Part shown: positions 1 through 64,000 of the stretch, one piece after another
How positions within the stretch are numbered: the stretch's first letter is position 1
Layout: every line of letters begins with the position of its first letter
Assembly: GCF_000002865.3 (NCBI RefSeq)
Contig: NW_001865086.1
Span: 97,447 to 161,446, forward strand
Direction of reading: 5' to 3'
From: Monosiga brevicollis MX1
Taxonomy: Eukaryota
DNA length: 64,000 bases
Program-made: the position numbers and the translations under genes
Notes under the pieces: generated by a model
What the model was told of the DNA's origin: nothing
Databases searched by the model: none
What the model saw: the letters and a program-made list of their open reading frames with translations, nothing else

Positions 1-303
1 AGAGTAAATGACACTACCCACGAGAAGAACGTATCGACTTCTCTCGTCGATCAAAACGACAGACGTGTGAGGCAGGGCAAAGAGAATGGTGGGAGCTTTG
101 ACCAAGATCCTTTCGCTGTTCAGAATGGTCAAGTTCTAGGATGTGATCCGTTTGTGGTCAATTCACAAAGCAAACAGAGGAAATAGAAACAGGAAAGGTA
201 CAAAGTAAAAATGCCACTTCCGGTCTACGGGACCGTACGTATATCTCGGTGGCAGGAACAATCACAATGTTCTACAGGCTTCCTTGGCGAGCGCCGTCAA
301 GGA

Positions 304-2617
304 TCACCAGACATCATCCTGCAGTCGTTGATCACGATAGTCAGGACTGGAATCTTCCAGTGTGTTCCAGCAGCTTCTGGACATACGTCTATGCTTGTAG
401 TCCAATACCAAGCCACTCTGGTAAGGCGCAACGGTTACAGCTTTGTCGGTCCATGTGGTTGACAGAACAATGTGCGGGTTCTCGATCTTAATGTTGTGAC
501 TCATCTCAACCTTCAGCCCGGCAGCCGCACCCAGAGTCACAGGTATGATGAGGCCTGTTGCACTGCTGTTGGTCACGTTCCGCAAGGACACGGCAGTTGC
601 AGACATAGGCATATTTTGATAGACGCTTCTGGGATTGGTCGGTGAGCAGCCTGTTACACTTCGAGGCGATTGGCGTTTCGAATCTCAAGTCGTGCAGCAG
701 AGACCCACAAAATAAGATCTTGGATCGTGGTCTCAGCAAGACGGGCGTTATCGTTAGCGCCGACGAGGACCATGCCCCCACCGTTGAATCTGGTGCACTG
801 TGTGGCTTGGCCCAGGCGTATGTGGCTCAAAGTTGCAGCACCCAAGAGGGCGATGGATTCATTTTTGATGGCATCACAATCCAGTCTGGAAAAAACGCGG
901 GCAGCAGCTCCATATTGATGAGGCTCGACCACAATGTCTCGCCCCAGGGGCTCACCCTGATCGCAGGAGCCATGTATTGCGCTATCTGTCATGAAAAACG
1001 ACTTGGCCCCGCGGTTCAACCACCACCAATGCAGTACCCAAGGGCAGGTAATTGACAAGGAGGACGTTGGCAAGCTGACAAGAGCCTCCGCGCACGCGGA
1101 TCATGGTCGTTGACTCGTACATGTTGTTGTTGAAGGTGGCATTGCGCACCGTGACGTTTTGCCCAAAGGTCTCGAGGCCAACGGTGGCTTGAAGCCTTAA
1201 AGCAAACCGGTCAGAGCCCTGGAGGAGGGTGTTCCTGCTGATATGGTGAATGTAGACGGCAAGCGCCATGTTAAGCCCGACATTATCAGAGAAATGGCCA
1301 AAGACGGAATCCTCTACCAGGGTGTCGGTTCCAGAAATGTTGAGGCCATACCCTCCCAATTGCGCCAAGGACTTGACGTTGCGCATCATTGTATTGTTGG
1401 TCGATGGGCCCGGCATGATGTTGCATGTATTGAATCCAAGAGCAAAGGGGAGACCATCCGAGTTGAGGGCCCAATTGATGTTCAAGTTCTCCAACAGCGT
1501 GTCTGTGCCTTGAATCAGAAGAACGGTGGAGAGGCCAAAAAGGACGCTCTCCCGGAGTGTTGCATTGACCGCTTCCTCCTGAACGAAGATGCAAAAGTAG
1601 GCATTAACGTACACGTGGTTCGGTTGTTCCATCCGATAGCAAGTGATTTGGTCCATGAGTACGTGGCTGGCAGCCGTCATGATACCCCCGCCAAAATTGG
1701 TGGACGTCACGATATTGCGCAGCACGACGTTGGTAGCTTGCGTCGCATAAATGCTGGCATAGGTTGCGTGGAGACTTGTGGTAAAGTTTTCAACAAGTAA
1801 GTCGTTGCCGCGAACGATGGCCATTGGCGAGAAGTAGCCCATTGCGAAGCTCGCTCTGCTGGAGCAAGATGGAAACGCCAACGATGTCATTACCCTAAGC
1901 GGAAATTCCTTCGATGTTTGAGGCCCCTCCGCCGAGTGAAAAGCCATGCCAGGAACAATGGTGAGCTTCATTTTGGGACATCAAGTTGTGCCAGCCCCTG
2001 ACCCGGATGCCGATGTAGCTGCTTCTGGTGGCAACGATGCGAGACAGGGTATTGTGGCTAGCAGAAAAGAAGAGACCGCTCGCCACCTTGTTCCAACTCC
2101 ATAATCAAGCAATCGATGGTGGTGCCATTTCCATAAACGGAAAGGGCTGCGGTGGTGGTGACCGGGGACAGGGGGTCAGGCCATCAGAGTGTGGTGCATG
2201 CTCCATTGGCTCATTGGCCAGAGAGGGTGATGTTGGCGCGAGTCAGGTTGGCAAGGCCCTGAAAGACGGTGACGCTGTCCACGGCAAAGCTAATGGTGGG
2301 TGGCTGGGCAGAGTTTTCTGCCTGTGCGAGTGCCCAAGATAAGGTGCCCTCAACAGTATTGATGCCTGTTGGCATCACGGGAAGAACAGATCGAGGTCAG
2401 CCACCAAGTGTAGAGACGCGGCAAGACGGCTCGAGGAAAAAAAAAAAAAAAAAAAGCATGAGGCACACGAAGGGACAAAGTATTTTTGTGCAGTGGTCGC
2501 GTCACCAGAACAGGTCTCAAGCGGGTGCGTACCATGGTCTTCGGGTGGGGTGACGAGAAAGAGGTTCGCCTGAACGCGGCTGCTACACAGCAGCAGCAGC
2601 AACAACAACAAGGACAT
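304..2617 (-). pseudogene. Disrupted secreted right-handed beta-helix (pectin-lyase-fold-like) protein gene
   Basis: ATG 2617 with signal peptide MSLLLLLLLLCSSRVQA; intron 2532-2366; exon 2 GINTVEGTLSWALAQA resembles the GSLRxA start of beta-helix proteins. Beta-helix-like text (NVVLRNI, NATLRES, DTLLENL, DTLVEDS, NVTVRNA) continues across several frames (ORFs 1895-2086, 982-1971, 654-1073, 304-612) separated by stops and frameshifts without obvious splice sites. Confidence 0.55.
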
Positions 2618-3258
2618 CACACGAGGAGCACGTAGAGAGGCGCCAAATCTTTGCCGCACGGTTCGTGGGCTGAAGTGAAGCGGCGACCTGTCCATTGTGA
2701 CGGAGCATTGGCCAGAAGGAGCAGGAGTAGCGTGGCGGCAATCAGCTCAAACCACTTGAACAGGTTGGACCGGGACATGTGGATGAGGGCAAAGGAGCGC
2801 TGGTGAGCAACGCTGACGGGGTGGTGTTGGTATTTGAGATAGTATCGGCCCTCCAAGAGGAGGATGACGGCGTGGTCGCGGTAGGCGTCGGCGGCAGCCA
2901 AGGGATTGGTGCGTTCAAGTTGGGCAAGGCGTTGCTGCTCGAGATCCACGGCGTGGCGCTGATCGCCGAAAAACTCGCTGAGTGTGTCCATGCCGGGCAG
3001 CATACCCGAAGCTTGCCCATCGGCGCTGTCCGCGGAAGCGCCTAGGTTGGAACCATCCCCACTTGGCGGAAGGAGCGGGGCCTGGTCCTGGTGTGGCTCT
3101 GCCACGCTCTCATCAGCGGCTGGTGGCAGAGCTTCGGCCAAATGGGCGCCATCCTCATCCGTTTCAGACGTGGCCAGCAGTCCCTCGGTTGACATGATGC
3201 CCGTGCAGTTTGAGCGCACACGTGAGACGTTGAAACGTTGGGTGCGGGGTCTCCTCAG
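2617..3258 (-). pseudogene. 5' fragment of a two-pore channel (TPC)-like gene, ending shortly after TM S1
   Basis: AVILLLEGRYYLKYQHHP...NLFKWFELIAATLLLLLANAPS...HEPCG resembles the TPC N-terminal/S1 segment as I recall it (AAIYLQEG..KF.THP...LFYLMELATALLLLLL). Polypyrimidine tract and CAG acceptor at 3259; stop at 2617-2619; no further channel exons seen. Confidence 0.5.
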
Positions 3259-4261
3259 CTGAAGAGCGCAGAGCGGGATGAGGAAAAGGAGAAGAAAAAG
3301 AAGAAGGGGGGCGAGGGGGAGGAGGGAGGAGGGGGAGGAGGGAGGAGGGGAAGGAGGAAGGGGGGTGAAGAAAGATGGATAGAGTAGGAGAAGAGGGGGG
3401 AAGGGGCGGGGGGAGGTCGAGGAAGAGAATCGAGGTGGCGGAACAGGTGCATGCAAAATAAAAAGCAGGACTACCATCAAGCACATCAAATGGGGGGGCC
3501 GGGGCTATCAATCAGTCCAAGGTCATTCCCCGATCAACATACCCATGGGCATCAGCAGCAACGACACCAGCAGCAGCAACCACATCAGCAGCAGCAGCAG
3601 CAGCAGTAGCAGTAGCAGTAGCAGCCAGGTGAAGCGACAGGGCTATAGAATGTGCGTCCGCAGCTCTGCCACTGAAAAAAAGGGATCAACCCCTCGTGAG
3701 CCAACGAACGCAGCAAGCAAGCACGCTTCTCCCCCTTCCCCTCCACCCACCCACACACACACATGTATAAACGGAAGGCTGAGGCGGTTCATCAAGCCAT
3801 GAAGCCAGTGGTACGTACCAAGCAACGGCTGCGCGCGCACACGGCCCCGTCGAGACGATGAAGAGGACGACGACGTGAGCTGCCGTAAAATACGAGAGAG
3901 AGAGAGAGAGAGAGATGTGGTGTGCGTTCTCATGCAGAGACACTATCAATCTGACAGTTTTAGCCAACGGAAAGTATAACGTATATCCAGAGATGGGGTG
4001 GTGGCGTGGACGTTTGGCCAGAGAGGTGTGCGTGGTTGTTGTTTTTTCTGTTGATGATTTGCTGGGCCAACTCACCGTCTTTTTGTCAGACAAAATGAGA
4101 CGAAGGGAAGAGGGAGAGGGAGAGGGTAAAAGTGAGATATGTTTAGAGATATGAACAGGCAGGGGATGTGAGTACACGGGAAAACAAAGGCAAGAACAGG
4201 GAGAGAGAGGCGAAAAGGGATGTATCCAGAGAGACAAACATCTGCCACAGACTTTACCGAT

Positions 4262-4460
4262 TCAACCCTCTCTCCCTCAAAATCTCTCTCTCTCTCTCTC
4301 ACCTCTCTCGATCCCGAGCATAATATCTCTCCCTCTTCAAGTTTCTCTCTCTCTCTCTCTCTCTTGTGTTTTTGTGTCTTTGCTCTTTATCTCTCTCTCT
4401 CAAACCGACCAAACCAATTCAATCTCTCTCTCTCTCTCTCTCTCTCTAAATCTCTCTCTC

Positions 4461-4491
<31 letters not shown>

Positions 4492-4875
4492 AAAACTCTC
4501 TCTCTCTCCCTCTCTTTCTACCATGCCAAGCTCCAGGACGTCTGAAGGCCGGGATTGAGTTGCGAGGAAGAGAGAGGTTTGAGGGACGTCCGGGCGGGAC
4601 GGAGCGAAAGATTTGATGGTGTCTTGAGGTCAATTGAACCAGTTGTAGTCGGCAAGCATTCACAGTGGGCAGACCGTTAGAATAGCTGTAGAGCTGCTCA
4701 ATCCCGTGGAGAGGGAGAGTCACAGGAGGGCAGAGCACACCGGGGAGCACAGGGAAGACAGAATGGCAGGGGGCTTGACGTTCCTGCGGTCGGCAAGCAT
4801 TCACAGTAAGCAGCCCAGGTGTCAATCTCCCTCTCTCTAAGTCTCTCTCTAAATCTCTCTAAATCTCTCTCTCTC

Positions 4876-4906
<31 letters not shown>

Positions 4907-5115
4907 AAATCTCTCTCTCTCTCTCTCTCTCAATCCAATCTCTCTCTCTCTAAATCTCTAAATCTCTAAATCTCTCTCTCTAAATCTCTAATTGCTCTTT
5001 ATTTCTCTCTTCTCAAACCTAATCTCTAAATCTCTCTCTCTCTCTCAATCTCTAAATCTCTCTGTCTAAATCTCTCTCTCTCTCTAAATCTCTCTCTCTC
5101 TCTAATCTCTCTCTT
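4262..5115. repeat. (TC)n-TAAA compound microsatellite array, interrupted by a unique block at about 4520-4830
   Basis: Repeated TCTCTCTCTAAA units read directly. Confidence 0.9.
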
Positions 5116-5187
5116 ACTTAGGGGAGAGATGGGCAGAGCGCAGTAGAAGAGGTGAATTTATGTGCCTGCGTGTGTCTCAGGGAGTTT

Positions 5188-5188
<1 letters not shown>

Positions 5189-5266
<78 letters not shown>
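5189..5266. repeat. (CA)n microsatellite
   Basis: Perfect CA run. Confidence 0.95.
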
Positions 5267-5267
<1 letters not shown>

Positions 5268-5269
<2 letters not shown>

Positions 5270-5543
5270 CGTGCGGCGCAACTCGCGGGCGTTGGCATCA
5301 ATGTGAGACGTTGTCACCGTCAACAGTCAAACGGCCAGCGTGACTGTGTCAGCCTTTGACAGCATTTCGTTGACGGCTGCCAACGAGCTCTCCCTCTCGG
5401 GGAACGCAATAGTTATGGATAACCTTCCGGTGCTGGCGGCTGATGCAGGGGCAGCCGCCTTTCAGCTCTGCGCTTGTGCTTCGGGCCAGCTCTACCGCGT
5501 GGCAAGCGGTGCCGCTTGTGCTACGGGTGTGTCTCTTTGCTAA
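5268..5543 (+). pseudogene. Orphan terminal exon encoding a sarcoglycan (beta/gamma/delta/zeta type) C-terminal-like segment
   Basis: CAG acceptor at 5267; ...LSLSGNAIVMDNLP...FQLCACASGQLY......C......C* matches the sarcoglycan C-terminal Cys pattern (FEICVCANGRLF...C...C). An in-frame TGA or frameshift lies near 5304 and no upstream exons are visible. Confidence 0.5.
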
Positions 5544-6184
5544 GTAACCCGCCATATCCGCAGTCCAAGCTTGTTGTCCCTTGGACGTGTTTCGCGTAAA
5601 CATGTTGATATGATGTCTGTGGATGTTCCAGTCGTCTCCTCTCTTCTTCTCTGAACTTGAGCTCGTACCTGTCGCCTTGAAACCAAGTCGATTTTGATTT
5701 TGATTTTTGTTTTTTTTTCTTTACAATGTTAAAGAGAAAAGCACAGTGTGCTAAGCGCCGAAAGCCGTGAATGGAGCGGTCTTCGAAGCATCCTCAATGC
5801 CAGTGCGATGTCTGAAGGTTTGGCAGTTGGCAAGCATAAAGACGTATTTTGACTGGCAGGCAGACGCTTCCTTCACCTGCCTACGTCGCAGAGTTGCCAA
5901 GCGCGATCCAGAGAGTGCAGGGGTTGCGATGTGATGATCGCCCACACAAGCCGGGCGCCGAAATGAATCGTGAGGCACAGTTCGGCCTCTGTGATCTCAG
6001 AGTAAAGCGAGCACAACGCGCCGCGGACTTTGTGGCTGTGGCACGGGAAGAAGCCGAGATGATGCGCATCCAAGAACGATATTATTCACGCATCACTCCA
6101 GTCAGTCCACGGTCGCGTTCAAATGCTCAAAAGCGAATCATGCGAGCAGAGAGGAAAGGATCTCTCAACACCAAAACCCAATGT

Positions 6185-7400
6185 TCACACTGCCTCGAGT
6201 TTGGCATCATTCGATCGTGTATAGACCACCACCAGCTCGGGATAGATGTGTGTATGGTCGTAGATGGCCACCTGGTGAAATTCGCCACGCGGTGTAGCGA
6301 TAACCGAGTCATGTCTGTAGAAAAGGTCACAGGCAATCGTCGTGTCAGGTCCAAAGTCAACCAGAGGTACTCGCGGCTCAGAACCAACATGCAACGTGTC
6401 TGTCCGGCGCACCACTCATTGTCTGTTTGCGCCTGGCGAGAGCAGTGGGGCCAGTGCTCCACAAGGTGGTGCTTCATGGACCTAGGCATGACCCAACAGA
6501 ACTTGCGTGACAGTGAGCATGCGCTTGCCGTCGAGTCAACCGTTGGTGTACCGATGACTCTCTAAAGTCATACACAAAAGCGCATCTGGCATCAGACCAG
6601 CAGCCCATTTCGATCAAACCAGTCGCAGTTTCTAACCCCACCTTGCCAAAAATGATCGAACAAGTAAACACCGAAATCAAAACCGGTGGCTCGCGCGGCT
6701 ACCAGCAAAGCGCGGCCCAAGCGCACAATCTTATCGCGCAGCGATTGCTCGGACATGAAGCAGCCGGCGCTCTTGACAGGGTGTATCACGAAGCAAAGCT
6801 GGACAGCCCGAGAGCACATCCGAGGTGGTGGTTACAAGTCGATTATAGTGCCCCTAACTTGTGAGGCGGTGCAGCATCTTCCGTCGCTTGCTGCTGTACC
6901 GTTCCCACAGCACGGGGGTTTTGCACACGTGCCACCCGCTGCCCTGCAGCGTTACCTGGTCCTAGCCCGTCAGCACTCAGCTGCTGCAGCAGTTCAGCCA
7001 CCTAGTCACACAATAAATTCAAACCACACGGCTTGTCAAGATCAAAAGAACAGTATTATTATGACGATATCAGCAAGCAACGCACCTCTGACACGAGCTC
7101 GGGTGCGTCGCGTAAAACGTCAATGGCTGGCCCAACAACGTGGGCGTTGCACACTCTAGCCGGCGCTGAAGAGAGTTGGGCGCTGCTTGAGATTTGTTGC
7201 AAGCAGGCCCATGTTTCCTTGTACAAACCGCTCGTCGCGTCGCACATCTGCACACAAACGCCACATGTCAACAACAACAACAACAATAAGATTTGCCTCG
7301 GGCGAGAGGTCAGTCACTGGGTTCCAACTGTTGGAATTTCGCAAACTCCCAATGCTTCTCGGGTTGCTGTCAACTCGGCCATACTGCACTTTGCCATCTA
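6185..7400 (-). pseudogene. Pseudogenised 3' part (kinase end plus PARP exons) of the ANK-kinase-PARP gene family (copy C)
   Basis: Exon-by-exon homology to copies A and B (MCDATSGLYKE...[53 protein letters not shown]...LLGHA*; DSVIATPRGEFHQVAIYDHTHIYPELVV). In-frame stops, frameshifts and catalytic E to Q. Confidence 0.85.
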
Positions 7401-8281
7401 GTCCAAACAAAGCAAGCCACCACTGGGTGCATCAGTCGAGACAACATCTTGCTTTGCACATGGTCATTTGCTCGGCCGTGTCTCCAGAGTGCCAAGCTTG
7501 AGTGTGGATTAGGCTGCCAAGAGCGCTGGTCGTCTCGGCCAAGAGTCGATGAATTACTCATCCAGAAGGTCGTGGCGTACCTGAAGCGTTGGCCGATACA
7601 GGTACGTGGTCGTTTGTCGACGAAATGCAGCATAGTCGTCGGACGTGGCCAGCCTGCCTCGCTTCTCCAGCCAGCTACTCAGCCTGTGCTCCAGAAGCTT
7701 GCCCAGCAGCAAATACATGAATATCAGCATGCTGATTTCCTGGTCCATGGATGGAAAGGTATGCCGTTCATTCAGGGACAGCCAGCTGTCAGGCTCCACA
7801 GCATGTGAAAGGCCAGTTTGGGTTTGCGAGGAAGCGGGTCGTGTTGAGGAGGCGTTTTAAAAGAGGTTTGAGAGACGTCCATCGGGACGAAACAAGAGAT
7901 TTGGTGGTGTCTCGAGGTCAATTGAACCAGCTGCGGTCGGCAAGCATTCACAGTGACCAGACCAAGAGGTGTCACAACAAACAAACAAACAACAACGAAC
8001 AACGGTGAACAACAAGAATATCAGACAAGACTGTCTGCCAAGACATTGCAAAGTACACGAAGCACACGGGTCGACGCATGTGCCTCCTAGAGGAAGGGCA
8101 CGCCTCAGTTCGTGAAGGTGCGTATGTTAGTCAGGAAATGAAGTCGCACCAGCTCCATAGGGGCTCCTGTGGGAAGACCCATGGTAGATGACGCTGATTG
8201 TGTGCAAAAGCAACGGGGTGTCCATATGCGTGGGAAAGCGGCGGATTGGACGCGAACGACCACCGACTAGTCCAGCTCATC

Positions 8282-11200
8282 CTAATTGGCCGTGTAGTAT
8301 ACAACCAGCTCGGGATACATTTGGGCATTCTTAAACACCACCACCTCGTGGAATTCCCCAGAGGGTGTCGCGACGACCGAGTCATACCTAAAGAGAATTC
8401 AATGGCAAATGCAACCAGTCAGATCAGGTGGTGGACAGAGGTACCCTGCTGAAGGCAACATGCAATAGGCAGGCGATTTTGCCCGACGCACCGCTCGTTG
8501 TTGGGCGCAGCGGGCAGGAGCGGTGGCGCCAGCGCCCCAGAAGGAGGTGATGGATGGACAAAGGCATGACCCAACAGGGCTCGCGTGATGATGAGCATCC
8601 GTTCGCCGTTGGGTCCAGTATTGGTGTACCGGTGACTCTGAGATCATGTAAGCACATTGCGTCAGCACCACAGCACTTGGGTAAACAGGCGAGATTGACA
8701 GCCAGCGCAGCGCTGCCCTACCTTGCCGGGATGGTCCGTCAAGTAAACACCGAGACCGAATCGGTGGCCGACATTTTTACCCGCAAAGCGATAGTCAAGG
8801 CCCAGGCGCACAATCTTGTCGCGCAACATTGTGTCAGGGGCGATGCCGTGGAGCAACAGGCGCTCTTGACAGGATGCATCGCGAAGCAGAGCTGGAGAGC
8901 CCGAGGGTGCATCTAATGTGGACGTTTGGAGTTGATCATAGTGCTCTTCATTTTCGATACGATGCAACATCTCTCGTCGCTTGGCGCTGTAGCGCTCCCA
9001 CAGCACGGGGTTGTGCACGCGCTCCACTCGTTGCACTGTGATATTCGCTGGTCCCCGCCCATCGGTGTTCAGCTGCTTCAGTAGCTCACCCACCTAGCCA
9101 CCCAGTAGGTTCAAATCAGACGATTCGTGGAAGAGAGAAAAAAAATCACAAGCAACGCACCTCTGAAATGAGCTCGGGCGCATCGCGCAAGACATCAATG
9201 GCTGGCCCAACAACTTGGGTCGTGACAGGTCGTTCTGCGAATTGCCCGGCGCTGAAAAGGCTTGGCCGTTGCTTTGGATCTGCTGCCAGCAAGGCTTGCG
9301 TTTCCTTGTACAGATCGCCCACTATGTCGCACATCTGCACAGAAACACAGGTATGAGCAACTACAACGACAACGACGACGACGACGACAACCAGAGCGTC
9401 TTAAAATCATAGAGAAAAAAATAATAATTGACTGACCTCGGCCGCCAGATGAGGAAAGCTAAAGGCACCATCTCCCGCTTGGAAATTCCATCTGCAATGA
9501 CCCACAACCTCATCGGTTCGCGACTGAGCCGGCGGCACCGTTTGTGGGAACATGTAGGTGTTGTATAGCACACAGCCAAAGGAAAAGGCATCCTGTGCTG
9601 GACGCGCCCCCACTCGGCCCCGGCCAAAAAGCACTTCGGGTGCCACATAGCCCGCCGTGCCCGACGATGCGGTGGCCGTAGATGGTAGCATGGTGGCTTC
9701 AGCGGCGGCCTTGGCAATGTCAAAATCGCCCAGCCGCACAACAGGTTGGTCCTCTGCACCGTCCAACATGATGTTGCTCAGCTTGACATCCCGATGCACC
9801 AAGCCCTTGCTATGCATAAACGCCAGCGCCGTGCGCAGCTGATTCATCAGATTCGAAATCACGGTCGAGGTGGCCATGTGGCGTGCCTTGCTGAGCCACT
9901 GCTGCAGATCCCCCTGTGCACACCATGGCTGCACCAAATAGGCGCTCGGGTGGCCACTGTGTACGTCCACGAGCGCGCCGAGGACCGGGATGATGTGTGG
10001 GTGCTTAAGCTGGCGCATGGCGCGAAGCTCGCGCAAGAATGTACGGCACTGATCCTGCTTATGTTGGCGAGCAAATGCATACTCCTTGACGGCCAAATCT
10101 TGTTCCCCAGAATCTTTCAGCGCGGCACGGGCCTTGTACACCTTGTGGTTTTGGTTGTAATGAAGATCAAGCTGGCCCAGGCTGGAGAGCGACAATGTGC
10201 GATCCACTTCGGTCATGGCCTCCAAGATCAGGCTGGCTGGAAGGTCGGGCCCAAGCACTGTGCGGAGGCGCGCTCCCAGCCTGCTTTGTTCAGGGTGCAA
10301 AAAGACCAGCAGCGCTGGAAAGTGTTGGTGCAGCAGCTGAGCAAGCTCGGCGACGTGGTCCACGTGAGACTGATTTGATAATTGTTGTCGCAAGGTGTCG
10401 CGTCGCTTTTCTAGCTTTTTGAGGTCCTGCTCGAGACCAGACCGAACAGTTTCGGGCAGATGTTGTAGAGCCGTGTGAAATCCTTGAATCTCGGTCTCCA
10501 CCTTGGTTAGTTCCTCGTGGGCAGCAACCGATTCATCATCGACGTCTTGGTTTAAGCTGTCCACGTGCCTTATGCACGAGGTCAACACGGACAGCGTCGT
10601 GGCTTGCCAGTCGATCATGTCTTGCAACTGCTGCACCAGGGCTTGCGCCTCGTGAAGCGCAAACGCCAGATACCAATCTTGATTCTCATAGTCGTGCTCG
10701 ACTCTCCATGTTATCAGCTGCTCCAGGCCGTTCTGCTCGGGCAAGCTCAGCCTTTCGTGGGCTTGGCACAGCTCCTCCCAGGCCTTGGGCAATGCCTCGG
10801 CTGAAGGTGGTGCACTCACATCCAAGCCTTGCGCACACTGCTCTAGTGTGTCCACGCGATGGTCCGTGTCGGTGGCTCCCGCTCTTGCCACAGCACGCAG
10901 GGCAGTAATCAGCTTCAGCACTAGCTGCTGGAGGCTGCTGTTGGCGTTGGTGAACAGTTCTATGCGCTTGGCTCCCACGTCGCGTAGCATGGCAACTTTG
11001 TCCAGGGCTGCACTGAGGTTGGCGGGTGGCGTTTCGGGTGCCATTGTCAGCGTGGTGGGTGGAGCGGGGCACGCTGCCAGCACGTCCTGAAGCTCGAGAA
11101 GCACCGGCTGCAGCTCAAAACCAGCAGTGACATCATGCAGCTCTTGCAGCACTGCTTCTAGGTTGTCAGTGTTGGGGTCCAATTGACCCAAGCGGTTGTT

Positions 11201-13536
11201 CAACGCTTCGGGCGCTGCCAGTGCCTGGTCGAGCGCGCCGAGGGCCTGGGTGGTGGTCGCCTGGAAGGCAGGCCAGTCCATGGCAGGAAACTCTGGTGGC
11301 GCTTCATCGATGGTCCTCTGGATGTCCGCAACTGCCGTTGCAAGATTGGGGGTTTGTTTGGCGGCACCGCTGATAAATGCATCGAGGTGAGGGAGAGTAT
11401 GGCTGGTGGTGCGCGTGGGCAAGAGGGGCCTAAGCCAAGTATCCACCGCCACCACAACAGAGGCCGTGGTCTAATGGAGGGTTGTGTGGTGCCCATTGGT
11501 CGTGATGAGGTTGGATGAGGCCGTAGGAATTGGGGTAGTAAATGCATTGGGGAAAACAAGATGGGGGAGCAGGCTCACCTCGAGGGTGGGGGTGGTGGGC
11601 AGAGGCGGTAGCCAGGCGGAAGGCGGTGCCGGCGTGGGCGGAGCGAGTGGTGCGGGTGGTTGTGATAGGCGAGCCTCGTGAGCAGCAAACACGGGCTCCA
11701 GCTTGTCGCCATGCCCGCGTTGACGTCCGTAATCGAGGGGCGTGTTGCCATCCTGAAAACATGTGATTGGAGCGTGTGAGGTGGGCAGCGACGTGAGGGC
11801 TGAGTTGGGCGACGTGCATTTGCTTTTACATAACAAAGGCGAGGTGACAATGCTTTGAAGTGTGCCGGAGCCGCCAGACGCGCGAGTGGTGTGCAAATGG
11901 TGCGGGCAGGTAGCAGGGGTCCGAAAGGAGGCCCGCTTGGAGAGAAGGAAAAAAAAAAACGAAAAAAAAAAAGAAAGAAAGAAACGGCGCGTGTGCCGGG
12001 GGCAAAAGTGAAGGCACGGCCACCGAAAGCCGTTGGAGCGAGCGAGGGAGGCAGAGGCGTGATGACAAGGGGCTGGGGATGGATCAGAAAAAGGGGAGAG
12101 CGAAAACGGCAGGCGGAAGAGACAAGTGGGGCACGGGGCGCACCGGCAAAGGGCGGACGCAAAACGGGGAAAGAAGAGGGACAGCGGGAAAGAAGACAAG
12201 GAGCCAGGGGGGGAGAACGGACGCGCACGGGTGGGCAGGGTGTTGCGGAGAGGAGGGACGGGGGCAAAGGCGACGGGGCAGCGGGAGCAGGAGCAGCAGC
12301 CAGAGGGGTAAAGGGGGGAAGAGGGAGGTACTGTACTGACGTTGTCCTTGGCTTCAGTATCAACACCGTGCTCCAACAGCATCTCCGCCACCTTGACACG
12401 ACCGTTATAGCAGGCCCAGTGCAGTGGTGTATCGCCATACTGTGGGATGATGCATCAGCATGACGTACAGGTACAGCATCATCATCATCAGCATCATCAT
12501 GGGGTACAGGTGCACCGTCATAGGGGGGTAAAGGGGGAAAGAGGGAGGTACTGTACTGACGTTGTTCTTGGCTTTAGCATCAGCACCGTGCTTCAACAGC
12601 ATCTCCACCACCTTGACATGACCGTTACGGCAGGCCTTGTGCAGTGGTGTATCGCCACGCTGTGGGATGATGCATCAGCATGGCGTACAGGTACAGCATC
12701 ATCATCATCATCATCATGGGGTACGGGTGCAGCATCATATGGGGGGTAAAGGGGGGAAAGAGGGAGGTACTGTACTGACGTTGTCCTTGGCTTTAGCATC
12801 AGCACCGTGCTGCAACAGCATCTCCACCACCTTGACATCACCGTTACGGCAGGCCCAGTGCAGTGGTGTATCGCCATACTGTGGGATGATGCATCAGCAT
12901 GACGTACAGGTACAGCATCATCATCATCAGCATCATCATGGGGTACAGGTGCACCGTCATAGGGGGGTAAAGGGGGAAAGAGGGAGGTACTGTACTGACG
13001 TTGTTCTTGGCTTTAGCATCAGCACCGTGCTTCAACAGCATCTCCACCACCTTGACATGACCGTTACGGCAGGCCTTGTGCAGTGGTGTATCGCCACGCT
13101 GTGGGATGATGCATCAGCATGGCGTACAGGTACAGCATCATCATCATCATCATCATGGGGTACGGGTGCAGCATCATATGGGGGGTAAAGGGGGGGAAGA
13201 GGGAGGTACTGTACTGACGTTGTCCTTGGCTTTAGCATCAGCACCGTGCTGCAACAGCATCTCCACCACCTTGACATCACCGTTACGGCAGGCCCAGTGC
13301 AGTGGTGTATCGCCATGCTGTGGGATGATGCAAACATGCAATACACACTCCAGTGACATATTCAAAGTGTAACCAATATCACACAACATCATACCAAACA
13401 GCATACGTACCCGATCATCTTTGTATTGGGCAGCATCTCGTATACGTTGTTGGTCCCAACTGGTCAACAGCTGAAGCGCCTTTTGTGGATCTAATGTAAG
13501 ACACGCCATGTACAGCTGCTTTCCATCATCACTCAT
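8282..13536 (-). CDS. Ankyrin repeat - helical/coiled-coil - protein kinase - PARP-type ADP-ribosyltransferase fusion, copy A (about 1208 aa, 12 exons)
   Basis: Exons, all GT-AG and in frame: 13536-13411, 13317-13219, 13098-13000, 12878-12780, 12659-12561, 12439-12341, 11752-11579, 11470-9437, 9334-9161, 9093-8722, 8637-8492, 8387-8282. Motifs: GxTPLHxAC ankyrins; kinase [82 protein letters not shown]. Confidence 0.9.
12341..13317 (-). repeat. Tandem exon+intron array: five 99-nt ankyrin exons, period about 220 bp, with a 439-bp higher-order duplication
   Basis: Exon starts 13317, 13098, 12878, 12659, 12439; near-identical introns of 120/121/120/121 nt. Confidence 0.95.
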
Positions 13537-14394
13537 GGTCACGGTATCTCTCTCTATTCACCATCCGCTTCAAACCGCTTTGCTTGCTTCTCTATCCACC
13601 ACCAATCTCATGAGCCCCCTCCAAATACAACTCGTCTGACAACCCAGAATTCGGACTGGGATTCGACAGGCGCGCCGTTTCCAAAACGGCAGCCGGTCAG
13701 CGGGCTCCTTGCTCTTCTCTGCCTGGTGCACCAAACGACTCACCTTTGGACAACAGTTCTCGGTGACAGTGGCGAGGACCGGTGTACTTGGTTGCCCAGC
13801 GCACGTTGTCGACTGCGAGGTGAGATCAGTGAGGTCAACTGAAAGCAAAAAACAAAAAAATGGCAGCGGTGCTTTCAATCAAAACGTTCTGGCGTCGCTG
13901 CAAGGCCCCGACCAGGAAAGTCCGGTACCAAGCACAAACGATCAGTCACCACGCACACACACAGAAAGCAAGACACGTCAAGCAGCCCGCCGATGCCGAT
14001 ACCGATACCGACACCGCTGCCAAAAAAGGGCACCACCAACAACAAGAAGAAGAAGAAGAAGAAGACGAAGTCAAAAGCACAAGCAAAAGCAAAAGCAAAA
14101 GCAAAAGCAAAAGCAAAAGCAATGGCAAACAACCGAAAGGAAGAAAAATGCAAGCAACACAACACACACGTTTACACCTTTTTCTTCTTCTTTTTTAATT
14201 TTTTTATTTTCAAAGAAGAAAAGCACTGGACCGGGCTCATGGGTGGTAAGGACGGTTTGCGCCGGTCAATCGGATCGCCACGCCCAACGTACCTGCCAAA
14301 TCTATTGGCTCGGCCGATCGAGCCCCCGTGTATTTCTTTCTTCTGCGCACCAACCACACCCATAGAGAGTGTAATTCGTCTCAGTTTTATGTAT

Positions 14395-14560
14395 CTCTCA
14401 AACTCTCTCTTTCTCTCAAACTCTCTCTATCTCTCTCAAACTCTCTCTCTCAAACTCTCTCTCTCAAACCCTCTCTCTCAAACTCTCTCTCTCAAACTCT
14501 CTCTCTCAAACTCTCTCTCTCTCAAACTCTCTCTGTCTCTCAAACTCTCTCTCTCTTTCT
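14395..14560. repeat. (TC)n-AAAC compound microsatellite
   Basis: Repeated CTCTCTCTCAAA units. Confidence 0.9.
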
Positions 14561-15215
14561 CACGCCTTGTGTACGAACAACGTGACAGCTCGCCTCTTAC
14601 ACCACAAAAATGGGGCTCGTACCTACAACATGTACTGCCCCTTTGCCAGCCATGCCATTCCAAGCCCGTTGGCTAACTTGCCTGGTCATACCAATCTTAT
14701 TCCCCGCCCAAACGTGAGCGACCATTCCTGACGGCGAGCTTTAGGTTCATCGCCATGGCGGTCATGGTGCTGCTCGTTCCCTTTGAACGCGCGTTTGCCT
14801 TCTGGAGCATTGCAACGGCAACCTTCACAAACCGATATATCTCCTGCAATAACTTACATCATCATTCCTAGCAGAAATACATTAACTTCTCGTATATCGA
14901 AATAAACGGTTTAAAGAAGAGTAAAAAACCCGAGGTGCATTTCCCCTGCAGCAACTTGCATCTTGTTCAACATTGCGAGGTTCGGGGCAGCAAGGGCAGC
15001 GGGTGACGGGACTGAGGAAGGGACGCGGGTGAGGAGCAAGTGTAGCAGAGACTCTTTTTAANNNNNNNNNNNNNNNNNNNNNNNNNNNNNNNNNNNNNNN
15101 NNNNNNNNNNNGTTTGGAAACCCCACCCCGACAGAAGACCCATCATGTTGCGCGCTTGTAAATTTAAAAATGGACACACTCGTATACAAGCGGGAGTTGG
15201 CCCTCCCCGGAGATT

Positions 15216-18090
15216 TCAATTGTAGGCGCGATCGCGGCCGTGGGGCTCGCTGAGCAACGCCTCGTAATTGTCCGGCCCTTGGGCCACAATGCCCAGAGGA
15301 TTGATCTTGCGATGGGAACCTACAGCAACATACAAAGCGCCAGAACACACACGCGCGCGCACACACAAACAATTGTGTCGTCAGCTCAGCTTGGACACGC
15401 TCATAAACCTTGGACACTTTGGCCTCAGCCCATCTCTCACGCGCTGTCGGCACGGATCGTACCAAAGTAGTGCTTCTTGGTCTCCAGCGGGTTAAACGTC
15501 GCGCTGACACCCTCCATCTGGTAAATCTCCCGCGTGTAGCCCCACAGGTTGGGGTAGTCCACCACGCGGCGCTTGTTGCACTTGAAATGGGTATGGTATA
15601 CGATATCAAAGCGCAGCTACTCATCCAATAACCCACACCAAATGAGCACATCGACATCACGTCGATTGGTGTGTGCGGTTGCTTTCGAGCCAAGGAAGAA
15701 AAAAAATAAAACGTACCAAGGTGGTGACCAAGCGAATGTCCGAAAGGGTCAGTCGGTCGCCACAGAGATAGCGCTGCTTGCCCAACAACGCCTCGACCTT
15801 GTCCAAAGCGTCAAACAGCTTGGTGCAGGCCGTATCGTAGGCTTCCTGGCTGCCCGCAAAGCCACAGCGATATACGCCCTGAAAATGGGCCCAGCACGAG
15901 ACACACGAGTTCAAATCAGCTGCACACCCCCAAAAACTCTGTTTTGATACAAGACAGTGTCTGCCACATACATCGTTGATGTTGGGATACACGAGCTCGT
16001 CAATCTCGGTCATGGCCGATTCCAAATCGGCCGGCTCCAGGTCCAGCTCGGGACGCTTGGCCAAATCGTTGAACTGTGAGTTGAACATGCCTAAAGGTCA
16101 AGGATATGTGCACGAGTCAGGCACCACACCAAGAGGTGAGCGCCACAAAGAGAACAGATCATCGGAAGAAATCCTCAAGTTGTCCTTGAAAAGGACAGAG
16201 GAAAGTTGTCTGATTGGGGTTTTTTTTTTTCTTTAAAGAAAAAAAGGCCAAGGGGTGGCGCGCGGGAGGCTTGGGGGCAGGCTGACGCACGGATGATTTC
16301 GCTGCTTTCATTGTTAACAATGGTCTAAAAAAATGATCGCGAGCCCGCGGCATGCTTGATGAGATTGCGTCCGGGACGCATTGCAGGCCCGTGGAGGATG
16401 AACCAACCTGAGTCTTCTTATCAAAGAGGACGGGCACGGAAAGCTTCTTGTACGGATAGCCGGGCTGTGCCAAATTGTAAACCTGGCAGATCATCGGTAC
16501 ATGATGGAAATAGGGTCATGAGGGCATACTGGAGTGTGATGCCGCNNNNNNNNNNNNNNNNNNNNNNNNNNNNNNNNNNNNNNNNNNNNNNNNNNCTGTC
16601 GCGGAACCTGTCATGGAGCCAATGACCACAATGGCTCCGCTCGCCTCGCACGTGATCCAGGGGTTCCGAGCAAACCTCCAGAAGAAGTCGCAACGCCTAC
16701 AGACTTTTGGCTTTGATCCTTACTTCTCGGCCTACATTGCTGTGACCATGCACATGAACCATCAGCTCAAGGCGAACCTGGCAGCAACCTGGTCTTCCCA
16801 TTGGGACCATGTCATGGTACCCTTCCTCGAAGGTGCCCTACACCGCAACCTTGCAAGTCCGGACATCACCCCAGCATCCTTGGAAGACGCCCGAGCCCAC
16901 CTGCACAAACAGTTTGGTTTCCACTTGGGAGTCGCCGCCCTGGCCCGAATGTTGGACGCTTCGACGAGCAATTTTACTGGACTCGCTGAGTTCGATGAGT
17001 GGGTGCAGGCGGTTGATTGCATGTTTCAGCACGAACCGCTTGAATACACCATGCTGACCAAGCTCCAGATGCTGTGCAAGCTCCAGCGCCAGTGCACTTG
17101 CAGCCGACTGGTGGAGCGTCTCGCCACTGCGGCACACCAGGCTACATCTGGTCCAGCAACCACGTTGACTAGAATCGTGAAAGAAGCTCTCGATGGTTAC
17201 GTCCCGACTCGTGATACTCTTTTCAGCGTGCCAAGCAACCGGACGGCGCACAAGGGGCCGACGATCCACTCGGCCGCCGGATGCCGCAAGCGGCCTCTGA
17301 AAGAATAGGCCAAGGAAGGTCTCGGAGGGGCAATGGCTGTTGCGTACGTCGTGAAGATACTCAAACTCTGGGTGAAGAGGATCGGGGTCCTCCTTGGTAA
17401 AGGGCCAGCCGCGGTAGGGCCGGCCATCATCGGGCCACTCCAGAAACCAGCCTAAAGCCGACGCGGGCCATGGAATAGCGCAGTGGTGTGGTGCCAACGG
17501 CGTGAGGGCAGGGCGTGGTCCTTGGGAAGTGTGGATGAGCAAAGCTGTGGCTGAGGGAGGAAGGGTGCGAAAAGCTAACCAAGCATGGTGACGGAGATGA
17601 CGTCTTCGAGGCCCTTGAGCGAGCGCATCAAGAGGGCGCGGTGGGCCCAGGGACAAGCCCATGCCACGTCTAAAAAGGATGGGCCGAGATGAGTCGCAAG
17701 GCACTTTCCAAAGCTCGAAGCACTGTCCAAAGCATGTGTGTGTGCATGCACGCGCAAGGCGAGGGGATGGCAAAAACACAGTCGAGACGCACAGAGGTGG
17801 TAGCGACCGGCTTCGGCCGGGTACTTTTCCGAGCCAATGGTGTCGTGAAAGGCCGTAGGGGGGCGACGAAAGGCACCAGCCTTGGCCTCTTCCTCAGACA
17901 CGCCAAATTTGTTTTGGTCCGAGCCCTCGACCTACGCACGAATTTGGAAAGAGCCAGCGTCAGAAGCTGCAAGTGGCCAGGATGGCAGACACCAATAGGC
18001 GAGAGCACCAACGTGGGCAAATTGATCCGAGGCAGTGGTGCCAAAGATGTCGCCTTGGCTGGCGCCGACGTTATCCTTGTTAGCAGCCAT
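15216..18090 (-). CDS. Glutathionyl-hydroquinone reductase / Xi-class GST (YqjG/ECM4 family), multi-exon
   Basis: [19 protein letters not shown] active site; [71 protein letters not shown]; stop TGA 15216-15218. Start exon MAANKDN (18090) is inferred. Spans an N gap. Confidence 0.9.
16596..17308 (+). other. Antisense ORF (at least 231 aa, open into the gap) nested in a GST intron; possibly a gag-like insertion
   Basis: Uninterrupted ORF inside intron 16483-17347, which is far longer than neighbouring introns. [14 protein letters not shown] loosely resembles the retrotransposon gag helix. Confidence 0.35.
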
Positions 18091-18962
18091 TGTGAGCAAC
18101 CGGGATTGAGGCAAGACTGCAGAGCCGAAGCTGAATCGGGATGCGCAATAGTACAGCAGCAAAGCGTTGATGAGGGGCCAGGTTTGCGACTTTTTTAAAA
18201 AAAAAAGAAAGAGGTCACAAGTGATAGAGTCGGCACGCAACAACAACAACAACAAAGAAAAGAGCCGGATGAGGGAAGACATACCGGTGGGTCGAGGTAG
18301 CGCGGGCAAAGGGCTTGCTGGTGACGCCGGTGTGCGCAGTTCGAGAGGCTGTGAGCAGACGCTTGGAGACGGGAACACTCGATCGCCACAACCGCTGAAG
18401 ATGCGCTCCAAACATTGATAGCTGAACATGGCAGCACGTAGCACGGTCCGTGAGAGTTGGGGCCAGGTAGGAGTACGCAGGACAGGCAACAGTCTTTGCG
18501 CCAAGCCACAACCGGGACGTACCGAGGAAGGGAGTGAGACAACAGTACGCGTAAAAGGGCTCCAGGCACTGGGACTTGTTCTTGAGAGAGAGAGAGAGAG
18601 ATGAAGAAAATGCCACTTGGAAAAGTGTGTTGAGCATCTAATCTTGTTGTGATGGCAACATGATCAGAGACTGTGTCATTCGTGTTGGACGAAGGACCCA
18701 GAGGCTTGAGAAAGGTGGACGACTTGAGACGAATGCGCGAGGCGCGATCCTTGCCATGGCCAGTCCTGTGCAAAGTGCGTCCCAGTGTTCATGGACGTCG
18801 CCGCTGCCCTTTTAGCTTCTTTTTTTTCAGGTAGCTCCATCCTCGGATGTAAACTTTTTTTGCCTGGGATGTGTATATTTGTCCTGGGAAATAGCATTGG
18901 TATCCTGGGAAATAACATCTGCTTTGTTTTTTTTGCGATGATGGTGTTATGACGTGATTTCG

Positions 18963-19919
18963 TCATCTTGATGGGAGAGTGTGTTGCAGCCAGGCGCGCT
19001 TTCGTAAGCGCGCTGGGAAGGCCTCCAGCTTGCAGCGGCCGCGGTGGCGCGCCGAGCTCGGTGTGGCGGTGTGCGACCTTGAAACCAACAAAACGAATTG
19101 TGACGCCGAAATGATGGTGGTGGGGGTAATTGGTGATGGTGATGAGGAAGAGATGGCAACTTGGTCTTGCAATTCTTCTGCAAAGCTAAAACGATCAGAC
19201 TATGTATCATCATCATATACTATCATGTCGTCGTCGCAGCACGGTCTGTCGGCGAGGGCGGGCTCGGCCCTGAACCCACTCGCGTCTAGACCTGGCCTGG
19301 CGCATGGCCCAGCTCGCTTGCGGCTGAGCACGCTCTGAAAACAACGCACACACATACACATACACACACAGAGGGCACATACATCAGTACAGACACCCGT
19401 ATGTTGGAGCGAATTAAGTTTTTTTCTCTATGGGAGGCTGTAGGCGGTTTGGCCGTCCTCTTTGTCGTTCTCGTGAGGGTGGTGGGTGTGGGAGGAAAAG
19501 AGTTGGTCAAGCTCTTCGGGGGTCCAAGACTCTTCGTGGTGGTCCTCGTCGTTGGTGACCGATTGGCTAGGGGTTGTGTCCAGAAAGGGAAGGGGATGTG
19601 TGCCGCGGCGGAGGGCGAGGTTGGAGGGGCGCGGATGGAACGTAGATTTGATCGCGAGTTCTAGTCGGTCTGTGCTGGACCGAGCTTTGGTGCCGTTGTC
19701 CAGCGACAATGATAAGAGCGAGGCCGACAAGGGCGTCGCGGCAACGGCGGCGGTGGAGGAGTTGGCAGTGACCGATTCAGTCGAGGCTGGCAGGGGGGGC
19801 GACAAAGCTTCAGCCGATGACGGCTCGTGGTCGTGGTAGCAGAAGGCTTGCTGCTGATGGCGATGATGGCGATGGCGGTGATGATGGTGGTGGTGGTGGT
19901 GGTCGTGGTGCACGGCCAT
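18963..19919 (-). CDS. Hypothetical His/Ser-rich low-complexity protein (exon structure uncertain)
   Basis: ORF MAVHHDHHHH...EESWTPEELDQLF...; possible downstream exons near 19340-18963; no recognised domain. Confidence 0.3.
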
Positions 19920-21133
19920 TGTGCTGGTGGTTTCTGGCACGCAGCTGTTGAAAAGAAAGGAAACAAGGGGGCAGAGCACGCTCTGATGGCTCAAGTCTGG
20001 AGGGTCCGGGGTCGTGGGGGACGGGTGGGTAGCGCAGGTGTCGACGTCAAAAGTTGGGCAACACTGGCAGCCGCGGCGGTCGGTAATCTGGCAAATACAA
20101 CGGCAGGGGCATTCAATCTCTGCAAGCGCATGGTGTCCACCCGACCAAGAAGCGCACAGTTCTACCCTTCTTGACCGTCGATCACACACGATGGCAGAGC
20201 GTGTCCCTCGATCAGAAGCTCACGCGCTCGCCACAGAGAGTGTGTGTGGGATTGAGAGGGAGAGGAAGAGAGGGGCGAGCGAGGACAATGTTCGTTTGAG
20301 TGAGTGTGTGTGAGTGAGTGTGTGTGTGTGTGTGTGTGTNNNNNNNNNNNNNNNNNNNNNNNNNNNNNNNNNNNNNNNNNNNNNNNNNNAACACACACAC
20401 ACACACATGATGAACACATGCACAAGTGTATCATCATCATCATCAGAATAGTCGACATTTTCACGAAAATGAGTCCGTAGGTGGTATTTTGGCACGTACG
20501 GCGCACCTGCACCACCTCCTGCCTGCCTGCGTATCTCCACCACCTGCCCCGTTAACACCAGATCATCCATGCACCTGCCCCGCCTGCGTACCTTCACCGC
20601 CTTGCACCGCCCGCGTACCTTCACCACCGGCACACCTCCGACGCTATCGCTTCTTGGCGTTTGTTGGATGCGCACCTGCATCACCTGGCGCGCTTGCACC
20701 GTACGGCTGGCTTTCGCAGATTGGCGAGCACACCACCGCCGCCGGGTCAGCAACATCTGGTCGATGCTGAGTCATGGACCGCCGCCACCTCCCTCTTCTT
20801 ACACACTGCCACTGCCATTACAACCACTCCAGCTGTCGTTACTCGTGCCCCGAGTGCCGAGTTCCGGAGCTTCGAGCCGCGATCAGACCCGAACCGGGTC
20901 ACGAGACGACTCTCTGCAACAGAAATTGGAGAGCGACGGAGAAACGTTCGATGCAAGCGGCGACCGGCTCCATTGGCCAGATGACCGTCATGCTCATCTG
21001 GTACACATGCGCGCCTCTCTGCCTGTGTGCGTGTGTGCTGGCGGTCGGGGCCACAGGAAGCCGAGAGATGACCAGGCAGGCCATAAGCCTTTAGTACTAT
21101 GGCGCCAAGAGTGCATGCATGCCACTCTCCCTT

Positions 21134-21191
<58 letters not shown>

Positions 21192-21192
21192 T

Positions 21193-21223
<31 letters not shown>

Positions 21224-22479
21224 GTTTTTATCGTTTCTCTCTTTCTCTCTCTTTCCCTCCCTCTTTGTTGTTCCTCTTGGATAAGCAGGGGATCGTATGG
21301 GGCTGCCGTTTGATTTGTGCCGTTCAGGGCAGGGACTCGTAATGATGGGCGCTCGGGGCAATGCATATCATCATCATGACGGGGAAACCCTTCGACACAC
21401 GCACACACCTGCCGCCGAACAGATGCGTGGTCTGGCGGTCACGCTTTTGCTTTTTGTCGTAATAGCGTTGTAAATGCACGACCCGCTGCCGTTGGTTTTT
21501 TTCTCGGTCCGGAGCTCGGCCGGCACTGCCATACGACTATGGATACCTCATCATCATTATGATGCTATGGCAGCCGCGTGACCATGGAGGAAGCAGAGGC
21601 GGAGGAGCCGCTGGCAGGGCCACCTGGTTTGAGCTAAAGGGTTAATCAAGGTAGTAGCAGTAGTAATAGCAGCAGCAGTAGCACATCAATGGGCGCTGCC
21701 ATATTCTCGCCGCGCGGCGATTGTGAGTGGTCATAGAGATCCCGTTTCATTCCGTTTTTTGCTCAGTGAATTTGAAAACACGTTCTCTCTGATATCACAC
21801 AGCTATCGATAGACATCTCTGGATCAGCTTGATGTTTAGCTTGTGAACATACATGAAGATTAACCCTTCTCTGCACATTAACCCCCTGGCACCAGTCACT
21901 CTCTCCCATCGCAATCCTCTATTTTAAGCATCCCCGTCCCAAAATGGCCGGAAGGTCTATATTTAGATCCCAAGCTCTATCCACGACACGCTGCTGATGC
22001 ATGCCACGACGCATTTTTACGTTTCCTGTTTTAACAAGTCTTGAGACCTCTTCATTTTAAAGCTTTTAAGTTTGAGGTACGCTACGTCAAAACTAGCCGT
22101 TACAGCGTTCCTGCGCGCGCTGCGCTGCGCTGTGCGCTGCCCTCCTCTTGTGGTTCTCTTCCTTCGTGCGCGTTTCTCTATGCTCCTTTTCCTCTGTGCG
22201 TCTTCCTCTTTCTCCATGTGCTTCCTGTGGGTCGACTCTGCGTCTGTGTTTCTGCACCGTCCCTTCCCCTTTCTTTCCCTCTGTTTCACACCTCCTCGCT
22301 TGACCTCTTGCTTCCTCCCCCTCTCTCTTTCACTCGCTCTCTCATTCACTGCTGAGCCTCGTTCCTGTCCTCTCCGCTTTTCTCACCACCCTGTCTCTCG
22401 CACATTCCGTCCTTCTTCTGCCGCAAAGCTGTAGGGACCAGAGGATCCGATCCACTTGACTGGCCTCAACCAGATCGGC

Positions 22480-24291
22480 ATGTCCAAGCCCATCTCATCG
22501 TTTTTCAGCCCCGTGGGCGTCAAGTCTTCCAGCAAGACATCGGCCAAGCGTGCCCAGGCCGACGTAGACCCTGCAGGTGACCCCGCCTCCCCCACGGCCA
22601 AATCCCCAAAAGGTATGGCACCCGCACCCACATCCACATCCCTCGCCCCCTCCTCCCTCACCCCTCGCACCTCCTTGCTCATCACCCATTTTTATCGGCC
22701 TTCTGTATCCAACACCCGACAGGAACGCCCTTGAGCCCAGAGCAACAAAAGCAAATTGCCGAGAAACGCCTTGAAGCCGTCCTCAAGCAATGCAAGGCCA
22801 AAGGTCTTCCCCTGACCGACAGCCTGGCCCCCGACTGGCGCCAAGCCCTCCGTGCCGAGTTTGACAAGCCCTACTACAAACAGGTAGGCCGTCACGTGCT
22901 TGATCGCCTTTTTTTTTTTCCTACTTCATCCCTTCTGCTTCTCTCTGTCTCCTCAACTGATCGCCGTGCCCGCAGCTCATGGAGTTTTTGACCAAGCAAC
23001 AAGCCGCCAAAAAGGTCATCTACCCGCCTCGTACGTAAACCCCGAGCCCCTGCCCCTCCTTGGCTCCTCTTTGCCCTGTCCTCAACCTGTTGTTTTTGTC
23101 CTTATTTTTTGCCTGTCGTCACTCATCTGGCCCGTCTGCCGGATCCACTCTTCTGCAGCGGAGATGGTGCACTCGTACAGCCGCGCCTGCCGCCTGCGCG
23201 ACGTCAAGGTCGTCATCCTCGGCCAGGTACCCGACAAGCCTGGACAACAAGCCTCGCCTTCCCCCTCTTGAGCCTTGCTCAGCTCACACCAACTACCCGT
23301 TGCTCCCCACCAGGACCCATATCATGGCCCAGGCCAGGCCCATGGTCTTTGCTTCAGTGTGCTCAAGGGCGTCGCCAGTACGTTGGCCTGTCTCTGCTTG
23401 GCCCTTGGCCATTCTCCGCTCGGTCGCTCGGTCGATCCTCTGCTGCTACTTGCGCTGCCTCATTTCTCCTGCAACTCCCGACCCAGTTCCCGGTAGCCTC
23501 CGCAACATTTACAAAGAGCTGACAGCGGACATTGATGGGTTTGTGGCCCCCAAGCACGGCTATCTCCAATCCTGGGCCGATCAGGGTACGCTCCTCGTCT
23601 TATCTTGCTTTTGAGTCTTGTTTTGTTTTTTGTGTTTTGTTATCTATTTTTTTTTTTTTTCCTTCCTCTCTGCTCCCCTCCGCTGTGCTCATCTTCATCC
23701 ACGGCACGGTCAGGTGTGCTGATGCTCAACGCGTGTTTGACGGTGGAGCACAAGCAGCCCAACTCCCATGCAGGACAGGTGAGACTTGAAACAGGCCGTG
23801 TGTTTCCTCTCGCAACAGTGGGCCGCGCTTTGCTCACGCTGATGATGAAATTAGGGTTGGGAAAAATACACCGACGCCGTCATTGCATGGATCAGCAAAA
23901 ACCTCAACAACGTTGTCTTTATTCTCTGGGGCAATTATGCCAAGAAGAAAGGCAGCAAAGTCGATCAGGTGCGCTGCTACCCCACTGGGTCCCGCTCGCG
24001 CCTCGCCAAGACTGACCAGGCTCTCGCATGCCGCGTGTTCGATGTTGCTCCGTGTAGAAGCGCCACTGTGTCCTCGCTGGCGCCCACCCGTCACCCCTCT
24101 CTGCCACCAAGTACTTTGGTGTGTTGCTCAACTCATGCGCGAACCGAATCCAAAGGCGATTGTTGGCACGTCACTCACTTGTTTTTGACTTGGTGTGGGC
24201 TGCAGGCTGCCGGCACTTTAGCCGGGCCAACGAGTACTTGAAAAAGCACGGCAAAAAGCCCATCAACTGGAGCTCCGTTTCTGACGCATAG
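22480..24291 (+). CDS. UNG: Uracil-DNA glycosylase, family 1, multi-exon
   Basis: [74 protein letters not shown]...PINW; N-terminal ISSFFSP PIP-box-like motif; stop TAG 24289-24291. Confidence 0.95.
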
Positions 24292-25281
24292 GTCAATTTT
24301 TTGTCTGTTTGTTCGTCCCTTTCTGTTGCCTCCTCCTGGGGCCGTTGGCTTTTTGGGCTCATGCACAGGGCCACGGCTGGTTGTTGAGTTTTTGTTGCAT
24401 TTGGTGCTACCTCTTTTTTTTTAAAAAAAAAAACGCCACGCGTGGTGTTGCATATCCCATTGCCTGCCTCCATCGCACTCGAGTGAGTGGACCTGATCTG
24501 TGTTTTCGGAAGACGAGGGGGCTTGCCTCCCTCGCCCTCTCCTCTCTCGAAGGAATTGATTCAAAAGATGACTCGCAATTTTTCGGCCTGCGCTTGCATG
24601 CACGCACTTGGACGGGGATGCCTTGTTCGGTGTGCCTTGAGGACCGGAGCTGTGGCGTGTGGGCGCATCGGTTGCCGGGGCGGTGGGGAACAGCTCCAGC
24701 CCGCGCGAGTTGGGCTGTGCCTGCAGGCCGTTGCGGCGGACAATGCTGCCTTCCGTCAGTTCTCTGCCCAAAATACGTTCACGACACGAATCTCTCAAAT
24801 ACCTTTTCTTTACCATTGTATGTTATTCGATAGAAATGCATATCTCTGGAAATAATACCCACTGCAAGCAACTCTCTGAAAAGTTGATGGCGATCTTTCG
24901 AATTTCAGACATCGCAACGATGTGTGTACGATTGCAACAGCAGCTGCGTCTCTCTGGTTTAAAGCTGATATCCACCTGTATCTCTGCTACAATCTCTCAT
25001 AGGGTGATATTCTCTGTATTTGACTTGGTTTTTGTTAACAGTTGGCTACCATTCATCGCGCACTCTCTCACGCGAGGCGGCTTTGAAATAGCTTCTCTGG
25101 ATGTCGCACACATGTTTTTCTCTCCCTCTCTCCCTCTCGTCGCAGGGCGTCGACGGCATTCAGCGCGCAGTCGCGCGAGCAGTTCAGTGCAGACGCCAAC
25201 AGACGACACCAGGGCTAGAGGCGAACGCACAAAAAAGGGCGTAGCGCTGTTTGGCTTGGCGCGTAAGTTCCAGCTGCCTCA

Positions 25282-26764
25282 ATGGCGATGCTGATACTGC
25301 GTGTGCGCCACTGTGCTCATTTGAGGACTTGCCGCTGTAGGGCCTCGTCGCGTCGTCGCCATTGGCAGCACCACCACCTCCGTCCATTATCATCACACCA
25401 TCCGCTGCGCCAGCATCGGCTAGCACCAGCTGTCGCGGTGCAGGGCTGGGCAGCCCACGGCTCCTTGTTGCGCCGGAAGCAGCAGACAACCACCTAGGCC
25501 TTGCGGGTCTCAACAACAGACGCCATGACGCGTTCACGACATGGCAGCAGCAGTACGGCCAATGGCTCGGGCGAGGCGCCCGCAAAGCCCAAGCCCTGGC
25601 TCTGGATTATTAGCTACATGTTTTTCGCTGGTCTGTTGTCCCCTCGACCCTGACTCTGCCTTTGATGCTCTCCCTGGACCGATGATCACTCACAGCACAG
25701 TTGATCGCCGGCGTTGTTTCAGGCATGGACTCGATCTTGCTGCACGTGAATGACCGCGGCGACTGGCAGCCGCCCACAGCCCTCTATCTCTTTGTGTTCA
25801 TGGTGGGCGAGATGATGATCCTGCTGCCCTGCGCCCTGCTGCTCCGCAGCCGCGGTCGCGGTGGGTTCAAGGCACCGGCCGTGCGCACCGGTTTCATGGC
25901 TGGTGCGCTCAACGGCATTGGCGTTCTGGGCTTTGTCGCCCTCAACGGCATTGAAGAGGGTGAAGCCTCTAGCATCGCCCCCTTTAGTTCCCTCTACGTC
26001 CTCATTCCCATTCTCTACGGCCTCATTGTCCGGCGCGAGAAGCTCACCGCCCAAAAGGCCATCGGGGTTACCGTCGGCGTCCTCTCTACCGTCAGCTTTA
26101 TTTACAGCGGCTCCATCCCTCTCGGGGTCAATCGCCCCGACATTGTCCTTGCTGCCATGGCCTGCTTTGTTGGTGCGTTGCCACAGTATTCCAGACCCCC
26201 TCTCCCTTGTGGACATGCCCACAAGCATGGCCACACCTCGATACACATCCACACGCGCGCGCGCCTACATACACACACAGATGCCAATGCAATTTGACAT
26301 CCATTTCCATGTGGCGCTCATGTTTTACTCTCGTGTTTGCCTCTGTCCTAGGTTGGGGTGGGTGCATTCCATTTTATCACCACATGTCAACGTGGCCCGA
26401 GAGTAGCTTTGCCGCAGCCTACATTGTCAACATCCTGACCTTTGGGATGGTGGGTCTGGTGCCCACTCTGTTCACGGCGCCCATGCTGCCCGACGTCCGA
26501 GAGCTGGGCATGCTGGAAATTTTCAACCGCTCCAGAAACCTCTTGGGCGCCGGTGCTTGCGACGGCCTGTCCTCCCTGGCCTTTATTGCCATGTCCGCTG
26601 CCTACCCGGAAGACTCGGTTGTCGTCGGTACCCTCTCCAGCCTCTACGTCATCTTCCCCACCGTTGTTGGCCTGCTTTGGCTAGGTGAATCTCGGACCAC
26701 GGGCAAGATTGTTGCCGTGGCCCTTGGTCTCTTGTCCTCGGGTCTCCTAAGCGCCGAGGCCTGA
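25282..26764 (+). CDS. EamA/DMT-family membrane transporter (5' exon uncertain)
   Basis: Two homologous hydrophobic halves ending ASSIAPFSSLYVLIPILYGLIVRREKLT and SVVVGTLSSLYVIFPTVVGLLWLGESRT; intron about 26173-26351. Confidence 0.8.
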
Positions 26765-27298
26765 GTGGCTTCCAAAAGAAGGAGACGTCATGATGTGAGA
26801 GGAAAAAGAGGCGTTGCAGAGGTATCTTGCATGTTTCGTCGTCGTCTTTTGTCGCTGTTTGGGCGGTGCCCGTTGTTTTAGCGTGCATGCTATGGCCAGA
26901 GAATAAGTTAGCCAAGGGCCAGAGAAGTGGGCGCAGGTGGGGGGAGGCGCGTTGTTGGCGTGCATGCCTCGTTGTCCGTCTCCGCGACTCCAGCAATTGT
27001 GTAGTGCTGTAACGCCGAGTGGCACGAGGCCGCGCCTTTGATCCGTCTTTGTCTCGCATCATCCTCTAGGTCGTGCATCCAAGTCGTGGGGGCACATGTG
27101 ATGAATATGACTGTGTTCTTCGCCTGATTTCAAATGCATTCCAATTCGAATTTAAATAGCCTAAATTTTCCTCCTCACACTCATCCGCAACCCAGACCCA
27201 AAAGAAAAAAAGAAACGAGCAGCCAAAAAAAAATGAGAAGCAACCCAACCCGCTTTACATGGTTGTGGGTCATCTCTGAGCTACGTGGCCTTTCCGAG

Positions 27299-27790
27299 CT
27301 ATTTCACTGCTCCGAGCGAGCCGGCCCCTCCGAGGATGTCACAGATGGTGACGAGACCCGCTCCAAGCAGGATAGCGAGTCCATGTGCCAAGGTCGTGAT
27401 CGGCTCGGCCACCACGACATAGTAGGCGTTGACGATTAGACAGGTCGAGGTGAACAGCCGCAGCGTCGAGAGCTCTTGCCGCAACGCTTCGGGGCGTGCA
27501 CGCCGCTGCCACCAGCGATGGGGGACCACATCCACCACCAACATGCCCGCCATGGCGTTCCACACAATGGAGACGCCGGTACACCCCACGGCCAGACAAA
27601 GTCCAATCTGAAAGACCGTGATCCCCACCACCAGAGCACCTCGCACCCACCGCCCCCTCATTCCCAGGTGCCGATAGCACCGCCAACACACCGCCAACCC
27701 ATAACCAAGCAATGTATAATTGATGGCCACGTCCAACACCGCCCCCTCGTACGACAAGACGGCGCACACCTCCTCCCTCAACCCGCCCAT
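27299..27790 (-). CDS. Small multipass membrane protein, rhomboid-like
   Basis: 163-aa ORF with several TM segments. INYTLLGYG, CTGVS (GxS) and TTLAHGLAILLG (AHxxxxxxG) fall in rhomboid TM2/TM4/TM6 order. Confidence 0.5.
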   Translation of the reverse strand: MGGLREEVCAVLSYEGAVLDVAINYTLLGYGLAVCWRCYRHLGMRGRWVRGALVVGITVFQIGLCLAVGCTGVSIVWNAMAGMLVVDVVPHRWWQRRARPEALRQELSTLRLFTSTCLIVNAYYVVVAEPITTLAHGLAILLGAGLVTICDILGGAGSLGAVK

Positions 27791-27949
27791 CTCCCTAAAA
27801 CAGAAAAAAAATTAAAATTTTGGGCATCTCGATCGCGATGTGGAAAATCTGACAATCCCTTCCATTGTCATCATCTGACAACAGTTTTTGCTTTTTCCGG
27901 CTGTGTGCTATATATGTAGTATTATGAATAGCTGAGTTCAACAAGTGAT

Positions 27950-28023
27950 TCCTGCGTGGCGCAATTGGTTAGCGCGTTCGACTGTTAATCGAAAGGTTAC
28001 GAGTTCAAGCCTCGTCGCGGGAG
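27950..28023 (+). tRNA. tRNA-Asn(GTT), copy 1
   Basis: Cloverleaf: acceptor TCCTGCG/CGCGGGA, D stem GCGC/GCGC, anticodon stem TTCGA/TCGAA with loop CTGTTAA, T arm ACGAG-TTCAAGC-CTCGT; downstream T-run. Confidence 0.97.
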
Positions 28024-28752
28024 CTACACGATTATTTTTTGTCTTTTTGTAACGTAGAGACGGTGAATGCTATTTTGCTATGGGGGAAATGCGTGTGGAG
28101 TACTTCAGGCTGATGCTCTGGCGAATGGTGCTAGGTGGGGCACACGATGGATCCAGAGCTTGTTCTGATGTTCTCTTTTTTTACATGTTAAGCCGGGGGG
28201 CTATAATCGTCGATGCTGAGCCCCGTGTTAGTTTTTGTCTAATTGTACCGTATTCGGCCAATATTGAGCGGGCAGGGTGAGCAAGACATTCCACTTCGTG
28301 TAATCAGATCGAATGCTGTACAACAGTGAGAGTATGCGTCGGACGGACTCTGAATAGCGCACGGCGACGATCCTGGAGTCTGCTTTCTGCCGGCTGCGTT
28401 GGCTGGCTACAAACATCATTCGACGTGGTCAATTACTAAAATTTTAAGCGTAACCTATACGCCACCGTGGAAAACAATTGATTGGTCGGAACAAACTTGG
28501 TGTACACGCTCGACAAACACGTATACTGACGTACCAGGCATGGTATATCCCAACGGCAGCGCCTGTTACAAGTCACGTCCATGCTATACTCTCCTCAACT
28601 GCAGATATGAGCCCTGATCTGACTCGAACAGCAAGGGAAAAAAAAGCAACGAAAAACCAAATGTAATTACACCGAAAAGGGAAGCTGACGATTTTTTAAT
28701 TGTAAGACAGTGTTTATAAATGGAATTATGCATGCGGGTATTAACAAGTGAT

Positions 28753-28826
28753 TCCTGCGTGGCGCAATTGGTTAGCGCGTTCGACTGTTAATCGAAAGGT
28801 TACGAGTTCAAGCCTCGTCGCGGGAG
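28753..28826 (+). tRNA. tRNA-Asn(GTT), copy 2
   Basis: Identical 74-nt sequence to copy 1; downstream T-run. Confidence 0.97.
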
Positions 28827-29208
28827 CTACACGATTATTTTTTGTTTTTGGTCGACCCGATCATGAATGAGAGCTTCAAATGAGAGATGAGAGAGAGCTT
28901 GGCACAGCGGCGGCAGTGGAGAGCTCTCAGACCGCTCTTCGTGTGTTTTTTTTTAACATCCAGGATGAAAATTTTTTACATGTTATTTTTTTAACATCCG
29001 GATGTAAATTTTTTTTTGCTTCTTGCCACCATGCCACCACAGGCCTCCCCCATGGTAACGCGGCCGTCATATGAAGAGCGCATGCCCACGACCACCACAC
29101 CCACAATTGACCACTGGGTTCAATTTACAAATTCAGACTCGAGAATGACGATACGAAATCAGTCTCTAGTGTCCAACGCGGCAGTCTCATCCCATCCCGA
29201 TAGGTTGA

Positions 29209-32123
29209 CTACCAGGCCGTTTCGACGTAGTCCTTGAGGAAGAGGCCTTGGAGCTGCTCACCGCTGCCGACTCCGGCAAAGACGGGGTGGACGACTCGCG
29301 CAGCGGCATCCACCTCGTCGATTGGCGTTTGAAAGTTGTGCTCCTCAGCAATGCGGACGGCCTTATCCAACGGGTTCTCGTCGTTGATCCAGCCCGTGTC
29401 CACCGCATTCATATAGATGCCCGCCTGAGGTAGTCACACGGCGCGCATCCGTGAAGCCACGCCATGGCAGGGTGCGCAGGGCACTCCAGAGGTCAAGCAC
29501 GCACCTGAGCATAGTCGGCCGCCGAGGTGCGCGTCATCATGTTGAGCGCGGCCTTGGCCATGTTGGTATGCGGATGGTTGGGCGTCTTGAACCGATAAAA
29601 CTTGCCTGTCGCCGCGCAAGAAAGAAACATATCAGCGGGGGCAGACACGGCCGAGACCACGAGTGGCCAGCGGCGACGCCGTACCTTCCATAGCCGAAAC
29701 GTTGACAATGTAGCGGTCGGCGTGTGGGGAGCGCACCATCAACGGCCGCAACTTGCCGTTGAGCACAAAGGGGGATAGCGCGTTGACGGCCATCACCTGG
29801 TCGCACGCGGGAGCGTCAGTCAACGAGGCACGCAACGTTGTCCTTGCCACGACCACAAACGCACCTCGGCGGCCTCAGGGGTGGAAACTTCTTCGAGCTT
29901 CATAACCCAGCTCGTTTTGGTCCGGAGGTCAATTTGTTGGGCATGGACATCGGTCAGACCCGTGGGAAAGTGCTCGACGTTGTCGTCATAGTCCTCGAGC
30001 GTCATGGGGATCTGACAGGCGCACAGACCGTGACGTGGCACAGCAGGCACAGAGCAGGCACAGAGCAGGCATAAAATTGCGCCAACATACCTGGGTACTG
30101 AGGGCAGCGAGGGCCGAGTGGGGTAGAGAGGCCGCATCAAGCCGGGCGGGGGCGGCGCTCGTGGCGGTGGGAGGTTCAGGGGTGGGAGGCTCGGGAGCGG
30201 GGCCGAGCTGAAGCTGGGCCAACATGTCACTAATCATGACGTTGTTCTGGCACACCTGCGGTGGCAGGGCTGCCGGGCTCACTTCGTCTTGGAGCAGGTG
30301 ACGGTAGTAGGCCGGAGGACGACGAATGGTCTGGCACGCATTGTTGATGATGACATCTAGCCTGCGAGAAAGGACCCGGAAGCGCAGGGACCGGCGCGCC
30401 ACACGCCGGTCAGGTATATCAAAACTGAGGCCATGCGGTGGTGTACGTGCGACGGGGGCCAACGCGTACCACTCGTGATGCTCGCGCATCCACGTGCAAA
30501 ACGACTCGACTGCGGCCAGGTTGCGCAGGTCGAGGCCATAAATCTGAACCCGATCCAGCCAGGCGGCGCTATCGGGCTCCTGGTGACGCAGAGCACACAC
30601 GTGCGAATCGGCATGCAGGTGAGAGCGGATAACTGGGAACAGGTGCGACCGGGCCAAGGGATCGTAAAGGCGGGCGAGACCTGCTCAAGGCGCTGGAAGC
30701 AATTTTGCGGGAAGCGAGTCGTCACAATGACGTGGGAGCCTGCGCGAAGCAGCTTGAGGACAATCTGCGCGCAGCATGCAGGATCAGCATGTTGAAATCA
30801 TACACGTGCGCCCGGGGGCTATGGCATGCAGTGTGCACCTGGTAGCCAATTTTGATGCGTCCGCCGGTTACGAGGGAGATGCGACCGCTCATGTCAGCCT
30901 TGAGATGGCGCTACGCGCAGGTCAAGGAGTGTGGCAAAGAGGGCGCAGATCAGATTGGCAACGATCCTGGCACAAGGCCAAGCCAAGAAGCGATTGGAGG
31001 TTGTATACTGCGGCTAGCGATGGGCAGGCAGAGCGGCGGGTTTGAGGCACGGTCACACCTTTTCCCAATTGAGAGCCGCACACGCAGGACAGAGCTGGTC
31101 ATAGAAATGGTGCAGCTCCTGATAACTAAAAGCCCAAGGATGAGGGTTACAGGGAGCATGGCCAGCGAGCGTCAGGGAGAAAGAAAGGTGGTGGCGGGCG
31201 CGGGCGTATGCTGGCAGGCCGAATCACGCTCGCAGAGAATAATGGCCATGTGCGACGGACCGAGCTTTGCAGATGTAGCAACTACGGAGAATGTGCTCGA
31301 GGGAGCACGTCTCTTCAGCAGGCGGGTCCGAGGCTTCGGTAAGGGCCAGTTGCTCCGAGTAAGAGAGAGCGGGTCCGTCTGGGACGGCCACATGCTAAGG
31401 AATGCGGAAAAAAAGGGGGCGGATGAAAGACAAGGTGAAAGGTGCAGGTAGGCCTACAAAATGTGTGGTCGGCCGCAAATGTTTGCCGTCTGCCTACCTC
31501 GAGCTCGTGCTGGCGAGCCTGGTCTTGAATGCGTTGGAGGGCGTCCAGGCGCTGGGCTCGGAGGCGCCGGCTCTCAATCAGCTTTTGATCCATCTGCCGC
31601 TGCTTCATGCGGCGAAAGTTGGTTTCCTGCTTGCGATGCTTGCTGCTCTTGTACTCGTCCCAGGAAAAGCCAGCAAAGTTGCGTCCCGAGTCGTGCGACA
31701 CGATCGGCCGCAGCGTCGTGCGCAGCTGACACAAGTAACCAAGACCATCATCAGGGCACAGGGCAGTCCTACAATGGCACAGGGCCACGCTAAAACGCCA
31801 CAGCACCTACCTCCTTGTACGTGCGGCTGGCGTAGCGATCCAGATCCGAAGCCAAGACCGCCAGCACCTATACGACACACACACACACACACATATGATC
31901 GCGCCAAGCTGAGCGCGCCTGCTCTGCGGGAACCGACAGCGCCATCATTGACGCTCATACACCAGCACCTTACCTTCAAGGTCGTCCTATACTCCTCAGC
32001 GGTAAACCCCTCATGCAAATCATCCTCTGCTTCCTGATCTTCCTCGTCAGCCGCTGCCGCCGTTCCAAAGGGCAGCCACAGCTCCATCGCCTCATCAGCA
32101 TCTTCCTGTCCGTCCGACGCCAT
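29209..32123 (-). CDS. Atypical short-chain dehydrogenase/reductase with N-terminal CxxC...CxxC motif, multi-exon
   Basis: [96 protein letters not shown]. Confidence 0.9.
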
Positions 32124-32509
32124 GATGCCTCGTGGTGCGAAAAATGCGTGTGTGGTAATGACTACAGGTCCGTGTGAGGATGTGTATGCCTGGGTGTGCG
32201 ACTATTTATAGCGTTTTAGGTGAATGGTTGACGTTCAGGTGTGGTGAAGTTGTATCTCGTGTGTGGCGATATTAAAGCAAACGTATGCTTGGGTTATTAT
32301 CTCAATAACAGCCCTCCAATATAAATTACCATGACAATGACGTGAATTCGAATTTCAATACTACCTCTCCAAACTAATAAACTGTGATATTGGTGAAGTG
32401 CGTCGTCGATGCTCGCAACATGTGCTTGCATGAAACGGCAGCGTGAAGGATCCAAGGGGGGTGCAGTGGACGATTGAGGCAAGGGATAGAAACGATATCG
32501 ATTGGCGTG

Positions 32510-33951
32510 CTAGCTGGGCCGTGGTTCAGGTGTGGGTGTGTGAAAAGCGGCCATGTAGTCGCTTAAAGTTGGAATGGTCAGGCGCTCGTAAAAGTACTTG
32601 GCCACAGGACTGGACTGCTCGTCACACACGATCATGTTGCTGAGAAGGACTGCCACGTACAGGTAGCCGGTAACTGGTCGCATCTGCATGCGCATGGCGC
32701 GAGGATTGGCAAGGCCTTCGAAGCGAGAGAATACCCCAGTTCCCGGTGCGCCAAAGCACCAATCAACGGCCACTCTTACGCTGTCGAGCTGTTGGTCGTG
32801 AGCCACGGCTTCCTGCTCGTTGTTTGCCCCTCGCCTAGTCTGTGCGGGTCGCACAATGCGCTTCGACTCGGGGTGCGCCTGGTCACCCAGGATACACCAC
32901 GGCGCTCGCTCCGGCCACAGCTGACCAAGGCGTCCCTCAAGACCCAAGCTCGCCAGCATGACGGCATCCTGCGTGGGACCTGAGGGTAGGCAGATGGTTG
33001 CAATGAGGTTGTGGTATGTGAGTTTGCGCTCGGCTCAATCAAGGGTAGGCTGACCTCGAAACGGCCCATAAAAGCTGATGATGATGCCGTTGGGCGCCAA
33101 AACTGCTTGATATCGGAGCGCGTGCGCCTGACATGGCAGCAGCACGTGAGCGACAAATGATTGCGAGACCAAGGACATGCTACGCATGCACCCACCTTGT
33201 CCTTGCCAACGCAGAACCATCGCTGGGCCTCGCCTGCGGGTCGGGCGATATGATGGTCGGTTCGGTCAATAAAGGCACAGATGCCTGCAGTTGGAGGATG
33301 GCGGGTTGCCACAGCAGCTGCGCCTTGCTTGGCCCAGCTTGGTTGAAAGTAGCGCTCGTCAAAGTTCATCCGCTCCTGTACCAGCGCTGTCAAAGCCAGG
33401 ACAAACGTGTTGACGACCTTTGACAGTTTTTGCGAGGTCCATGATAAGTTGAGCTCTCGCACGGCGTCCACCAGTCGCAAGGGGCGGTGGAACAGGGTCA
33501 GAAAGGCGACCAATGCGTCTCGCACAGGTACAGGCACGGCGTTGTCTGGTAGGGCGGGCAAACTGGCAGCAATGCGTTCAAACTGCGCACGATCGGCCAA
33601 GCCACACACTCGCGGCCACCAGGCGTCGTCCAACAGATCAAAAACGACGTGAGGCGTGCCCCCTGCGCAGATGGCAGACTTGTAGTGCGGGTAGAGACTC
33701 CAAAGCTCGGCTTGTAGGCCACGCGCTAGTTCTGAGGCCATTATCAGTCCCTCCCGGATGCCCTCCTCGTTGATTTGACCCAGATTTTCGAGATGGCTCA
33801 GGTAATCAACAACGAGGTCGATGGTAGCGAGGTATAGCACATTTCCGTTGCGCTCAATCTCTCGAATGATGGCGCATTTTTGGCTTGTCGTCAGACGCAC
33901 ATCCCGCTCCACGCGCCGGCGCGGTATCCGTCTGGTTCGCGGCCGCGCCAT
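32510..33951 (-). mobile_element. PIF/Harbinger-type DDE transposase (DDE_Tnp_4/HARBI1-like) gene with two introns
   Basis: AFIDRTDHHIARP...GKDK|AHALRYQAVLAPNGIIISFYGPFR|GPTQDAVML...ILGDQAH...DSVRVAVDWCFG follows the Harbinger motif order (IDGT..RP; K..H...Q; GP..G..D; GD.gY; R..VE..FG). TIRs not identified. Confidence 0.8.
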
Positions 33952-34246
33952 GCTTTTTGCCTGTCGTAATGCCCAAGGTGATAATGATAATACCACTGAT
34001 CAACAGCCAAGCACACTGCGTTGCGCGGTCGGCGGGTGGCGTGAGTGACAGTAGGCGGCTGGGCCACAGCAAGCAGCACAGCCCGGGCCTGGGCGTTCGC
34101 CATCATCCTGGAGCCCATCACGGTCAACAACGGGACGAGCGAACACAGTGACAATCACGCAAATCAATTGTCAGAAAAAACAAAATGATAATTAAATCCA
34201 TGTTCTATATATGTAATATTATGATCAGCAGACTTCAACAAGTGAT

Positions 34247-34320
34247 TCCTGCGTGGCGCAATTGGTTAGCGCGTTCGACTGTTAATCGAAAGGTTACGAG
34301 TTCAAGCCTCGTCGCGGGAG
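34247..34320 (+). tRNA. tRNA-Asn(GTT), copy 3
   Basis: Identical 74-nt sequence; shares about 45 bp of upstream flank with copy 1. Confidence 0.97.
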
Positions 34321-35367
34321 CTACATGATTACTTTTTGTCTTTTATCGCTCTCCTTTTATTGCTCTCCTTCTTCTTCTTCTCGTCCTTCTTCGACAAGCT
34401 TCCGTGCACTGCCTCTTCTCTTTATTAGTCTTTAGCTTTGTATTTGTCTCTCTCGCTTTGTTCGACTTTACCTTGTTTCCTGTTGTTACATGTGGTAGTT
34501 GTGCTTTTCCTTTGTGTCTTTGCTCTTTATTTCTCCCGACCAAACCATGAACGCCCTTTGTTACCAAGTGTCATCGCCTACTTTTTTTTTTTTCTTTTTG
34601 TTCTTTGACTTTCGCTCCACTGTTGTGTTAGGGGCAAATGGGGATGGCTGGCTGGTGTTGGATCGGGTCGGAGCGTTAGGGGTTGGTGGGTGTGCTTGGG
34701 CCGGGTCGGGTCGAGCTTGTGCAACAGGGTCATGAGCTTGACTGTTTCTTGATTGAGAGGGTGTGGATGAAATGTTGTTTCTCCAACCGACACGGTTCTG
34801 TAGACCGGAAGTGGCATTTTACTTTGTACCTTTCCCGTTTCAATTTCCTCTGTTTGCTTTGTGAATTCACCACAAACAGATCACATCCAAAAAAATGGCT
34901 TTTACTCGCTTTGTAGCCTAGCACAAATTAATTCCGTACATGGTGATCAACGCAAAGGCTGGCATCGACAATCAACGCCCCTACAGTCTTCGAGGTATCA
35001 AGGCGTGCCGCAACCGTGTGCTGGAAGCAGCGATTAAACTCAAAATGCTGAGAGACCAACGGGCGTCGACAGAGTGCTCCAATGATTGCCTGAACGGCTC
35101 ATGCTGATGATGATGATGTCACGACACTCCGCATCGCCCGAGGAGCAGAAACCAGGAGCAAGTGAAAAAAAAAAAAAAAAAAAAAAAAAGAAGAAGGACA
35201 TGAAGCACAGTCATTGAGCGCGCGCCTCGCACTTGTCTGACCAACTTTTCTTGGACGCGCGTTGCCATGAGCTTAAAGCTGGCTCGCTCGCCGTCAGGAA
35301 TGGTGGCTCACATACCCGGGCGGGGGATAAGATTGATGTGACTGAAGGGGCAGTTAGCCAACGGGCT

Positions 35368-35702
35368 TGTAACGTCATGGCAGGCAACGAGGCAGTACAC
35401 GTTGTACGTTCAAGCGCCAGTTGTGCGGTGCTTTGGAAACCACTTGTAACAGGCGAGCTGTCATGTCGGGCAAAGGGGCGATACAGGTTGTACGTTCACA
35501 AGCCCCAATTTTGTGGTGCTCTAGAAGCTGCTCGTAACGGGTCATGTTTGGCAAAGGGGCAGTACACGTTGTACGTACACAAGCCCCAGTTTTACAGCAC
35601 CTTGGAAGCTGCTCGTAACAGGCGAGCTGTCATGCCAGGCAAAGGGGCAGTCCACGTTGATACGAACACAAGCTTGACGGCGCTTTGGAATTTGCTTGTA
35701 AG
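35368..35702. repeat. Degenerate tandem repeat, four units of about 78-88 bp
   Basis: Units start GTAAC near 35369, 35446, 35534 and 35615 and share GTCATG..GGCAAAGGGGC..TACACGTTGTACG..CAAGC. Confidence 0.8.
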
Positions 35703-36372
35703 ACTGTTGTTGTTTTGACTTTCCTCTCCGAAAATAAAAAAGTAAAAAAGAAGAAGAACAAGGTGTAAACGTGTGTGTGTGTGTGTTGCTTGCATTTTCC
35801 TTCTTCTGGCCTCTCTCTTTGGCTTGTTGCCATTGCTTTTGCTTTTGATCTTCTTCTTCTTCTGCTTCTTGTTGGTGTTGCCCTTTCTTGGCAGCGGTCT
35901 CGGTATCAAAATTGGCATCGGCGGGCTCCTTGATGTGTCTTGCTTTGTGTGTGTGTGCGTGGTGACTGATCGCTTGTGCTTGGTACGGGACTTTCCTGGT
36001 CGGGGCCTTGCAGCGACGCCAGAACGTTTTGATTGAAAGCACCGATGCCATTTTTTTGTTTTTTGCTTTCAGTTGACCTCACTGATCTCACCTCGCAGTC
36101 GACAACGTGCGCTGGGCAACCAAGTACACCTGCCCTCGCAACTGTCATCGAGAACTGTTAACCAAAAGGTGAGTCGTTTGGTGCACCAGGCAGAGAAGAG
36201 CAAGGAGCCCGCTGACCGGCTGCCGTTTTGGAAGCGCGCGCCTGTCGGATCCCAGTCCGAATTCCGGGTTGTCAGACGAGTTGTACTTGGAGGGGGCTCA
36301 TGAGATTGGTGATAGATAGAGAAGCAAGCAAAGCGGTTTGAAGCGGATGGTGAATAGAGAGATACCGTTGCC

Positions 36373-37959
36373 ATGAGTGCTGATGGAGAGCAGCTGTTCA
36401 GTGCGTGTTGTTCATCAGATCCACAAAAGGCGCTGCAGCTGTTGACCAGTTGGGACCAACAACGTATACGAGATGCTGCCCAATACAAAGGTGGTTGGGT
36501 ACGTATGCTGTTTGGTATGATGTTGTGTGATACTGGTTACACTTTGAATATGTCACTGGATGGGGTGACGTTATGGTATAACATGGGACATATACTGCAT
36601 GTTTGCATTTTGCCACAGATTGGCCATACACCACTGCACGGGGCCTGCATTAACGGTCATGACAAGGTGGTGGAGATGCTGTTGAAGCACGGTGTTGATA
36701 CTAAAGCCAAGGACAACGTCAGTACAGTACCTCCCTCTTCCCCCCCTTTACCCCCCCCTATGATGATGCACCCGTACCCCATGATGATGATGATGATGAT
36801 GCTGCTGTACCTGTACGTCATGCTGATGCATCATCCCACAGGGTGGCCGTACACCACTGCACGATGCCTGCGATAACGGTCATGACAAGGTGGTGGAGAT
36901 GCTGTTGCAGCACGGTGCTGATGCTAAAGCCAAGGACAACTCGGTCAGTACAGTACCTCCCTCTTCCCCCCTTTACCCCCCCTATGATGCTGCACCCGTA
37001 CCCCATGATGATGATGATGCTGATGCTGTACGTCATGCTGATGCATCATCCCACAGAATGGCTATACACCACTGCACAATGCCTGCTATCACGGTCATGT
37101 CAAGGTGGTGGAGATGCTGTTGAAGCACGGTGCTGATACTGAAGCCAAGACCAACGTCAGTACAGCACCTCCCTCTTCCCCCCTTTACCCCCCTCTATGA
37201 TGGTGCACCCGTACCCCATGATGATGATGATGCTGTACCTGTACGTCATGCTGATGCATCATCCCACAGGGTGGCCAAACACCACTGCACTATGCCTGCG
37301 ATAACGGTCATGACAAGGTGGTGGAGATGCTGTTGAAGCACGGTGTTGATACTGAAGCCAAGGACAACGTCAGTACAGTACCTCCCTCTTTCCCCCCTTT
37401 ACCCCCCCTATGATTTTGCACCTGTACCTCATGATGATGATGCTGATGCTGTACCTGTACGTCATGCTGATGCATCATCCCACAGGGTGGCTATACACCA
37501 CTGCACGGGGCCTGCATTAAGGGTCAAGTCAAGGTGGTGAAGATGCTGTTGAAGCACGGTGTTGATACTGAAGCCAAGGACAACGTCAGTACAGTACCTC
37601 CCTCTTCCCCCCTTTACCCCTCTGACTGCTGCTCCTGCTCCCGCTGCCCCGTCGCCTTTGCCCCCGTCCCTCCTCTCCGCTACACCCTGCCCACCCGTGC
37701 GCGTCCGTTCTTCCCCCCTGACTCCTTGTCTTCTTTCCCGCTGTCCCTCTTCTTTCCCTTTTTTTCTTCCGCGCTTTGCCGGTGCTCCCCGCGCCCCGCC
37801 CTGCTCCCGCTGGTGTCTTCCGCCTGCCGTTTTCGCTCTCCCCTTTTTCTGATCCATCCCCAGCCCCTTGCCATCACGCTTCTGCCTCCCTCGCACGCTC
37901 AAGCGACTTTCGGTGGCCGTGCCTTCACGTTTGCATCCAACACACGCGCCGTTTCTTTC

Positions 37960-37993
<34 letters not shown>

Positions 37994-40900
37994 CTTCTCT
38001 CCAAGCGCGCCTCCGTTCGGACCCCTGTTACCTGCCCGCACCATTTGCACACCACTCGCGCGTCTGGCGGCTCCGGCCCACTTCAAAGCATTGTCACCTC
38101 GCCTTTGTTATGTAAAAGCAAATGCGCGTCGCTGCCCACCTCACACGCTCAAATCACATGTTCTCAGGGTGGCGAAACGCCCCTCGATTACGGACGTCTA
38201 TGCGGGCATGGCGACAAGCTGGAGCCCGTGTTTGCTGCTCACGAGGCTCGCCTATCACAACCACCCGCACCACTCGCTCCGCCCACGCCGGCACCGCCTT
38301 CCGCCTGGCTACCGCCTCTGCCCACCACCCCCACCCTCGAGGTGAGCCTGCTCCCCCATCTTGTTTCCCCCAATGCATTTACTACCCCAATTCCCACGGC
38401 CTCATCCAACCTAATCACGACCAATGGCACCACAACCCTCCATTAGACCACGGCCTCTGTTGTGGTGGCGGTGGACAAGTGGCTCAAGCCGCTCTTGCCC
38501 ACGCGCACCACCAGCCATACTCTCCCCCACCTCGATGCCTTTATCAGAGGTGCCGCCAAACAAAACCCCAATCTTGCAACGGCGGTTGCGGACATCCAGA
38601 TGACCATCGATGAAGCGCCACCAGAGTTTCCCGTCATGGATTGGGCTGCCTTCCAGACGACTACCACCCAGGCTCTCAACACACTCGACCAGGCACTGGC
38701 AGCGCCCGAAGCGTTAAGCAACCGCTTGAAGCAATTGGACCCCAACACTGACAACCTAGAATCAGTGCTGCAAGAGCTGCACGGTGTCACTGCTGGTTTT
38801 GAGCTGCAGCCGGTGCTTCTCGAGCTTCAGGACGTGCTGGCAGCGTGCCCCGCTCCACCCACCACGCCAGTGATCGCGCCCAAGAAGCCACCCACCGACC
38901 TAGCTTCGGCCCTGAGAAAAGTCATCGTTCTGAGCGGCGTGGAACCCAAGCGTCAGGAGCTGCTCACCAGCGCCAACAGCAACCTCAAGCGCCTCGTGCT
39001 GGCCTTGATTGATGCCCTGGGCGCCGTGGCAAGAGCGGGAACTACCGACACAATTCATCGCGTGGAGACGCTACGGCAGTGCGCGCAATGCGTGGATGCA
39101 AGTGCACCACCTCCAGCCGAGGCATTGCCCGGGGCCTGGGAGGAGCTGTGCCAAGCGCACGAGAAGCTGAGCCTGCTCGAGCAGAACGGTCTTGAGCAAA
39201 TTGCTCAGTGGCAACCACCTCCAGACTACGAGCATCAGGATTGGTACTTGGCGTTTGTGCACCACGAGTCGCAAGCTCTGCTGCAGCAGTTGCAAGACAT
39301 GATCGACTGGCAGGCCACGACGCTCTCCGTGTTGACCTCGTGCATGAGTCACGTGGACAGCTTGACCCAAGGCGTTGATGATGAATTGGTTGCTGCCAAC
39401 GAGGAACTGACCAAGGTGGAGAATGAGATGCAAGGTATCAGCGCGGCATTGCAGCTGGTGCCCGAAGCTGTTCGGTCTGGTCTCGAGCAGGAACTCAAAA
39501 AGCTAGAAACGCGACGCGACACCTTGCGACAACAGTTATCAGATCAGCCACACGTGGACCACGTCGCAGAGCTCGCCCAGCTGCTGTACCAACACTTTCC
39601 AGCGCTGCTGGTCTTTCTGCACCCTGAACAAAGCACGCTGGGAGCGCGCCTCCGCACAGTGCTTGGGCCCGACCTTCCAGCCAGTCTTATCTTGGAGGCC
39701 ATGACCGAAGTGGATCGCACATTGTCGCTCTCCAGCCTGGGCCAGCTTGATCTTCATTACAACCAAAACCACAAGGTGTACAAGGCCCGTGCCGCGCTGA
39801 AAGATTCTGGGGAACAAGATTTGGCCGTCAAGGAGTATGCATTTGCTCGGCAACACAAGCAGGATCAGTGCCGTACATTCTTGCGCGAGCTTCGCGCCAT
39901 GCGCCAGCTTCAGCACCCACACATCATCCCGGTCCTCGGCGCGCTCGTGGACGTACACAGTGGCCACCCGAGCGCCTACCTGGTGCAGCCATGGTGTGCA
40001 CAGGGTGATTTGCAGCAGTGGCTCAGCAAGGCACGGCACCTGGCCACCTCGACCGTGATTTCGAATCTGATGAATCAGCTGCGCACGGCGCTGGCGTTTA
40101 TGCATAGCAAGGGCTTGGTGCATCGGGATGTCAAGCTGAGCAACATCATGTTGGACGGTGCAGAGGACCAACCTGTTGTGCGGCTGGGCGATTTTGACAT
40201 TGCCAAGGCCGCCGCTGAAGCCACCATGCTACCATCTACGGCCACCGCATCGTCGGGCACGGCGGGCTATGTGGCACCGGAGGTGCTATTTGGAATGGGT
40301 CGTGTGGGAGCACGCCCGGCACAGGATGCCTTTTCCTTTGGCTGCGTTCTCTACAACACGTACATGTATCCACAAACGGTGCCACCTGCTCAATCGCGAA
40401 CCGATGAGGTTGTGGGTCATTGCAGATGGAATTTCCAAGCGGGAGATGGTGCCTTTAGCTTTCCTCATTTGGCGGCCGAGGTCAGTCAATTATTATTTTT
40501 TTCTCTATGATTTTAAGACGCTCTGGTTGTCGTCGTCGTCGTCGTTGTTGTTGTAGTTGCTCATACCTGTGTTTCTGTGCAGATGTGCGACATAGTGGGC
40601 GATCTGTACAAGGAAACGCGAGCCTTGCTGGCAGCAGATCCAAAGCAACGGCCAAGCCTTTTCAGCGCCGGGCAAATCGCAGAACGACCTGTCACGACCC
40701 AAGTTGTTGGGCCAGCCATTGATGTCTTGCGCGATGCGCCCGAGCTCATTTCAGAGGTGCGTTGCTTGTGATTTTTTTTTCTCTCTTCCACGAATCGTCT
40801 GATTTGAACCTACTGGGTGGCTAGGTGGGTGAGCTACTGAAGCAGCTGAACACCGATGGGCGGGGACCAGCGAATATCACAGTGCAACGAGTGGAGCGCG

Positions 40901-41651
40901 TGCACAACCCCGTGCTGTGGGAGCGCTACAGCGTCAAGCGACGCGAAATGTTGCATTGCATCAAAAGTCAGGAGCACTATGATCAACTCCAAACGTCCAC
41001 ATTAAATGCACCCTCGGGCTCTCCAGCTTTGTTTCGAGATACACCCTGTCAAGAGCGCTTGTTGCTTCACGGCATCGCCCCTGACACAATGTTGCGCGAC
41101 AAGATTGTGCGCCTGGGCTTTGACTATCGTTTCGCCGGTCGCCGCAGGGGCCACAAGTATGGTCTTGGCGTTTACTTGGCCGACCATCCTAGAAAGGTGT
41201 GGTCGAATTGTTGGTTTGCAGGGTTCTACGTGTGTGTCCTCACATTGCTTTTTTGGCGCTGTGTGTCTACTTGAACCTGGGTGTAGAGTCACCATTATGC
41301 GACGCCCGGAGCAAACGGCGAGCGGATGCTCATTATTACGCGAGCCCTGTTGGGCCGTGCCTATGTCCATCCTTCGCCTCGTTCTCGGGCACTGGCTCCT
41401 CCACTGCTGCCCGCTGCACCCAACAACGAGCGGTTCGTCGAACAAAATTTTCTGATTCTGGCATGCTGCCCGACGTCTCCTGCCCGCCTTCTGCCCGTCT
41501 TCTGACCTAGCCTGACCTAACCGCCACGTCTGCCTTTTCTTTTAGATATGATTCGGTCATCGCGACGCCGCTCAATGCGTTTCGCGAGGTGATTATCTTT
41601 GAGAATGCTCAAATCTATCCTGAGCTGGTGGTGTACTACACGGCCGATTAG
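36373..41651 (+). CDS. Ankyrin repeat - helical/coiled-coil - protein kinase - PARP-type ADP-ribosyltransferase fusion, copy B (about 1209 aa, 12 exons)
   Basis: Exons 36373-36498, 36619-36717, 36842-36943, 37057-37155, 37270-37368, 37486-37584, 38168-38341, 38447-40480, 40583-40756, 40825-41196, 41287-41432, 41546-41651. Same motifs as copy A ([51 protein letters not shown]). Confidence 0.9.
36619..37584 (+). repeat. Tandem exon+intron array: five ankyrin exons (99, 102, 99, 99, 99 nt)
   Basis: Each exon is flanked by CCACAG and GTCAGTACAG; introns of 124/113/114/117 nt differ mainly in C-run and (GAT)n length. Confidence 0.95.
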
Positions 41652-42445
41652 GACGCTCGTGCTGTGTGTTTGTGTGCTTGTGTGCTTGTGTGTTTGTGTG
41701 TTTGTGTGCTGCATGCTGTCGGCTTGTCCGTTTGTTGCTTTGCCACATGCCCACGCAAGGGAAGGGGCCATTGATGAATTGACCTCCGGACGGATCCCAA
41801 TGTCTGGGTGGGGCATCTAGATCATGACACAGGGCAGGGCTGCCCTGTTTCAACGCTTGCTGTGGCGTGCTTCAATGGTCTGTTTTGGACTCGACACAAG
41901 GCCAACCGGGGTTGTGACTTGGTCCGATCAGATTTGATCTGGCTTCCATGGCCTTGCCATCCCTTTCCTGCAAAGTCTCTTGCATGTTCCTCTCTTGGCG
42001 TCGCCCGTCCAATAGCCATTTCCTCTCTTTGATGAAGCGGTAACTCACGGGCTCACACGCACCGGAAAGTGGACAAGTTGGAAGCGGACACATAGCGGAC
42101 AAGCGACGACCGGTGGTTGTTAGCGACAACCACCTGCCAGGCGACTTGCTCTCGCCCTTGACCGCAACCCATCACACGAAGAGACACACACGCACAGCTG
42201 TTGACATACCCGTGTCCTCAAATCGTTTCGGCTGCGCGCGCGTCGCTACCACCCGCCACCTGAGGGGTGTTCGTGATCACCCCTGTGTGTGTGTGTGTGT
42301 GCTCCTGTCGCTGCCAAGAAAGGAGAAGGCTACGACATGTACCTGATCTTCAGCAGGTCTTGGAAGAAGTTGTTTCTCGTGTACAGCCGCCGATTAGGAG
42401 TTGGAGCCCTCAGCCCACGCACTTGAGACGCACGCAGCGTCGGTA

Positions 42446-42487
<42 letters not shown>

Positions 42488-43817
42488 CGAGCTGGCTGTC
42501 CATGCGCTGCCTCTGCTGGTATCACGATGGCCTGCTGTCCGTTGTCCCTCTGCTCGGTTGTGACACCGGTTGGACATGACATGAACGACCCGTGGCAACC
42601 CAGGGTCCCCTGCAGTCAGTCATCCCATGTCCCACTCGATACCAATGCTCGTCCCCACAGCCCTCACCCCCCGGCTTTGGTCTCTCTCGATTCCGTTTTC
42701 CTTGCTCATGGGCACTCCCCAATCGCCCATGGATCAGCCACACACACACACACACACACACGCACACACACACGCACGCACGCACACACACACGCTGGCC
42801 CACTGTCCGCTGAGCGTGGCTAAGTGGAGGCTGGGTGTCACTTGAGTCGCGCGTCATCATCACCTGTGTTGGTCCATCGGTCATGCGCGTTCTCTCAGCC
42901 TCACTGCTCTGGCCCCAATGCACGTCGACCACTTCAAGTCAACACGTCGGCCCCTGGTTCGATGACCGCTGCCTTGCACGTTGTCCTTTGCGCCGGTGGG
43001 CGACCAACAGTCAACCTCAGTCACCTCCATCACCCCGCACCTTGCTTTCGGTTCACTCACGATGCACTCTCCTTCCACCCCCGCCTCCCCCCCTCTCTTC
43101 CTCTGCCAGTTGGCCCTCACTACCCTTTATCATGGTCCCTGCTCATGATCCTTCAGGTGGTCCCGGCCGTTACACAAGGCCATCTCACTCTCAAGAAGAC
43201 GAGGCCGCCGTGTGCTTTCTGCTTCCGTCACACATGATGCGCTGCCCAGCGGGGTTGCCCCTGCAAGCATCCAGGCTGCCAGCCACCCATCCTCTTGACC
43301 ATTCCCCTTATCCAGCTAGCCACTCGTCCACTCGTCCACCCGTTCACGCGCGAGGCCAGGCCGACTCGCCGTCGCCTTGCCCATCATCCACAGGCCCCAC
43401 CTTTCTCCCGCTTTTGCCCTCCGACCCTGCATGGCCAGTCTTCATCACGCCACCGTGACAGTTGACCATTGCATTGCCCTCCGTGATCCAGACGTGTCGC
43501 ATCGAAAACCGTCACCTCTTCCCCACGCTCCCAATTGCCATTCGTGACACGCAGGCATACACATACACACACACACGCACACTCGCGCACACATCTGGGA
43601 TCTCGCCGTCGCTCTCACCGCCATTTTTCTCAGTCCTTCGCCGGCCACCACCGGACTTGTTTCCCCACCTCTTCTCCACCGCCGCCGCCCACATCTTCTT
43701 CCGCTGGCCCCTTGCCGGCTTGCTCGCCTCGTCTTTACACCCAGCTGGGTCTCAGTGGATGTCCCATCCGCCACTTTCCCCGTTCATATTTATCAACGGC
43801 CACCAATTGCCGTCAAC

Positions 43818-46800
43818 ATGCTGCTGCGCCTAGTTTTAACCCTGGCCGTGGCCACCACGGCCGTGCACGCTGTACGTGGATGGGGGACCAAATTATCTGC
43901 AATGTCTTGCAAACCCGGGCTCGAGAAAAATCGGACCGCTCTCACGATCATCGCCCCGCTCACCTGGCTGCTCTGGTCCATGATGTAGTTTTGCGGCAAC
44001 GGCGTCATTGGCAATGGCGAGACCTGTGTACGTCCAACCGCGCTCGAGATTGAGACCTTGCCCAGTCACTGCAAAACGACCAAACTCACACGAACCGATC
44101 CGGCTCCTCCGTGTTGATAGGATGATGGCAATCGCTTCAACGGCGATGGCTGCTCCGGCGCTTGCATGATTGAGGATCGATTCACTTGCGTGGGTGGCCA
44201 AGAGGAAGGATCACCATCGGTTTGCCTGCCTGATGTGCCCGACTACTGCACCCCCCGGTACGCCGCACACTCGGCTTGTCCAGACTTGTGAAATTCAGCC
44301 GGCACAGCCTCTTGCACTGCCCGCCGGCCTCCTCATCCCTTGCCCATTTTGATTCACCAGGAACCCTTTTACCACGACCACCCGTGGGCGCCCCGCTACG
44401 ACCACAACATCCACGCGTCGCCCCATGACGACCACCGCATCCTCCTGCCCTCCCTTTGATCCTTGCAACTGCAAGCCCAATGCCGAGGCTGAAAACTACT
44501 ATGATCGTGACGGCTGCCTTCAGTGCCGTTGCGTTGCCACGGGCCCGGTCGAAACCACCACCACACGTCGTCCGGCTACCACCACCACCACTACGACGCG
44601 CCGCCCAACTACCACCACCACTACGACGCGCCGCCCAACTACCACCACCACCACGCGCCGCCCAACTACCACTACTACCACCACGCGCCGCCCAACGACG
44701 ACAACTACTACTCAGGCGCCATGCCCAACATACGATCCCTGCAATTGCAAGCCCAATGCCGAGGCTGAAAATTACTATGATCGTGATGGCTGCCTCCAAT
44801 GCCGCTGCGTTGCCACGGGCCCCATCGAAACCACCACCACCACCACTCGTCGGCCGGCCACCACCACCACAACCACCACCACCCACGCTCCTACCACCAC
44901 CACTACCACCACACGCCGTGCCCCGACGACGACGACGACCACCACACAGGCCGCACCGGAGACAACGACGACCACCACACGCCGCCCAGTCACAACCACG
45001 CGTCGCGACGACGACAATGATCACAACGGAGATGATGACGACAATGATGACAACGACGCTCAATGCAAGAGCAACCCGCTTGATTACTGCGAGTAAGCTG
45101 CACTTGAATCTCACCCCGTAGTCACACTCTGTGTACCTCATGCCCTGAGGCGTAGTTCTAATGGCTTACAGCAAGGGTTTGACTCACTTTGATTCGATTT
45201 TTTCCATAGCTGCGACTCGACTGAAATTCCCGTCTTGAAGATCAACAACAAGGGCTGCTTGGCTTGCAAGTGCGAAAGCCTGAACGGCGAAGAAGAAGAC
45301 GACGACGAGTCTTCCAACTGCAAGCCAAACCGCTGGGATTACTGCGAGTAAGTCTTCATTGGGCCGTCGACCTGTGCGTCCAATCACGACCTCGCTCACT
45401 TCCTCTGCTTGTTTTGGACTGTGACTCCACAGCTGTGCCTTTGGTGAGGTGGCCGTGCCCAAGATTAACAACAAGGGTTGCGAAGCCTGCAAGTGAGTGA
45501 TGGCTTTCCTCGTGTCTGACAGAAATGTGACTGGACGGCTTGCACCCACGCACACATGCACACTGCCCTTGACATAATTTTTGCTCTGCGCTCACAATTG
45601 TGTTGCTTTTTCACCATCAAGGTGTATCACGACCGAGGAATATGAGGAGCAGCGAAATCGCCGCTCGGTCATGGAGCATCCCGATGCTGATAAGTTTGAC
45701 GTGTGCAAGTACGTTTGAAATCTGGCACACCCCTTTGCCATACGAATTTCGTTTCGAGAGCTCATGCTGATACTGACCCGTGATGCAGCTGCAAGGAAGA
45801 TGCCGTGAGTGTATGGGAATTCACCAACGATGGCTGCGCCACTTGCTCGTGCAAGCACCCCGCACTTTGCTCGGACAGGATCGAGCTTGCAACAGGCGAC
45901 GACTGCTCGGTACGCCCCTGCTTTGGCCACAAGCAAGCATGGCGGGCCATTGCCACCTTGCTGTAGCCAAACACAAGCAAGAGCTCGCAGCCTTCCACTA
46001 ACATTGTGCCTGCTGCTCGCACCTATTGTGATACAGTGTGGTACCAGGGATTGCTTTGAATGTGAATACCGCTTTGGCGAGCCCGGGGCTTGTCAGGTCT
46101 GCCGCCGCGGCACAAAGCTGCTTGATGGCGAATGCTTGGACGAGTGCCCCGATGGCTTTGAGGTGGCAGGATCGGGTAAACGTCATTTGCAATGCGTGCT
46201 AGCACCCCCAGCGCCTACTGGTACTTCTACCTCGACCTCGACCTCGACCTCGACCTCGACCTCGTCGTCGTCCTCGTCGTCGTCCTCGTCGTCAACCTCT
46301 TCTTCCTCCTCCTCGTCATCTCNNNNNNNNNNNNNNNNNNNNNNNNNNNNNNNNNNNNNNNNNNNNNNNNNNNNNNNNNNNNNNNNNNNNNNNNNNNNNN
46401 NNNNNNNNNNNNNNNNNNNNNTGACCTCCACCTCGACCTCGACCTCCACCTCGACCTCGACCTCGACCTCCACCTCGACCTCGACCTCGACCTCCACCTC
46501 CACCTCGACCTCCACCTCCACCTCCACCTCCACCTCGACTTCCACCTCCACCTCCACCTCGACTTCCACTTCCACTTCCACTTCGACCTCGACCTCGACC
46601 TCGACCTCGACCTCAACTTCCACTTCCACCTCGACTTCCACCTCGACTTCCACCTCGACTTCCACCTCGACTTCCACCTCGACTTCCACTTCCACTTCCA
46701 CCTCGACCTCGACTTCGTCAGAAAATCCCGATGCCAATCCTGGCGGGCCTGGTGGCAACCCAACGCTATTCCCTCCTACGGACGAGCCCACGGATGAGCC

Positions 46801-48032
46801 CACGGATGAGCCCACGGATGAGCCCACTACGGAGGAAGAGACGCGCCCTCGAACCACTACCAGGGTCACGCGCGCGCCAACGACAACACAGCGTCCCGTT
46901 GTGACTACTACGAGCGCCGCCACTCGCCCGATGACGACGGGACGTCCCGACGGTCCCACGGCCGAGGCCCCTACCGATGAGCCCACGACGGAGGAGCCAG
47001 ATACTCGTGCGACCACTCGTGTAACGGCTCAGCCCACGCGCCCCGCCACCACTCGCCGCCCCGACGGACCAACCGATGAGCCCACGACGGAGGAGCCAGA
47101 GACCCGCGAGACCACTCGTGCCACACGCCCTGCCACCACTCGCCGCCCTGATGGGCCAACCAACGAGCCACCTACGGACGAGCCAACCATGGAGCCAACG
47201 GAGGAGGCTACGGACGAGCCGACCATGGAGCCAACAGAAGAGGCCACGGGTGAGCCGACCATGGAGCCAACAGAAGAGGCCACGGGTGAGCCGACCATGG
47301 AGCCGACGGGAGAGGCCACCGCCGAACCCACCAACGAGACTGAATGTGCCTTCTTCCAACCTTGCGACTGTGCCGATACCGAGACCGAGTTTTTGTCCGA
47401 GGATGCCGATGGCTGTCTGACTTGTGCCTGCCGCAACGCCAGCTGCCCACCCGTCGAGCCATGCAGGTTTGTTCTTCAGTGTCGTCTTCTTATTCATGAC
47501 GCCTCCCGTGCTTTTGAGCCAATTGTAGTTGCCACATGGCGCGCTGCCTCGTGTGTTCTGACCTCATGAAACGCTTGTTATCTGCCCGTGTGTGCTGTAG
47601 CTGTGGCGTTGATACATTCCCCGTCACTACCCAGGATGAGTTTGGGTGCGAGACGTGCTCATGCGTCAACCTGACGGGTGCTGAGATGGCGGGTGAGAGT
47701 GCCCTTGAAGAGGATGACTCGAGCAACGGATCGGACAATGGCACGGGCATTATCGTTGCGATTGTTGGCGGTGTTGCCCTGGTTGTACTAGCCGTTGTGG
47801 CCGTGGTCGTGGCTCGGTACGTCTTGTTGCTCGGCTCGCGCAGGGTGGGGTGTCATGGCTTCAGACTCACGCTTGCATGGGAATGCTTAGGTCGCGTTCT
47901 CAAGCCAAGCGCGCCTCTTCGTTTGAAGCCCAGAACCTGGAGTTTGATGAGCTTCAATCGGGGGACGCCGTCGTGCCCATTGCACCTGCAGCAGCTGGTT
48001 CGGAGGGCCTTGAATACGACGAGAACATCTAA
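43818..48032 (+). CDS. Type I mucin-like cell-surface protein with Cys-rich modules
   Basis: Signal peptide MLLRLVLTLAVATTAVHA; FCGNG...ETC|DDGN...GDGCS..C (Myxococcus-type Cys repeat/DUF4215-like); several antistasin-like D..GC..C.C modules; a furin-like Cys module; Thr-rich and (ST)n stalks; TM GIIVAIVGGVALVVLAVVAVVVA; short tail ending GLEYDENI. Spans an N gap. Confidence 0.8.
46222..46720 (+). repeat. Coding (ACCTCG/ACTTCC)n hexamer repeat encoding poly(Thr-Ser)
   Basis: Read directly; synonymous variation among units; gap 46323-46421. Confidence 0.9.
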
Positions 48033-48468
48033 GTTGAGACCCACCAAATTCAGCCCCAGTGGCATACTCACATCATGAGAAGCCGCTATTCATGTCATGT
48101 TCGCTGCGCCCGCGCCGTTCTTTTGCTTCTCGAACGGCGGCGCTGGAGCGCGCGATCATTGTTTTCTGTGCATGTCTCTGTTCCATGTTTGTCCGGAATG
48201 TGAGCGTGCTTTGTTCGAGTGAGTGAGTGAGCGTGCGGCATGACCAGATGGGTATGCACACGCCTGCGTGCTGAGCGCCCCGGTTCGTACTTTTGTGTGT
48301 GTGTTTTTTTGTCATTTGTTCGTTTGTGTTGTGCATGAGCTGTAGCATGCCATTTTGCGTGAGCCTGCAATTGAATTGCAAAGAATACCAGAGAATAGCA
48401 ATTGCACAACTCTTGGTGGGGACGACCTTTTGCGCCGCTATGAACAATGGGCTGGTGACATGCGCGGC

Positions 48469-49392
48469 CTACTTTTGGGCAGCGGCAGCTTGGAGGTGAT
48501 TATCCATCCACAAAACCTGCTGATGCTGGCGAACTGTGGGCATGTCGACCATGGTGCCTTCGAATTCAAAAGCTCCGGTGCCCTGCACATGTCAAGGGCA
48601 GACAATGAGGACTGTGGGAGACGCAGAAGCGTTGTGGGCGACAGCGTGCAAGGCCGTGGGTGCGTACTGCGTCGCTATGGGCGTTGAAAGCGTCGACCAG
48701 GCGACGGGCGTAGTCGATTTGCTGTGGGGTGGGGTGATAGGCTGCCTGAACGATGGGAACCTGAACTGGATGGATCACCTGCTTGCCGTCAAAGCCCATT
48801 TCCGCGCCTGTTGTGCCATTTTATTGACAGGCGGGGCAGGGTTGGTCAAGTCAGACAACGTTCTTTTGTATGAGCCTGTTTTTTTGACATGTCTGTCTGA
48901 GCGCCAAGGGCCGTGTTTGGCCCAGACGGTGGGAACTGAAAAAAGGCAGGGCGGGACGGGGCAGGGCAGGGCAGGGCGGGGCGGGGCCGACCTTCGGAGG
49001 CTTCTTGTTCCAGCAAATCAAGGCCTTGTTTGTAGTGGATGTTGACAATGTCAATGGCGGTGAGGCCAAAGCGGGCGGCGGCGACAATGGTCTGTTGTCG
49101 GGCCAGGAGCAGTTCGCGGTTGCTCGGGGTGCGTCGGGCGCGGATGCTGGCAGCAAAGTCGTCGCCCCCAAGGATCAAGCCATCATGAATGATGCGGCGG
49201 TCCTCTGCGGAGCCCCGGTCCTTGCCCACCTGCAGCCAAGGGCAGTTGGGGTGAGCGCAACGTCGGGGCAGTCGGGACAATAAAACCAGTCTGAGAAGCC
49301 TCGTTGTGCAGGGCTAGCAAGAATGGGATTTACCTGACAGATATCGTGGAGGAAATGCAGACCCACGGCGGATTCGACCTGGCAGGTGCAAC

Positions 49393-49439
<47 letters not shown>

Positions 49440-49443
49440 AAGC

Positions 49444-49517
<74 letters not shown>

Positions 49518-50681
49518 GAAAAAAAAAGAAAAAAGAAGAGGGTTGATGAGTTGGGTGCACCGGGCGGCTATGAGCCATGGGAGTCTCAACCTGGGAGGGA
49601 GGGATGACATACTTGGGTGATGAGGTGCAAAGGTTTGGTATTGCTATCGGGGCTGAGCGTTTGGACGGCGTCGTACAACTGGGGCGTCAAGCGAGGGCCA
49701 CAGTGAGCGGATGGCTGGGGTGGGGCGTGCTGGAGAACAAGCTTACCCATTCCATTTGTTCCGGGGTGTCTACTTTTGGGACGACAATGGTGTGGGGTCG
49801 AGTTGAGGCGCCCAGCACGGCCTCGAGGTCGTGCCAGGCGTGGGGAGTATCGACGGGGTTGATTCGGACGGCAACCTCTGAGCGACCTGAGGCAGCGAAA
49901 AAAAAAAAAAAAGGTGAGGGGGTTAGGGTTGGGCTGAGGGGAGGGTTTGTCAGGGTAAGAAGAGGCTCGATGGGGGGGACCACCAGGAGGCCGAGAGGGA
50001 GGCAACAACGGGACAACGACGGGGCACCCGGGGGCCGAGAGGGAGGCAACAACGGGACAACGACGGGGCACCCGGGGGCAACAGCGGGGCAACAACGGGA
50101 CAACACGGGGCAACAACGGGGCAACAACGGGGCAACACCCGGGGGCAGCAACGGGGCAGCAACGGGGCAGCAACGGGGCAGCAACGGCGCAACCGGGGGC
50201 CGAGAGGATGGGAGATGGGCAGCAACTGACCAAAGTTGGTGGATGAGAGGATGTCTGGGATGGCTTGGCGAGCATCGGGTTTGCGGGCTTCGGCAACAGC
50301 ATCTTCGCAGTCGAGGCAGATGAGGTCGACGTCTAGGGTACTGGCCTTGACGACCTGCGCGACCAGGGCACGGGGACGAGCAAACTGAGCTGTGCGCCGC
50401 GACGCGACTCGTTTCGGTGGTCTACGGCGGCGCACTCACCTTGCGATGGTCATGTGCCGGAAGGTACAGCAGGGCTCGCCGCAGCAGCCCAATGGCGCCA
50501 TCCCCACCCGCCGCGGCATCTATGACGGACAAACCACCGGTGAGCCAGCAGTTTATCCAACCACCAAGTCCAACTGATCTTTGCCCATGCCGCGTGCCAC
50601 TTTCTCGACCGACTCACCACCACCAGCGAGCCGGGCGTAGGCCTTGCCCGCCTCAATGGCCGTCTGTGCCACCCGCTGCAT
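48469..50681 (-). CDS. CLYBL: Citrate lyase beta-like protein (CLYBL/CitE; HpcH/HpaI family), multi-exon
   Basis: RRALLYLPAHD; LICLDCEDAV; AVRIN; IVVPKV; VESAVGL; GLILGGDDFAASI; AIDIV; MGFDGKQVIHPVQV; GAFEFEGTMVDMP. Confidence 0.9.
49990..50200. repeat. Intronic 11-mer-based repeat (GGGGCAACAAC)
   Basis: Read directly; lies within a CLYBL intron. Confidence 0.8.
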
Positions 50682-50699
50682 CCTCCGTTTGACTCCCAA

Positions 50700-51270
50700 C
50701 AGCGCCAACAGATCCAGTTGGCAGTGCCAACAGAGCCAACAGGAGAGCCAGCAGTGCTAACAGAGCCAACAGACTTAGCGGTCAGCAAGAGTCAACAGGA
50801 GCGCCAACAGAGAGGAGAACCAGGAGAGGAACGCCAACAGGAGAGCCAGGAGAGGAGAACCAGGAGAGGAGCGCCAACAGGAGAGCCAGCAGCAGAGCCC
50901 ACAGAACCAGCAGTACCAACAGCAGTGCCAACAGCAGCAGAGCCAGCAGTAGAGCCAACAGCAGGAGTACTGATAGCAGAGCCAACAGGAGAACCAGGAG
51001 AGGAGCGCCAACAGCAGCAGGCGTACCAACAACAGGAGAAGTACCAACAGGAGAGCCAACAGGAGAGGGGTACCAACAGCAGCAGGAGCACCAGCAGCAG
51101 CAGGGGTACCAACAGCAGCAGGGGAGTACCAACAGCAGTGCCACCAACAGCAGCAGGAGTACCACCAGGAGCAGGAGCACCACCAGCAGCAGTACCAACA
51201 GCAGGAACACCAACACCAGCAGCAGCAGCAGGGGTACCAGCAGTAGGAGCAGCAGCAGGGGTACCAACCA
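50700..51270. repeat. Degenerate CCAACAG/CAGCAG/GGAGAG minisatellite
   Basis: Low-complexity, T-poor repeat giving long ORFs in several frames. Confidence 0.75.
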
Positions 51271-51619
51271 AGAGGAGGAGGGGGCGGTTACCCAATCTCT
51301 GGATTTCCCACTGGTGGCACGACGTTTGATTTTCGCCTTTTTCTCGTATCTCTTTTTGCAACTGGCCCCCAATTTGCATTAAGCCCCTCTAAAATGAATA
51401 ACAGGATGAAGAAGAGAGAGAGAGAGAGATTAAGAGAGAAAAACACGAAAGAAATTTAGAGAGATTCGGCGATCCTGGTTCGGTTTGAAAGAGAGGAGAA
51501 CGAGGGCTTGCTGCTGCTGCTGCTGCTGCTGCTGCCTTCTTTGAGACGGTGGCGCCCGAAGCGCTCTCTGCCCCCATGGGCCGAGCTAGTCTCACAACAC
51601 CGCTTCGGTCCATAGCCTT

Positions 51620-52520
51620 TTTGAGAAGAAGAGAGAGAGAGAGAGAGAAACAGAGAGAGAGAGAAACAGAGAGAGACAAACAGAGAACAAACAAAGATAG
51701 AGAACAGAGAGAGAGAACACAGAGAGAGAGAAACAGAGAGACAGTCGATTTGAGAGGGAGCCCATTGTCAGATCTTTTCACTTTTTCATTCGTTCGACGT
51801 ACGTTCAAGAGAAAGAGAGAGTTGCTTTGCTGTTGTCTCTCTCTCTCTCTTCTCTTTCTCTGCGTCTCTGTCTCTGTCTCTCTCTGTCTCTCTGTCTCTC
51901 TGTCTCTGTCTCTGTCTCTGTCTCTGTCTCTGTCTCTGTCTCTGTCTCTGTCTCTGTCTCTGTCTCTGTCTCTGTCTCTGTCTCTGTCTCAGTCTCTGTC
52001 TCAGTCTCTGTCTCTGTCTCTGTCTCTGTCTCTGTCTCTGTCTCTGTCTCTGTCTCTGTCTCTGTCTCTGTCTCTGTCTCTCTCGCTGTCTCTGTCTCTC
52101 TCGCTGTCTCTCTCTGTCTCTCTTCGCGCTATTTTCTCTCTGTGGGTCGATCGATNNNNNNNNNNNNNNNNNNNNNNNNNNNNNNNNNNNNNNNNNNNNN
52201 NNNNNNNNNNNNNNNNNNNNNNNNNNNNNNNNNNNNNNNNNNNNNNNNNNNNNNNNNNNNNNNNNNNNNNNNNNNNNNNNNNNNNNNNNNNNNNNNNNNN
52301 NNNNNNNNNNNNNNNNNNNNNNNNNNNNNNNNNNNNNNNNNNNNNNNNNNNNNNNNNNNNNNNNNNNNNNNNNNNNNNNNNNNNNNNNNNNNNNNNNNNN
52401 NNNNNNNNNNNNNNNNNNNNNNNNNNNNNNNNNNNNNNNNNTCACACACACACACACACTTGCGCGCGCGCTCTCTCTGTATCTCTCGCTCGCTCGCTCG
52501 CTCTCACTCACACACACGGC
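51620..52520. repeat. (GA)n and (TCTCTG)n microsatellites flanking N gap 52156-52441
   Basis: Read directly. Confidence 0.9.
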
Positions 52521-53120
52521 TGGATGGTGTATCGGTTCGACATTGACAACGTAGGCAGCATCGTGTGCGCAGCAAGCTTTCCTCACGGACGGCCGTTGAT
52601 GTGAGTGGCGCTTTGCCGTTGCCTTTCAACCGATGGCAGCCTTTGACTCGTGTCGTTGAGAGAGGAGAGACTGTCACGCGACAAGGAATTAGCCCCCTCC
52701 CTCGCCGCCGTCGCCCGTTTTTTTTTTCCCACCACAGATTGCCCTCCCTGCCAGTTGCACCGCGCGGCTGGTCCCCCGTGCCTCGACTCATCTGCCTTGT
52801 TGGCAATTGCGTTTTTGCGACAGATCAGCTGCTTGACCATCACCCCCTAGCCCCCTCGCTGCGGCTGGCCACCAGCCGCCCCCCGTCGTCGAATACCCAC
52901 ATTCAACCGCTCCTGCATCTCGCCTCCTCGTACGCGCCTGCCCCCGCCCCCTCTTCGTGTGCTCGGTTGCATCAAATCAACATTGACCATTCCTGTGCTT
53001 GAAAATGCGGGTTGGAGGCAAATAGGCACCGACTGACCGACCAACCAATTGACCGACCGACCGACCGACCAACCAATTGACCGATTGACCGACTGACCGA
53101 CCAACCGATTGACCGACATT

Positions 53121-54256
53121 ATGCTGTTGGAGGCCCTTTCTTGGCTGGGCTTTATCTTCATTGCCGTCTTTGTCACCCTGTGCCTCGCGGCGGGTCTCTT
53201 GTATCTGGCCGAGGTGGTCGAGGAATACACGGTCGCCACCCGCCGCCTGCTTCATCAAGCCATCTTTGTAAGCATCCCGCGGCACAATTGGAAAAGCAGC
53301 GCTCGTAGCGTCGGACAACCCGCCTCTGATGACGCCGTCCATGTAGGTGGTGGTGGCCTTGCAGTTGTTGTTGGGCTTTTTCTCGTCCATCCCGCTCTGG
53401 CCCATGACCTTGGTGGGCACGGCCGCCCACATTGCCTACTACTCGCTGCTGCACGACTTTCCCTTTTTCAAGTTTACCAGCCCCGAGTTTATTCTCTCCT
53501 CAGGTAGGCTTGGTGGCAGCAGACAGGGAGTTGCCCGGCCGGTGCGGGGGGGGGCTTTTTTTGCATTTTTTTTGGGAGGGTCTCCAACCTGCCAGGCTTT
53601 TTGCCGACGCCCATCACCTGCCTCGTTGACTGACATGGTCTGCGAAATGTCTTCCCTCCCTTTTTTTTTATTAACCGGTTGTAGTGCTTGTGGTGGCACA
53701 CCATTGGGTCGTGTTTAACCACTTTTCATCGTTCTACTATCCCTTTGATCAGGCAAGCTCTATTGGCTGCTGCATTGCGGGACGTGTGCACCAGCCATGT
53801 GCTCACGTCTGCTTTTTTTTTTTCCCCCCTGGTCTAATGCGGCAGGTGGTTTCCTACTTTGTGCTGTGCGTGTGGTTGGTGCCGTTTACGCTGTTTATTT
53901 CGCTGTCGGCCAACGAGAACGTCTTGCCCAACTTTCAAGACCTGTCTGGCGCCGGCCAAGGCAATGATGCTGGCACCGCCGCGACACCCGTCACGGCCAC
54001 CAGCGGCATGTACGGCAAGCGCCAAAACGGCCTCTTGGGTACGTTTCGACAAGGGCAAGGGAGACGCTCGTTCAGGTTGAGAGCAGCAACGAGATGAGAA
54101 AGCGATCGATCCTGGGTGGCGGCTCGTATCTTCACCATCTGGCGCCTGACTCACGACGTGGCCCATGACGGCCCTCTTGCAACCCCAGGCCTGCTGACCT
54201 GGCTCAAGAGCAAGGCCGACAACGTCCTCCCCCGCTCAGGCAACAAAACCTTTTAA
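53121..54256 (+). CDS. TEX261: TEX261/SVP26 (Erv26-family) ER-Golgi adaptor, five exons
   Basis: TLCLAAGLLYLAEVVEEYTV; FPFFKFTSPEFILS; HWVVFNHF; SYFVLCVWLVPFTLFISLSANENVLP; stop TAA 54254-54256. Confidence 0.9.
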
Positions 54257-54299
54257 CCCTTTGAATCCATTTACCAACTAAAGTCGTCGCTTGTGTGTG

Positions 54300-55070
54300 G
54301 AGAGATGTAGAGAGAGAGAAAAAAGAGAGAGAGAAGAGAGAGAGAAAGAGTGAGAGAAGGAAATGAGAAAGAGAGAGAAGAGAGAGAGAGAGATACAGAG
54401 ATGGACAGACAAAAGCAGAGACACAGAGAGGGATTTAGAGAGACAGAGAGAGAGACCCATTCGTTAAGAAGAAGACAGAGATTTAGAGAGAGATTGAGAG
54501 AGAGGGATTTAGAGAGAGAGAGATTTAGAGAGAGAGAGATTTAGAGAGAGGGATTTAGAGAGAGAGAGAGATTTAGAGAGAGAGAGAGAGATTTAGAGAG
54601 AGAGAGAGAGAGGGCCGAGCATTTGGTCAGACAGAGTGAGCGAGAGAAAGGGCCGGCTGCTACCGCTACCGCTACCGCCACGGATACGGATACGGATACG
54701 GATACGGATACGGATACGGCTACGGCTACGGCTACGGATACCGCCACGGATACCGCTACTGATACTGCTACTGCTACGGATACGGCTACGGATACGGATA
54801 CCGCTACTGCTACTGCTACGGATACGGATACTGCCGGTGCTGCCGGTGCTGTTGCCGGCGCTGTTGGTGGTGGAGCAGCTAGTGTGCTTGATCAGCTGCG
54901 CCTTGCTCGTCTGGATCTCGTCTGGATCTCCGTCTCTCGTCTCTCTCGTCGCTCTCTCGTGTCTCGCTCGTGTCTCGCTCGTGTCTCGCTCGTCTCTCGC
55001 TCTCTCTCGTGTCTCTCGTGTCTCTCGTGTCTCTCGTGTCTCTCTCGCTCTCTCGTCTCTCGCTCTCTCT
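54300..55070. repeat. Compound microsatellite block: (GA)n-TTTA, (ACGGAT/ACGGCT)n, (TCTCG)n
   Basis: Read directly; the GA-TTTA part is the reverse complement of the 4262-5115 array type. Confidence 0.85.
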
Positions 55071-55214
55071 GTGATATGAGCTGAGCTGAGAGCAGGCTCC
55101 TTGGACACTGGCTTTTGGGGGGGTTGAATCAAATGCCGCAGTGAGCGCCGGTTCGGCAGTACGAGTCGGCGGCATTGGTGGCACCGGCAACACTGTTGTA
55201 GACTGAGCAGATCG

Positions 55215-55582
55215 ATGGCGGGATCAGAGGGTCACGCCCCAGGGCCCCTCAAGGCGTACGGGGGCGCGGGCCAGCTCACCGTGCTCGCCACGCCCCATCA
55301 CTTGCTCCTTGCCAGCGATGCCCTCCCCACCTTGTTGAGGTAATCGTCCTTTCGGTCCCGCCCCCCTCCGCCTTCGCCCGCCCCTCAACCCGATCCTTTC
55401 CCCCTTTCCGCCTCGGCTCGGTGTTTTTGCTTGGTGCAGTTGCACCACGGTCGCCTTGCTTTTGTTCCCAACCTGAGTCTCAACCCCCCCTCTTCCATTC
55501 TTGCGCCTTCATGGCCACAGGATCAACCGCGTGACGCGAGCCTTTAGCACGGTCACAAGACCATCCCTCCAGGCCTTACCCC

Positions 55583-55613
<31 letters not shown>

Positions 55614-57186
55614 ACTTTTTTTTTTGTGTGTTTTCCCGACCCCACTTGCCCTGCTGTCCTTGACCGCCTTCTCGCGCTCACACATCGACCTCCCACTTGC
55701 GCCAGATGCCGTCAACCTCGGGGCCGTCTACGGCTTTGTCGGCCTTCTTGACCTCCTGACTGGTTCGTTTGTACCTTGCCCCACCCCACTCGCGCGCGCT
55801 CTCTCTCTCTCTTTCTCGCGCGCGCGCTCTCTCCCACCCTCCTATCCCTTTATCCCTGTTCTCACCCCTGTTCTCACCCCGTTTCAATCCTTGTCGTCAC
55901 CTGTGCTTGGCGCCATTTTCTCATTTGTGAGCAGGATGGCACCTCATTGTCATTACCGAGCGCACCGCGGTGGGCACGCTCCGTGGCGAGCCGGTAAGGA
56001 TCACCCTCTTACCATGACCCGCCATTGCTCATCCAACTTTGCAAGGCTCGCGCGTTCGCATCATATTCTTGACGCTCGCCGCTTTTAGGTGTACCGCATC
56101 GATGCCATTGCCGCCCTGCCGCTCTCGCCCGAAGCCCGCTCTACACATCTCAAGGCACGCCCATTGCGGTCTCGAGACAATCAACACATTCCCGAATCAT
56201 CAAATCCCTCTCACCACGCCCTGTGCTGCCCCTCGGCCCGCCCTCTACCCACCGCGTCACGCACCATCGCTTCCTACCCCGCAGTTCCGTTCCAGCGCCC
56301 AGCAAGCCGTCACCGCCTCAGAGAAAGCGCCTCCCACTAGCACGCAGGCCGGTCCACGTGATTTGCGCGTTCCTCAAGCCGAAATCCTGGTCCCTGAACA
56401 GTATCACCCAGACCAAGGTCCGCGCCTTTTGCTCCGCGGCAGACCACCCAAACTCTCAGATTGACATTTGCCCCCCACCTCCTCTCCTTCTAAATGACAA
56501 CTTATCATCCGCTTTCAATACCTTGCATCGTGGCCGCAGGCACGGAGAGCTCACTCGACAAATCCCAGCGGAATCATCGTCTCTACAACAAGCTTTACAA
56601 GCGCCACATCAAGGTTGAAAAGCCGCCATCCTGACAACCGTGATGTGGTTTTGCGGTCATGCCGTGCCCAAGCCATCATCCTCATCTCGTCCTGCCCCCC
56701 ATCCGGTAGCTGCTTGAACGCATGTTCTCGCCCGAAGGCGGCTTCTTTTATAGCGGGTCAGGCAACGTGCTCCTCAAGTGAGATCCTGTTTCCACTTGCC
56801 CTCGTGGTTGTTTCCCGACTCTTCCCTGATTCGCGCTCAACCCTCCCGCCCTTTGCTTTCTCCTTTTGAGCACAGCTTACAAAAGCAACACGAGTTTCTC
56901 GAGGATGAGGCCCGGCCCCCCTTTATGTGGCAATCCCCGGCTGCAGACCGCACCTTTTGGAATCACGTCATGCTGGTCGACCTCGTGTCCAATACCGATC
57001 TCCACCCGTGGGTCCTGCCCATCATGCAGGGGTTCTTCGATCGGGGATCCTGCCGTCTACCCTCTGGAACTACCATGGCCGCTACCATCGTGTCTCGTCG
57101 CTCTCGCCACCGCCTTGGCTGTCGGTACGCCAGTCGTTGACCCAGTGCCCCAGTTATCTGGAAAAACAAAAAAACAAAAAAAAAAA

Positions 57187-57221
<35 letters not shown>

Positions 57222-60200
57222 AAATACAAAGCAACAACCGAAAATCATCAATCGCAGCAAGTCTTCACTTTGCGCTGTCCGCACTTGGGTAGCTACAAGA
57301 AGCGCGGCCTGGACGCCAACGGCAATGTGGCCAACGGCGTGGAGACAGAGCAGATCCTGGCGTGCAACGACCACGTCCTGGCCTTTGTGCAATATCGAGG
57401 TGAGTGCCGCATGCTGAGAAAACTCGAGGCCTTGCTTCTTGCTGACAACCCGCTTCCTGCATGGGCCGCTTCCTCCCACCAGGCTCCATTCCCGTCTTCT
57501 GGACGCAAGAACCTCAAAACAAGGAGTATCGACCAGCCGTCAATCTTCACAAGACCCCGGCCGAAACCCAGGTGCGCCTGCCTTTCTTGAGAGCAGCACT
57601 GCGTCTCGTCCTAATCCACCCGAAATCATCCCTGATCGTGGCCTTGCGCTGGTCATTGCTTGCAGACGGCCTTTCTGCGCCACATGGAGCAGCTCGTGTC
57701 GCATTTTGGTCCCCATCAATTCTGGGTGAATCTCATCAATCGTCAGGGCCGCGAAGCCGTACGTCATGCCACTCATACAGTTCCTGTGCTCGTGCACCCA
57801 ATGCACCCAAACCTTGAGGATGATTGGTCACGGCGCTCACAACAACAGCGCTCTCATCTGTGTTAGGTGGTTGGAGAGGCCTTCAAAAAGGTGTTTGCTG
57901 CTGCCGCACCGTCCCACATCACCTACCATCCCTTTGATTTTCACCACCACTGCAAGCGAAGCACCATGCACAAAGTAAGACTGTCAGCCTACCGTCATCT
58001 CCACCCCTGTTCCCTTCCTCTCACCTTTGGGGGCCGTGCCAAACGCAGGTGTGGGAAATTGTCGACGCGGCCCAGGTCTCGCTGGACAACATGGGTTTCA
58101 CCAATTTCGTCGTCAACGGTGATGTGCGTCTAACATGAGGCTGGGCCTCACCTCACGACAGTCTCACCAACGTTTCATCTGCTTTTCAGGTGTGGCATCC
58201 CGTGACACAGCAGACGGGCGTTGTGCGTACCAATTGCATGGATTGCTTGGATCGTACCAACGTCACCCAAAGTGTCTTTGCTCGAGACACCGCGGCACGC
58301 CAGCTCTTGGCAGCCGGCATCCTCAAGGGCAAGGTATGCCCTCGGTCTTGCTGTAGCCACGTTCTCTTGTTCCTTGTGCGCGGCCCTTCACGTCTTTGCC
58401 TGGCCATTCGCCCTTCCATCGCGCTCCTCTTTGCCACACTCCCAGGAGGGCTTTCCACCCGCATTGCTGAGCCTACTGCAGCGCCTGTGGGCTGCCAATG
58501 GCAATCAGATTAGCCGGCAATATGCCGGTACTGATGCCATGAAAAGCGAGGCCACCAAGGCCGGTCGCAACAAACTCCTTGGTACGCATCTTTCGAGCCT
58601 CTTAGTCTGTTGCTATTTTGCAGCCTCGGGTGATGGCACCATGGATCCCGCCCCCGTAACCCGTACCTGTTTTTTTTTTATTTATTTATTTATTTATATC
58701 TAACTTTAATTCCATCCTCTGGGCACCCGTCACCGCCGATGATGCGCAGGTGCGCTCAACGATGGTCGTAAGTCACTGACTCGCTATTACCTCAACACTT
58801 TCAAGGATGCATACCGACAACAAGTCATCGACCTCTGTCAGCTGTCTCGATCAACGAGCGCTGTCTTCAACGAGAGCCTGGCGCTGGAGCGCATGCAACA
58901 CGTTGTGCTACAAGACACGACCACCAACTTTGTGAATCGTGTTCTTCGCAAGGTTTGTCTTGCCTTCGTCCGTGCCCGGGCTCGGATGTGAGATACCGCA
59001 GTGAGCACTGCCAGGTCTTACACGCGCGCGCGCGTGTGCATGCTTTGTAGATTATCGATGAAGGGGAGCACTGCATTGCAGCATGGCCCACGTTCCGGCG
59101 AGATCCGTTAGTTTTTCATAAACGCACATCACTTTTAACCCCGACCCTAGCCCATGCTTCCGCTCGCTTGCCTTGAGATGCTCGGCATCCTGTCCTCATT
59201 CCTGCTTTCGACTCTACCGGTCTCCTTATTTTAGAGTGGTGGTGGCAGAGACGATTGTGATTGTGACCTCCGAGCATCTGTACGTGGCCTATGTGAGTTT
59301 TGCGGACGAGACCCTGCATGCTCTGGGTACACACAATCTGCATCTATTGCATCGTGGTGAGTCGGGCCCCTTGGCTCCGGGCGAGATCAAGGCGCTGAGT
59401 CTGCATACCAACAGTATTGCCGAAGATGCCAGCAAAAGCCGATCCAAGATCCGCTTTCCAGTGGTTCGGCTCGCCTTTCGGGTAAGCACCAACTGTGATG
59501 TGTGTCTGTGCAAGAGGTGCCAGTGGCTCAAGGTCAAAATAAAATTTGCATTGGCAGCTGTCTCAACTGGTGGCAATCCATATGTTGACTTGCAATGCCT
59601 AGGCTTTGGGTGAAATTGAGGACCGTCTCGAAGCCGGGTTGGTGGCGCTCTGGCTCTCTGAGCTGCGACAAGCAAACCCGTATCTTGTGGGCGATGCCAT
59701 GCCGGATGAAGAGACAGAGGAGCTCGAGGCCGAGGCGCTAGCACGCTTTGCCGACACTCGGCCTGCAGCCTCGAGCATCATAACGAGGGCGGCAGCTTGG
59801 ACCACGCAAGCGTTGAATGGCCATCAGGATGAGCTGGCATCGGCGTCGGTGCTGTTGGGAGAGAGCGCTACTCCTGCACCAAACTGTGGCTCGTCGAGGG
59901 CGGATTCACCTCGTACGGACCGAAGTCGCGTGGCTAGCAGTTCTGATGGGCCAAGCACCAGGAGCGCGGGCCAGGGCACGGACGACGGCGAAGAGGACAA
60001 CGTGGACGAAGATTCAGAGATGGTCAGCTCTGTCCTGGCCGGACTGATTCTCGATTCACACTTGGAAGCATCACCCGCGAATCCGGACAAGGACCGCCGC
60101 TTGCGGTCGAGAACTTTGCCCGCTTCCGTGGCCCATGAAACGCTGGCAGAGTATGAAGCTCGTGCGCTCGGAGTGGGATCCACCGGTGATTTGCACGACA

Positions 60201-60843
60201 TGTCTTCGGTCTTTGGCGATGAACCCAGCGCAGACGAGACTGGCGATCAGAAACCTGGTTCGACCGAGAAGGAAGACCCTGCACAAAATGATGTGTATGA
60301 GGGGCAGGAGAGGACTCGCGAAGAAGGCATAAACGGCAATGGCAGCGAAGCGGATGGTGACGAGGATGACGAGGATGACGAGGACATTGATGTGGAGGAC
60401 GTGCCTGAGCGAAGTTTTTCAGAGGAGGCGCAGCAACCCGCTGGTGTAGTATCGCGGACAAAGCTGAGTGGATCCTCGGCCGTCGATGTGGAGGCCAACA
60501 TGGTCATGGCGCCAACCATTGATCTGTCAGCGGGTTTGGGCCGCTTGCCCGACCCTGTTTTGGAATCTCTCCGGGTATGTAGGCTGCTTCTGCCGCGGTT
60601 GAGGCGGTTGGTGTGTTGGCTGCTGACTGTTTTTTTCTTCTTTGGAATGGGCCATCTCCGTGTTGTGCTTGGGGCTGGCAGGCGGCAGCACCCCCGTTGC
60701 CGGTGGGACGCGTGAGTCAGCTACAGTGGTTGACAATACAGCCCTTGGCATTGGACATGCAGGGACATGCCTTGCCTTCGATTGATAGCGGTATGTGTGG
60801 CCTGGTGGAGCTCGTGTGTCACACGACACTCTTCGTTGCTGTA

Positions 60844-60892
<49 letters not shown>

Positions 60893-61021
60893 TTGTGTTT
60901 ATTTATTTGTGTGGCAATAGGTATCGTGGATGAGGTTATGCAAGGGTTACAACAAGCACTCAAGGAGGGCCGCCACCGGTATTCCCTGCACGCTGTGAAG
61001 ATGGCCAGTGAGTGTACTTAG
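55215..61021 (+). CDS. SAC-domain phosphoinositide phosphatase, SAC2/INPP5F-like, multi-exon (ends approximate)
   Basis: [65 protein letters not shown]; catalytic [13 protein letters not shown] (CX5RT); [29 protein letters not shown]; then an hSac2-like segment and an acidic tail. Confidence 0.88.
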
Positions 61022-61589
61022 CATGCTCCAACCAACAGCAGGTACTGCATGGGGAACGGATGGTCCCAGGTGTTGGGTTTGATAGAGTTTGCCTCGAGAC
61101 CACCATGCCCCAAACAAAGCTGGATGGGAATGAGTTTGGCATTTGCAAAGAGACAATCGATTGCGGATCAAGCACCAAAACGCACAAGAACTATACTTGA
61201 CATGTGAACAAACATCAAACAGGCATTCAGAGAGGAGGGGCAAATGGATAAAATCAAGAGGAACAAGACAGAACTAGAGAAAGGACAAAAGAAAAAGAAA
61301 AAGGCAAATGGAGAGGCCTTCACCACCCCAAAGTCGGAGAACAGGAGAATGGAAAGAAGCACGACCAGACACTCGGCGCAGGCAGCACCTTTTTCAGCCA
61401 TCACGCAGAAAACTGAGACAACTCTTTTCCCAAGCAAGGAGGGAAGTTAGCATGAAAAACAAACAGAACAAAACAAAGCGAAAGAGCAATGACCAAGCGG
61501 GTAGGGGATAACGGGTAGGGGATAACGGGTAAGGGGTTCCTTTGAGAATTGACGAACACGGATGGGTCTTGACTAGGAGCGGTTTTGGG

Positions 61590-63236
61590 TTAGCTGGAGG
61601 GCTGGGCGACCCATGCGTTATTTTGCCAACCCGGTTGTTGGAAAAAGTTGGCCGGGGCCCATTTCAGCATGGGATGCCAGGCAGCAGCAGCAGCGGCGGC
61701 GGCGGCAGCAGCAGCAGCAGCATAGGCAGGGCCGTTGGCGTTGGGAGGATACGGCATGGCAAAGGGAACGGGACCCATTGGAGGCTGCATCATGGATTGG
61801 TAAAATTGCTGTTGCTGTTGCTGGAAAGCGAGCATGACGTTGGTGGCCGAGGTAGGCATGATGACGCGAACAGGGGCATGTTGGTGTGGATGGGGCGTTG
61901 CGTTGCGCGTGTCTGAGATGCCAGAGGTGGTCGAAAGAGCTGGGGAGCCGCGGCGCGTTGTGCGGGTGGATTGTTTTCCACTGACGCTTTCTGTGGCGGA
62001 ACCCGTGGCACTATCGACTGTGCTGCCGATGGCGCTGTCTGAGACTGCTTCGCTGGTGGTGCGAGTGCGGTTGGCACCATTGGCATTGGTGAGTTGCTGA
62101 TGGCAGGGTGAGGACTGGGAGGCTCGTTGCTGGTGCTTGGAGAGGGGTTGTCGCGGTTGCTGCTTGTGCTGCTGTTGTTGTTGTGGAGGAGGATGAAGGT
62201 GAATTTGTTCATGGATGATGGCGGGGAGGCCAAACTGGGCCAGGTTATTGAGGACGAGGGGCATGTCTTGTTTAATCATGCGAAGGATGGCCATTTCGAG
62301 GAGCTGCAGCACCGAGGGGGAAGTGGCGAGGTGTAGGTGAGGCAACTGTGGGACGGGGCTGCTGTGGGCGATGGCCAGCGGAAGGGCTGGGCGAGGTCGA
62401 CTTACCCTGGTACTGCAGGTGGGAAACCTTTCCTTGGCCTTGTCGAGAAGAACGACGGCCTTTTGGGAATTGACGGGCAGGTGTTCGCGATTGCAAAACC
62501 AGGTGCGTTGGAGGGTGGGGTGCCAAAAGGCGGGGGAATCGGAGAGACAGTGGCGAACGGAGGTCCGCCAGCAGGCGCGGGAGGTGACGCTGGTGGCGTC
62601 GGGGTGGGAGAGCATCCATTCGCAGAGGCGCTTGGTGGTGAGGCCCGACTTTGGCTCGGAGGCCAGGGCCATGGCCAAGCATGTGGCATATGTCAATGGC
62701 ATGTTGACGGTAACGCACGCACGGTCGTTGGGTAGGAGGGGCGTGCGTGCGTCAAGCGAGAGGCTGGGCCAGAATACTGGGCGCAGGGCCGGATCGGGGT
62801 ACGAGGCTTTGATCTGTGGGTCGGATTGGATGGAAAAGAAAAAAATGCGAGTGGCGGATCGGGCAGTCCACCTCGATGCGCGAGGCGGCGTAGATCCTGA
62901 GCAGACGGTAGGAGGAGCGGTCGGGGAAAAAAAGGGAAAGCTATGGCTGTGGGCTATGCTTGTCGCCAAACGTGGGTGTTGACGTGGACTACTCACGTTT
63001 GGGTCTGACGCGGCGTCGATGCGATGTTGATGCGGGCCGCGCTGGCCGGCGTAAGTGGGCAGGAGACAGAGGGCAAGGTAAAGCCAGGGGTTTGCTGATG
63101 GCGTGGACCGAGCTGGAATGCCGAGGGCGTCGTTGGTAATTTCTTGGATTTTTTTTTTTTCCATCAGATCTCCGGAAAGCGGTTGTTCTGGTTCTGGCGA
63201 CGGCAGTTGATGACTCTTCTGTGGTGATGCCGTCAA
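61590..63236 (-). CDS. Divergent forkhead-domain transcription factor (5' exons uncertain)
   Basis: PLTYATCLAMAL...GLTTKRLCEWML...WRTSVRHCLSDSPAF (about 62480-62702) follows the forkhead pattern; Q-rich and A-rich low-complexity C-terminus; in-frame introns lie inside the ORF. Confidence 0.7.
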   Translation of the reverse strand: MTASPQKSHQLPSPEPEQPLSGDLMEKKKIQEITNDALGIPARSTPSANPWLYLALCLLPTYAGQRGPHQHRIDAASDPNVSSPRQHPRLATSIAHSHSFPFFSPTAPPTVCSGSTPPRASRWTARSATRIFFFSIQSDPQIKASYPDPALRPVFWPSLSLDARTPLLPNDRACVTVNMPLTYATCLAMALASEPKSGLTTKRLCEWMLSHPDATSVTSRACWRTSVRHCLSDSPAFWHPTLQRTWFCNREHLPVNSQKAVVLLDKAKERFPTCSTRVSRPRPALPLAIAHSSPVPQLPHLHLATSPSVLQLLEMAILRMIKQDMPLVLNNLAQFGLPAIIHEQIHLHPPPQQQQQHKQQPRQPLSKHQQRASQSSPCHQQLTNANGANRTRTTSEAVSDSAIGSTVDSATGSATESVSGKQSTRTTRRGSPALSTTSGISDTRNATPHPHQHAPVRVIMPTSATNVMLAFQQQQQQFYQSMMQPPMGPVPFAMPYPPNANGPAYAAAAAAAAAAAAAAWHPMLKWAPANFFQQPGWQNNAWVAQPSS

Positions 63237-63749
63237 TTTAATCTAGCAGAACGTCGGCGGTTGCGAGGAATCGGATATGGTGGGGGAGGGAGGACAGGCC
63301 GATCAGGAAAGATGCGTGCGTCGTGCGATGTTTTGGACTTGCGTGTCCCGGTTCGAAAAAACGACGTGTGGGAGGGCTCGCGAGGGAACAGCGTACTGGG
63401 GGGGGAGGCAGGGATCGTTGGCAAGCCGTGCTTGTTGAGGGTTTAGCTGATGCCTTGCTTGAGGGTGCGTGCTTGCTCTGTAGCAGTACGTGGTCGAGAC
63501 GGGTCAGGCCAAGCCAGGGGGGTGCCAATCACGGTGGTGAAGACGCGGCGAAATCCTAAGAATTGACACCAAGGTATCAAGAAAGAAGGATACGCAAGGG
63601 GGTTGGGGCAAGCACGACGACGTTTGGGGCACGTGGTGAGCCGGACGCGAAAACGGTTTTATTTTTTAAAAACATCAACAGCGAGGGCGCTTGCGCAGCA
63701 GCAGCAAATCAAGGACATGCTTGCAGGTTGATCGAGTAATGGAGTGGAG

Positions 63750-63792
<43 letters not shown>

Positions 63793-64000
63793 GATGATGG
63801 TCCGGTGACCAACGTGTCGACGCGTCTCGCCTGACGACTTGTATGCAATGGCCCCAACCCCTGTGATGTGTGTGTGTGTGGAAGAGGAGAGAGAGAGAGG
63901 AGAGAGGGGAGAGAAGGGAGAGAGGAGAGAGAGGGAGAGCATTGGAAATGGTTCGGGTCGCCATGGCGCAATCGTGCCGTGTCAAAAGCCATAACCAGAA

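What the first reader, a model, noticed from the sequence alone, without database searches (positions are those of the whole stretch)
8282..41651. Multicopy ankyrin-kinase-PARP fusion family: candidate diversifying sensor-to-ADP-ribosylation receptor
Seen: two intact 12-exon genes join an N-cap, 5 ankyrin repeats, a C-cap, a Pro linker, about 400 aa of helical/coiled-coil sequence, a Ser/Thr-type kinase and a PARP catalytic domain in one frame; a third copy is decayed. Established: tankyrases are ANK-SAM-PARP, ankyrin kinases such as RIPK4/ANKK1 have no PARP domain, and ADP-ribosyltransferases act as defence effectors in animals and bacteria. I do not recognise a characterised protein with ANK, kinase and PARP in one chain. 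Inference: variable repeat sensor, two catalytic outputs and birth-and-death copies suggest an innate-immune or self/non-self receptor family in a unicellular relative of animals.
Basis: partly seen in the sequence, partly recalled or inferred. Interest (0 to 1): 0.92.

Follow-up and report, generated by a model that had tools for sequence, protein, structure and literature searches.

The report
Choanoflagellate ankyrin-kinase-PARP variable receptors
A choanoflagellate, one of the closest single-celled relatives of animals, carries a large spliced gene family whose proteins join a fast-diversifying ankyrin binding surface, a protein kinase domain and a PARP-type ADP-ribosyltransferase domain, and these likely act as variable intracellular defence receptors.

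Summary
Observation confirmed. Two intact 12-exon genes (A, 1208 aa; B, 1209 aa; all introns GT-AG) join five ankyrin repeats, a ~430-aa helical region, a kinase and an H-Y-E PARP domain. The third copy is only a frameshifted remnant of exons 9-12. RNA contigs show introns 7-11 spliced, at family level. Gene A is Monosiga brevicollis MONBRDRAFT_30380. I retrieved 35 related gene models on 19 scaffolds and no full-length homologue elsewhere (searches of limited reach). Each repeat is one 99-nt exon. Nine distinct exons show 32 extra amino-acid states and no synonymous one, concentrated on the binding face, while the kinase is under purifying selection. A and B are mosaics. The kinase keeps K/E/HRD/N but has DFD and no glycine loop. 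The closest layout is RNase L (ankyrin-pseudokinase-effector, same Gly-to-Asp change); the closest evolutionary pattern is fungal NLR and Ectocarpus repeat receptors. It is not a tankyrase. Immune function, ligand and enzyme activity are untested. The scan noted this family before on another piece of this genome, and similar layouts in other protists (not tested here). No paper in my searches describes the three-domain fusion.

The parts
13411..13536 (-). Gene A exon 1, ankyrin N-cap (start codon inferred)
   Evidence: same N-terminus in annotated model P0122 and similar in P0016, P0270
12341..13317 (-). Gene A exons 2-6: five 99-nt phase-0 exons, one ankyrin repeat each (13317-13219, 13098-13000, 12878-12780, 12659-12561, 12439-12341)
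11579..11752 (-). Gene A exon 7: ankyrin C-cap and Pro-rich linker
   Evidence: joint to exon 8 in 3 of 4 runs
9437..11470 (-). Gene A exon 8: helical/coiled-coil region and most of the kinase (K727, HRD 824-826, DFD 847-849)
9161..9334 (-). Gene A exon 9: end of kinase C-lobe and linker to PARP
8282..9093 (-). Gene A exons 10-12: PARP catalytic domain (9093-8722, 8637-8492, 8387-8282), triad H1083-Y1118-E1188
36373..36498 (+). Gene B exon 1, ankyrin N-cap (start codon inferred)
36619..37584 (+). Gene B exons 2-6: five ankyrin exons (36619-36717, 36842-36943 with one extra codon, 37057-37155, 37270-37368, 37486-37584)
38168..38341 (+). Gene B exon 7: C-cap and Pro-rich linker
   Evidence: joint 38341/38447 in run X4
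38447..40480 (+). Gene B exon 8: helical region (to about 39750) and kinase (K728, HRD 825-827, DFD 848-850 at 40190-40198)
40583..40756 (+). Gene B exon 9: end of kinase and linker
40825..41651 (+). Gene B exons 10-12: PARP domain (40825-41196, 41287-41432, 41546-41651), triad H1084-Y1119-E1189
6219..7249 (-). Copy C: frameshifted remnant of exons 9-12 only, about 72% nucleotide identity to A and B
13537..14221 (-). 5' flank of A, shared with B's 5' flank (35720-36372) as part of the 6-kb inverted duplicate
   Evidence: (88% identity over 6033 columns)

Best explanation
These are spliced members of a multicopy Monosiga brevicollis family that join a hypervariable ankyrin surface, a helical stalk, an atypical kinase domain and an H-Y-E PARP domain, and they likely work as cytosolic defence receptors in which binding of a foreign protein to the ankyrin repeats would switch on ADP-ribosylation. 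Shown: the gene structure, family-level splicing, copy number, one repeat per exon, amino-acid-only variation on the ankyrin binding face, purifying selection on the kinase, mosaic exchange between paralogues, intact catalytic motifs, and no membrane-spanning segment. Inferred: (1) the repeats bind variable non-self proteins from bacteria, viruses or other parasites; (2) binding clusters the protein through the coiled-coil or kinase domain, as RNase L dimerises through its pseudokinase; (3) the kinase acts as a nucleotide-binding or autophosphorylation switch; (4) the PARP then ADP-ribosylates itself or nearby proteins, probably with single units or short chains, and this drives tagging, growth arrest or cell death. 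New specificities would arise from point changes at five positions per repeat, unequal crossing-over between near-identical exon-intron units and segment exchange between paralogues.
For: Gene models. Splicing across C-cap/helical, kinase and kinase/PARP boundaries. Family of 35 models on 19 scaffolds. Ankyrin exons of A versus B differ by 58.5 non-synonymous and 0.5 synonymous changes; the kinase by 6.5 and 26.5 (Fisher p 1.8e-15). Nine distinct exons: 32 extra amino-acid states, 0 synonymous. pN at five positions is 0.525 against 0.06 divergence in the introns between them. In 36 distinct family repeats, exon positions 1, 3, 8, 11 and 12 carry 10-15 residue types (2.7-3.5 bits) on a near-fixed frame; positions 3, 8, 11 and 12 also differ among the DARPin repeats shown. 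A and B are 98% identical in the kinase, but their PARP cores fall in separate supported clades (AU p 0.00026). HRD loop identical in 28 of 28 motif matches, DFD in all 28 kinase matches; triad Glu in 20 of 21 matches. The same evolutionary pattern marks fungal NLR ankyrin repeats (PMC4986451, passages) and Ectocarpus one-exon-one-repeat receptors (PMC3341825, abstract and passages). RNase L is ankyrin-pseudokinase-effector and has Asp in place of the DFG glycine (PMC4718504, passages). The closest solved PARP domains are PARP12, PARP15 and PARP14.
Against: No ligand, activity or induction is shown. The M. brevicollis infection paper does not mention PARP, ADP-ribosylation or ankyrin in its main text. 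The kinase lacks the glycine-rich loop, so it may not phosphorylate anything. A 31%-identical paralogue (36900) keeps the kinase motifs but has lost the PARP histidine, so ADP-ribosylation is not the output of every member. The kinase shows no special closeness to RNase L or IRE1 (neither is among the best 60 of 173 structure hits), so the likeness is probably convergent. The five positions were picked from the same exons on which pN was first computed, repeats exchange sequence, and no codon-model test was run. Diversifying selection shows changing binding partners, not that the partners are pathogens.
Confidence: 0.45

Rival explanations
1. Direct restriction factor: the ankyrin repeats act as a targeting arm that captures a foreign protein, which the tethered PARP and kinase modify directly; no switch or downstream host pathway is needed.
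For: Tankyrases pick substrates with ankyrin repeats (established knowledge). The closest PARP structures are PARP12, 15 and 14, known as antiviral mono-ARTs (recalled). The PARP D-loop and the loop before the catalytic Glu vary among paralogues.
Against: About 430 aa of helical sequence and a whole kinase separate the repeats from the PARP. The kinase is the most conserved part, which fits a shared switch. The PARP core of A versus B has pN 0.125 below pS 0.406.
Confidence: 0.22
2. Conflict within the species or genome: kin or self/non-self recognition, or a toxin-antidote-like selfish family, in which the repeats read a polymorphic host protein.
For: Fungal HET-type NLRs with this repeat behaviour act in allorecognition (PMC4986451 passages; PMC12222747 abstract start). 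Clustered copies and a likely segmental duplication.
Against: No linked partner gene travels with both A and B in the window, and no cell-fusion incompatibility is known to me for this species (recalled).
Confidence: 0.1
3. Ordinary signalling protein whose copies multiplied by segmental duplication and drift; repeat variation is relaxed constraint plus gene conversion.
For: Many models are partial and one remnant lies in the window. A neighbouring beta-helix gene and a glutathione transferase gene appear to be duplicated with the family.
Against: Drift and conversion would carry synonymous changes along, yet there are 0 against 32. Variation is confined to binding-face positions. The kinase stays under purifying selection and transcripts are spliced.
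Confidence: 0.13
4. Tankyrase-like housekeeping PAR polymerase that marks conserved host proteins for degradation.
For: Ankyrin repeats plus an H-Y-E PARP; tankyrase structures match at E 3e-9.
Against: No SAM domain. The repeats are hypervariable where tankyrase is conserved. Tankyrases were not detected in M. brevicollis (PMC9688111, passages).
Confidence: 0.05

Closest known systems
RNase L (mammalian OAS/2-5A effector)
   Same: Order ankyrin sensor, kinase-fold domain, C-terminal effector enzyme in one chain; Asp in place of the DFG glycine (PMC4718504; DFD here).
   Different: Effector is a PARP, not an RNase. A ~430-aa helical region lies between repeats and kinase. HRD loop is canonical. 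The repeats are hypervariable and multicopy, not tuned to one small messenger. RNase L is not among the best 60 kinase structure hits.
Fungal NLRs with high-internal-conservation ANK/TPR/WD repeats (Podospora; PMC4986451)
   Same: Near-identical repeats with variation on the concave binding face, and signs of concerted evolution.
   Different: No NACHT or NB-ARC domain; sensor is N-terminal; output domains are kinase and PARP.
Ectocarpus ROCO-LRR and NB-ARC-TPR candidate receptors (PMC3341825)
   Same: One repeat per exon, high gene birth and death, diversifying repeat surface.
   Different: Ankyrin rather than LRR or TPR; no Roc-COR or NB-ARC; no spare or inverted repeat exons in this window.
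Tankyrase (TNKS1/2, PARP clade 4)
   Same: N-terminal ankyrin repeats and a C-terminal H-Y-E PARP.
   Different: Five repeats rather than five repeat clusters (recalled), no SAM, has a kinase; PARP scores higher to PARP12/15/14 than to tankyrase.
Clade-3 mono-ARTs PARP12, PARP15, PARP14, PARP10
   Same: Best solved matches of the catalytic domain (E 2e-17 to 3e-10).
   Different: Glu retained where PARP12 has Ile; no WWE, macro or CCCH domains.

Membership tests
PARP/ARTD catalytic family | PARP fold by profile match | tested here: met
   Pfam PF00644 above cut-off on whole models: 37.3 bits for the model of A, 43.1 for P0270, cut-off 26.7; 49 solved PARP chains matched
PARP/ARTD catalytic family | H-Y-E triad | tested here: met
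   H, Y and E present in A and B; E aligns with the PARP12 Ile; E in 20 of 21 motif matches
PARP/ARTD catalytic family | NAD+-dependent ADP-ribosyl transfer, mono or poly | not testable with these tools
   needs an enzyme assay
Tankyrase | SAM domain between ankyrin clusters and PARP | tested here: not met
   no SAM in Pfam scans of P0004, P0270 and P0122; a kinase occupies that place
Tankyrase | PARP domain closest to clade 4 | tested here: inconclusive
   67 bits to PARP12 versus 40 to tankyrase-2; no tree with reference PARPs was built
Active protein kinase | beta3 Lys, alphaC Glu, HRD Asp, catalytic Asn, DFG Asp | tested here: met
   all present in A and B; HRD loop identical in 28 of 28 matches
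Active protein kinase | Gly-rich loop and DFG glycine | tested here: not met
   no glycine in the loop region; DFD in all 28 kinase matches
Active protein kinase | phosphotransfer activity | not testable with these tools
   sequence alone does not predict it reliably (PMC4718504)
RNase L / IRE1 type | C-terminal KEN ribonuclease domain | tested here: not met
   C-terminal domain is PARP
RNase L / IRE1 type | kinase domain related to the IRE1/RNase L clade | tested here: inconclusive
   not among the best 60 of 173 structure hits; scores are flat across kinase groups
RNase L / IRE1 type | ligand-driven dimerisation through the kinase domain | not tested
NLR / STAND or ROCO receptors | NACHT, NB-ARC or Roc-COR NTPase core | tested here: not met
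   none in Pfam scans; the helical region is predicted all-alpha
Variable-repeat receptors (fungal HiC NLRs, Ectocarpus) | highly similar repeats with diversifying binding-face positions | tested here: met
Variable-repeat receptors (fungal HiC NLRs, Ectocarpus) | repeat-number polymorphism between strains or loci | tested here: inconclusive
   A and B both have five; A holds a recent two-exon duplication; public models skip exons, so their counts are unreliable
Variable-repeat receptors (fungal HiC NLRs, Ectocarpus) | role in non-self recognition | not testable with these tools
   needs ligand and challenge experiments
MLKL/HeLo-type helical executioner domain | four-helix-bundle or HeLo fold ahead of the kinase | tested here: inconclusive
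   model pLDDT 66; only generic hairpin matches, best Z 10.2 over 63 residues

The most novel reading that the evidence does not exclude
Monosiga brevicollis has an antibody-like repertoire of natural DARPin-type intracellular receptors, assembled from one-repeat exons and reshuffled by recombination, that couple pathogen recognition directly to ADP-ribosylation through an RNase L-like kinase switch: a receptor class with no STAND NTPase, in the sister group of animals, possibly part of a wider protist kinase-PARP system.
Probability: 0.3. Interest if true: 0.9.

Novelty: new variant of a known kind. Interest (0 to 1): 0.7.

Why it matters
Choanoflagellates are the sister group of animals, and M. 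brevicollis is now a genetically tractable model of pathogen response (PMC8592570), but few of its sensors are known. A family of some tens of copies with a diversifying binding face and a built-in ADP-ribosyltransferase is a direct candidate for a pathogen-recognition repertoire. It would link variable-repeat sensing, known from fungi and brown algae, to PARP signalling, known from animal antiviral defence, in one protein. Existing infection RNA-seq and knockout tools make this testable now. The domain layout is visible in automatic annotation but was not described in the papers I could search.

Tried and rejected
No whole genome was held, so copy number comes from public gene models, several of which are partial, fused or retain introns; 35 models is not 35 intact genes. 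Full-length AlphaFold model of paralogue P0004 was unusable (pLDDT 43.6) and was not used for a fold search. The helical-region model gave no Foldseek match at E 0.001 and only generic helical hairpins by VIA; this shows neither a new fold nor absence of an MLKL/HeLo-like fold. Homologues outside M. brevicollis: three word-index searches and one full HMMER search gave only single-domain matches (bacterial kinases, ankyrin-kinase proteins of oomycetes, one fish PARP14-like protein). Two of the word searches scored only the top ~8000 candidates and the HMMER list was cut at 150 rows, mostly ankyrin proteins, so absence elsewhere is not shown. Metagenome and viral contig scans found no relative; 18 pattern hits gave only generic ankyrin matches in the rows printed. 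In run X4 the 3' end of B (41389-41800) had no cover, and copy C had almost none in four runs; contigs cannot show absence, so expression of B itself and silence of C are open. Summed contig depth was not used as copy number or expression level. Infection RNA-seq gene tables were not in the readable supplements of PMC8592570; one archive was too large to read. King et al. 2008 was not held, and I did not read a Monosiga kinome paper; Table 1 and Fig. S1 of PMC4245714 were not seen. Any of these could mention the family. Rejected: separate ankyrin, kinase and PARP genes (joints); chance ORFs; membrane receptor (maximum 19-residue hydropathy 1.35); retroelement-type directed mutagenesis (codons ending in T are also what selection on the first two codon positions gives, and no template copy lies in the window).
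Full report
Observation. A self-comparison of the window shows a 6-kb inverted duplicate, 8280-14221 against 41653-35720, 88% identical, and a weaker third match at 6228-7286. Splicing by coordinates gives two 12-exon genes with no internal stop and GT-AG at all 22 introns: A on the minus strand (13536-8282, 1208 aa) and B on the plus strand (36373-41651, 1209 aa). Pfam finds ankyrin repeats, a protein kinase (E 1e-36) and a PARP domain. The third copy holds only exons 9-12, about 72% identical and frameshifted. Neither protein has a membrane-spanning segment.

One transcript or several? Four runs were laid on B (37420-41800) and four on A and C (6100-12500); seven of the 14 listed runs were used, all as assembled contigs. 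Run X4 shows GT-AG joints for introns 7, 8 and 9 on B. On A, introns 7-11 appear as joints: intron 7 in 3 of 4 runs, 8 in 4 of 4, 9 in 3 of 4, 10 in 4 of 4 and 11 in 2 of 4. One 517-nt contig of a marine metatranscriptome (X8) spans exons 10, 11, 12 and the 3' flank with 19 differing letters. A's last exon and 3' flank are covered without mismatch in X3, X4 and X5. The C-cap, helical region, kinase and PARP are therefore spliced together in this family.

Identity and family. The best 22 hits of exon 8 are all Monosiga brevicollis MX1 models. Model MONBRDRAFT_30380 is gene A, with two retained introns and the C remnant fused on. B matches none of the retrieved models (best 91% over 733 aa). In all I retrieved 35 models on 19 scaffolds; nine carry Pfam Ank, Pkinase and PARP together, and many others are partial. 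One deep paralogue, 36900, aligns at 31% over 1105 columns, keeps the kinase motifs and has lost the PARP histidine. No full-length homologue outside this species was found, but the searches were of limited reach. Earlier unchecked notes of this scan report the same family on another piece of this genome and similar layouts in Naegleria and marine protists; I could not test the latter.

The ankyrin module. Each internal repeat is one phase-0 exon of 99 nt (one has 102), and the introns between them differ by only 6%. Between A and B the five repeats differ by 58.5 non-synonymous and 0.5 synonymous changes, the kinase by 6.5 and 26.5 (Fisher p 1.8e-15). Among the 9 distinct exons of 10 there are 32 extra amino-acid states and no synonymous one. 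In 36 distinct repeats from 35 sequences, exon positions 1, 3, 8, 11 and 12 hold 10-15 residue types each, while most framework positions are nearly fixed (seven framework positions were fixed or limited by the search pattern itself). The best structural matches are designed DARPins, whose repeats differ at positions 3, 8, 11 and 12 in the alignments shown; DARPin surface positions form the paratope (PMC8683736, passages). In A, exon-intron units 2/4 and 3/5 are 217 of 219 and 220 of 220 identical, a very recent two-exon duplication or an assembly artefact. Caveat: the positions were first chosen from these exons, and no codon model was run.

Mosaic evolution. A and B are 98% identical in the kinase, 66% in the middle of the helical region and 80% in the PARP core. 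Their nearest paralogue changes from segment to segment. In trees, an A+B clade is not rejected for the kinase (AU p 0.36, 21 rows) but is rejected for the PARP core (p 0.00026, 22 rows); the test on the helical region did not finish; rows under 90% cover were left out.

Enzymes. The kinase keeps the beta3 Lys, alphaC Glu, HRD Asp, catalytic Asn and DFG Asp. It lacks glycines in the P-loop and reads DFD in all 28 kinase matches. It has no close solved relative. The PARP domain scores best with PARP12, 15, 14 and 10, then tankyrase. It keeps Glu where PARP12 has Ile, in 20 of 21 motif matches among 27 sequences; His is present in 24 of 26 PARP motif matches. The D-loop and the loop before the Glu vary among paralogues. 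Mono or short-chain activity seems more likely than long chains, because the nearest relatives are mono-ARTs and a basic residue stands where polymerases have an acceptor-site Met (recalled; inference). The helical region is predicted all-alpha with a long hairpin (pLDDT 66) and matches no specific fold.

Mechanism. The pattern of a diversifying binding face on near-identical repeats, birth and death of copies, segment exchange and conserved enzyme cores is that of fungal NLR ankyrin repeats (PMC4986451, passages) and Ectocarpus candidate receptors (PMC3341825, abstract and passages). The order sensor-kinase-effector is that of RNase L, whose pseudokinase scaffolds dimerisation and has Asp for the DFG glycine (PMC4718504, passages). 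I therefore favour a ligand-gated receptor: a foreign protein binds the repeats, the protein clusters, the kinase domain relays the signal and the PARP ADP-ribosylates (0.45). Direct modification of the captured target is the main rival (0.22). Together these defence readings come to about two thirds. Every functional step is inferred.

Literature. Ten searches found no paper on an ankyrin-kinase-PARP or kinase-PARP fusion. PMC4245714 (passages and two of three parts of section 3.1) notes ankyrin plus PARP proteins in M. brevicollis without mentioning a kinase. PMC9688111 (passages) found no tankyrase in this species. PMC2964712 (passages) names Monosiga only for clade 1. PMC8592570 (passages and two supplements) does not mention PARP or ankyrin. 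Most subscription papers are not searchable, and unseen tables and supplements could list these proteins. The domain combination itself is visible in public automatic annotation.

Verdict. Real, spliced, multicopy and under diversifying selection at its binding face. It is not a tankyrase, an NLR or an RNase L orthologue. It is best classed as a new variant of variable-repeat sensor-effector proteins, with function untested. Interest 0.7.

Noticed in passing
window 7862-7963 and 4573-4675: A ~100-bp repeat (85% identical copies) just downstream of gene A. Summed contig depth over 7812-8025 was 4,000-20,000 in three runs guessed to be RNA. No Rfam match there. It may be an abundant small RNA or a repeat shared by many transcripts.
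   Followed up: partly
window about 15220-17700 (minus) and 16598-17308 (plus): A spliced glutathione transferase gene (Pfam GST_C_2) upstream of A holds, in an intron next to an assembly gap, a 236-codon open frame on the other strand with no Pfam match; possibly a mobile-element fragment.
   Followed up: partly
window 985-1980, 15660-17449 and models P0121, P0275: Model 34748 on the same scaffold joins a 98%-identical copy of the window's beta-helix gene, GST pieces, a kinase-PARP gene and a C-like tail. This suggests the block was duplicated outside the window. Model 12954 is a further family member on that scaffold.
   Followed up: partly
window 36373-41651: Gene B matches none of the 35 public models retrieved and may be unannotated; the public model of A is fused to the C remnant and retains introns.
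   Followed up: yes
window 36073-36168 (plus) and its counterpart upstream of A: A conserved stretch with AG before and GTGAGT after it lies upstream of both start codons; probably a 5' untranslated exon. Not covered by the RNA laid.
   Followed up: no
ankyrin exons of A and B: At exon positions 1 and 11 every codon ends in T while the first two letters vary.
   Followed up: partly
P0139 (MONBRDRAFT_36900): Deep paralogue with conserved DFD kinase and a truncated PARP lacking the His; its model runs on into a Fringe-like glycosyltransferase, perhaps a fused annotation.
   Followed up: partly
window 61593-63242 (minus), 48849-49313 (minus), 985-1980 (minus): Other genes: a Forkhead-domain ORF, an HpcH/HpaI aldolase-citrate lyase exon and a beta-helix ORF.
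   Followed up: no
window 27904-28047, 28743-28849, 34201-34344; 139-236 and 34792-34888: Short dispersed repeats at 93-99% identity, not examined.
   Followed up: no

What the first reader, a model, noticed from the sequence alone, without database searches (positions are those of the whole stretch)
12341..13317. One repeat per phase-0 exon: a cassette array suited to shuffling or skipping
Seen: each internal ankyrin repeat is one 99-nt exon (one is 102 nt) bounded by CCACAG and GTCAGTACAG, in near-identical introns that carry slippage-prone (GAT)n and C runs. Any exon can be skipped, duplicated or swapped without breaking frame. Established: single-repeat exons under shuffling are known in brown algal ROCO-LRR and NB-ARC-TPR genes. 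Inference: unequal crossover and/or alternative splicing could generate a binding repertoire.
Basis: partly seen in the sequence, partly recalled or inferred. Interest (0 to 1): 0.75.

Follow-up and report, generated by a model that had tools for sequence, protein, structure and literature searches.

The report
Choanoflagellate ankyrin exon cassette repertoire
In a single-celled relative of animals, a large gene family builds its ankyrin binding domain from near-identical one-repeat exons that differ almost only at residues predicted to touch a ligand, likely giving a recombining set of sensors wired to kinase and PARP domains; exon skipping was looked for and not shown.

Summary
Real. Window 12341-13317 (minus strand) holds five 99-nt phase-0 exons, one ankyrin repeat each, in a 12-exon Monosiga brevicollis gene: ankyrin, helical region, Ser/Thr kinase, PARP. 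The 102-nt exon lies in a second paralogue (36373-41651), not here. At least 24 related gene models exist; no named relative outside this species was found. Across the window's ten repeat exons all 32 alternative codons change the amino acid, none is silent, and exons differ more than their introns; variation peaks at hairpin and first-helix positions. Gene A's order is ABABC, explained by one 439-nt unequal crossover, possibly inside an exon. RNA contigs join at predicted splice sites; no clean skip was seen, but paralogues swamp the test. Best reading: inherited diversification by unequal crossover and gene conversion under diversifying selection, like brown-algal ROCO/TPR and fungal NLR repeats, without their nucleotide-binding domain. 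A sensing or defence role is inferred, untested. This scan reported the same family before on other DNA of this genome (e1-8068253, e1-8068251).

The parts
13411..13536 (-). Gene A exon 1: start codon and N-terminal cap of the ankyrin domain (42 codons)
   Evidence: same start as public model MONBRDRAFT_30380
13219..13317 (-). Ankyrin exon A1 (99 nt, phase 0/0)
13000..13098 (-). Ankyrin exon A2 (99 nt; identical to A4)
12780..12878 (-). Ankyrin exon A3 (99 nt; equals the start of A5 joined to the rest of A1, join anywhere in bases 1-30)
12561..12659 (-). Ankyrin exon A4 (99 nt; identical to A2)
   Evidence: RNA joints of family members at both ends
12341..12439 (-). Ankyrin exon A5 (99 nt)
12440..13317 (-). 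Two 439-nt copies of a two-exon, two-intron unit, differing at 2 positions (13317/12878 and 13196/12757); longest exact repeat 347 nt
11579..11752 (-). Exon 7: C-terminal cap-like repeat and proline-rich linker
   Evidence: no Pfam hit; intron 7 joint 11470/11579 in RNA contigs
9437..11470 (-). Exon 8: family-specific helical region (about 430 aa) and Ser/Thr kinase domain
   Evidence: Pkinase E 7.5e-37; 100% identical to MONBRDRAFT_30380; helical region has 8 hits among 1.84 billion representatives
9161..9334 (-). Exon 9: end of kinase domain, linker
8282..9093 (-). Exons 10-12 (9093-8722, 8637-8492, 8387-8282): PARP catalytic domain and stop codon
   Evidence: Pfam PARP E 1.5e-5 on exon 10 alone, just under the curated cut-off; aligns to PARP15/PARP14/tankyrase-2
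36373..41651 (+). Gene B: intact paralogue, same 12-exon layout, five all-different ankyrin exons (36619-36717, 36842-36943 [102 nt], 37057-37155, 37270-37368, 37486-37584)
   Evidence: exact exon 1 to exon 2 joint in two RNA runs
6180..7290 (-). Degenerate third copy: kinase end and PARP exons with stops and frameshifts

Best explanation
This is the ankyrin array of an ankyrin-helical-kinase-PARP gene of Monosiga brevicollis, one repeat per 99-nt exon, whose exon-plus-intron units are likely exchanged by unequal crossover and gene conversion while selection likely diversifies the residues predicted to bind ligand. Shown: the gene structure, the two-unit duplication, the absence of silent variants, the concentration of changes at a few codons, a family of at least 24 gene models. 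Inferred: near-identical 213-223-nt units (introns included) pair out of register within a gene and between paralogues, so repeat number and order change and codons are re-assorted, always in frame; new binding surfaces are favoured, as in a natural library of designed-ankyrin-like binders. Inferred and untested: ligand binding, probably of foreign molecules from prey bacteria or viruses, would switch on the kinase and ADP-ribosyltransferase. The repertoire is likely spread over many inherited paralogues rather than made by splicing of one gene.
For: Open 1208-codon frame over 12 canonical exons. Ten window exons: 14 of 33 codons vary, 32 alternative codons, all amino-acid changing, no synonymous variant; mean pN 0.144, pS 0.0055 over 36 pairs of the 9 distinct exons; array introns p = 0.038. 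In 7 distinct exon+intron units, 27 exon changes against 13 expected at the intron rate (Poisson P 4.6e-4). 47 distinct family repeats: positions 1, 3, 8, 11, 12 have 11-14 residue types (2.9-3.5 bits). In a confident model of a spliced relative (P0041, mean pLDDT 83) positions 1 and 3 precede helix 1 and 8, 11, 12 lie in it; inner helices and hairpin are the binding face in PMC4986451 (passages); the same columns 3, 8, 11, 12 differ among repeats of a designed ankyrin protein (6mol). A versus B: pS 0.004 in the array, 0 in exon 7, but 0.21-0.27 in exon 8's helical part, 0.14 in the kinase, 0.30 in PARP, a patchwork expected of conversion. Dimer duplication with 2 differences in 439 nt; 15 of 27 site pairs four-gamete incompatible. 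24 M. brevicollis models hit by exon 8 (5 of 10 hits, 19 of 19). The same cap and repeat occur in short proteins without kinase. RNA contigs join at predicted intron ends. Kinase lysine motif, HRD motif and PARP His and Tyr motifs are kept across most models.
Against: No ligand, phenotype or induction data; the sensing role rests on analogy. No allele or strain comparison was possible, so ongoing repeat-number change is not shown. Low divergence between A and B is not confined to the array: introns 1-9 are all 0-5.5% apart, so homogenisation may be regional. Four-gamete failures could be recurrent mutation at selected codons. The exon-internal crossover rests on one base at a hypervariable codon and leaves one intron difference unexplained. 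No orphan or inverted repeat exons lie in the window (10 of 10 hits are in the two arrays), unlike Ectocarpus ROCO genes. The kinase has DFD for DFG and no clear glycine-rich loop, so its activity is uncertain. Only 9 distinct exons were available as DNA, and no codon-model test was run. The pattern used to collect the 47 repeats fixed several framework positions, so their low entropy is partly built in.
Confidence: 0.68

Rival explanations
1. Alternative splicing (skipping of repeat exons) adds a second, per-cell layer of diversity, as reported for brown-algal ROCO genes.
For: All repeat exons are symmetric phase 0 with identical splice signals. ROCO genes give up to nine isoforms with different LRR exon sets (PMC11378527, section read). 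One search lists long joints from an ankyrin exon to exon 7 (11712/12779, 11701/12848) and go-back joints.
Against: The 11712/12779 joint carries a cap-exon start that differs from gene A's, and both go-back joints shown carry 37-40 foreign letters, so they are transcripts of paralogues; 11701/12848 ends inside exons on both sides and is unresolved. At 100% likeness on gene B, 3 RNA runs gave one exact joint, the canonical exon 1 to exon 2, and one joint with 15 foreign letters. Bilaterians have significantly higher skipping frequencies than unicellular holozoans (PMC6142364, passages). The test is weak: only 1 of gene B's 7 canonical joints in the stretch was listed, and 39 of 54 joints were not shown.
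Confidence: 0.17
2. A recently amplified repeat homogenised by neutral concerted evolution; the variable codons reflect relaxed constraint on surface residues, with no recognition role.
For: Family is species-restricted in the searches run and includes a broken copy; homogenisation extends over introns 1-9.
Against: Relaxed sites cannot change faster than neutral ones, yet exon changes are twice the intron-rate expectation (27 versus 13) and six codons (chosen after seeing the data) hold 20 of the 27; no silent variant among at least 33 base changes (P about 2e-4 if changes fell at random); frames and catalytic motifs stay intact in A and B.
Confidence: 0.07
3. Gene A's ABAB order is an assembly error (a three-repeat array expanded, or two haplotypes merged); the rest of the reading stands.
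For: The two 439-nt copies share a 347-nt exact repeat; the assembly has gaps within 2 kb; no contig spans the array.
Against: The copies differ at two positions, one in an exon and one in an intron; 347 nt is shorter than a typical Sanger read (recalled); gene B independently has five repeats.
Confidence: 0.08

Closest known systems
Ectocarpus LRR-ROCO and NB-ARC-TPR candidate pathogen receptors (Zambounis et al., PMC3341825, parts 2-5 of 7 read; Teng et al., PMC11378527, abstract and one discussion section read)
   Same: One repeat per equal-length exon, clustered paralogues with broken copies, repeat order not conserved between paralogues, amino-acid change concentrated on the predicted binding face, a signalling domain attached.
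   Different: Ankyrin rather than LRR or TPR; kinase plus PARP rather than ROC-COR or NB-ARC; introns short (113-124 nt) and themselves about 96% alike, so the whole exon+intron unit is a tandem repeat; no orphan or inverted exons in this window; splice isoforms not shown; a choanoflagellate.
Fungal NLRs with highly conserved ANK/TPR/WD repeats (Dyrka et al., PMC4986451, passages read)
   Same: Ankyrin repeats with high internal identity, concerted evolution and positive selection on inner helices and hairpin.
   Different: No NACHT/NB-ARC domain here; repeats are N-terminal and each is a separate exon; repeat-number polymorphism between isolates, shown in Podospora, could not be tested.
Tankyrases and other ankyrin-PARP proteins (PMC2964712 and PMC4245714, passages read)
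   Same: Ankyrin repeats and a PARP domain in one chain; PMC4245714 notes in one sentence that this pairing occurs in M. brevicollis and arose several times.
   Different: Five repeats rather than 15-18, no SAM domain detected, a kinase and a long helical region in between, fast rather than conserved evolution.
Designed ankyrin repeat proteins (DARPins; PDB 6mol and others; PMC8229355, passages read)
   Same: Constant 33-residue framework between caps, variable surface positions, many aromatic and charged.
   Different: Natural, intron-separated, fused to enzymes; diversity from recombination and selection rather than synthesis.

Membership tests
Ectocarpus-type exon-shuffled receptors (ROCO-LRR, NB-ARC-TPR) | Each repeat encoded by one exon of equal length and symmetric phase | tested here: met
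   10 of 10 repeat exons in genes A and B are 99 or 102 nt, phase 0/0
Ectocarpus-type exon-shuffled receptors (ROCO-LRR, NB-ARC-TPR) | Clustered paralogues with gene birth and death | tested here: met
   Two intact genes and one degenerate copy within 36 kb; 24 models
Ectocarpus-type exon-shuffled receptors (ROCO-LRR, NB-ARC-TPR) | Repeat order scrambled between recent paralogues; local duplications | tested here: met
   No A exon has a counterpart in B closer than 10 differences while flanks are about 95% alike; 439-nt duplication in A
Ectocarpus-type exon-shuffled receptors (ROCO-LRR, NB-ARC-TPR) | Orphan, inactivated or opposite-strand repeat exons in introns | tested here: not met
   tblastn of the window finds only the 10 coding exons; rest of the genome not held
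Ectocarpus-type exon-shuffled receptors (ROCO-LRR, NB-ARC-TPR) | Diversifying selection on the predicted binding face | tested here: met
   pN 0.144 versus pS 0.0055; 27 versus 13 expected; positions in hairpin and helix 1; counting tests only
Ectocarpus-type exon-shuffled receptors (ROCO-LRR, NB-ARC-TPR) | ROC-COR or NB-ARC domain; LRR or TPR repeats | tested here: not met
   Pfam on 9 of gene A's 12 exons and precomputed domains of the public model give Ank, Pkinase, PARP only
Ectocarpus-type exon-shuffled receptors (ROCO-LRR, NB-ARC-TPR) | Alternative splicing of repeat exons | tested here: inconclusive
   No clean skip; contigs only, dominated by paralogues
Fungal NLR with highly conserved repeats | NACHT or NB-ARC nucleotide-binding domain | tested here: not met
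Fungal NLR with highly conserved repeats | At least 85% internal identity over 100 or more residues | tested here: met
   A1-A4 (132 aa) differ by 0-5 of 33 residues, read; A5 and gene B repeats are further apart; the paper's own program was not run
Fungal NLR with highly conserved repeats | Repeat-number polymorphism between isolates | not testable with these tools
   Only short contigs available; none spans an array
Tankyrase | 15-18 ankyrin repeats followed by SAM and PARP | tested here: not met
   5 repeats plus caps; no SAM hit; kinase present (definition)
Active Ser/Thr protein kinase | Catalytic lysine, HRD-x-x-x-x-N, DFG, glycine-rich loop | tested here: inconclusive
   Lysine motif and HRD motif kept; DFD instead of DFG in 21 of the 24 models with HRD (27 examined); no clear glycine-rich loop; kinase pN 0.008 versus pS 0.14 between A and B
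PARP-type ADP-ribosyltransferase | His-Tyr-Glu triad | tested here: met
   His and Tyr motifs align with PARP15; a Glu motif is present in exon 12 of gene A and matched in 8 of 27 models; that this Glu is the triad residue is recalled, activity untested

The most novel reading that the evidence does not exclude
Monosiga keeps a genome-wide pool of interchangeable ankyrin exon+intron cassettes, shared between kinase-PARP effectors and short ankyrin-only proteins, that recombines fast enough to give new receptors within clonal populations: an anticipatory non-self recognition repertoire with ADP-ribosylation as output, in the sister group of animals.
Probability: 0.15. Interest if true: 0.88.

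Novelty: new variant of a known kind. Interest (0 to 1): 0.6.

Why it matters
Repeat-cassette receptors under diversifying selection are described in brown algae and fungi; the searches run here found no description of such a family in choanoflagellates, only a one-line mention of ankyrin-PARP proteins in M. brevicollis. If it is a sensor family, it gives the closest relatives of animals a variable receptor repertoire with an unusual kinase-plus-PARP output, in a cultured species where long reads, knock-outs and pull-downs can test it. It is also a natural counterpart of designed ankyrin libraries. Practically, public gene models of the family read through the array introns and miss exons, which has hidden the pattern.

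Tried and rejected
No whole genome is held, so paralogue DNA outside the window could not be read; a 25-nt exon-intron boundary pattern found 0 matches in metagenome contigs and 0 in viral contigs. Sequencing runs were all contigs (24 listed, 20 holding part); 6 distinct runs were laid. Gene A was laid only over 11400-12900, so exons 1-3 of it were not tested. In one search, bins inside gene B's introns 2-5 had little or no cover in the three RNA runs (0-53) while the DNA-like run covered them (34-2231); this fits efficient splicing, but missing cover is no evidence by itself. Summed contig depth suggests many more copies of the repeat unit than of the long intron but is not a copy number. The AlphaFold model of exon 8 was too poor to use (mean pLDDT 43.7); no fold search was run. 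The protein atlas did not answer, so remote relatives of the helical region remain open. Templated mutagenesis of the diversity-generating-retroelement kind was considered because third codon positions are nearly constant; rejected because this follows from the lack of silent change, no intron-free template lies in the window and no reverse transcriptase was seen among the 11 other frames scanned. Intron retention as a diversity source was rejected: 4 of 8 array introns carry an in-frame stop and the other 4 shift the frame. A Fisher test on six post hoc chosen codons is not used as evidence. Two searches for papers on single-exon ankyrin repeats returned nothing; that vertebrate ankyrin genes have 99-nt repeat exons is recalled only. 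PMC5100051, PMC2805694 and PMC8602657 (passages) held nothing on this family. No supplements were read; those of PMC4245714 and of kinome surveys may list these genes.

Full report
Observation. The stretch 12305-13332 is a tandem array of period 220 (and 439). On the minus strand it holds five 99-nt exons, each preceded by CCACAG and followed by GTCAGTACAG. Three of the five were scanned and each matches one Pfam Ank repeat end to end; the other two are identical or one base away from scanned ones. The exon-like pattern occurs 10 times in the window and never in 10 shuffles.

The gene. Twelve exons with GT-AG introns give an open frame of 1208 codons (gene A, 13536 to 8282) and 1209 codons (gene B); 10 of 11 introns are phase 0 in both. 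Order of domains: N-cap, five ankyrin repeats, cap-like repeat and proline-rich linker, about 430 residues of family-specific sequence, Ser/Thr kinase (E 7.5e-37), PARP (aligns to PARP15, PARP14, tankyrase-2). Exon 8 is 100% identical to Monosiga brevicollis model MONBRDRAFT_30380. It hits 24 models of this species (5 of 10 hits, the other 5 being generic kinases at 26-36%; 19 of 19). The helical region hits 8 of 1.84 billion representatives, 7 named M. brevicollis models and one unnamed 66-residue fragment. Public models often read through the array introns, so their repeat counts cannot be trusted.

Expression and splicing. All runs found were assembled contigs. On 11400-12900 at 90% likeness, run X3 gave 13 of the 15 joints shown (54 in all): the predicted intron 7, the A4/A5 intron, six at the A3/A4 intron, two go-backs ending at an exon end, two long joints to exon 7 and one inside exon 7. 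Many carry letters foreign to gene A, since 562 contigs from many paralogues were laid; they confirm where the family splices but not gene A's own isoforms. On gene B at 100% likeness the only exact joint was the canonical exon 1 to exon 2, in X3 and X5. No clean skip was seen. Sensitivity is low, so skipping is neither shown nor excluded; bilaterians skip exons significantly more than unicellular holozoans (PMC6142364, passages).

Sequence pattern. Among the ten repeat exons 14 of 33 codons vary; there are 32 alternative codons and every one changes the residue. Mean pN is 0.144 and pS 0.0055 over the 9 distinct exons; array introns differ at 0.038. Taking 7 distinct exon+intron units, exons show 27 changes where the intron rate predicts 13 (P 4.6e-4; the intron rate is inflated by alignment noise near the short repeats, which makes this cautious). 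Across 47 distinct repeats collected from the window and from 24 stored family proteins scanned, positions 1, 3, 8, 11 and 12 carry 11-14 residue types. In a model of the spliced relative P0041 (mean pLDDT 83) these fall just before and within helix 1, the surface described as the ankyrin binding face in PMC4986451; the same columns differ between repeats of a designed ankyrin protein.

Recombination. Gene A's order is ABABC. The two 439-nt dimers differ at two bases. A3 equals the first 1-30 bases of A5 joined to the rest of A1, so one out-of-register crossover in a three-repeat ancestor yields the present array with one intron base left over; the placing of the crossover inside the exon rests on a single base. 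Fifteen of 27 informative site pairs fail the four-gamete test. Between A and B silent divergence is 0.004 in the array and 0 in exon 7 but 0.14-0.30 in most downstream coding blocks, and introns 1-9 are at most 5.5% apart while introns 10-11 are about 30% apart: conversion in patches, with the array inside one. The (GAT)n and C runs vary in length but nothing ties them to exchange. No stray repeat exons lie in the window.

Mechanism. Shown: structure, duplication, biased substitution pattern, family size, splicing of the family at these sites. Inferred: unequal crossover and gene conversion among near-identical exon+intron units change repeat number and re-assort variable codons; selection favours new binding surfaces. 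Inferred and untested: the array senses variable, probably foreign, ligands and controls the kinase and PARP. The kinase keeps its lysine and HRD motifs but has DFD for DFG; the PARP keeps His and Tyr motifs and a candidate Glu.

Comparison. It works like the Ectocarpus ROCO-LRR and NB-ARC-TPR genes (PMC3341825; PMC11378527) and like fungal NLRs with highly conserved ankyrin repeats (PMC4986451), but it is a member of neither: it lacks their nucleotide-binding domains and, in this window, orphan exons. It is not a tankyrase (definition in PMC2964712). PMC4245714 mentions ankyrin-PARP proteins in M. brevicollis in one sentence. Four searches (listings seen) found no account of this family's exon cassettes; subscription journals are largely outside the library.

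Earlier notes. After my reading was fixed, the scan's notes showed the same family on other pieces of this genome (e1-8068253, e1-8068251). They agree; they are not independent evidence. This report adds the traceable duplication, the intron-calibrated test, the kinase-free class sharing the cassette, and the negative but weak skip test.

Verdict. A real feature and a new variant of a known kind: recombination-driven, selection-shaped ankyrin cassettes on a kinase-PARP protein in a choanoflagellate. Interest 0.6.

Noticed in passing
window 36373-41651 (+) against 8280-14221 (-): Gene B is an inverted paralogue of gene A, 88% identical over about 6 kb including some 700 nt upstream; identity is patchy (introns 1-9 at most 5.5% apart, introns 10-11 about 30%), as expected of conversion tracts.
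   Followed up: yes
window 6180-7290 (-): Degenerate kinase-end plus PARP copy just downstream of gene A; the public model MONBRDRAFT_30380 fuses part of it on, reads through two array introns and so misses exons.
   Followed up: partly
proteins P0041, P0043, P0060, P0068, P0080, P0135: A second class of short proteins shares the N-cap and the same ankyrin repeat (several models read through the same intron) but ends in a short tail with no kinase; P0041 is an unnamed record on a 1093-nt contig with four uninterrupted repeats. P0043's accession is next to that of a helical-PARP model, P0153. Possible decoys or partners.
   Followed up: partly
window exon 1 (13411-13536) and exon 7 (11579-11752): The cap exons also differ between A and B almost only by amino-acid changes (12 versus 1 silent; 5 versus 0).
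   Followed up: partly
protein P0004 (MONBRDRAFT_34748): This model joins pieces resembling window frames 982-1980 and 16838-17893 to a kinase-PARP paralogue on a contig of the same length as gene A's, suggesting the whole neighbourhood is duplicated nearby.
   Followed up: no
window 35373-35673 and 14600-14739: Diverged 81-nt tandem repeat upstream of gene B with a partial match upstream of gene A.
   Followed up: no
run X18 on window 11400-12900: A run labelled as another organism carries this family with some fixed differences from the window; possibly another strain or a co-culture.
   Followed up: no
window 61593-63242 (-); 25686-26294 (+); 44353-47569 (+): Forkhead-domain frame and EamA-like transporter frame; long Thr/Ser-rich mucin-like repeats with a duplicated Cys-rich motif.
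   Followed up: no

Follow-up and report, generated by a model that had tools for sequence, protein, structure and literature searches.

The ten ankyrin repeat exons of two paralogous genes of Monosiga brevicollis MX1 differ almost exclusively by amino-acid-changing substitutions, which raises the question of whether their variation reflects selection on ligand binding or has another origin. The window, i.e., the whole 64,000-nucleotide stretch of contig NW_001865086.1 that was analysed, is eukaryotic DNA rich in introns. Gene B lies on its plus strand and gene A on its minus strand. The domain order of both products (Pfam) is an ankyrin N-cap, five ankyrin repeats, a C-cap, a proline-rich linker, a helical region of ca. 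425 residues, a protein kinase domain, and a PARP domain. The initial annotation had given 36619-37584 for its observation on the ten repeats; this interval holds the five exons of gene B, whereas those of gene A lie at 13317-12341 on the minus strand. The features of the two genes are as follows.

36373-41651, plus strand: gene B, 12 coding exons, open frame of 1209 residues
36373-36498, plus strand: first exon of gene B, carrying the start codon and the ankyrin N-cap (open frame, GT donor)
36613-37620, plus strand: tandem exon-plus-intron array of gene B (period ca. 213 bp, 4.7 copies, 89% matches)
36619-36717, plus strand: ankyrin exon B1, 99 nt, phase 0
36842-36943, plus strand: ankyrin exon B2, 102 nt, with an extra codon ahead of the donor
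37057-37155, plus strand: ankyrin exon B3, 99 nt
37270-37368, plus strand: ankyrin exon B4, 99 nt, the reference for contig alignment
37486-37584, plus strand: ankyrin exon B5, 99 nt
38168-38341, plus strand: C-cap and proline-rich linker exon of gene B, its junction with the following exon seen in run X9
38447-40480, plus strand: large exon of gene B, the helical region of ca. 425 residues with a helical hairpin at its end, followed by the greater part of the kinase domain
40583-40756, 40825-41196, 41287-41432, and 41546-41651, plus strand: last four exons of gene B, end of the kinase and PARP catalytic domain
8282-13536, minus strand: gene A, intact paralogue of gene B, 12 exons, 1208 amino acids, same architecture
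13317-13219, 13098-13000, 12878-12780, 12659-12561, and 12439-12341, minus strand: ankyrin exons of gene A
12440-13317, minus strand: recently duplicated two-repeat block of gene A, 2 x 439 bp, 2 bases differing

All ten repeats are encoded by single phase-0 exons with AG/GT ends. Introns of 113-124 nt follow every repeat exon except the last, and the exon-plus-intron unit measures ca. 213-215 bp. Because each repeat occupies one phase-0 exon, units can be added, removed, or exchanged with the reading frame kept intact. In the contigs of run X9, which was taken as RNA-like from its splice joints alone, five of the modelled introns are missing, with the exons joined at the expected boundaries and the paralogues indistinguishable, and four joints at the last four exons of gene B agree with this run. 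The family is spliced as modelled; the X9 joints between repeat exons are uninformative on exon skipping, since the paralogues map ambiguously there. The NCBI model MONBRDRAFT_30380 (P0002) covers gene A with its repeats mis-spliced, and it fuses in part of a second, degenerate set of 3' kinase/PARP exons (6400-7290, minus strand, ca. 70% identity) located just downstream of gene A. Among the family gene models retrieved, none corresponds to gene B.

The kinase domain matches Pfam Pkinase with an E-value of 1e-36 and keeps the catalytic residues AVK, HRD..N, DFD (for DFG), and APE, with no evident glycine-rich loop; by these residues it is predicted to be an active-type protein kinase. PF00644 scored above the cut-off in six of the eight family proteins scanned, and the other two are without that region. 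The PARP His and Tyr align with PARP15, and a Glu is found at the third triad position in alignments with PARP12 and ZAP, at weak E-values. On our assumption that these are the positions of the H-Y-E triad, the domain is a putative H-Y-E ADP-ribosyltransferase. Its closest PDB matches are PARP15, PARP14, PARP12, PARP10, ZAP, and tankyrase-2. The helical region was modelled as all-helical with low confidence (pTM 0.25) and had no Foldseek match at E <= 0.001. A fold assignment by VIA-align was rejected because it returned generic helical hairpins only (best Z 10.2 over 61 residues). The dN/dS values between genes A and B were 0.07 for the kinase, 0.28 for the PARP domain, and 0.43 for the helical region, all three of which are under purifying selection. 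Positive selection in the PARP donor loop was considered and discarded: A and B differ there, yet silent sites do so to a greater extent (pS 0.41 versus pN 0.14).

At least 24 gene models, all from Monosiga, belong to this family. The initial annotation had mentioned neither the family nor the downstream kinase and PARP domains, which provide the context of the repeat pattern. Searched against proteins of similar length, the large exon gave 19 matches, every one from Monosiga brevicollis; among longer proteins, its non-kinase part was matched in M. brevicollis only (5 of 67 matches), and the remaining 62 covered 14-43% of the query, namely the kinase. The search with the PARP region likewise gave Monosiga in 19 of 19 matches, with three further models in the same clusters. 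None of 145 non-family matches extended to the helical or PARP parts and nine matched the kinase, in a list of mostly long ankyrin proteins that is no proof of absence. Judged from these searches, which reach only relatives having short words in common, the family is likely restricted to M. brevicollis. Sequences near-identical, though not identical, to 982-1980 and ca. 17200-17400 (both minus strand) occur in the gene model P0004, where they are fused to another kinase-PARP member; this suggests that another part of the scaffold contains a segmental duplication with a family gene in it.

The ten repeat exons were compared codon by codon. In none of the 33 codon columns is one residue encoded by two codons, and 24 of the 99 nucleotide columns vary. 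A minimum-spanning count, set to favour silent paths, gave a minimum of 35 changes, at least 34 of them non-synonymous and at most one synonymous, whereas a synonymous share of 0.23-0.29 is expected under neutrality (P = 1.4e-3 to 9e-5). Exons A2 and A4 are identical and A1 and A3 are one base apart, leaving nine distinct exons; both likenesses fall within the 439-bp two-repeat block duplication, and one of the two bases that differ between its copies is in a binding-face codon (position 1, His/Tyr). The mean protein identity of the repeats is 0.75, without a silent difference, and is below the 85% cut-off of PMC4986451. All ten 15-residue strings and both cap comparisons listed in the initial annotation are present in the sequence, and positions 1, 3, 8, and 11, for which four to six residues each had been claimed, take six, five, six, and four. 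Its statement that the differences are only non-synonymous is correct for the ten exons; it does not extend to the family, in which silent alleles occur (6 of the 39 alleles listed for run X1 over codons 11-23, from 40 of 52 rows, are synonymous as single changes), nor to the N-cap exon. The latter has 12 non-synonymous and 1 synonymous differences between A and B, which concentrate in helix 1 of the cap and in the final three codons; the C-cap has 5 and 0, and the linker has no difference. In total, the caps differ by 17 non-synonymous changes versus 1 synonymous change, at sites equivalent to the variable positions of the repeats, as had been proposed. The proposed concentration of change at binding positions is qualified by 13 of the 34 non-synonymous steps, which lie outside the binder-library set, at exon positions 14, 15, 18, 19, 23, 26, 28, 29, and 32. 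Two exon positions that classic DARPin libraries randomise, 31 and 33, show no variation in the window, and earlier libraries kept position 8 constant.

Because the repeats recombine and dS is near 0, selection was assessed by tree-free allele counts instead of site models. The eight exons having an internal intron were compared with their eight introns, and six library codons (standard positions 2, 3, 5, 10, 13, and 14) were fixed beforehand from PMC3308923. The library codons carried 20 changes in 14.8 sites compared with 19 in 112 ungapped intron columns (ratio 7.95, p 1.7e-9), whereas the other 27 codons, with 8 changes in 62 sites, did not exceed the introns (ratio 0.76, p 0.69). The ratio for exon silent sites was 0.27 (p 0.23); 0-1 synonymous changes were counted where 3.8 were expected from the introns (P 0.02-0.11), so that exon silent sites are no more variable, and perhaps less so, than introns. 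Such low synonymous variation inflates dN/dS. With introns as the neutral class, however, the excess at the library codons is independent of the unusually low dS. Codon site models, of which M7/M8 had been suggested in the initial annotation, strongly rejected neutrality in our own implementation (F3x4, 3-4 beta classes): 2dL was 76.8 for M8 versus M7, 74.6 for M8 versus M8a, and, for M2a versus M1a, 74.6 on the ML tree and 113.7 on a star tree; the fixed-sites omega ratio was 7.3 (p 1e-10). They placed every recurrently variable site in the selected class, including convex-side positions 23, 26, 28, 29, and 32. Per-site omega values from M2a and M8 were dropped as uninformative, being 100 or more or at the bound with dS near 0. 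The repeat samples are small and non-independent, with nine distinct exons, and the variation pattern is real and statistically robust.

The same positions stood out in repeats of other genes. The other gene models contained 38 repeats recognised by pattern, 37 of them well formed; removal of the model of gene A left 24 distinct repeats, which belong to 14 proteins. These come from imperfect models and were selected by a pattern that fixes some positions. Their highest entropies were at exon positions 11, 8, 12, 1, 3, and 33, corresponding to standard positions 13, 10, 14, 3, 5, and 2. The six library codons, at 7.95 times the intron density in the window, are thus also the top six of an independent set, and the excess of amino-acid change lies at exon positions 1, 3, 8, 11, and 12, plus 33 family-wide. 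These results support the positive selection on the binding face that had been proposed, and neither of the refuting outcomes named in the initial annotation, a dN/dS not above 1 at these sites or variable sites scattered over the framework, was observed. As described in PMC3308923, the six standard positions were randomised as one exposed surface in a binder library. The family repeat aligns with DARPins without a gap, and in a confident model of the ankyrin domain of one family member, positions 8, 11, and 12 map to helix 1 and positions 33, 1, and 3 to the loop; the predicted fold of P0070 is confident only in the ankyrin part (pLDDT 85-94, residues 11-130; overall mean 44). That the variable positions share one surface is taken from passages of PMC3308923 and PMC4986451.

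Exchange among the repeats would account for the constant scaffold. Exons and introns of the repeat units are near-identical across the genes, although elsewhere 12-27% of synonymous sites differ, in agreement with the concerted evolution proposed initially. The repeat introns are 0-10% apart, with the A-B likeness between genes equal to that within genes, and the four-gamete test is violated at 15 of the 28 informative pairs of sites, a count to which recurrent mutation can contribute. The repeats are mosaics, and recombination among their exons occurs within and between the genes. Outside the repeats, the last introns of A and B are 30-38% apart and the PARP donor-loop region (ca. 41130-41215) differs sharply, whereas intron 9 is identical; A and B therefore consist of old tracts interspersed with recently converted ones. 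Within the 64-kb window, no silent or inverted reservoir exons were found in introns. Unequal crossover and gene conversion between the ca. 215-bp exon-plus-intron units, within and between paralogues, would make the scaffold uniform and pass new specificity codons on to other repeats, and selection would retain the new ones. Concerted evolution combined with diversifying selection on the six binding-face codons is very probably the explanation of the pattern, and ligand specificity may be the selected trait.

This regime is known from fungal NLRs and brown-algal receptors; the architecture and the lineage are new. The similarity to fungal NLR repeat domains drawn initially agrees with PMC4986451, in which Podospora Pa_3_8560 and other fungal NLRs with highly conserved ANK, TPR, or WD repeats are described (Dyrka et al. 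2014). As reported there, these have repeats of high internal identity, concerted evolution both inside genes and between them, and positive selection at the inner helices of ankyrin repeats and at their beta-hairpin, all as in the Monosiga family; repeat-number polymorphism between isolates is documented in that paper for fungi, not for Monosiga. The family differs in having one exon per repeat with a conserved intron, and N-terminal repeats followed by kinase and PARP in place of NACHT/NB-ARC, for which Pfam gave no hit in any of the eight proteins at E <= 0.01. A separate group of proteins (P0095, P0158, P0102, P0105, P0123, and P0128) has ankyrin arrays that are highly conserved and vary at similar positions; three of the four that were scanned have NACHT matches (one above the cut-off), consistent with NLR-like proteins.

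The ROCO-LRR and NB-ARC-TPR candidate receptors of Ectocarpus, as presented in PMC3341825 (Zambounis et al. 2012), share with the family one exon for each repeat, exchange both within and between genes, diversifying selection, and a candidate function; gene birth and death, also described there, is a further likeness. On the other hand, the Monosiga repeats are ankyrin, not LRR or TPR, the partner domains are kinase-PARP, not ROC-COR or NB-ARC, and the window is without inverted or silent intronic repeat exons. DARPin libraries, according to PMC3308923 and PMC8683736, likewise place a constant, self-compatible 33-residue framework in modular number between caps and vary standard positions 2, 3, 5, 10, 13, and 14. 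The family differs from them in being natural and selected over generations, in the only moderate variability of position 33, and in framework changes (Cys at 12, Asp/Val at 17). Ankyrin-PARP combinations in M. brevicollis are mentioned in one sentence of PMC4245714. No passage on an ankyrin-kinase-PARP family was found in the searched portions of PMC2964712, PMC9688111, and PMC8592570; in the main text of the last, a paper on M. brevicollis immunity, the strings ankyrin, PARP, and ADP-ribos occur 0 times. No description of a NOD-less choanoflagellate ankyrin-kinase-PARP family was found in the literature searched, which consisted mostly of papers open without subscription.

As to function, the precedents in PMC4986451 and PMC3341825, in the parts available, link concerted evolution and diversifying selection on repeats to non-self recognition. 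From this and the evolutionary signature, we favour, with fair rather than strong confidence, an immune function: an intracellular pathogen sensor coupled to a kinase and a PARP. The ankyrin groove would bind a fast-changing foreign protein, such as a bacterial effector or one from a virus or parasite. The kinase and the H-Y-E PARP, which might modify the target or consume NAD+, would be activated by this binding, with association of the helical region as the likely link. Such a protein would be a single-chain sensor-effector in which groove binding activates or aims both enzymes. Choanoflagellate non-self receptors are scarcely known beyond STING, and they are relevant to how innate immunity arose in animals; with its likely restriction to one lineage and an arms-race signature that can be measured, the family is a concrete candidate for an immune role. 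It carries the repeat-diversification regime of fungi and brown algae, without a NOD domain, over to the sister group of animals, in combination with a kinase and with a PARP that has antiviral PARPs among its closest solved relatives. The family is also a natural experiment in binder design, in which selection varies the engineers' six positions, helix position 10 included. M. brevicollis is amenable to knockout and challenge, as indicated in PMC8592570.

The same selection could act on self targets: the ankyrin domain would recruit endogenous substrates, in the manner of tankyrases, selfish-element proteins, or kin or mating determinants, and the paralogues would have diversified to divide these among them; this is a serious alternative, although clearly the less probable one. 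The combination of ANK with an H-Y-E PARP resembles substrate recruitment by tankyrases (ANK-SAM-PARP), which, as outlined in PMC9688111, also have N-terminal ankyrin, a C-terminal PARP, and Glu as the third triad residue. The family departs from them by the inserted helical region and kinase, by 1-5 hypervariable repeats in place of a long conserved array, and by the lack of any SAM hit in its eight scanned proteins. Moreover, that account gives tankyrases as highly conserved and none as detected in M. brevicollis, whereas the family repeats vary within one gene. The fungal precedents include allorecognition (PMC4986451, in part), and a DDE transposase remnant is found nearby; conflict with selfish elements or kin, however, would still amount to non-self sensing. 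The 439-bp duplicate already includes a binding codon among its two differences, and such continuing turnover suits a moving target. A bolder version of the immune reading, in which interchangeable ankyrin exon cassettes are re-dealt among the 20 or more kinase-PARP genes by frequent recombination at mitosis and by exon skipping, with different sensors in different clones or single cells as the result, is rather unlikely. If true, it would be an NLR-independent, adaptive-like repertoire of DARPin-like sensors with a direct connection to phosphorylation and ADP-ribosylation.

Targeted hypermutation of the binding codons, DGR-like or AID-like, in place of selection on ordinary mutations is improbable. 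Many of the variable codons are NNT (positions 1, 3, 11, and 14), multi-base codon changes are common, and in DGR systems an AAT template would yield NNT codons. In contrast, the third-position A of two Thr/Pro codons is invariant in ten of ten exons, and third bases change solely where the residue changes. When contigs were aligned on exon B4 (441 from X1, contigs not being equal to independent events), codons 11 and 12 varied at each of their bases, so that G, T, and C positions vary family-wide as well as A. A blastn search of the window gave 12 rows, all inside the two arrays, and revealed neither a template copy nor an orphan exon. A diversity-generating retroelement is not supported, given the invariant silent A, the varying non-A positions, and the missing template in the window. 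Two marine metagenomes contain related exons that are flanked by the same intron sequence and are mostly less than 95% alike, in contigs that do not allow alleles to be told from paralogues; an exact 26-base framework pattern had no match in metagenome contigs or viral contigs.

Slightly less credible still is recent repeat duplication with relaxed constraint at tolerant ankyrin positions, without positive selection. In 437 unrelated ankyrin repeats, taken as a control from 101 of the 145 non-family proteins, the six library positions rank within the seven most variable, i.e., the variable positions are also the tolerant ones. The location of variation by itself is therefore weak evidence for selection, and the non-library codons indeed vary at the intron rate. 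However, the ceiling of relaxation is the neutral rate, and the library codons reach ca. 8 times the intron density. Ten other control-tolerant positions remain conserved: the library six retain 75-97% of the control entropy and these ten 16-66% (p 1.2e-4). Invariant four-fold codons lie 3-12 bases from variable ones, the third base varying in none of the 14 four-fold codons of B4, and because variable codons are interspersed with invariant ones at intervals of a few bases, neither neutral conversion tracts nor relaxation can explain the pattern. Relative to the control, the family repeats are enriched in Tyr, Arg, Asp, Trp, His, and Asn. An assembly artefact of collapsed or mis-joined paralogous repeats, at which the identity of A2 and A4, the almost identical 439-bp blocks, and the want of a contig spanning the whole stretch among those listed might hint, deserves the least credence, since errors would not spare synonymous sites, both frames are intact over ca. 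1209 codons, a 1611-nt contig of run X19 has 0 differences to 37270-37365 (its source is possibly shared), and the same positions vary in other genes; even so read, only the repeat count of gene A is in doubt.

Several other features were observed in the window. The ca. 680 bp before the two start codons (35720-36372 for B, 13541-14221 for A) are 88% identical and include a likely non-coding exon with a GT donor at 36169; this exon is translated in the public models of other members (P0003 and P0233). Further upstream of gene B, a tandem 81-bp unit is repeated 3.5 times with 74% matches (35373-35673), and a shorter version lies upstream of gene A (ca. 14600-14740); these arrays are possibly a repeated regulatory element of the family. 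Three tRNA-Asn(GTT) genes are situated between A and B on the plus strand (27950-28024, 28753-28827, and 34247-34321). The transposase remnant (32510-33999, minus strand) is probably of the Harbinger type, with a weak DDE_Tnp_4 match in 32513-33034 (E 1.7e-4, below the cut-off). Thr/Ser-rich, mucin-like reading frames with Cys-rich repeats at 44180-47570 probably constitute a surface protein gene.
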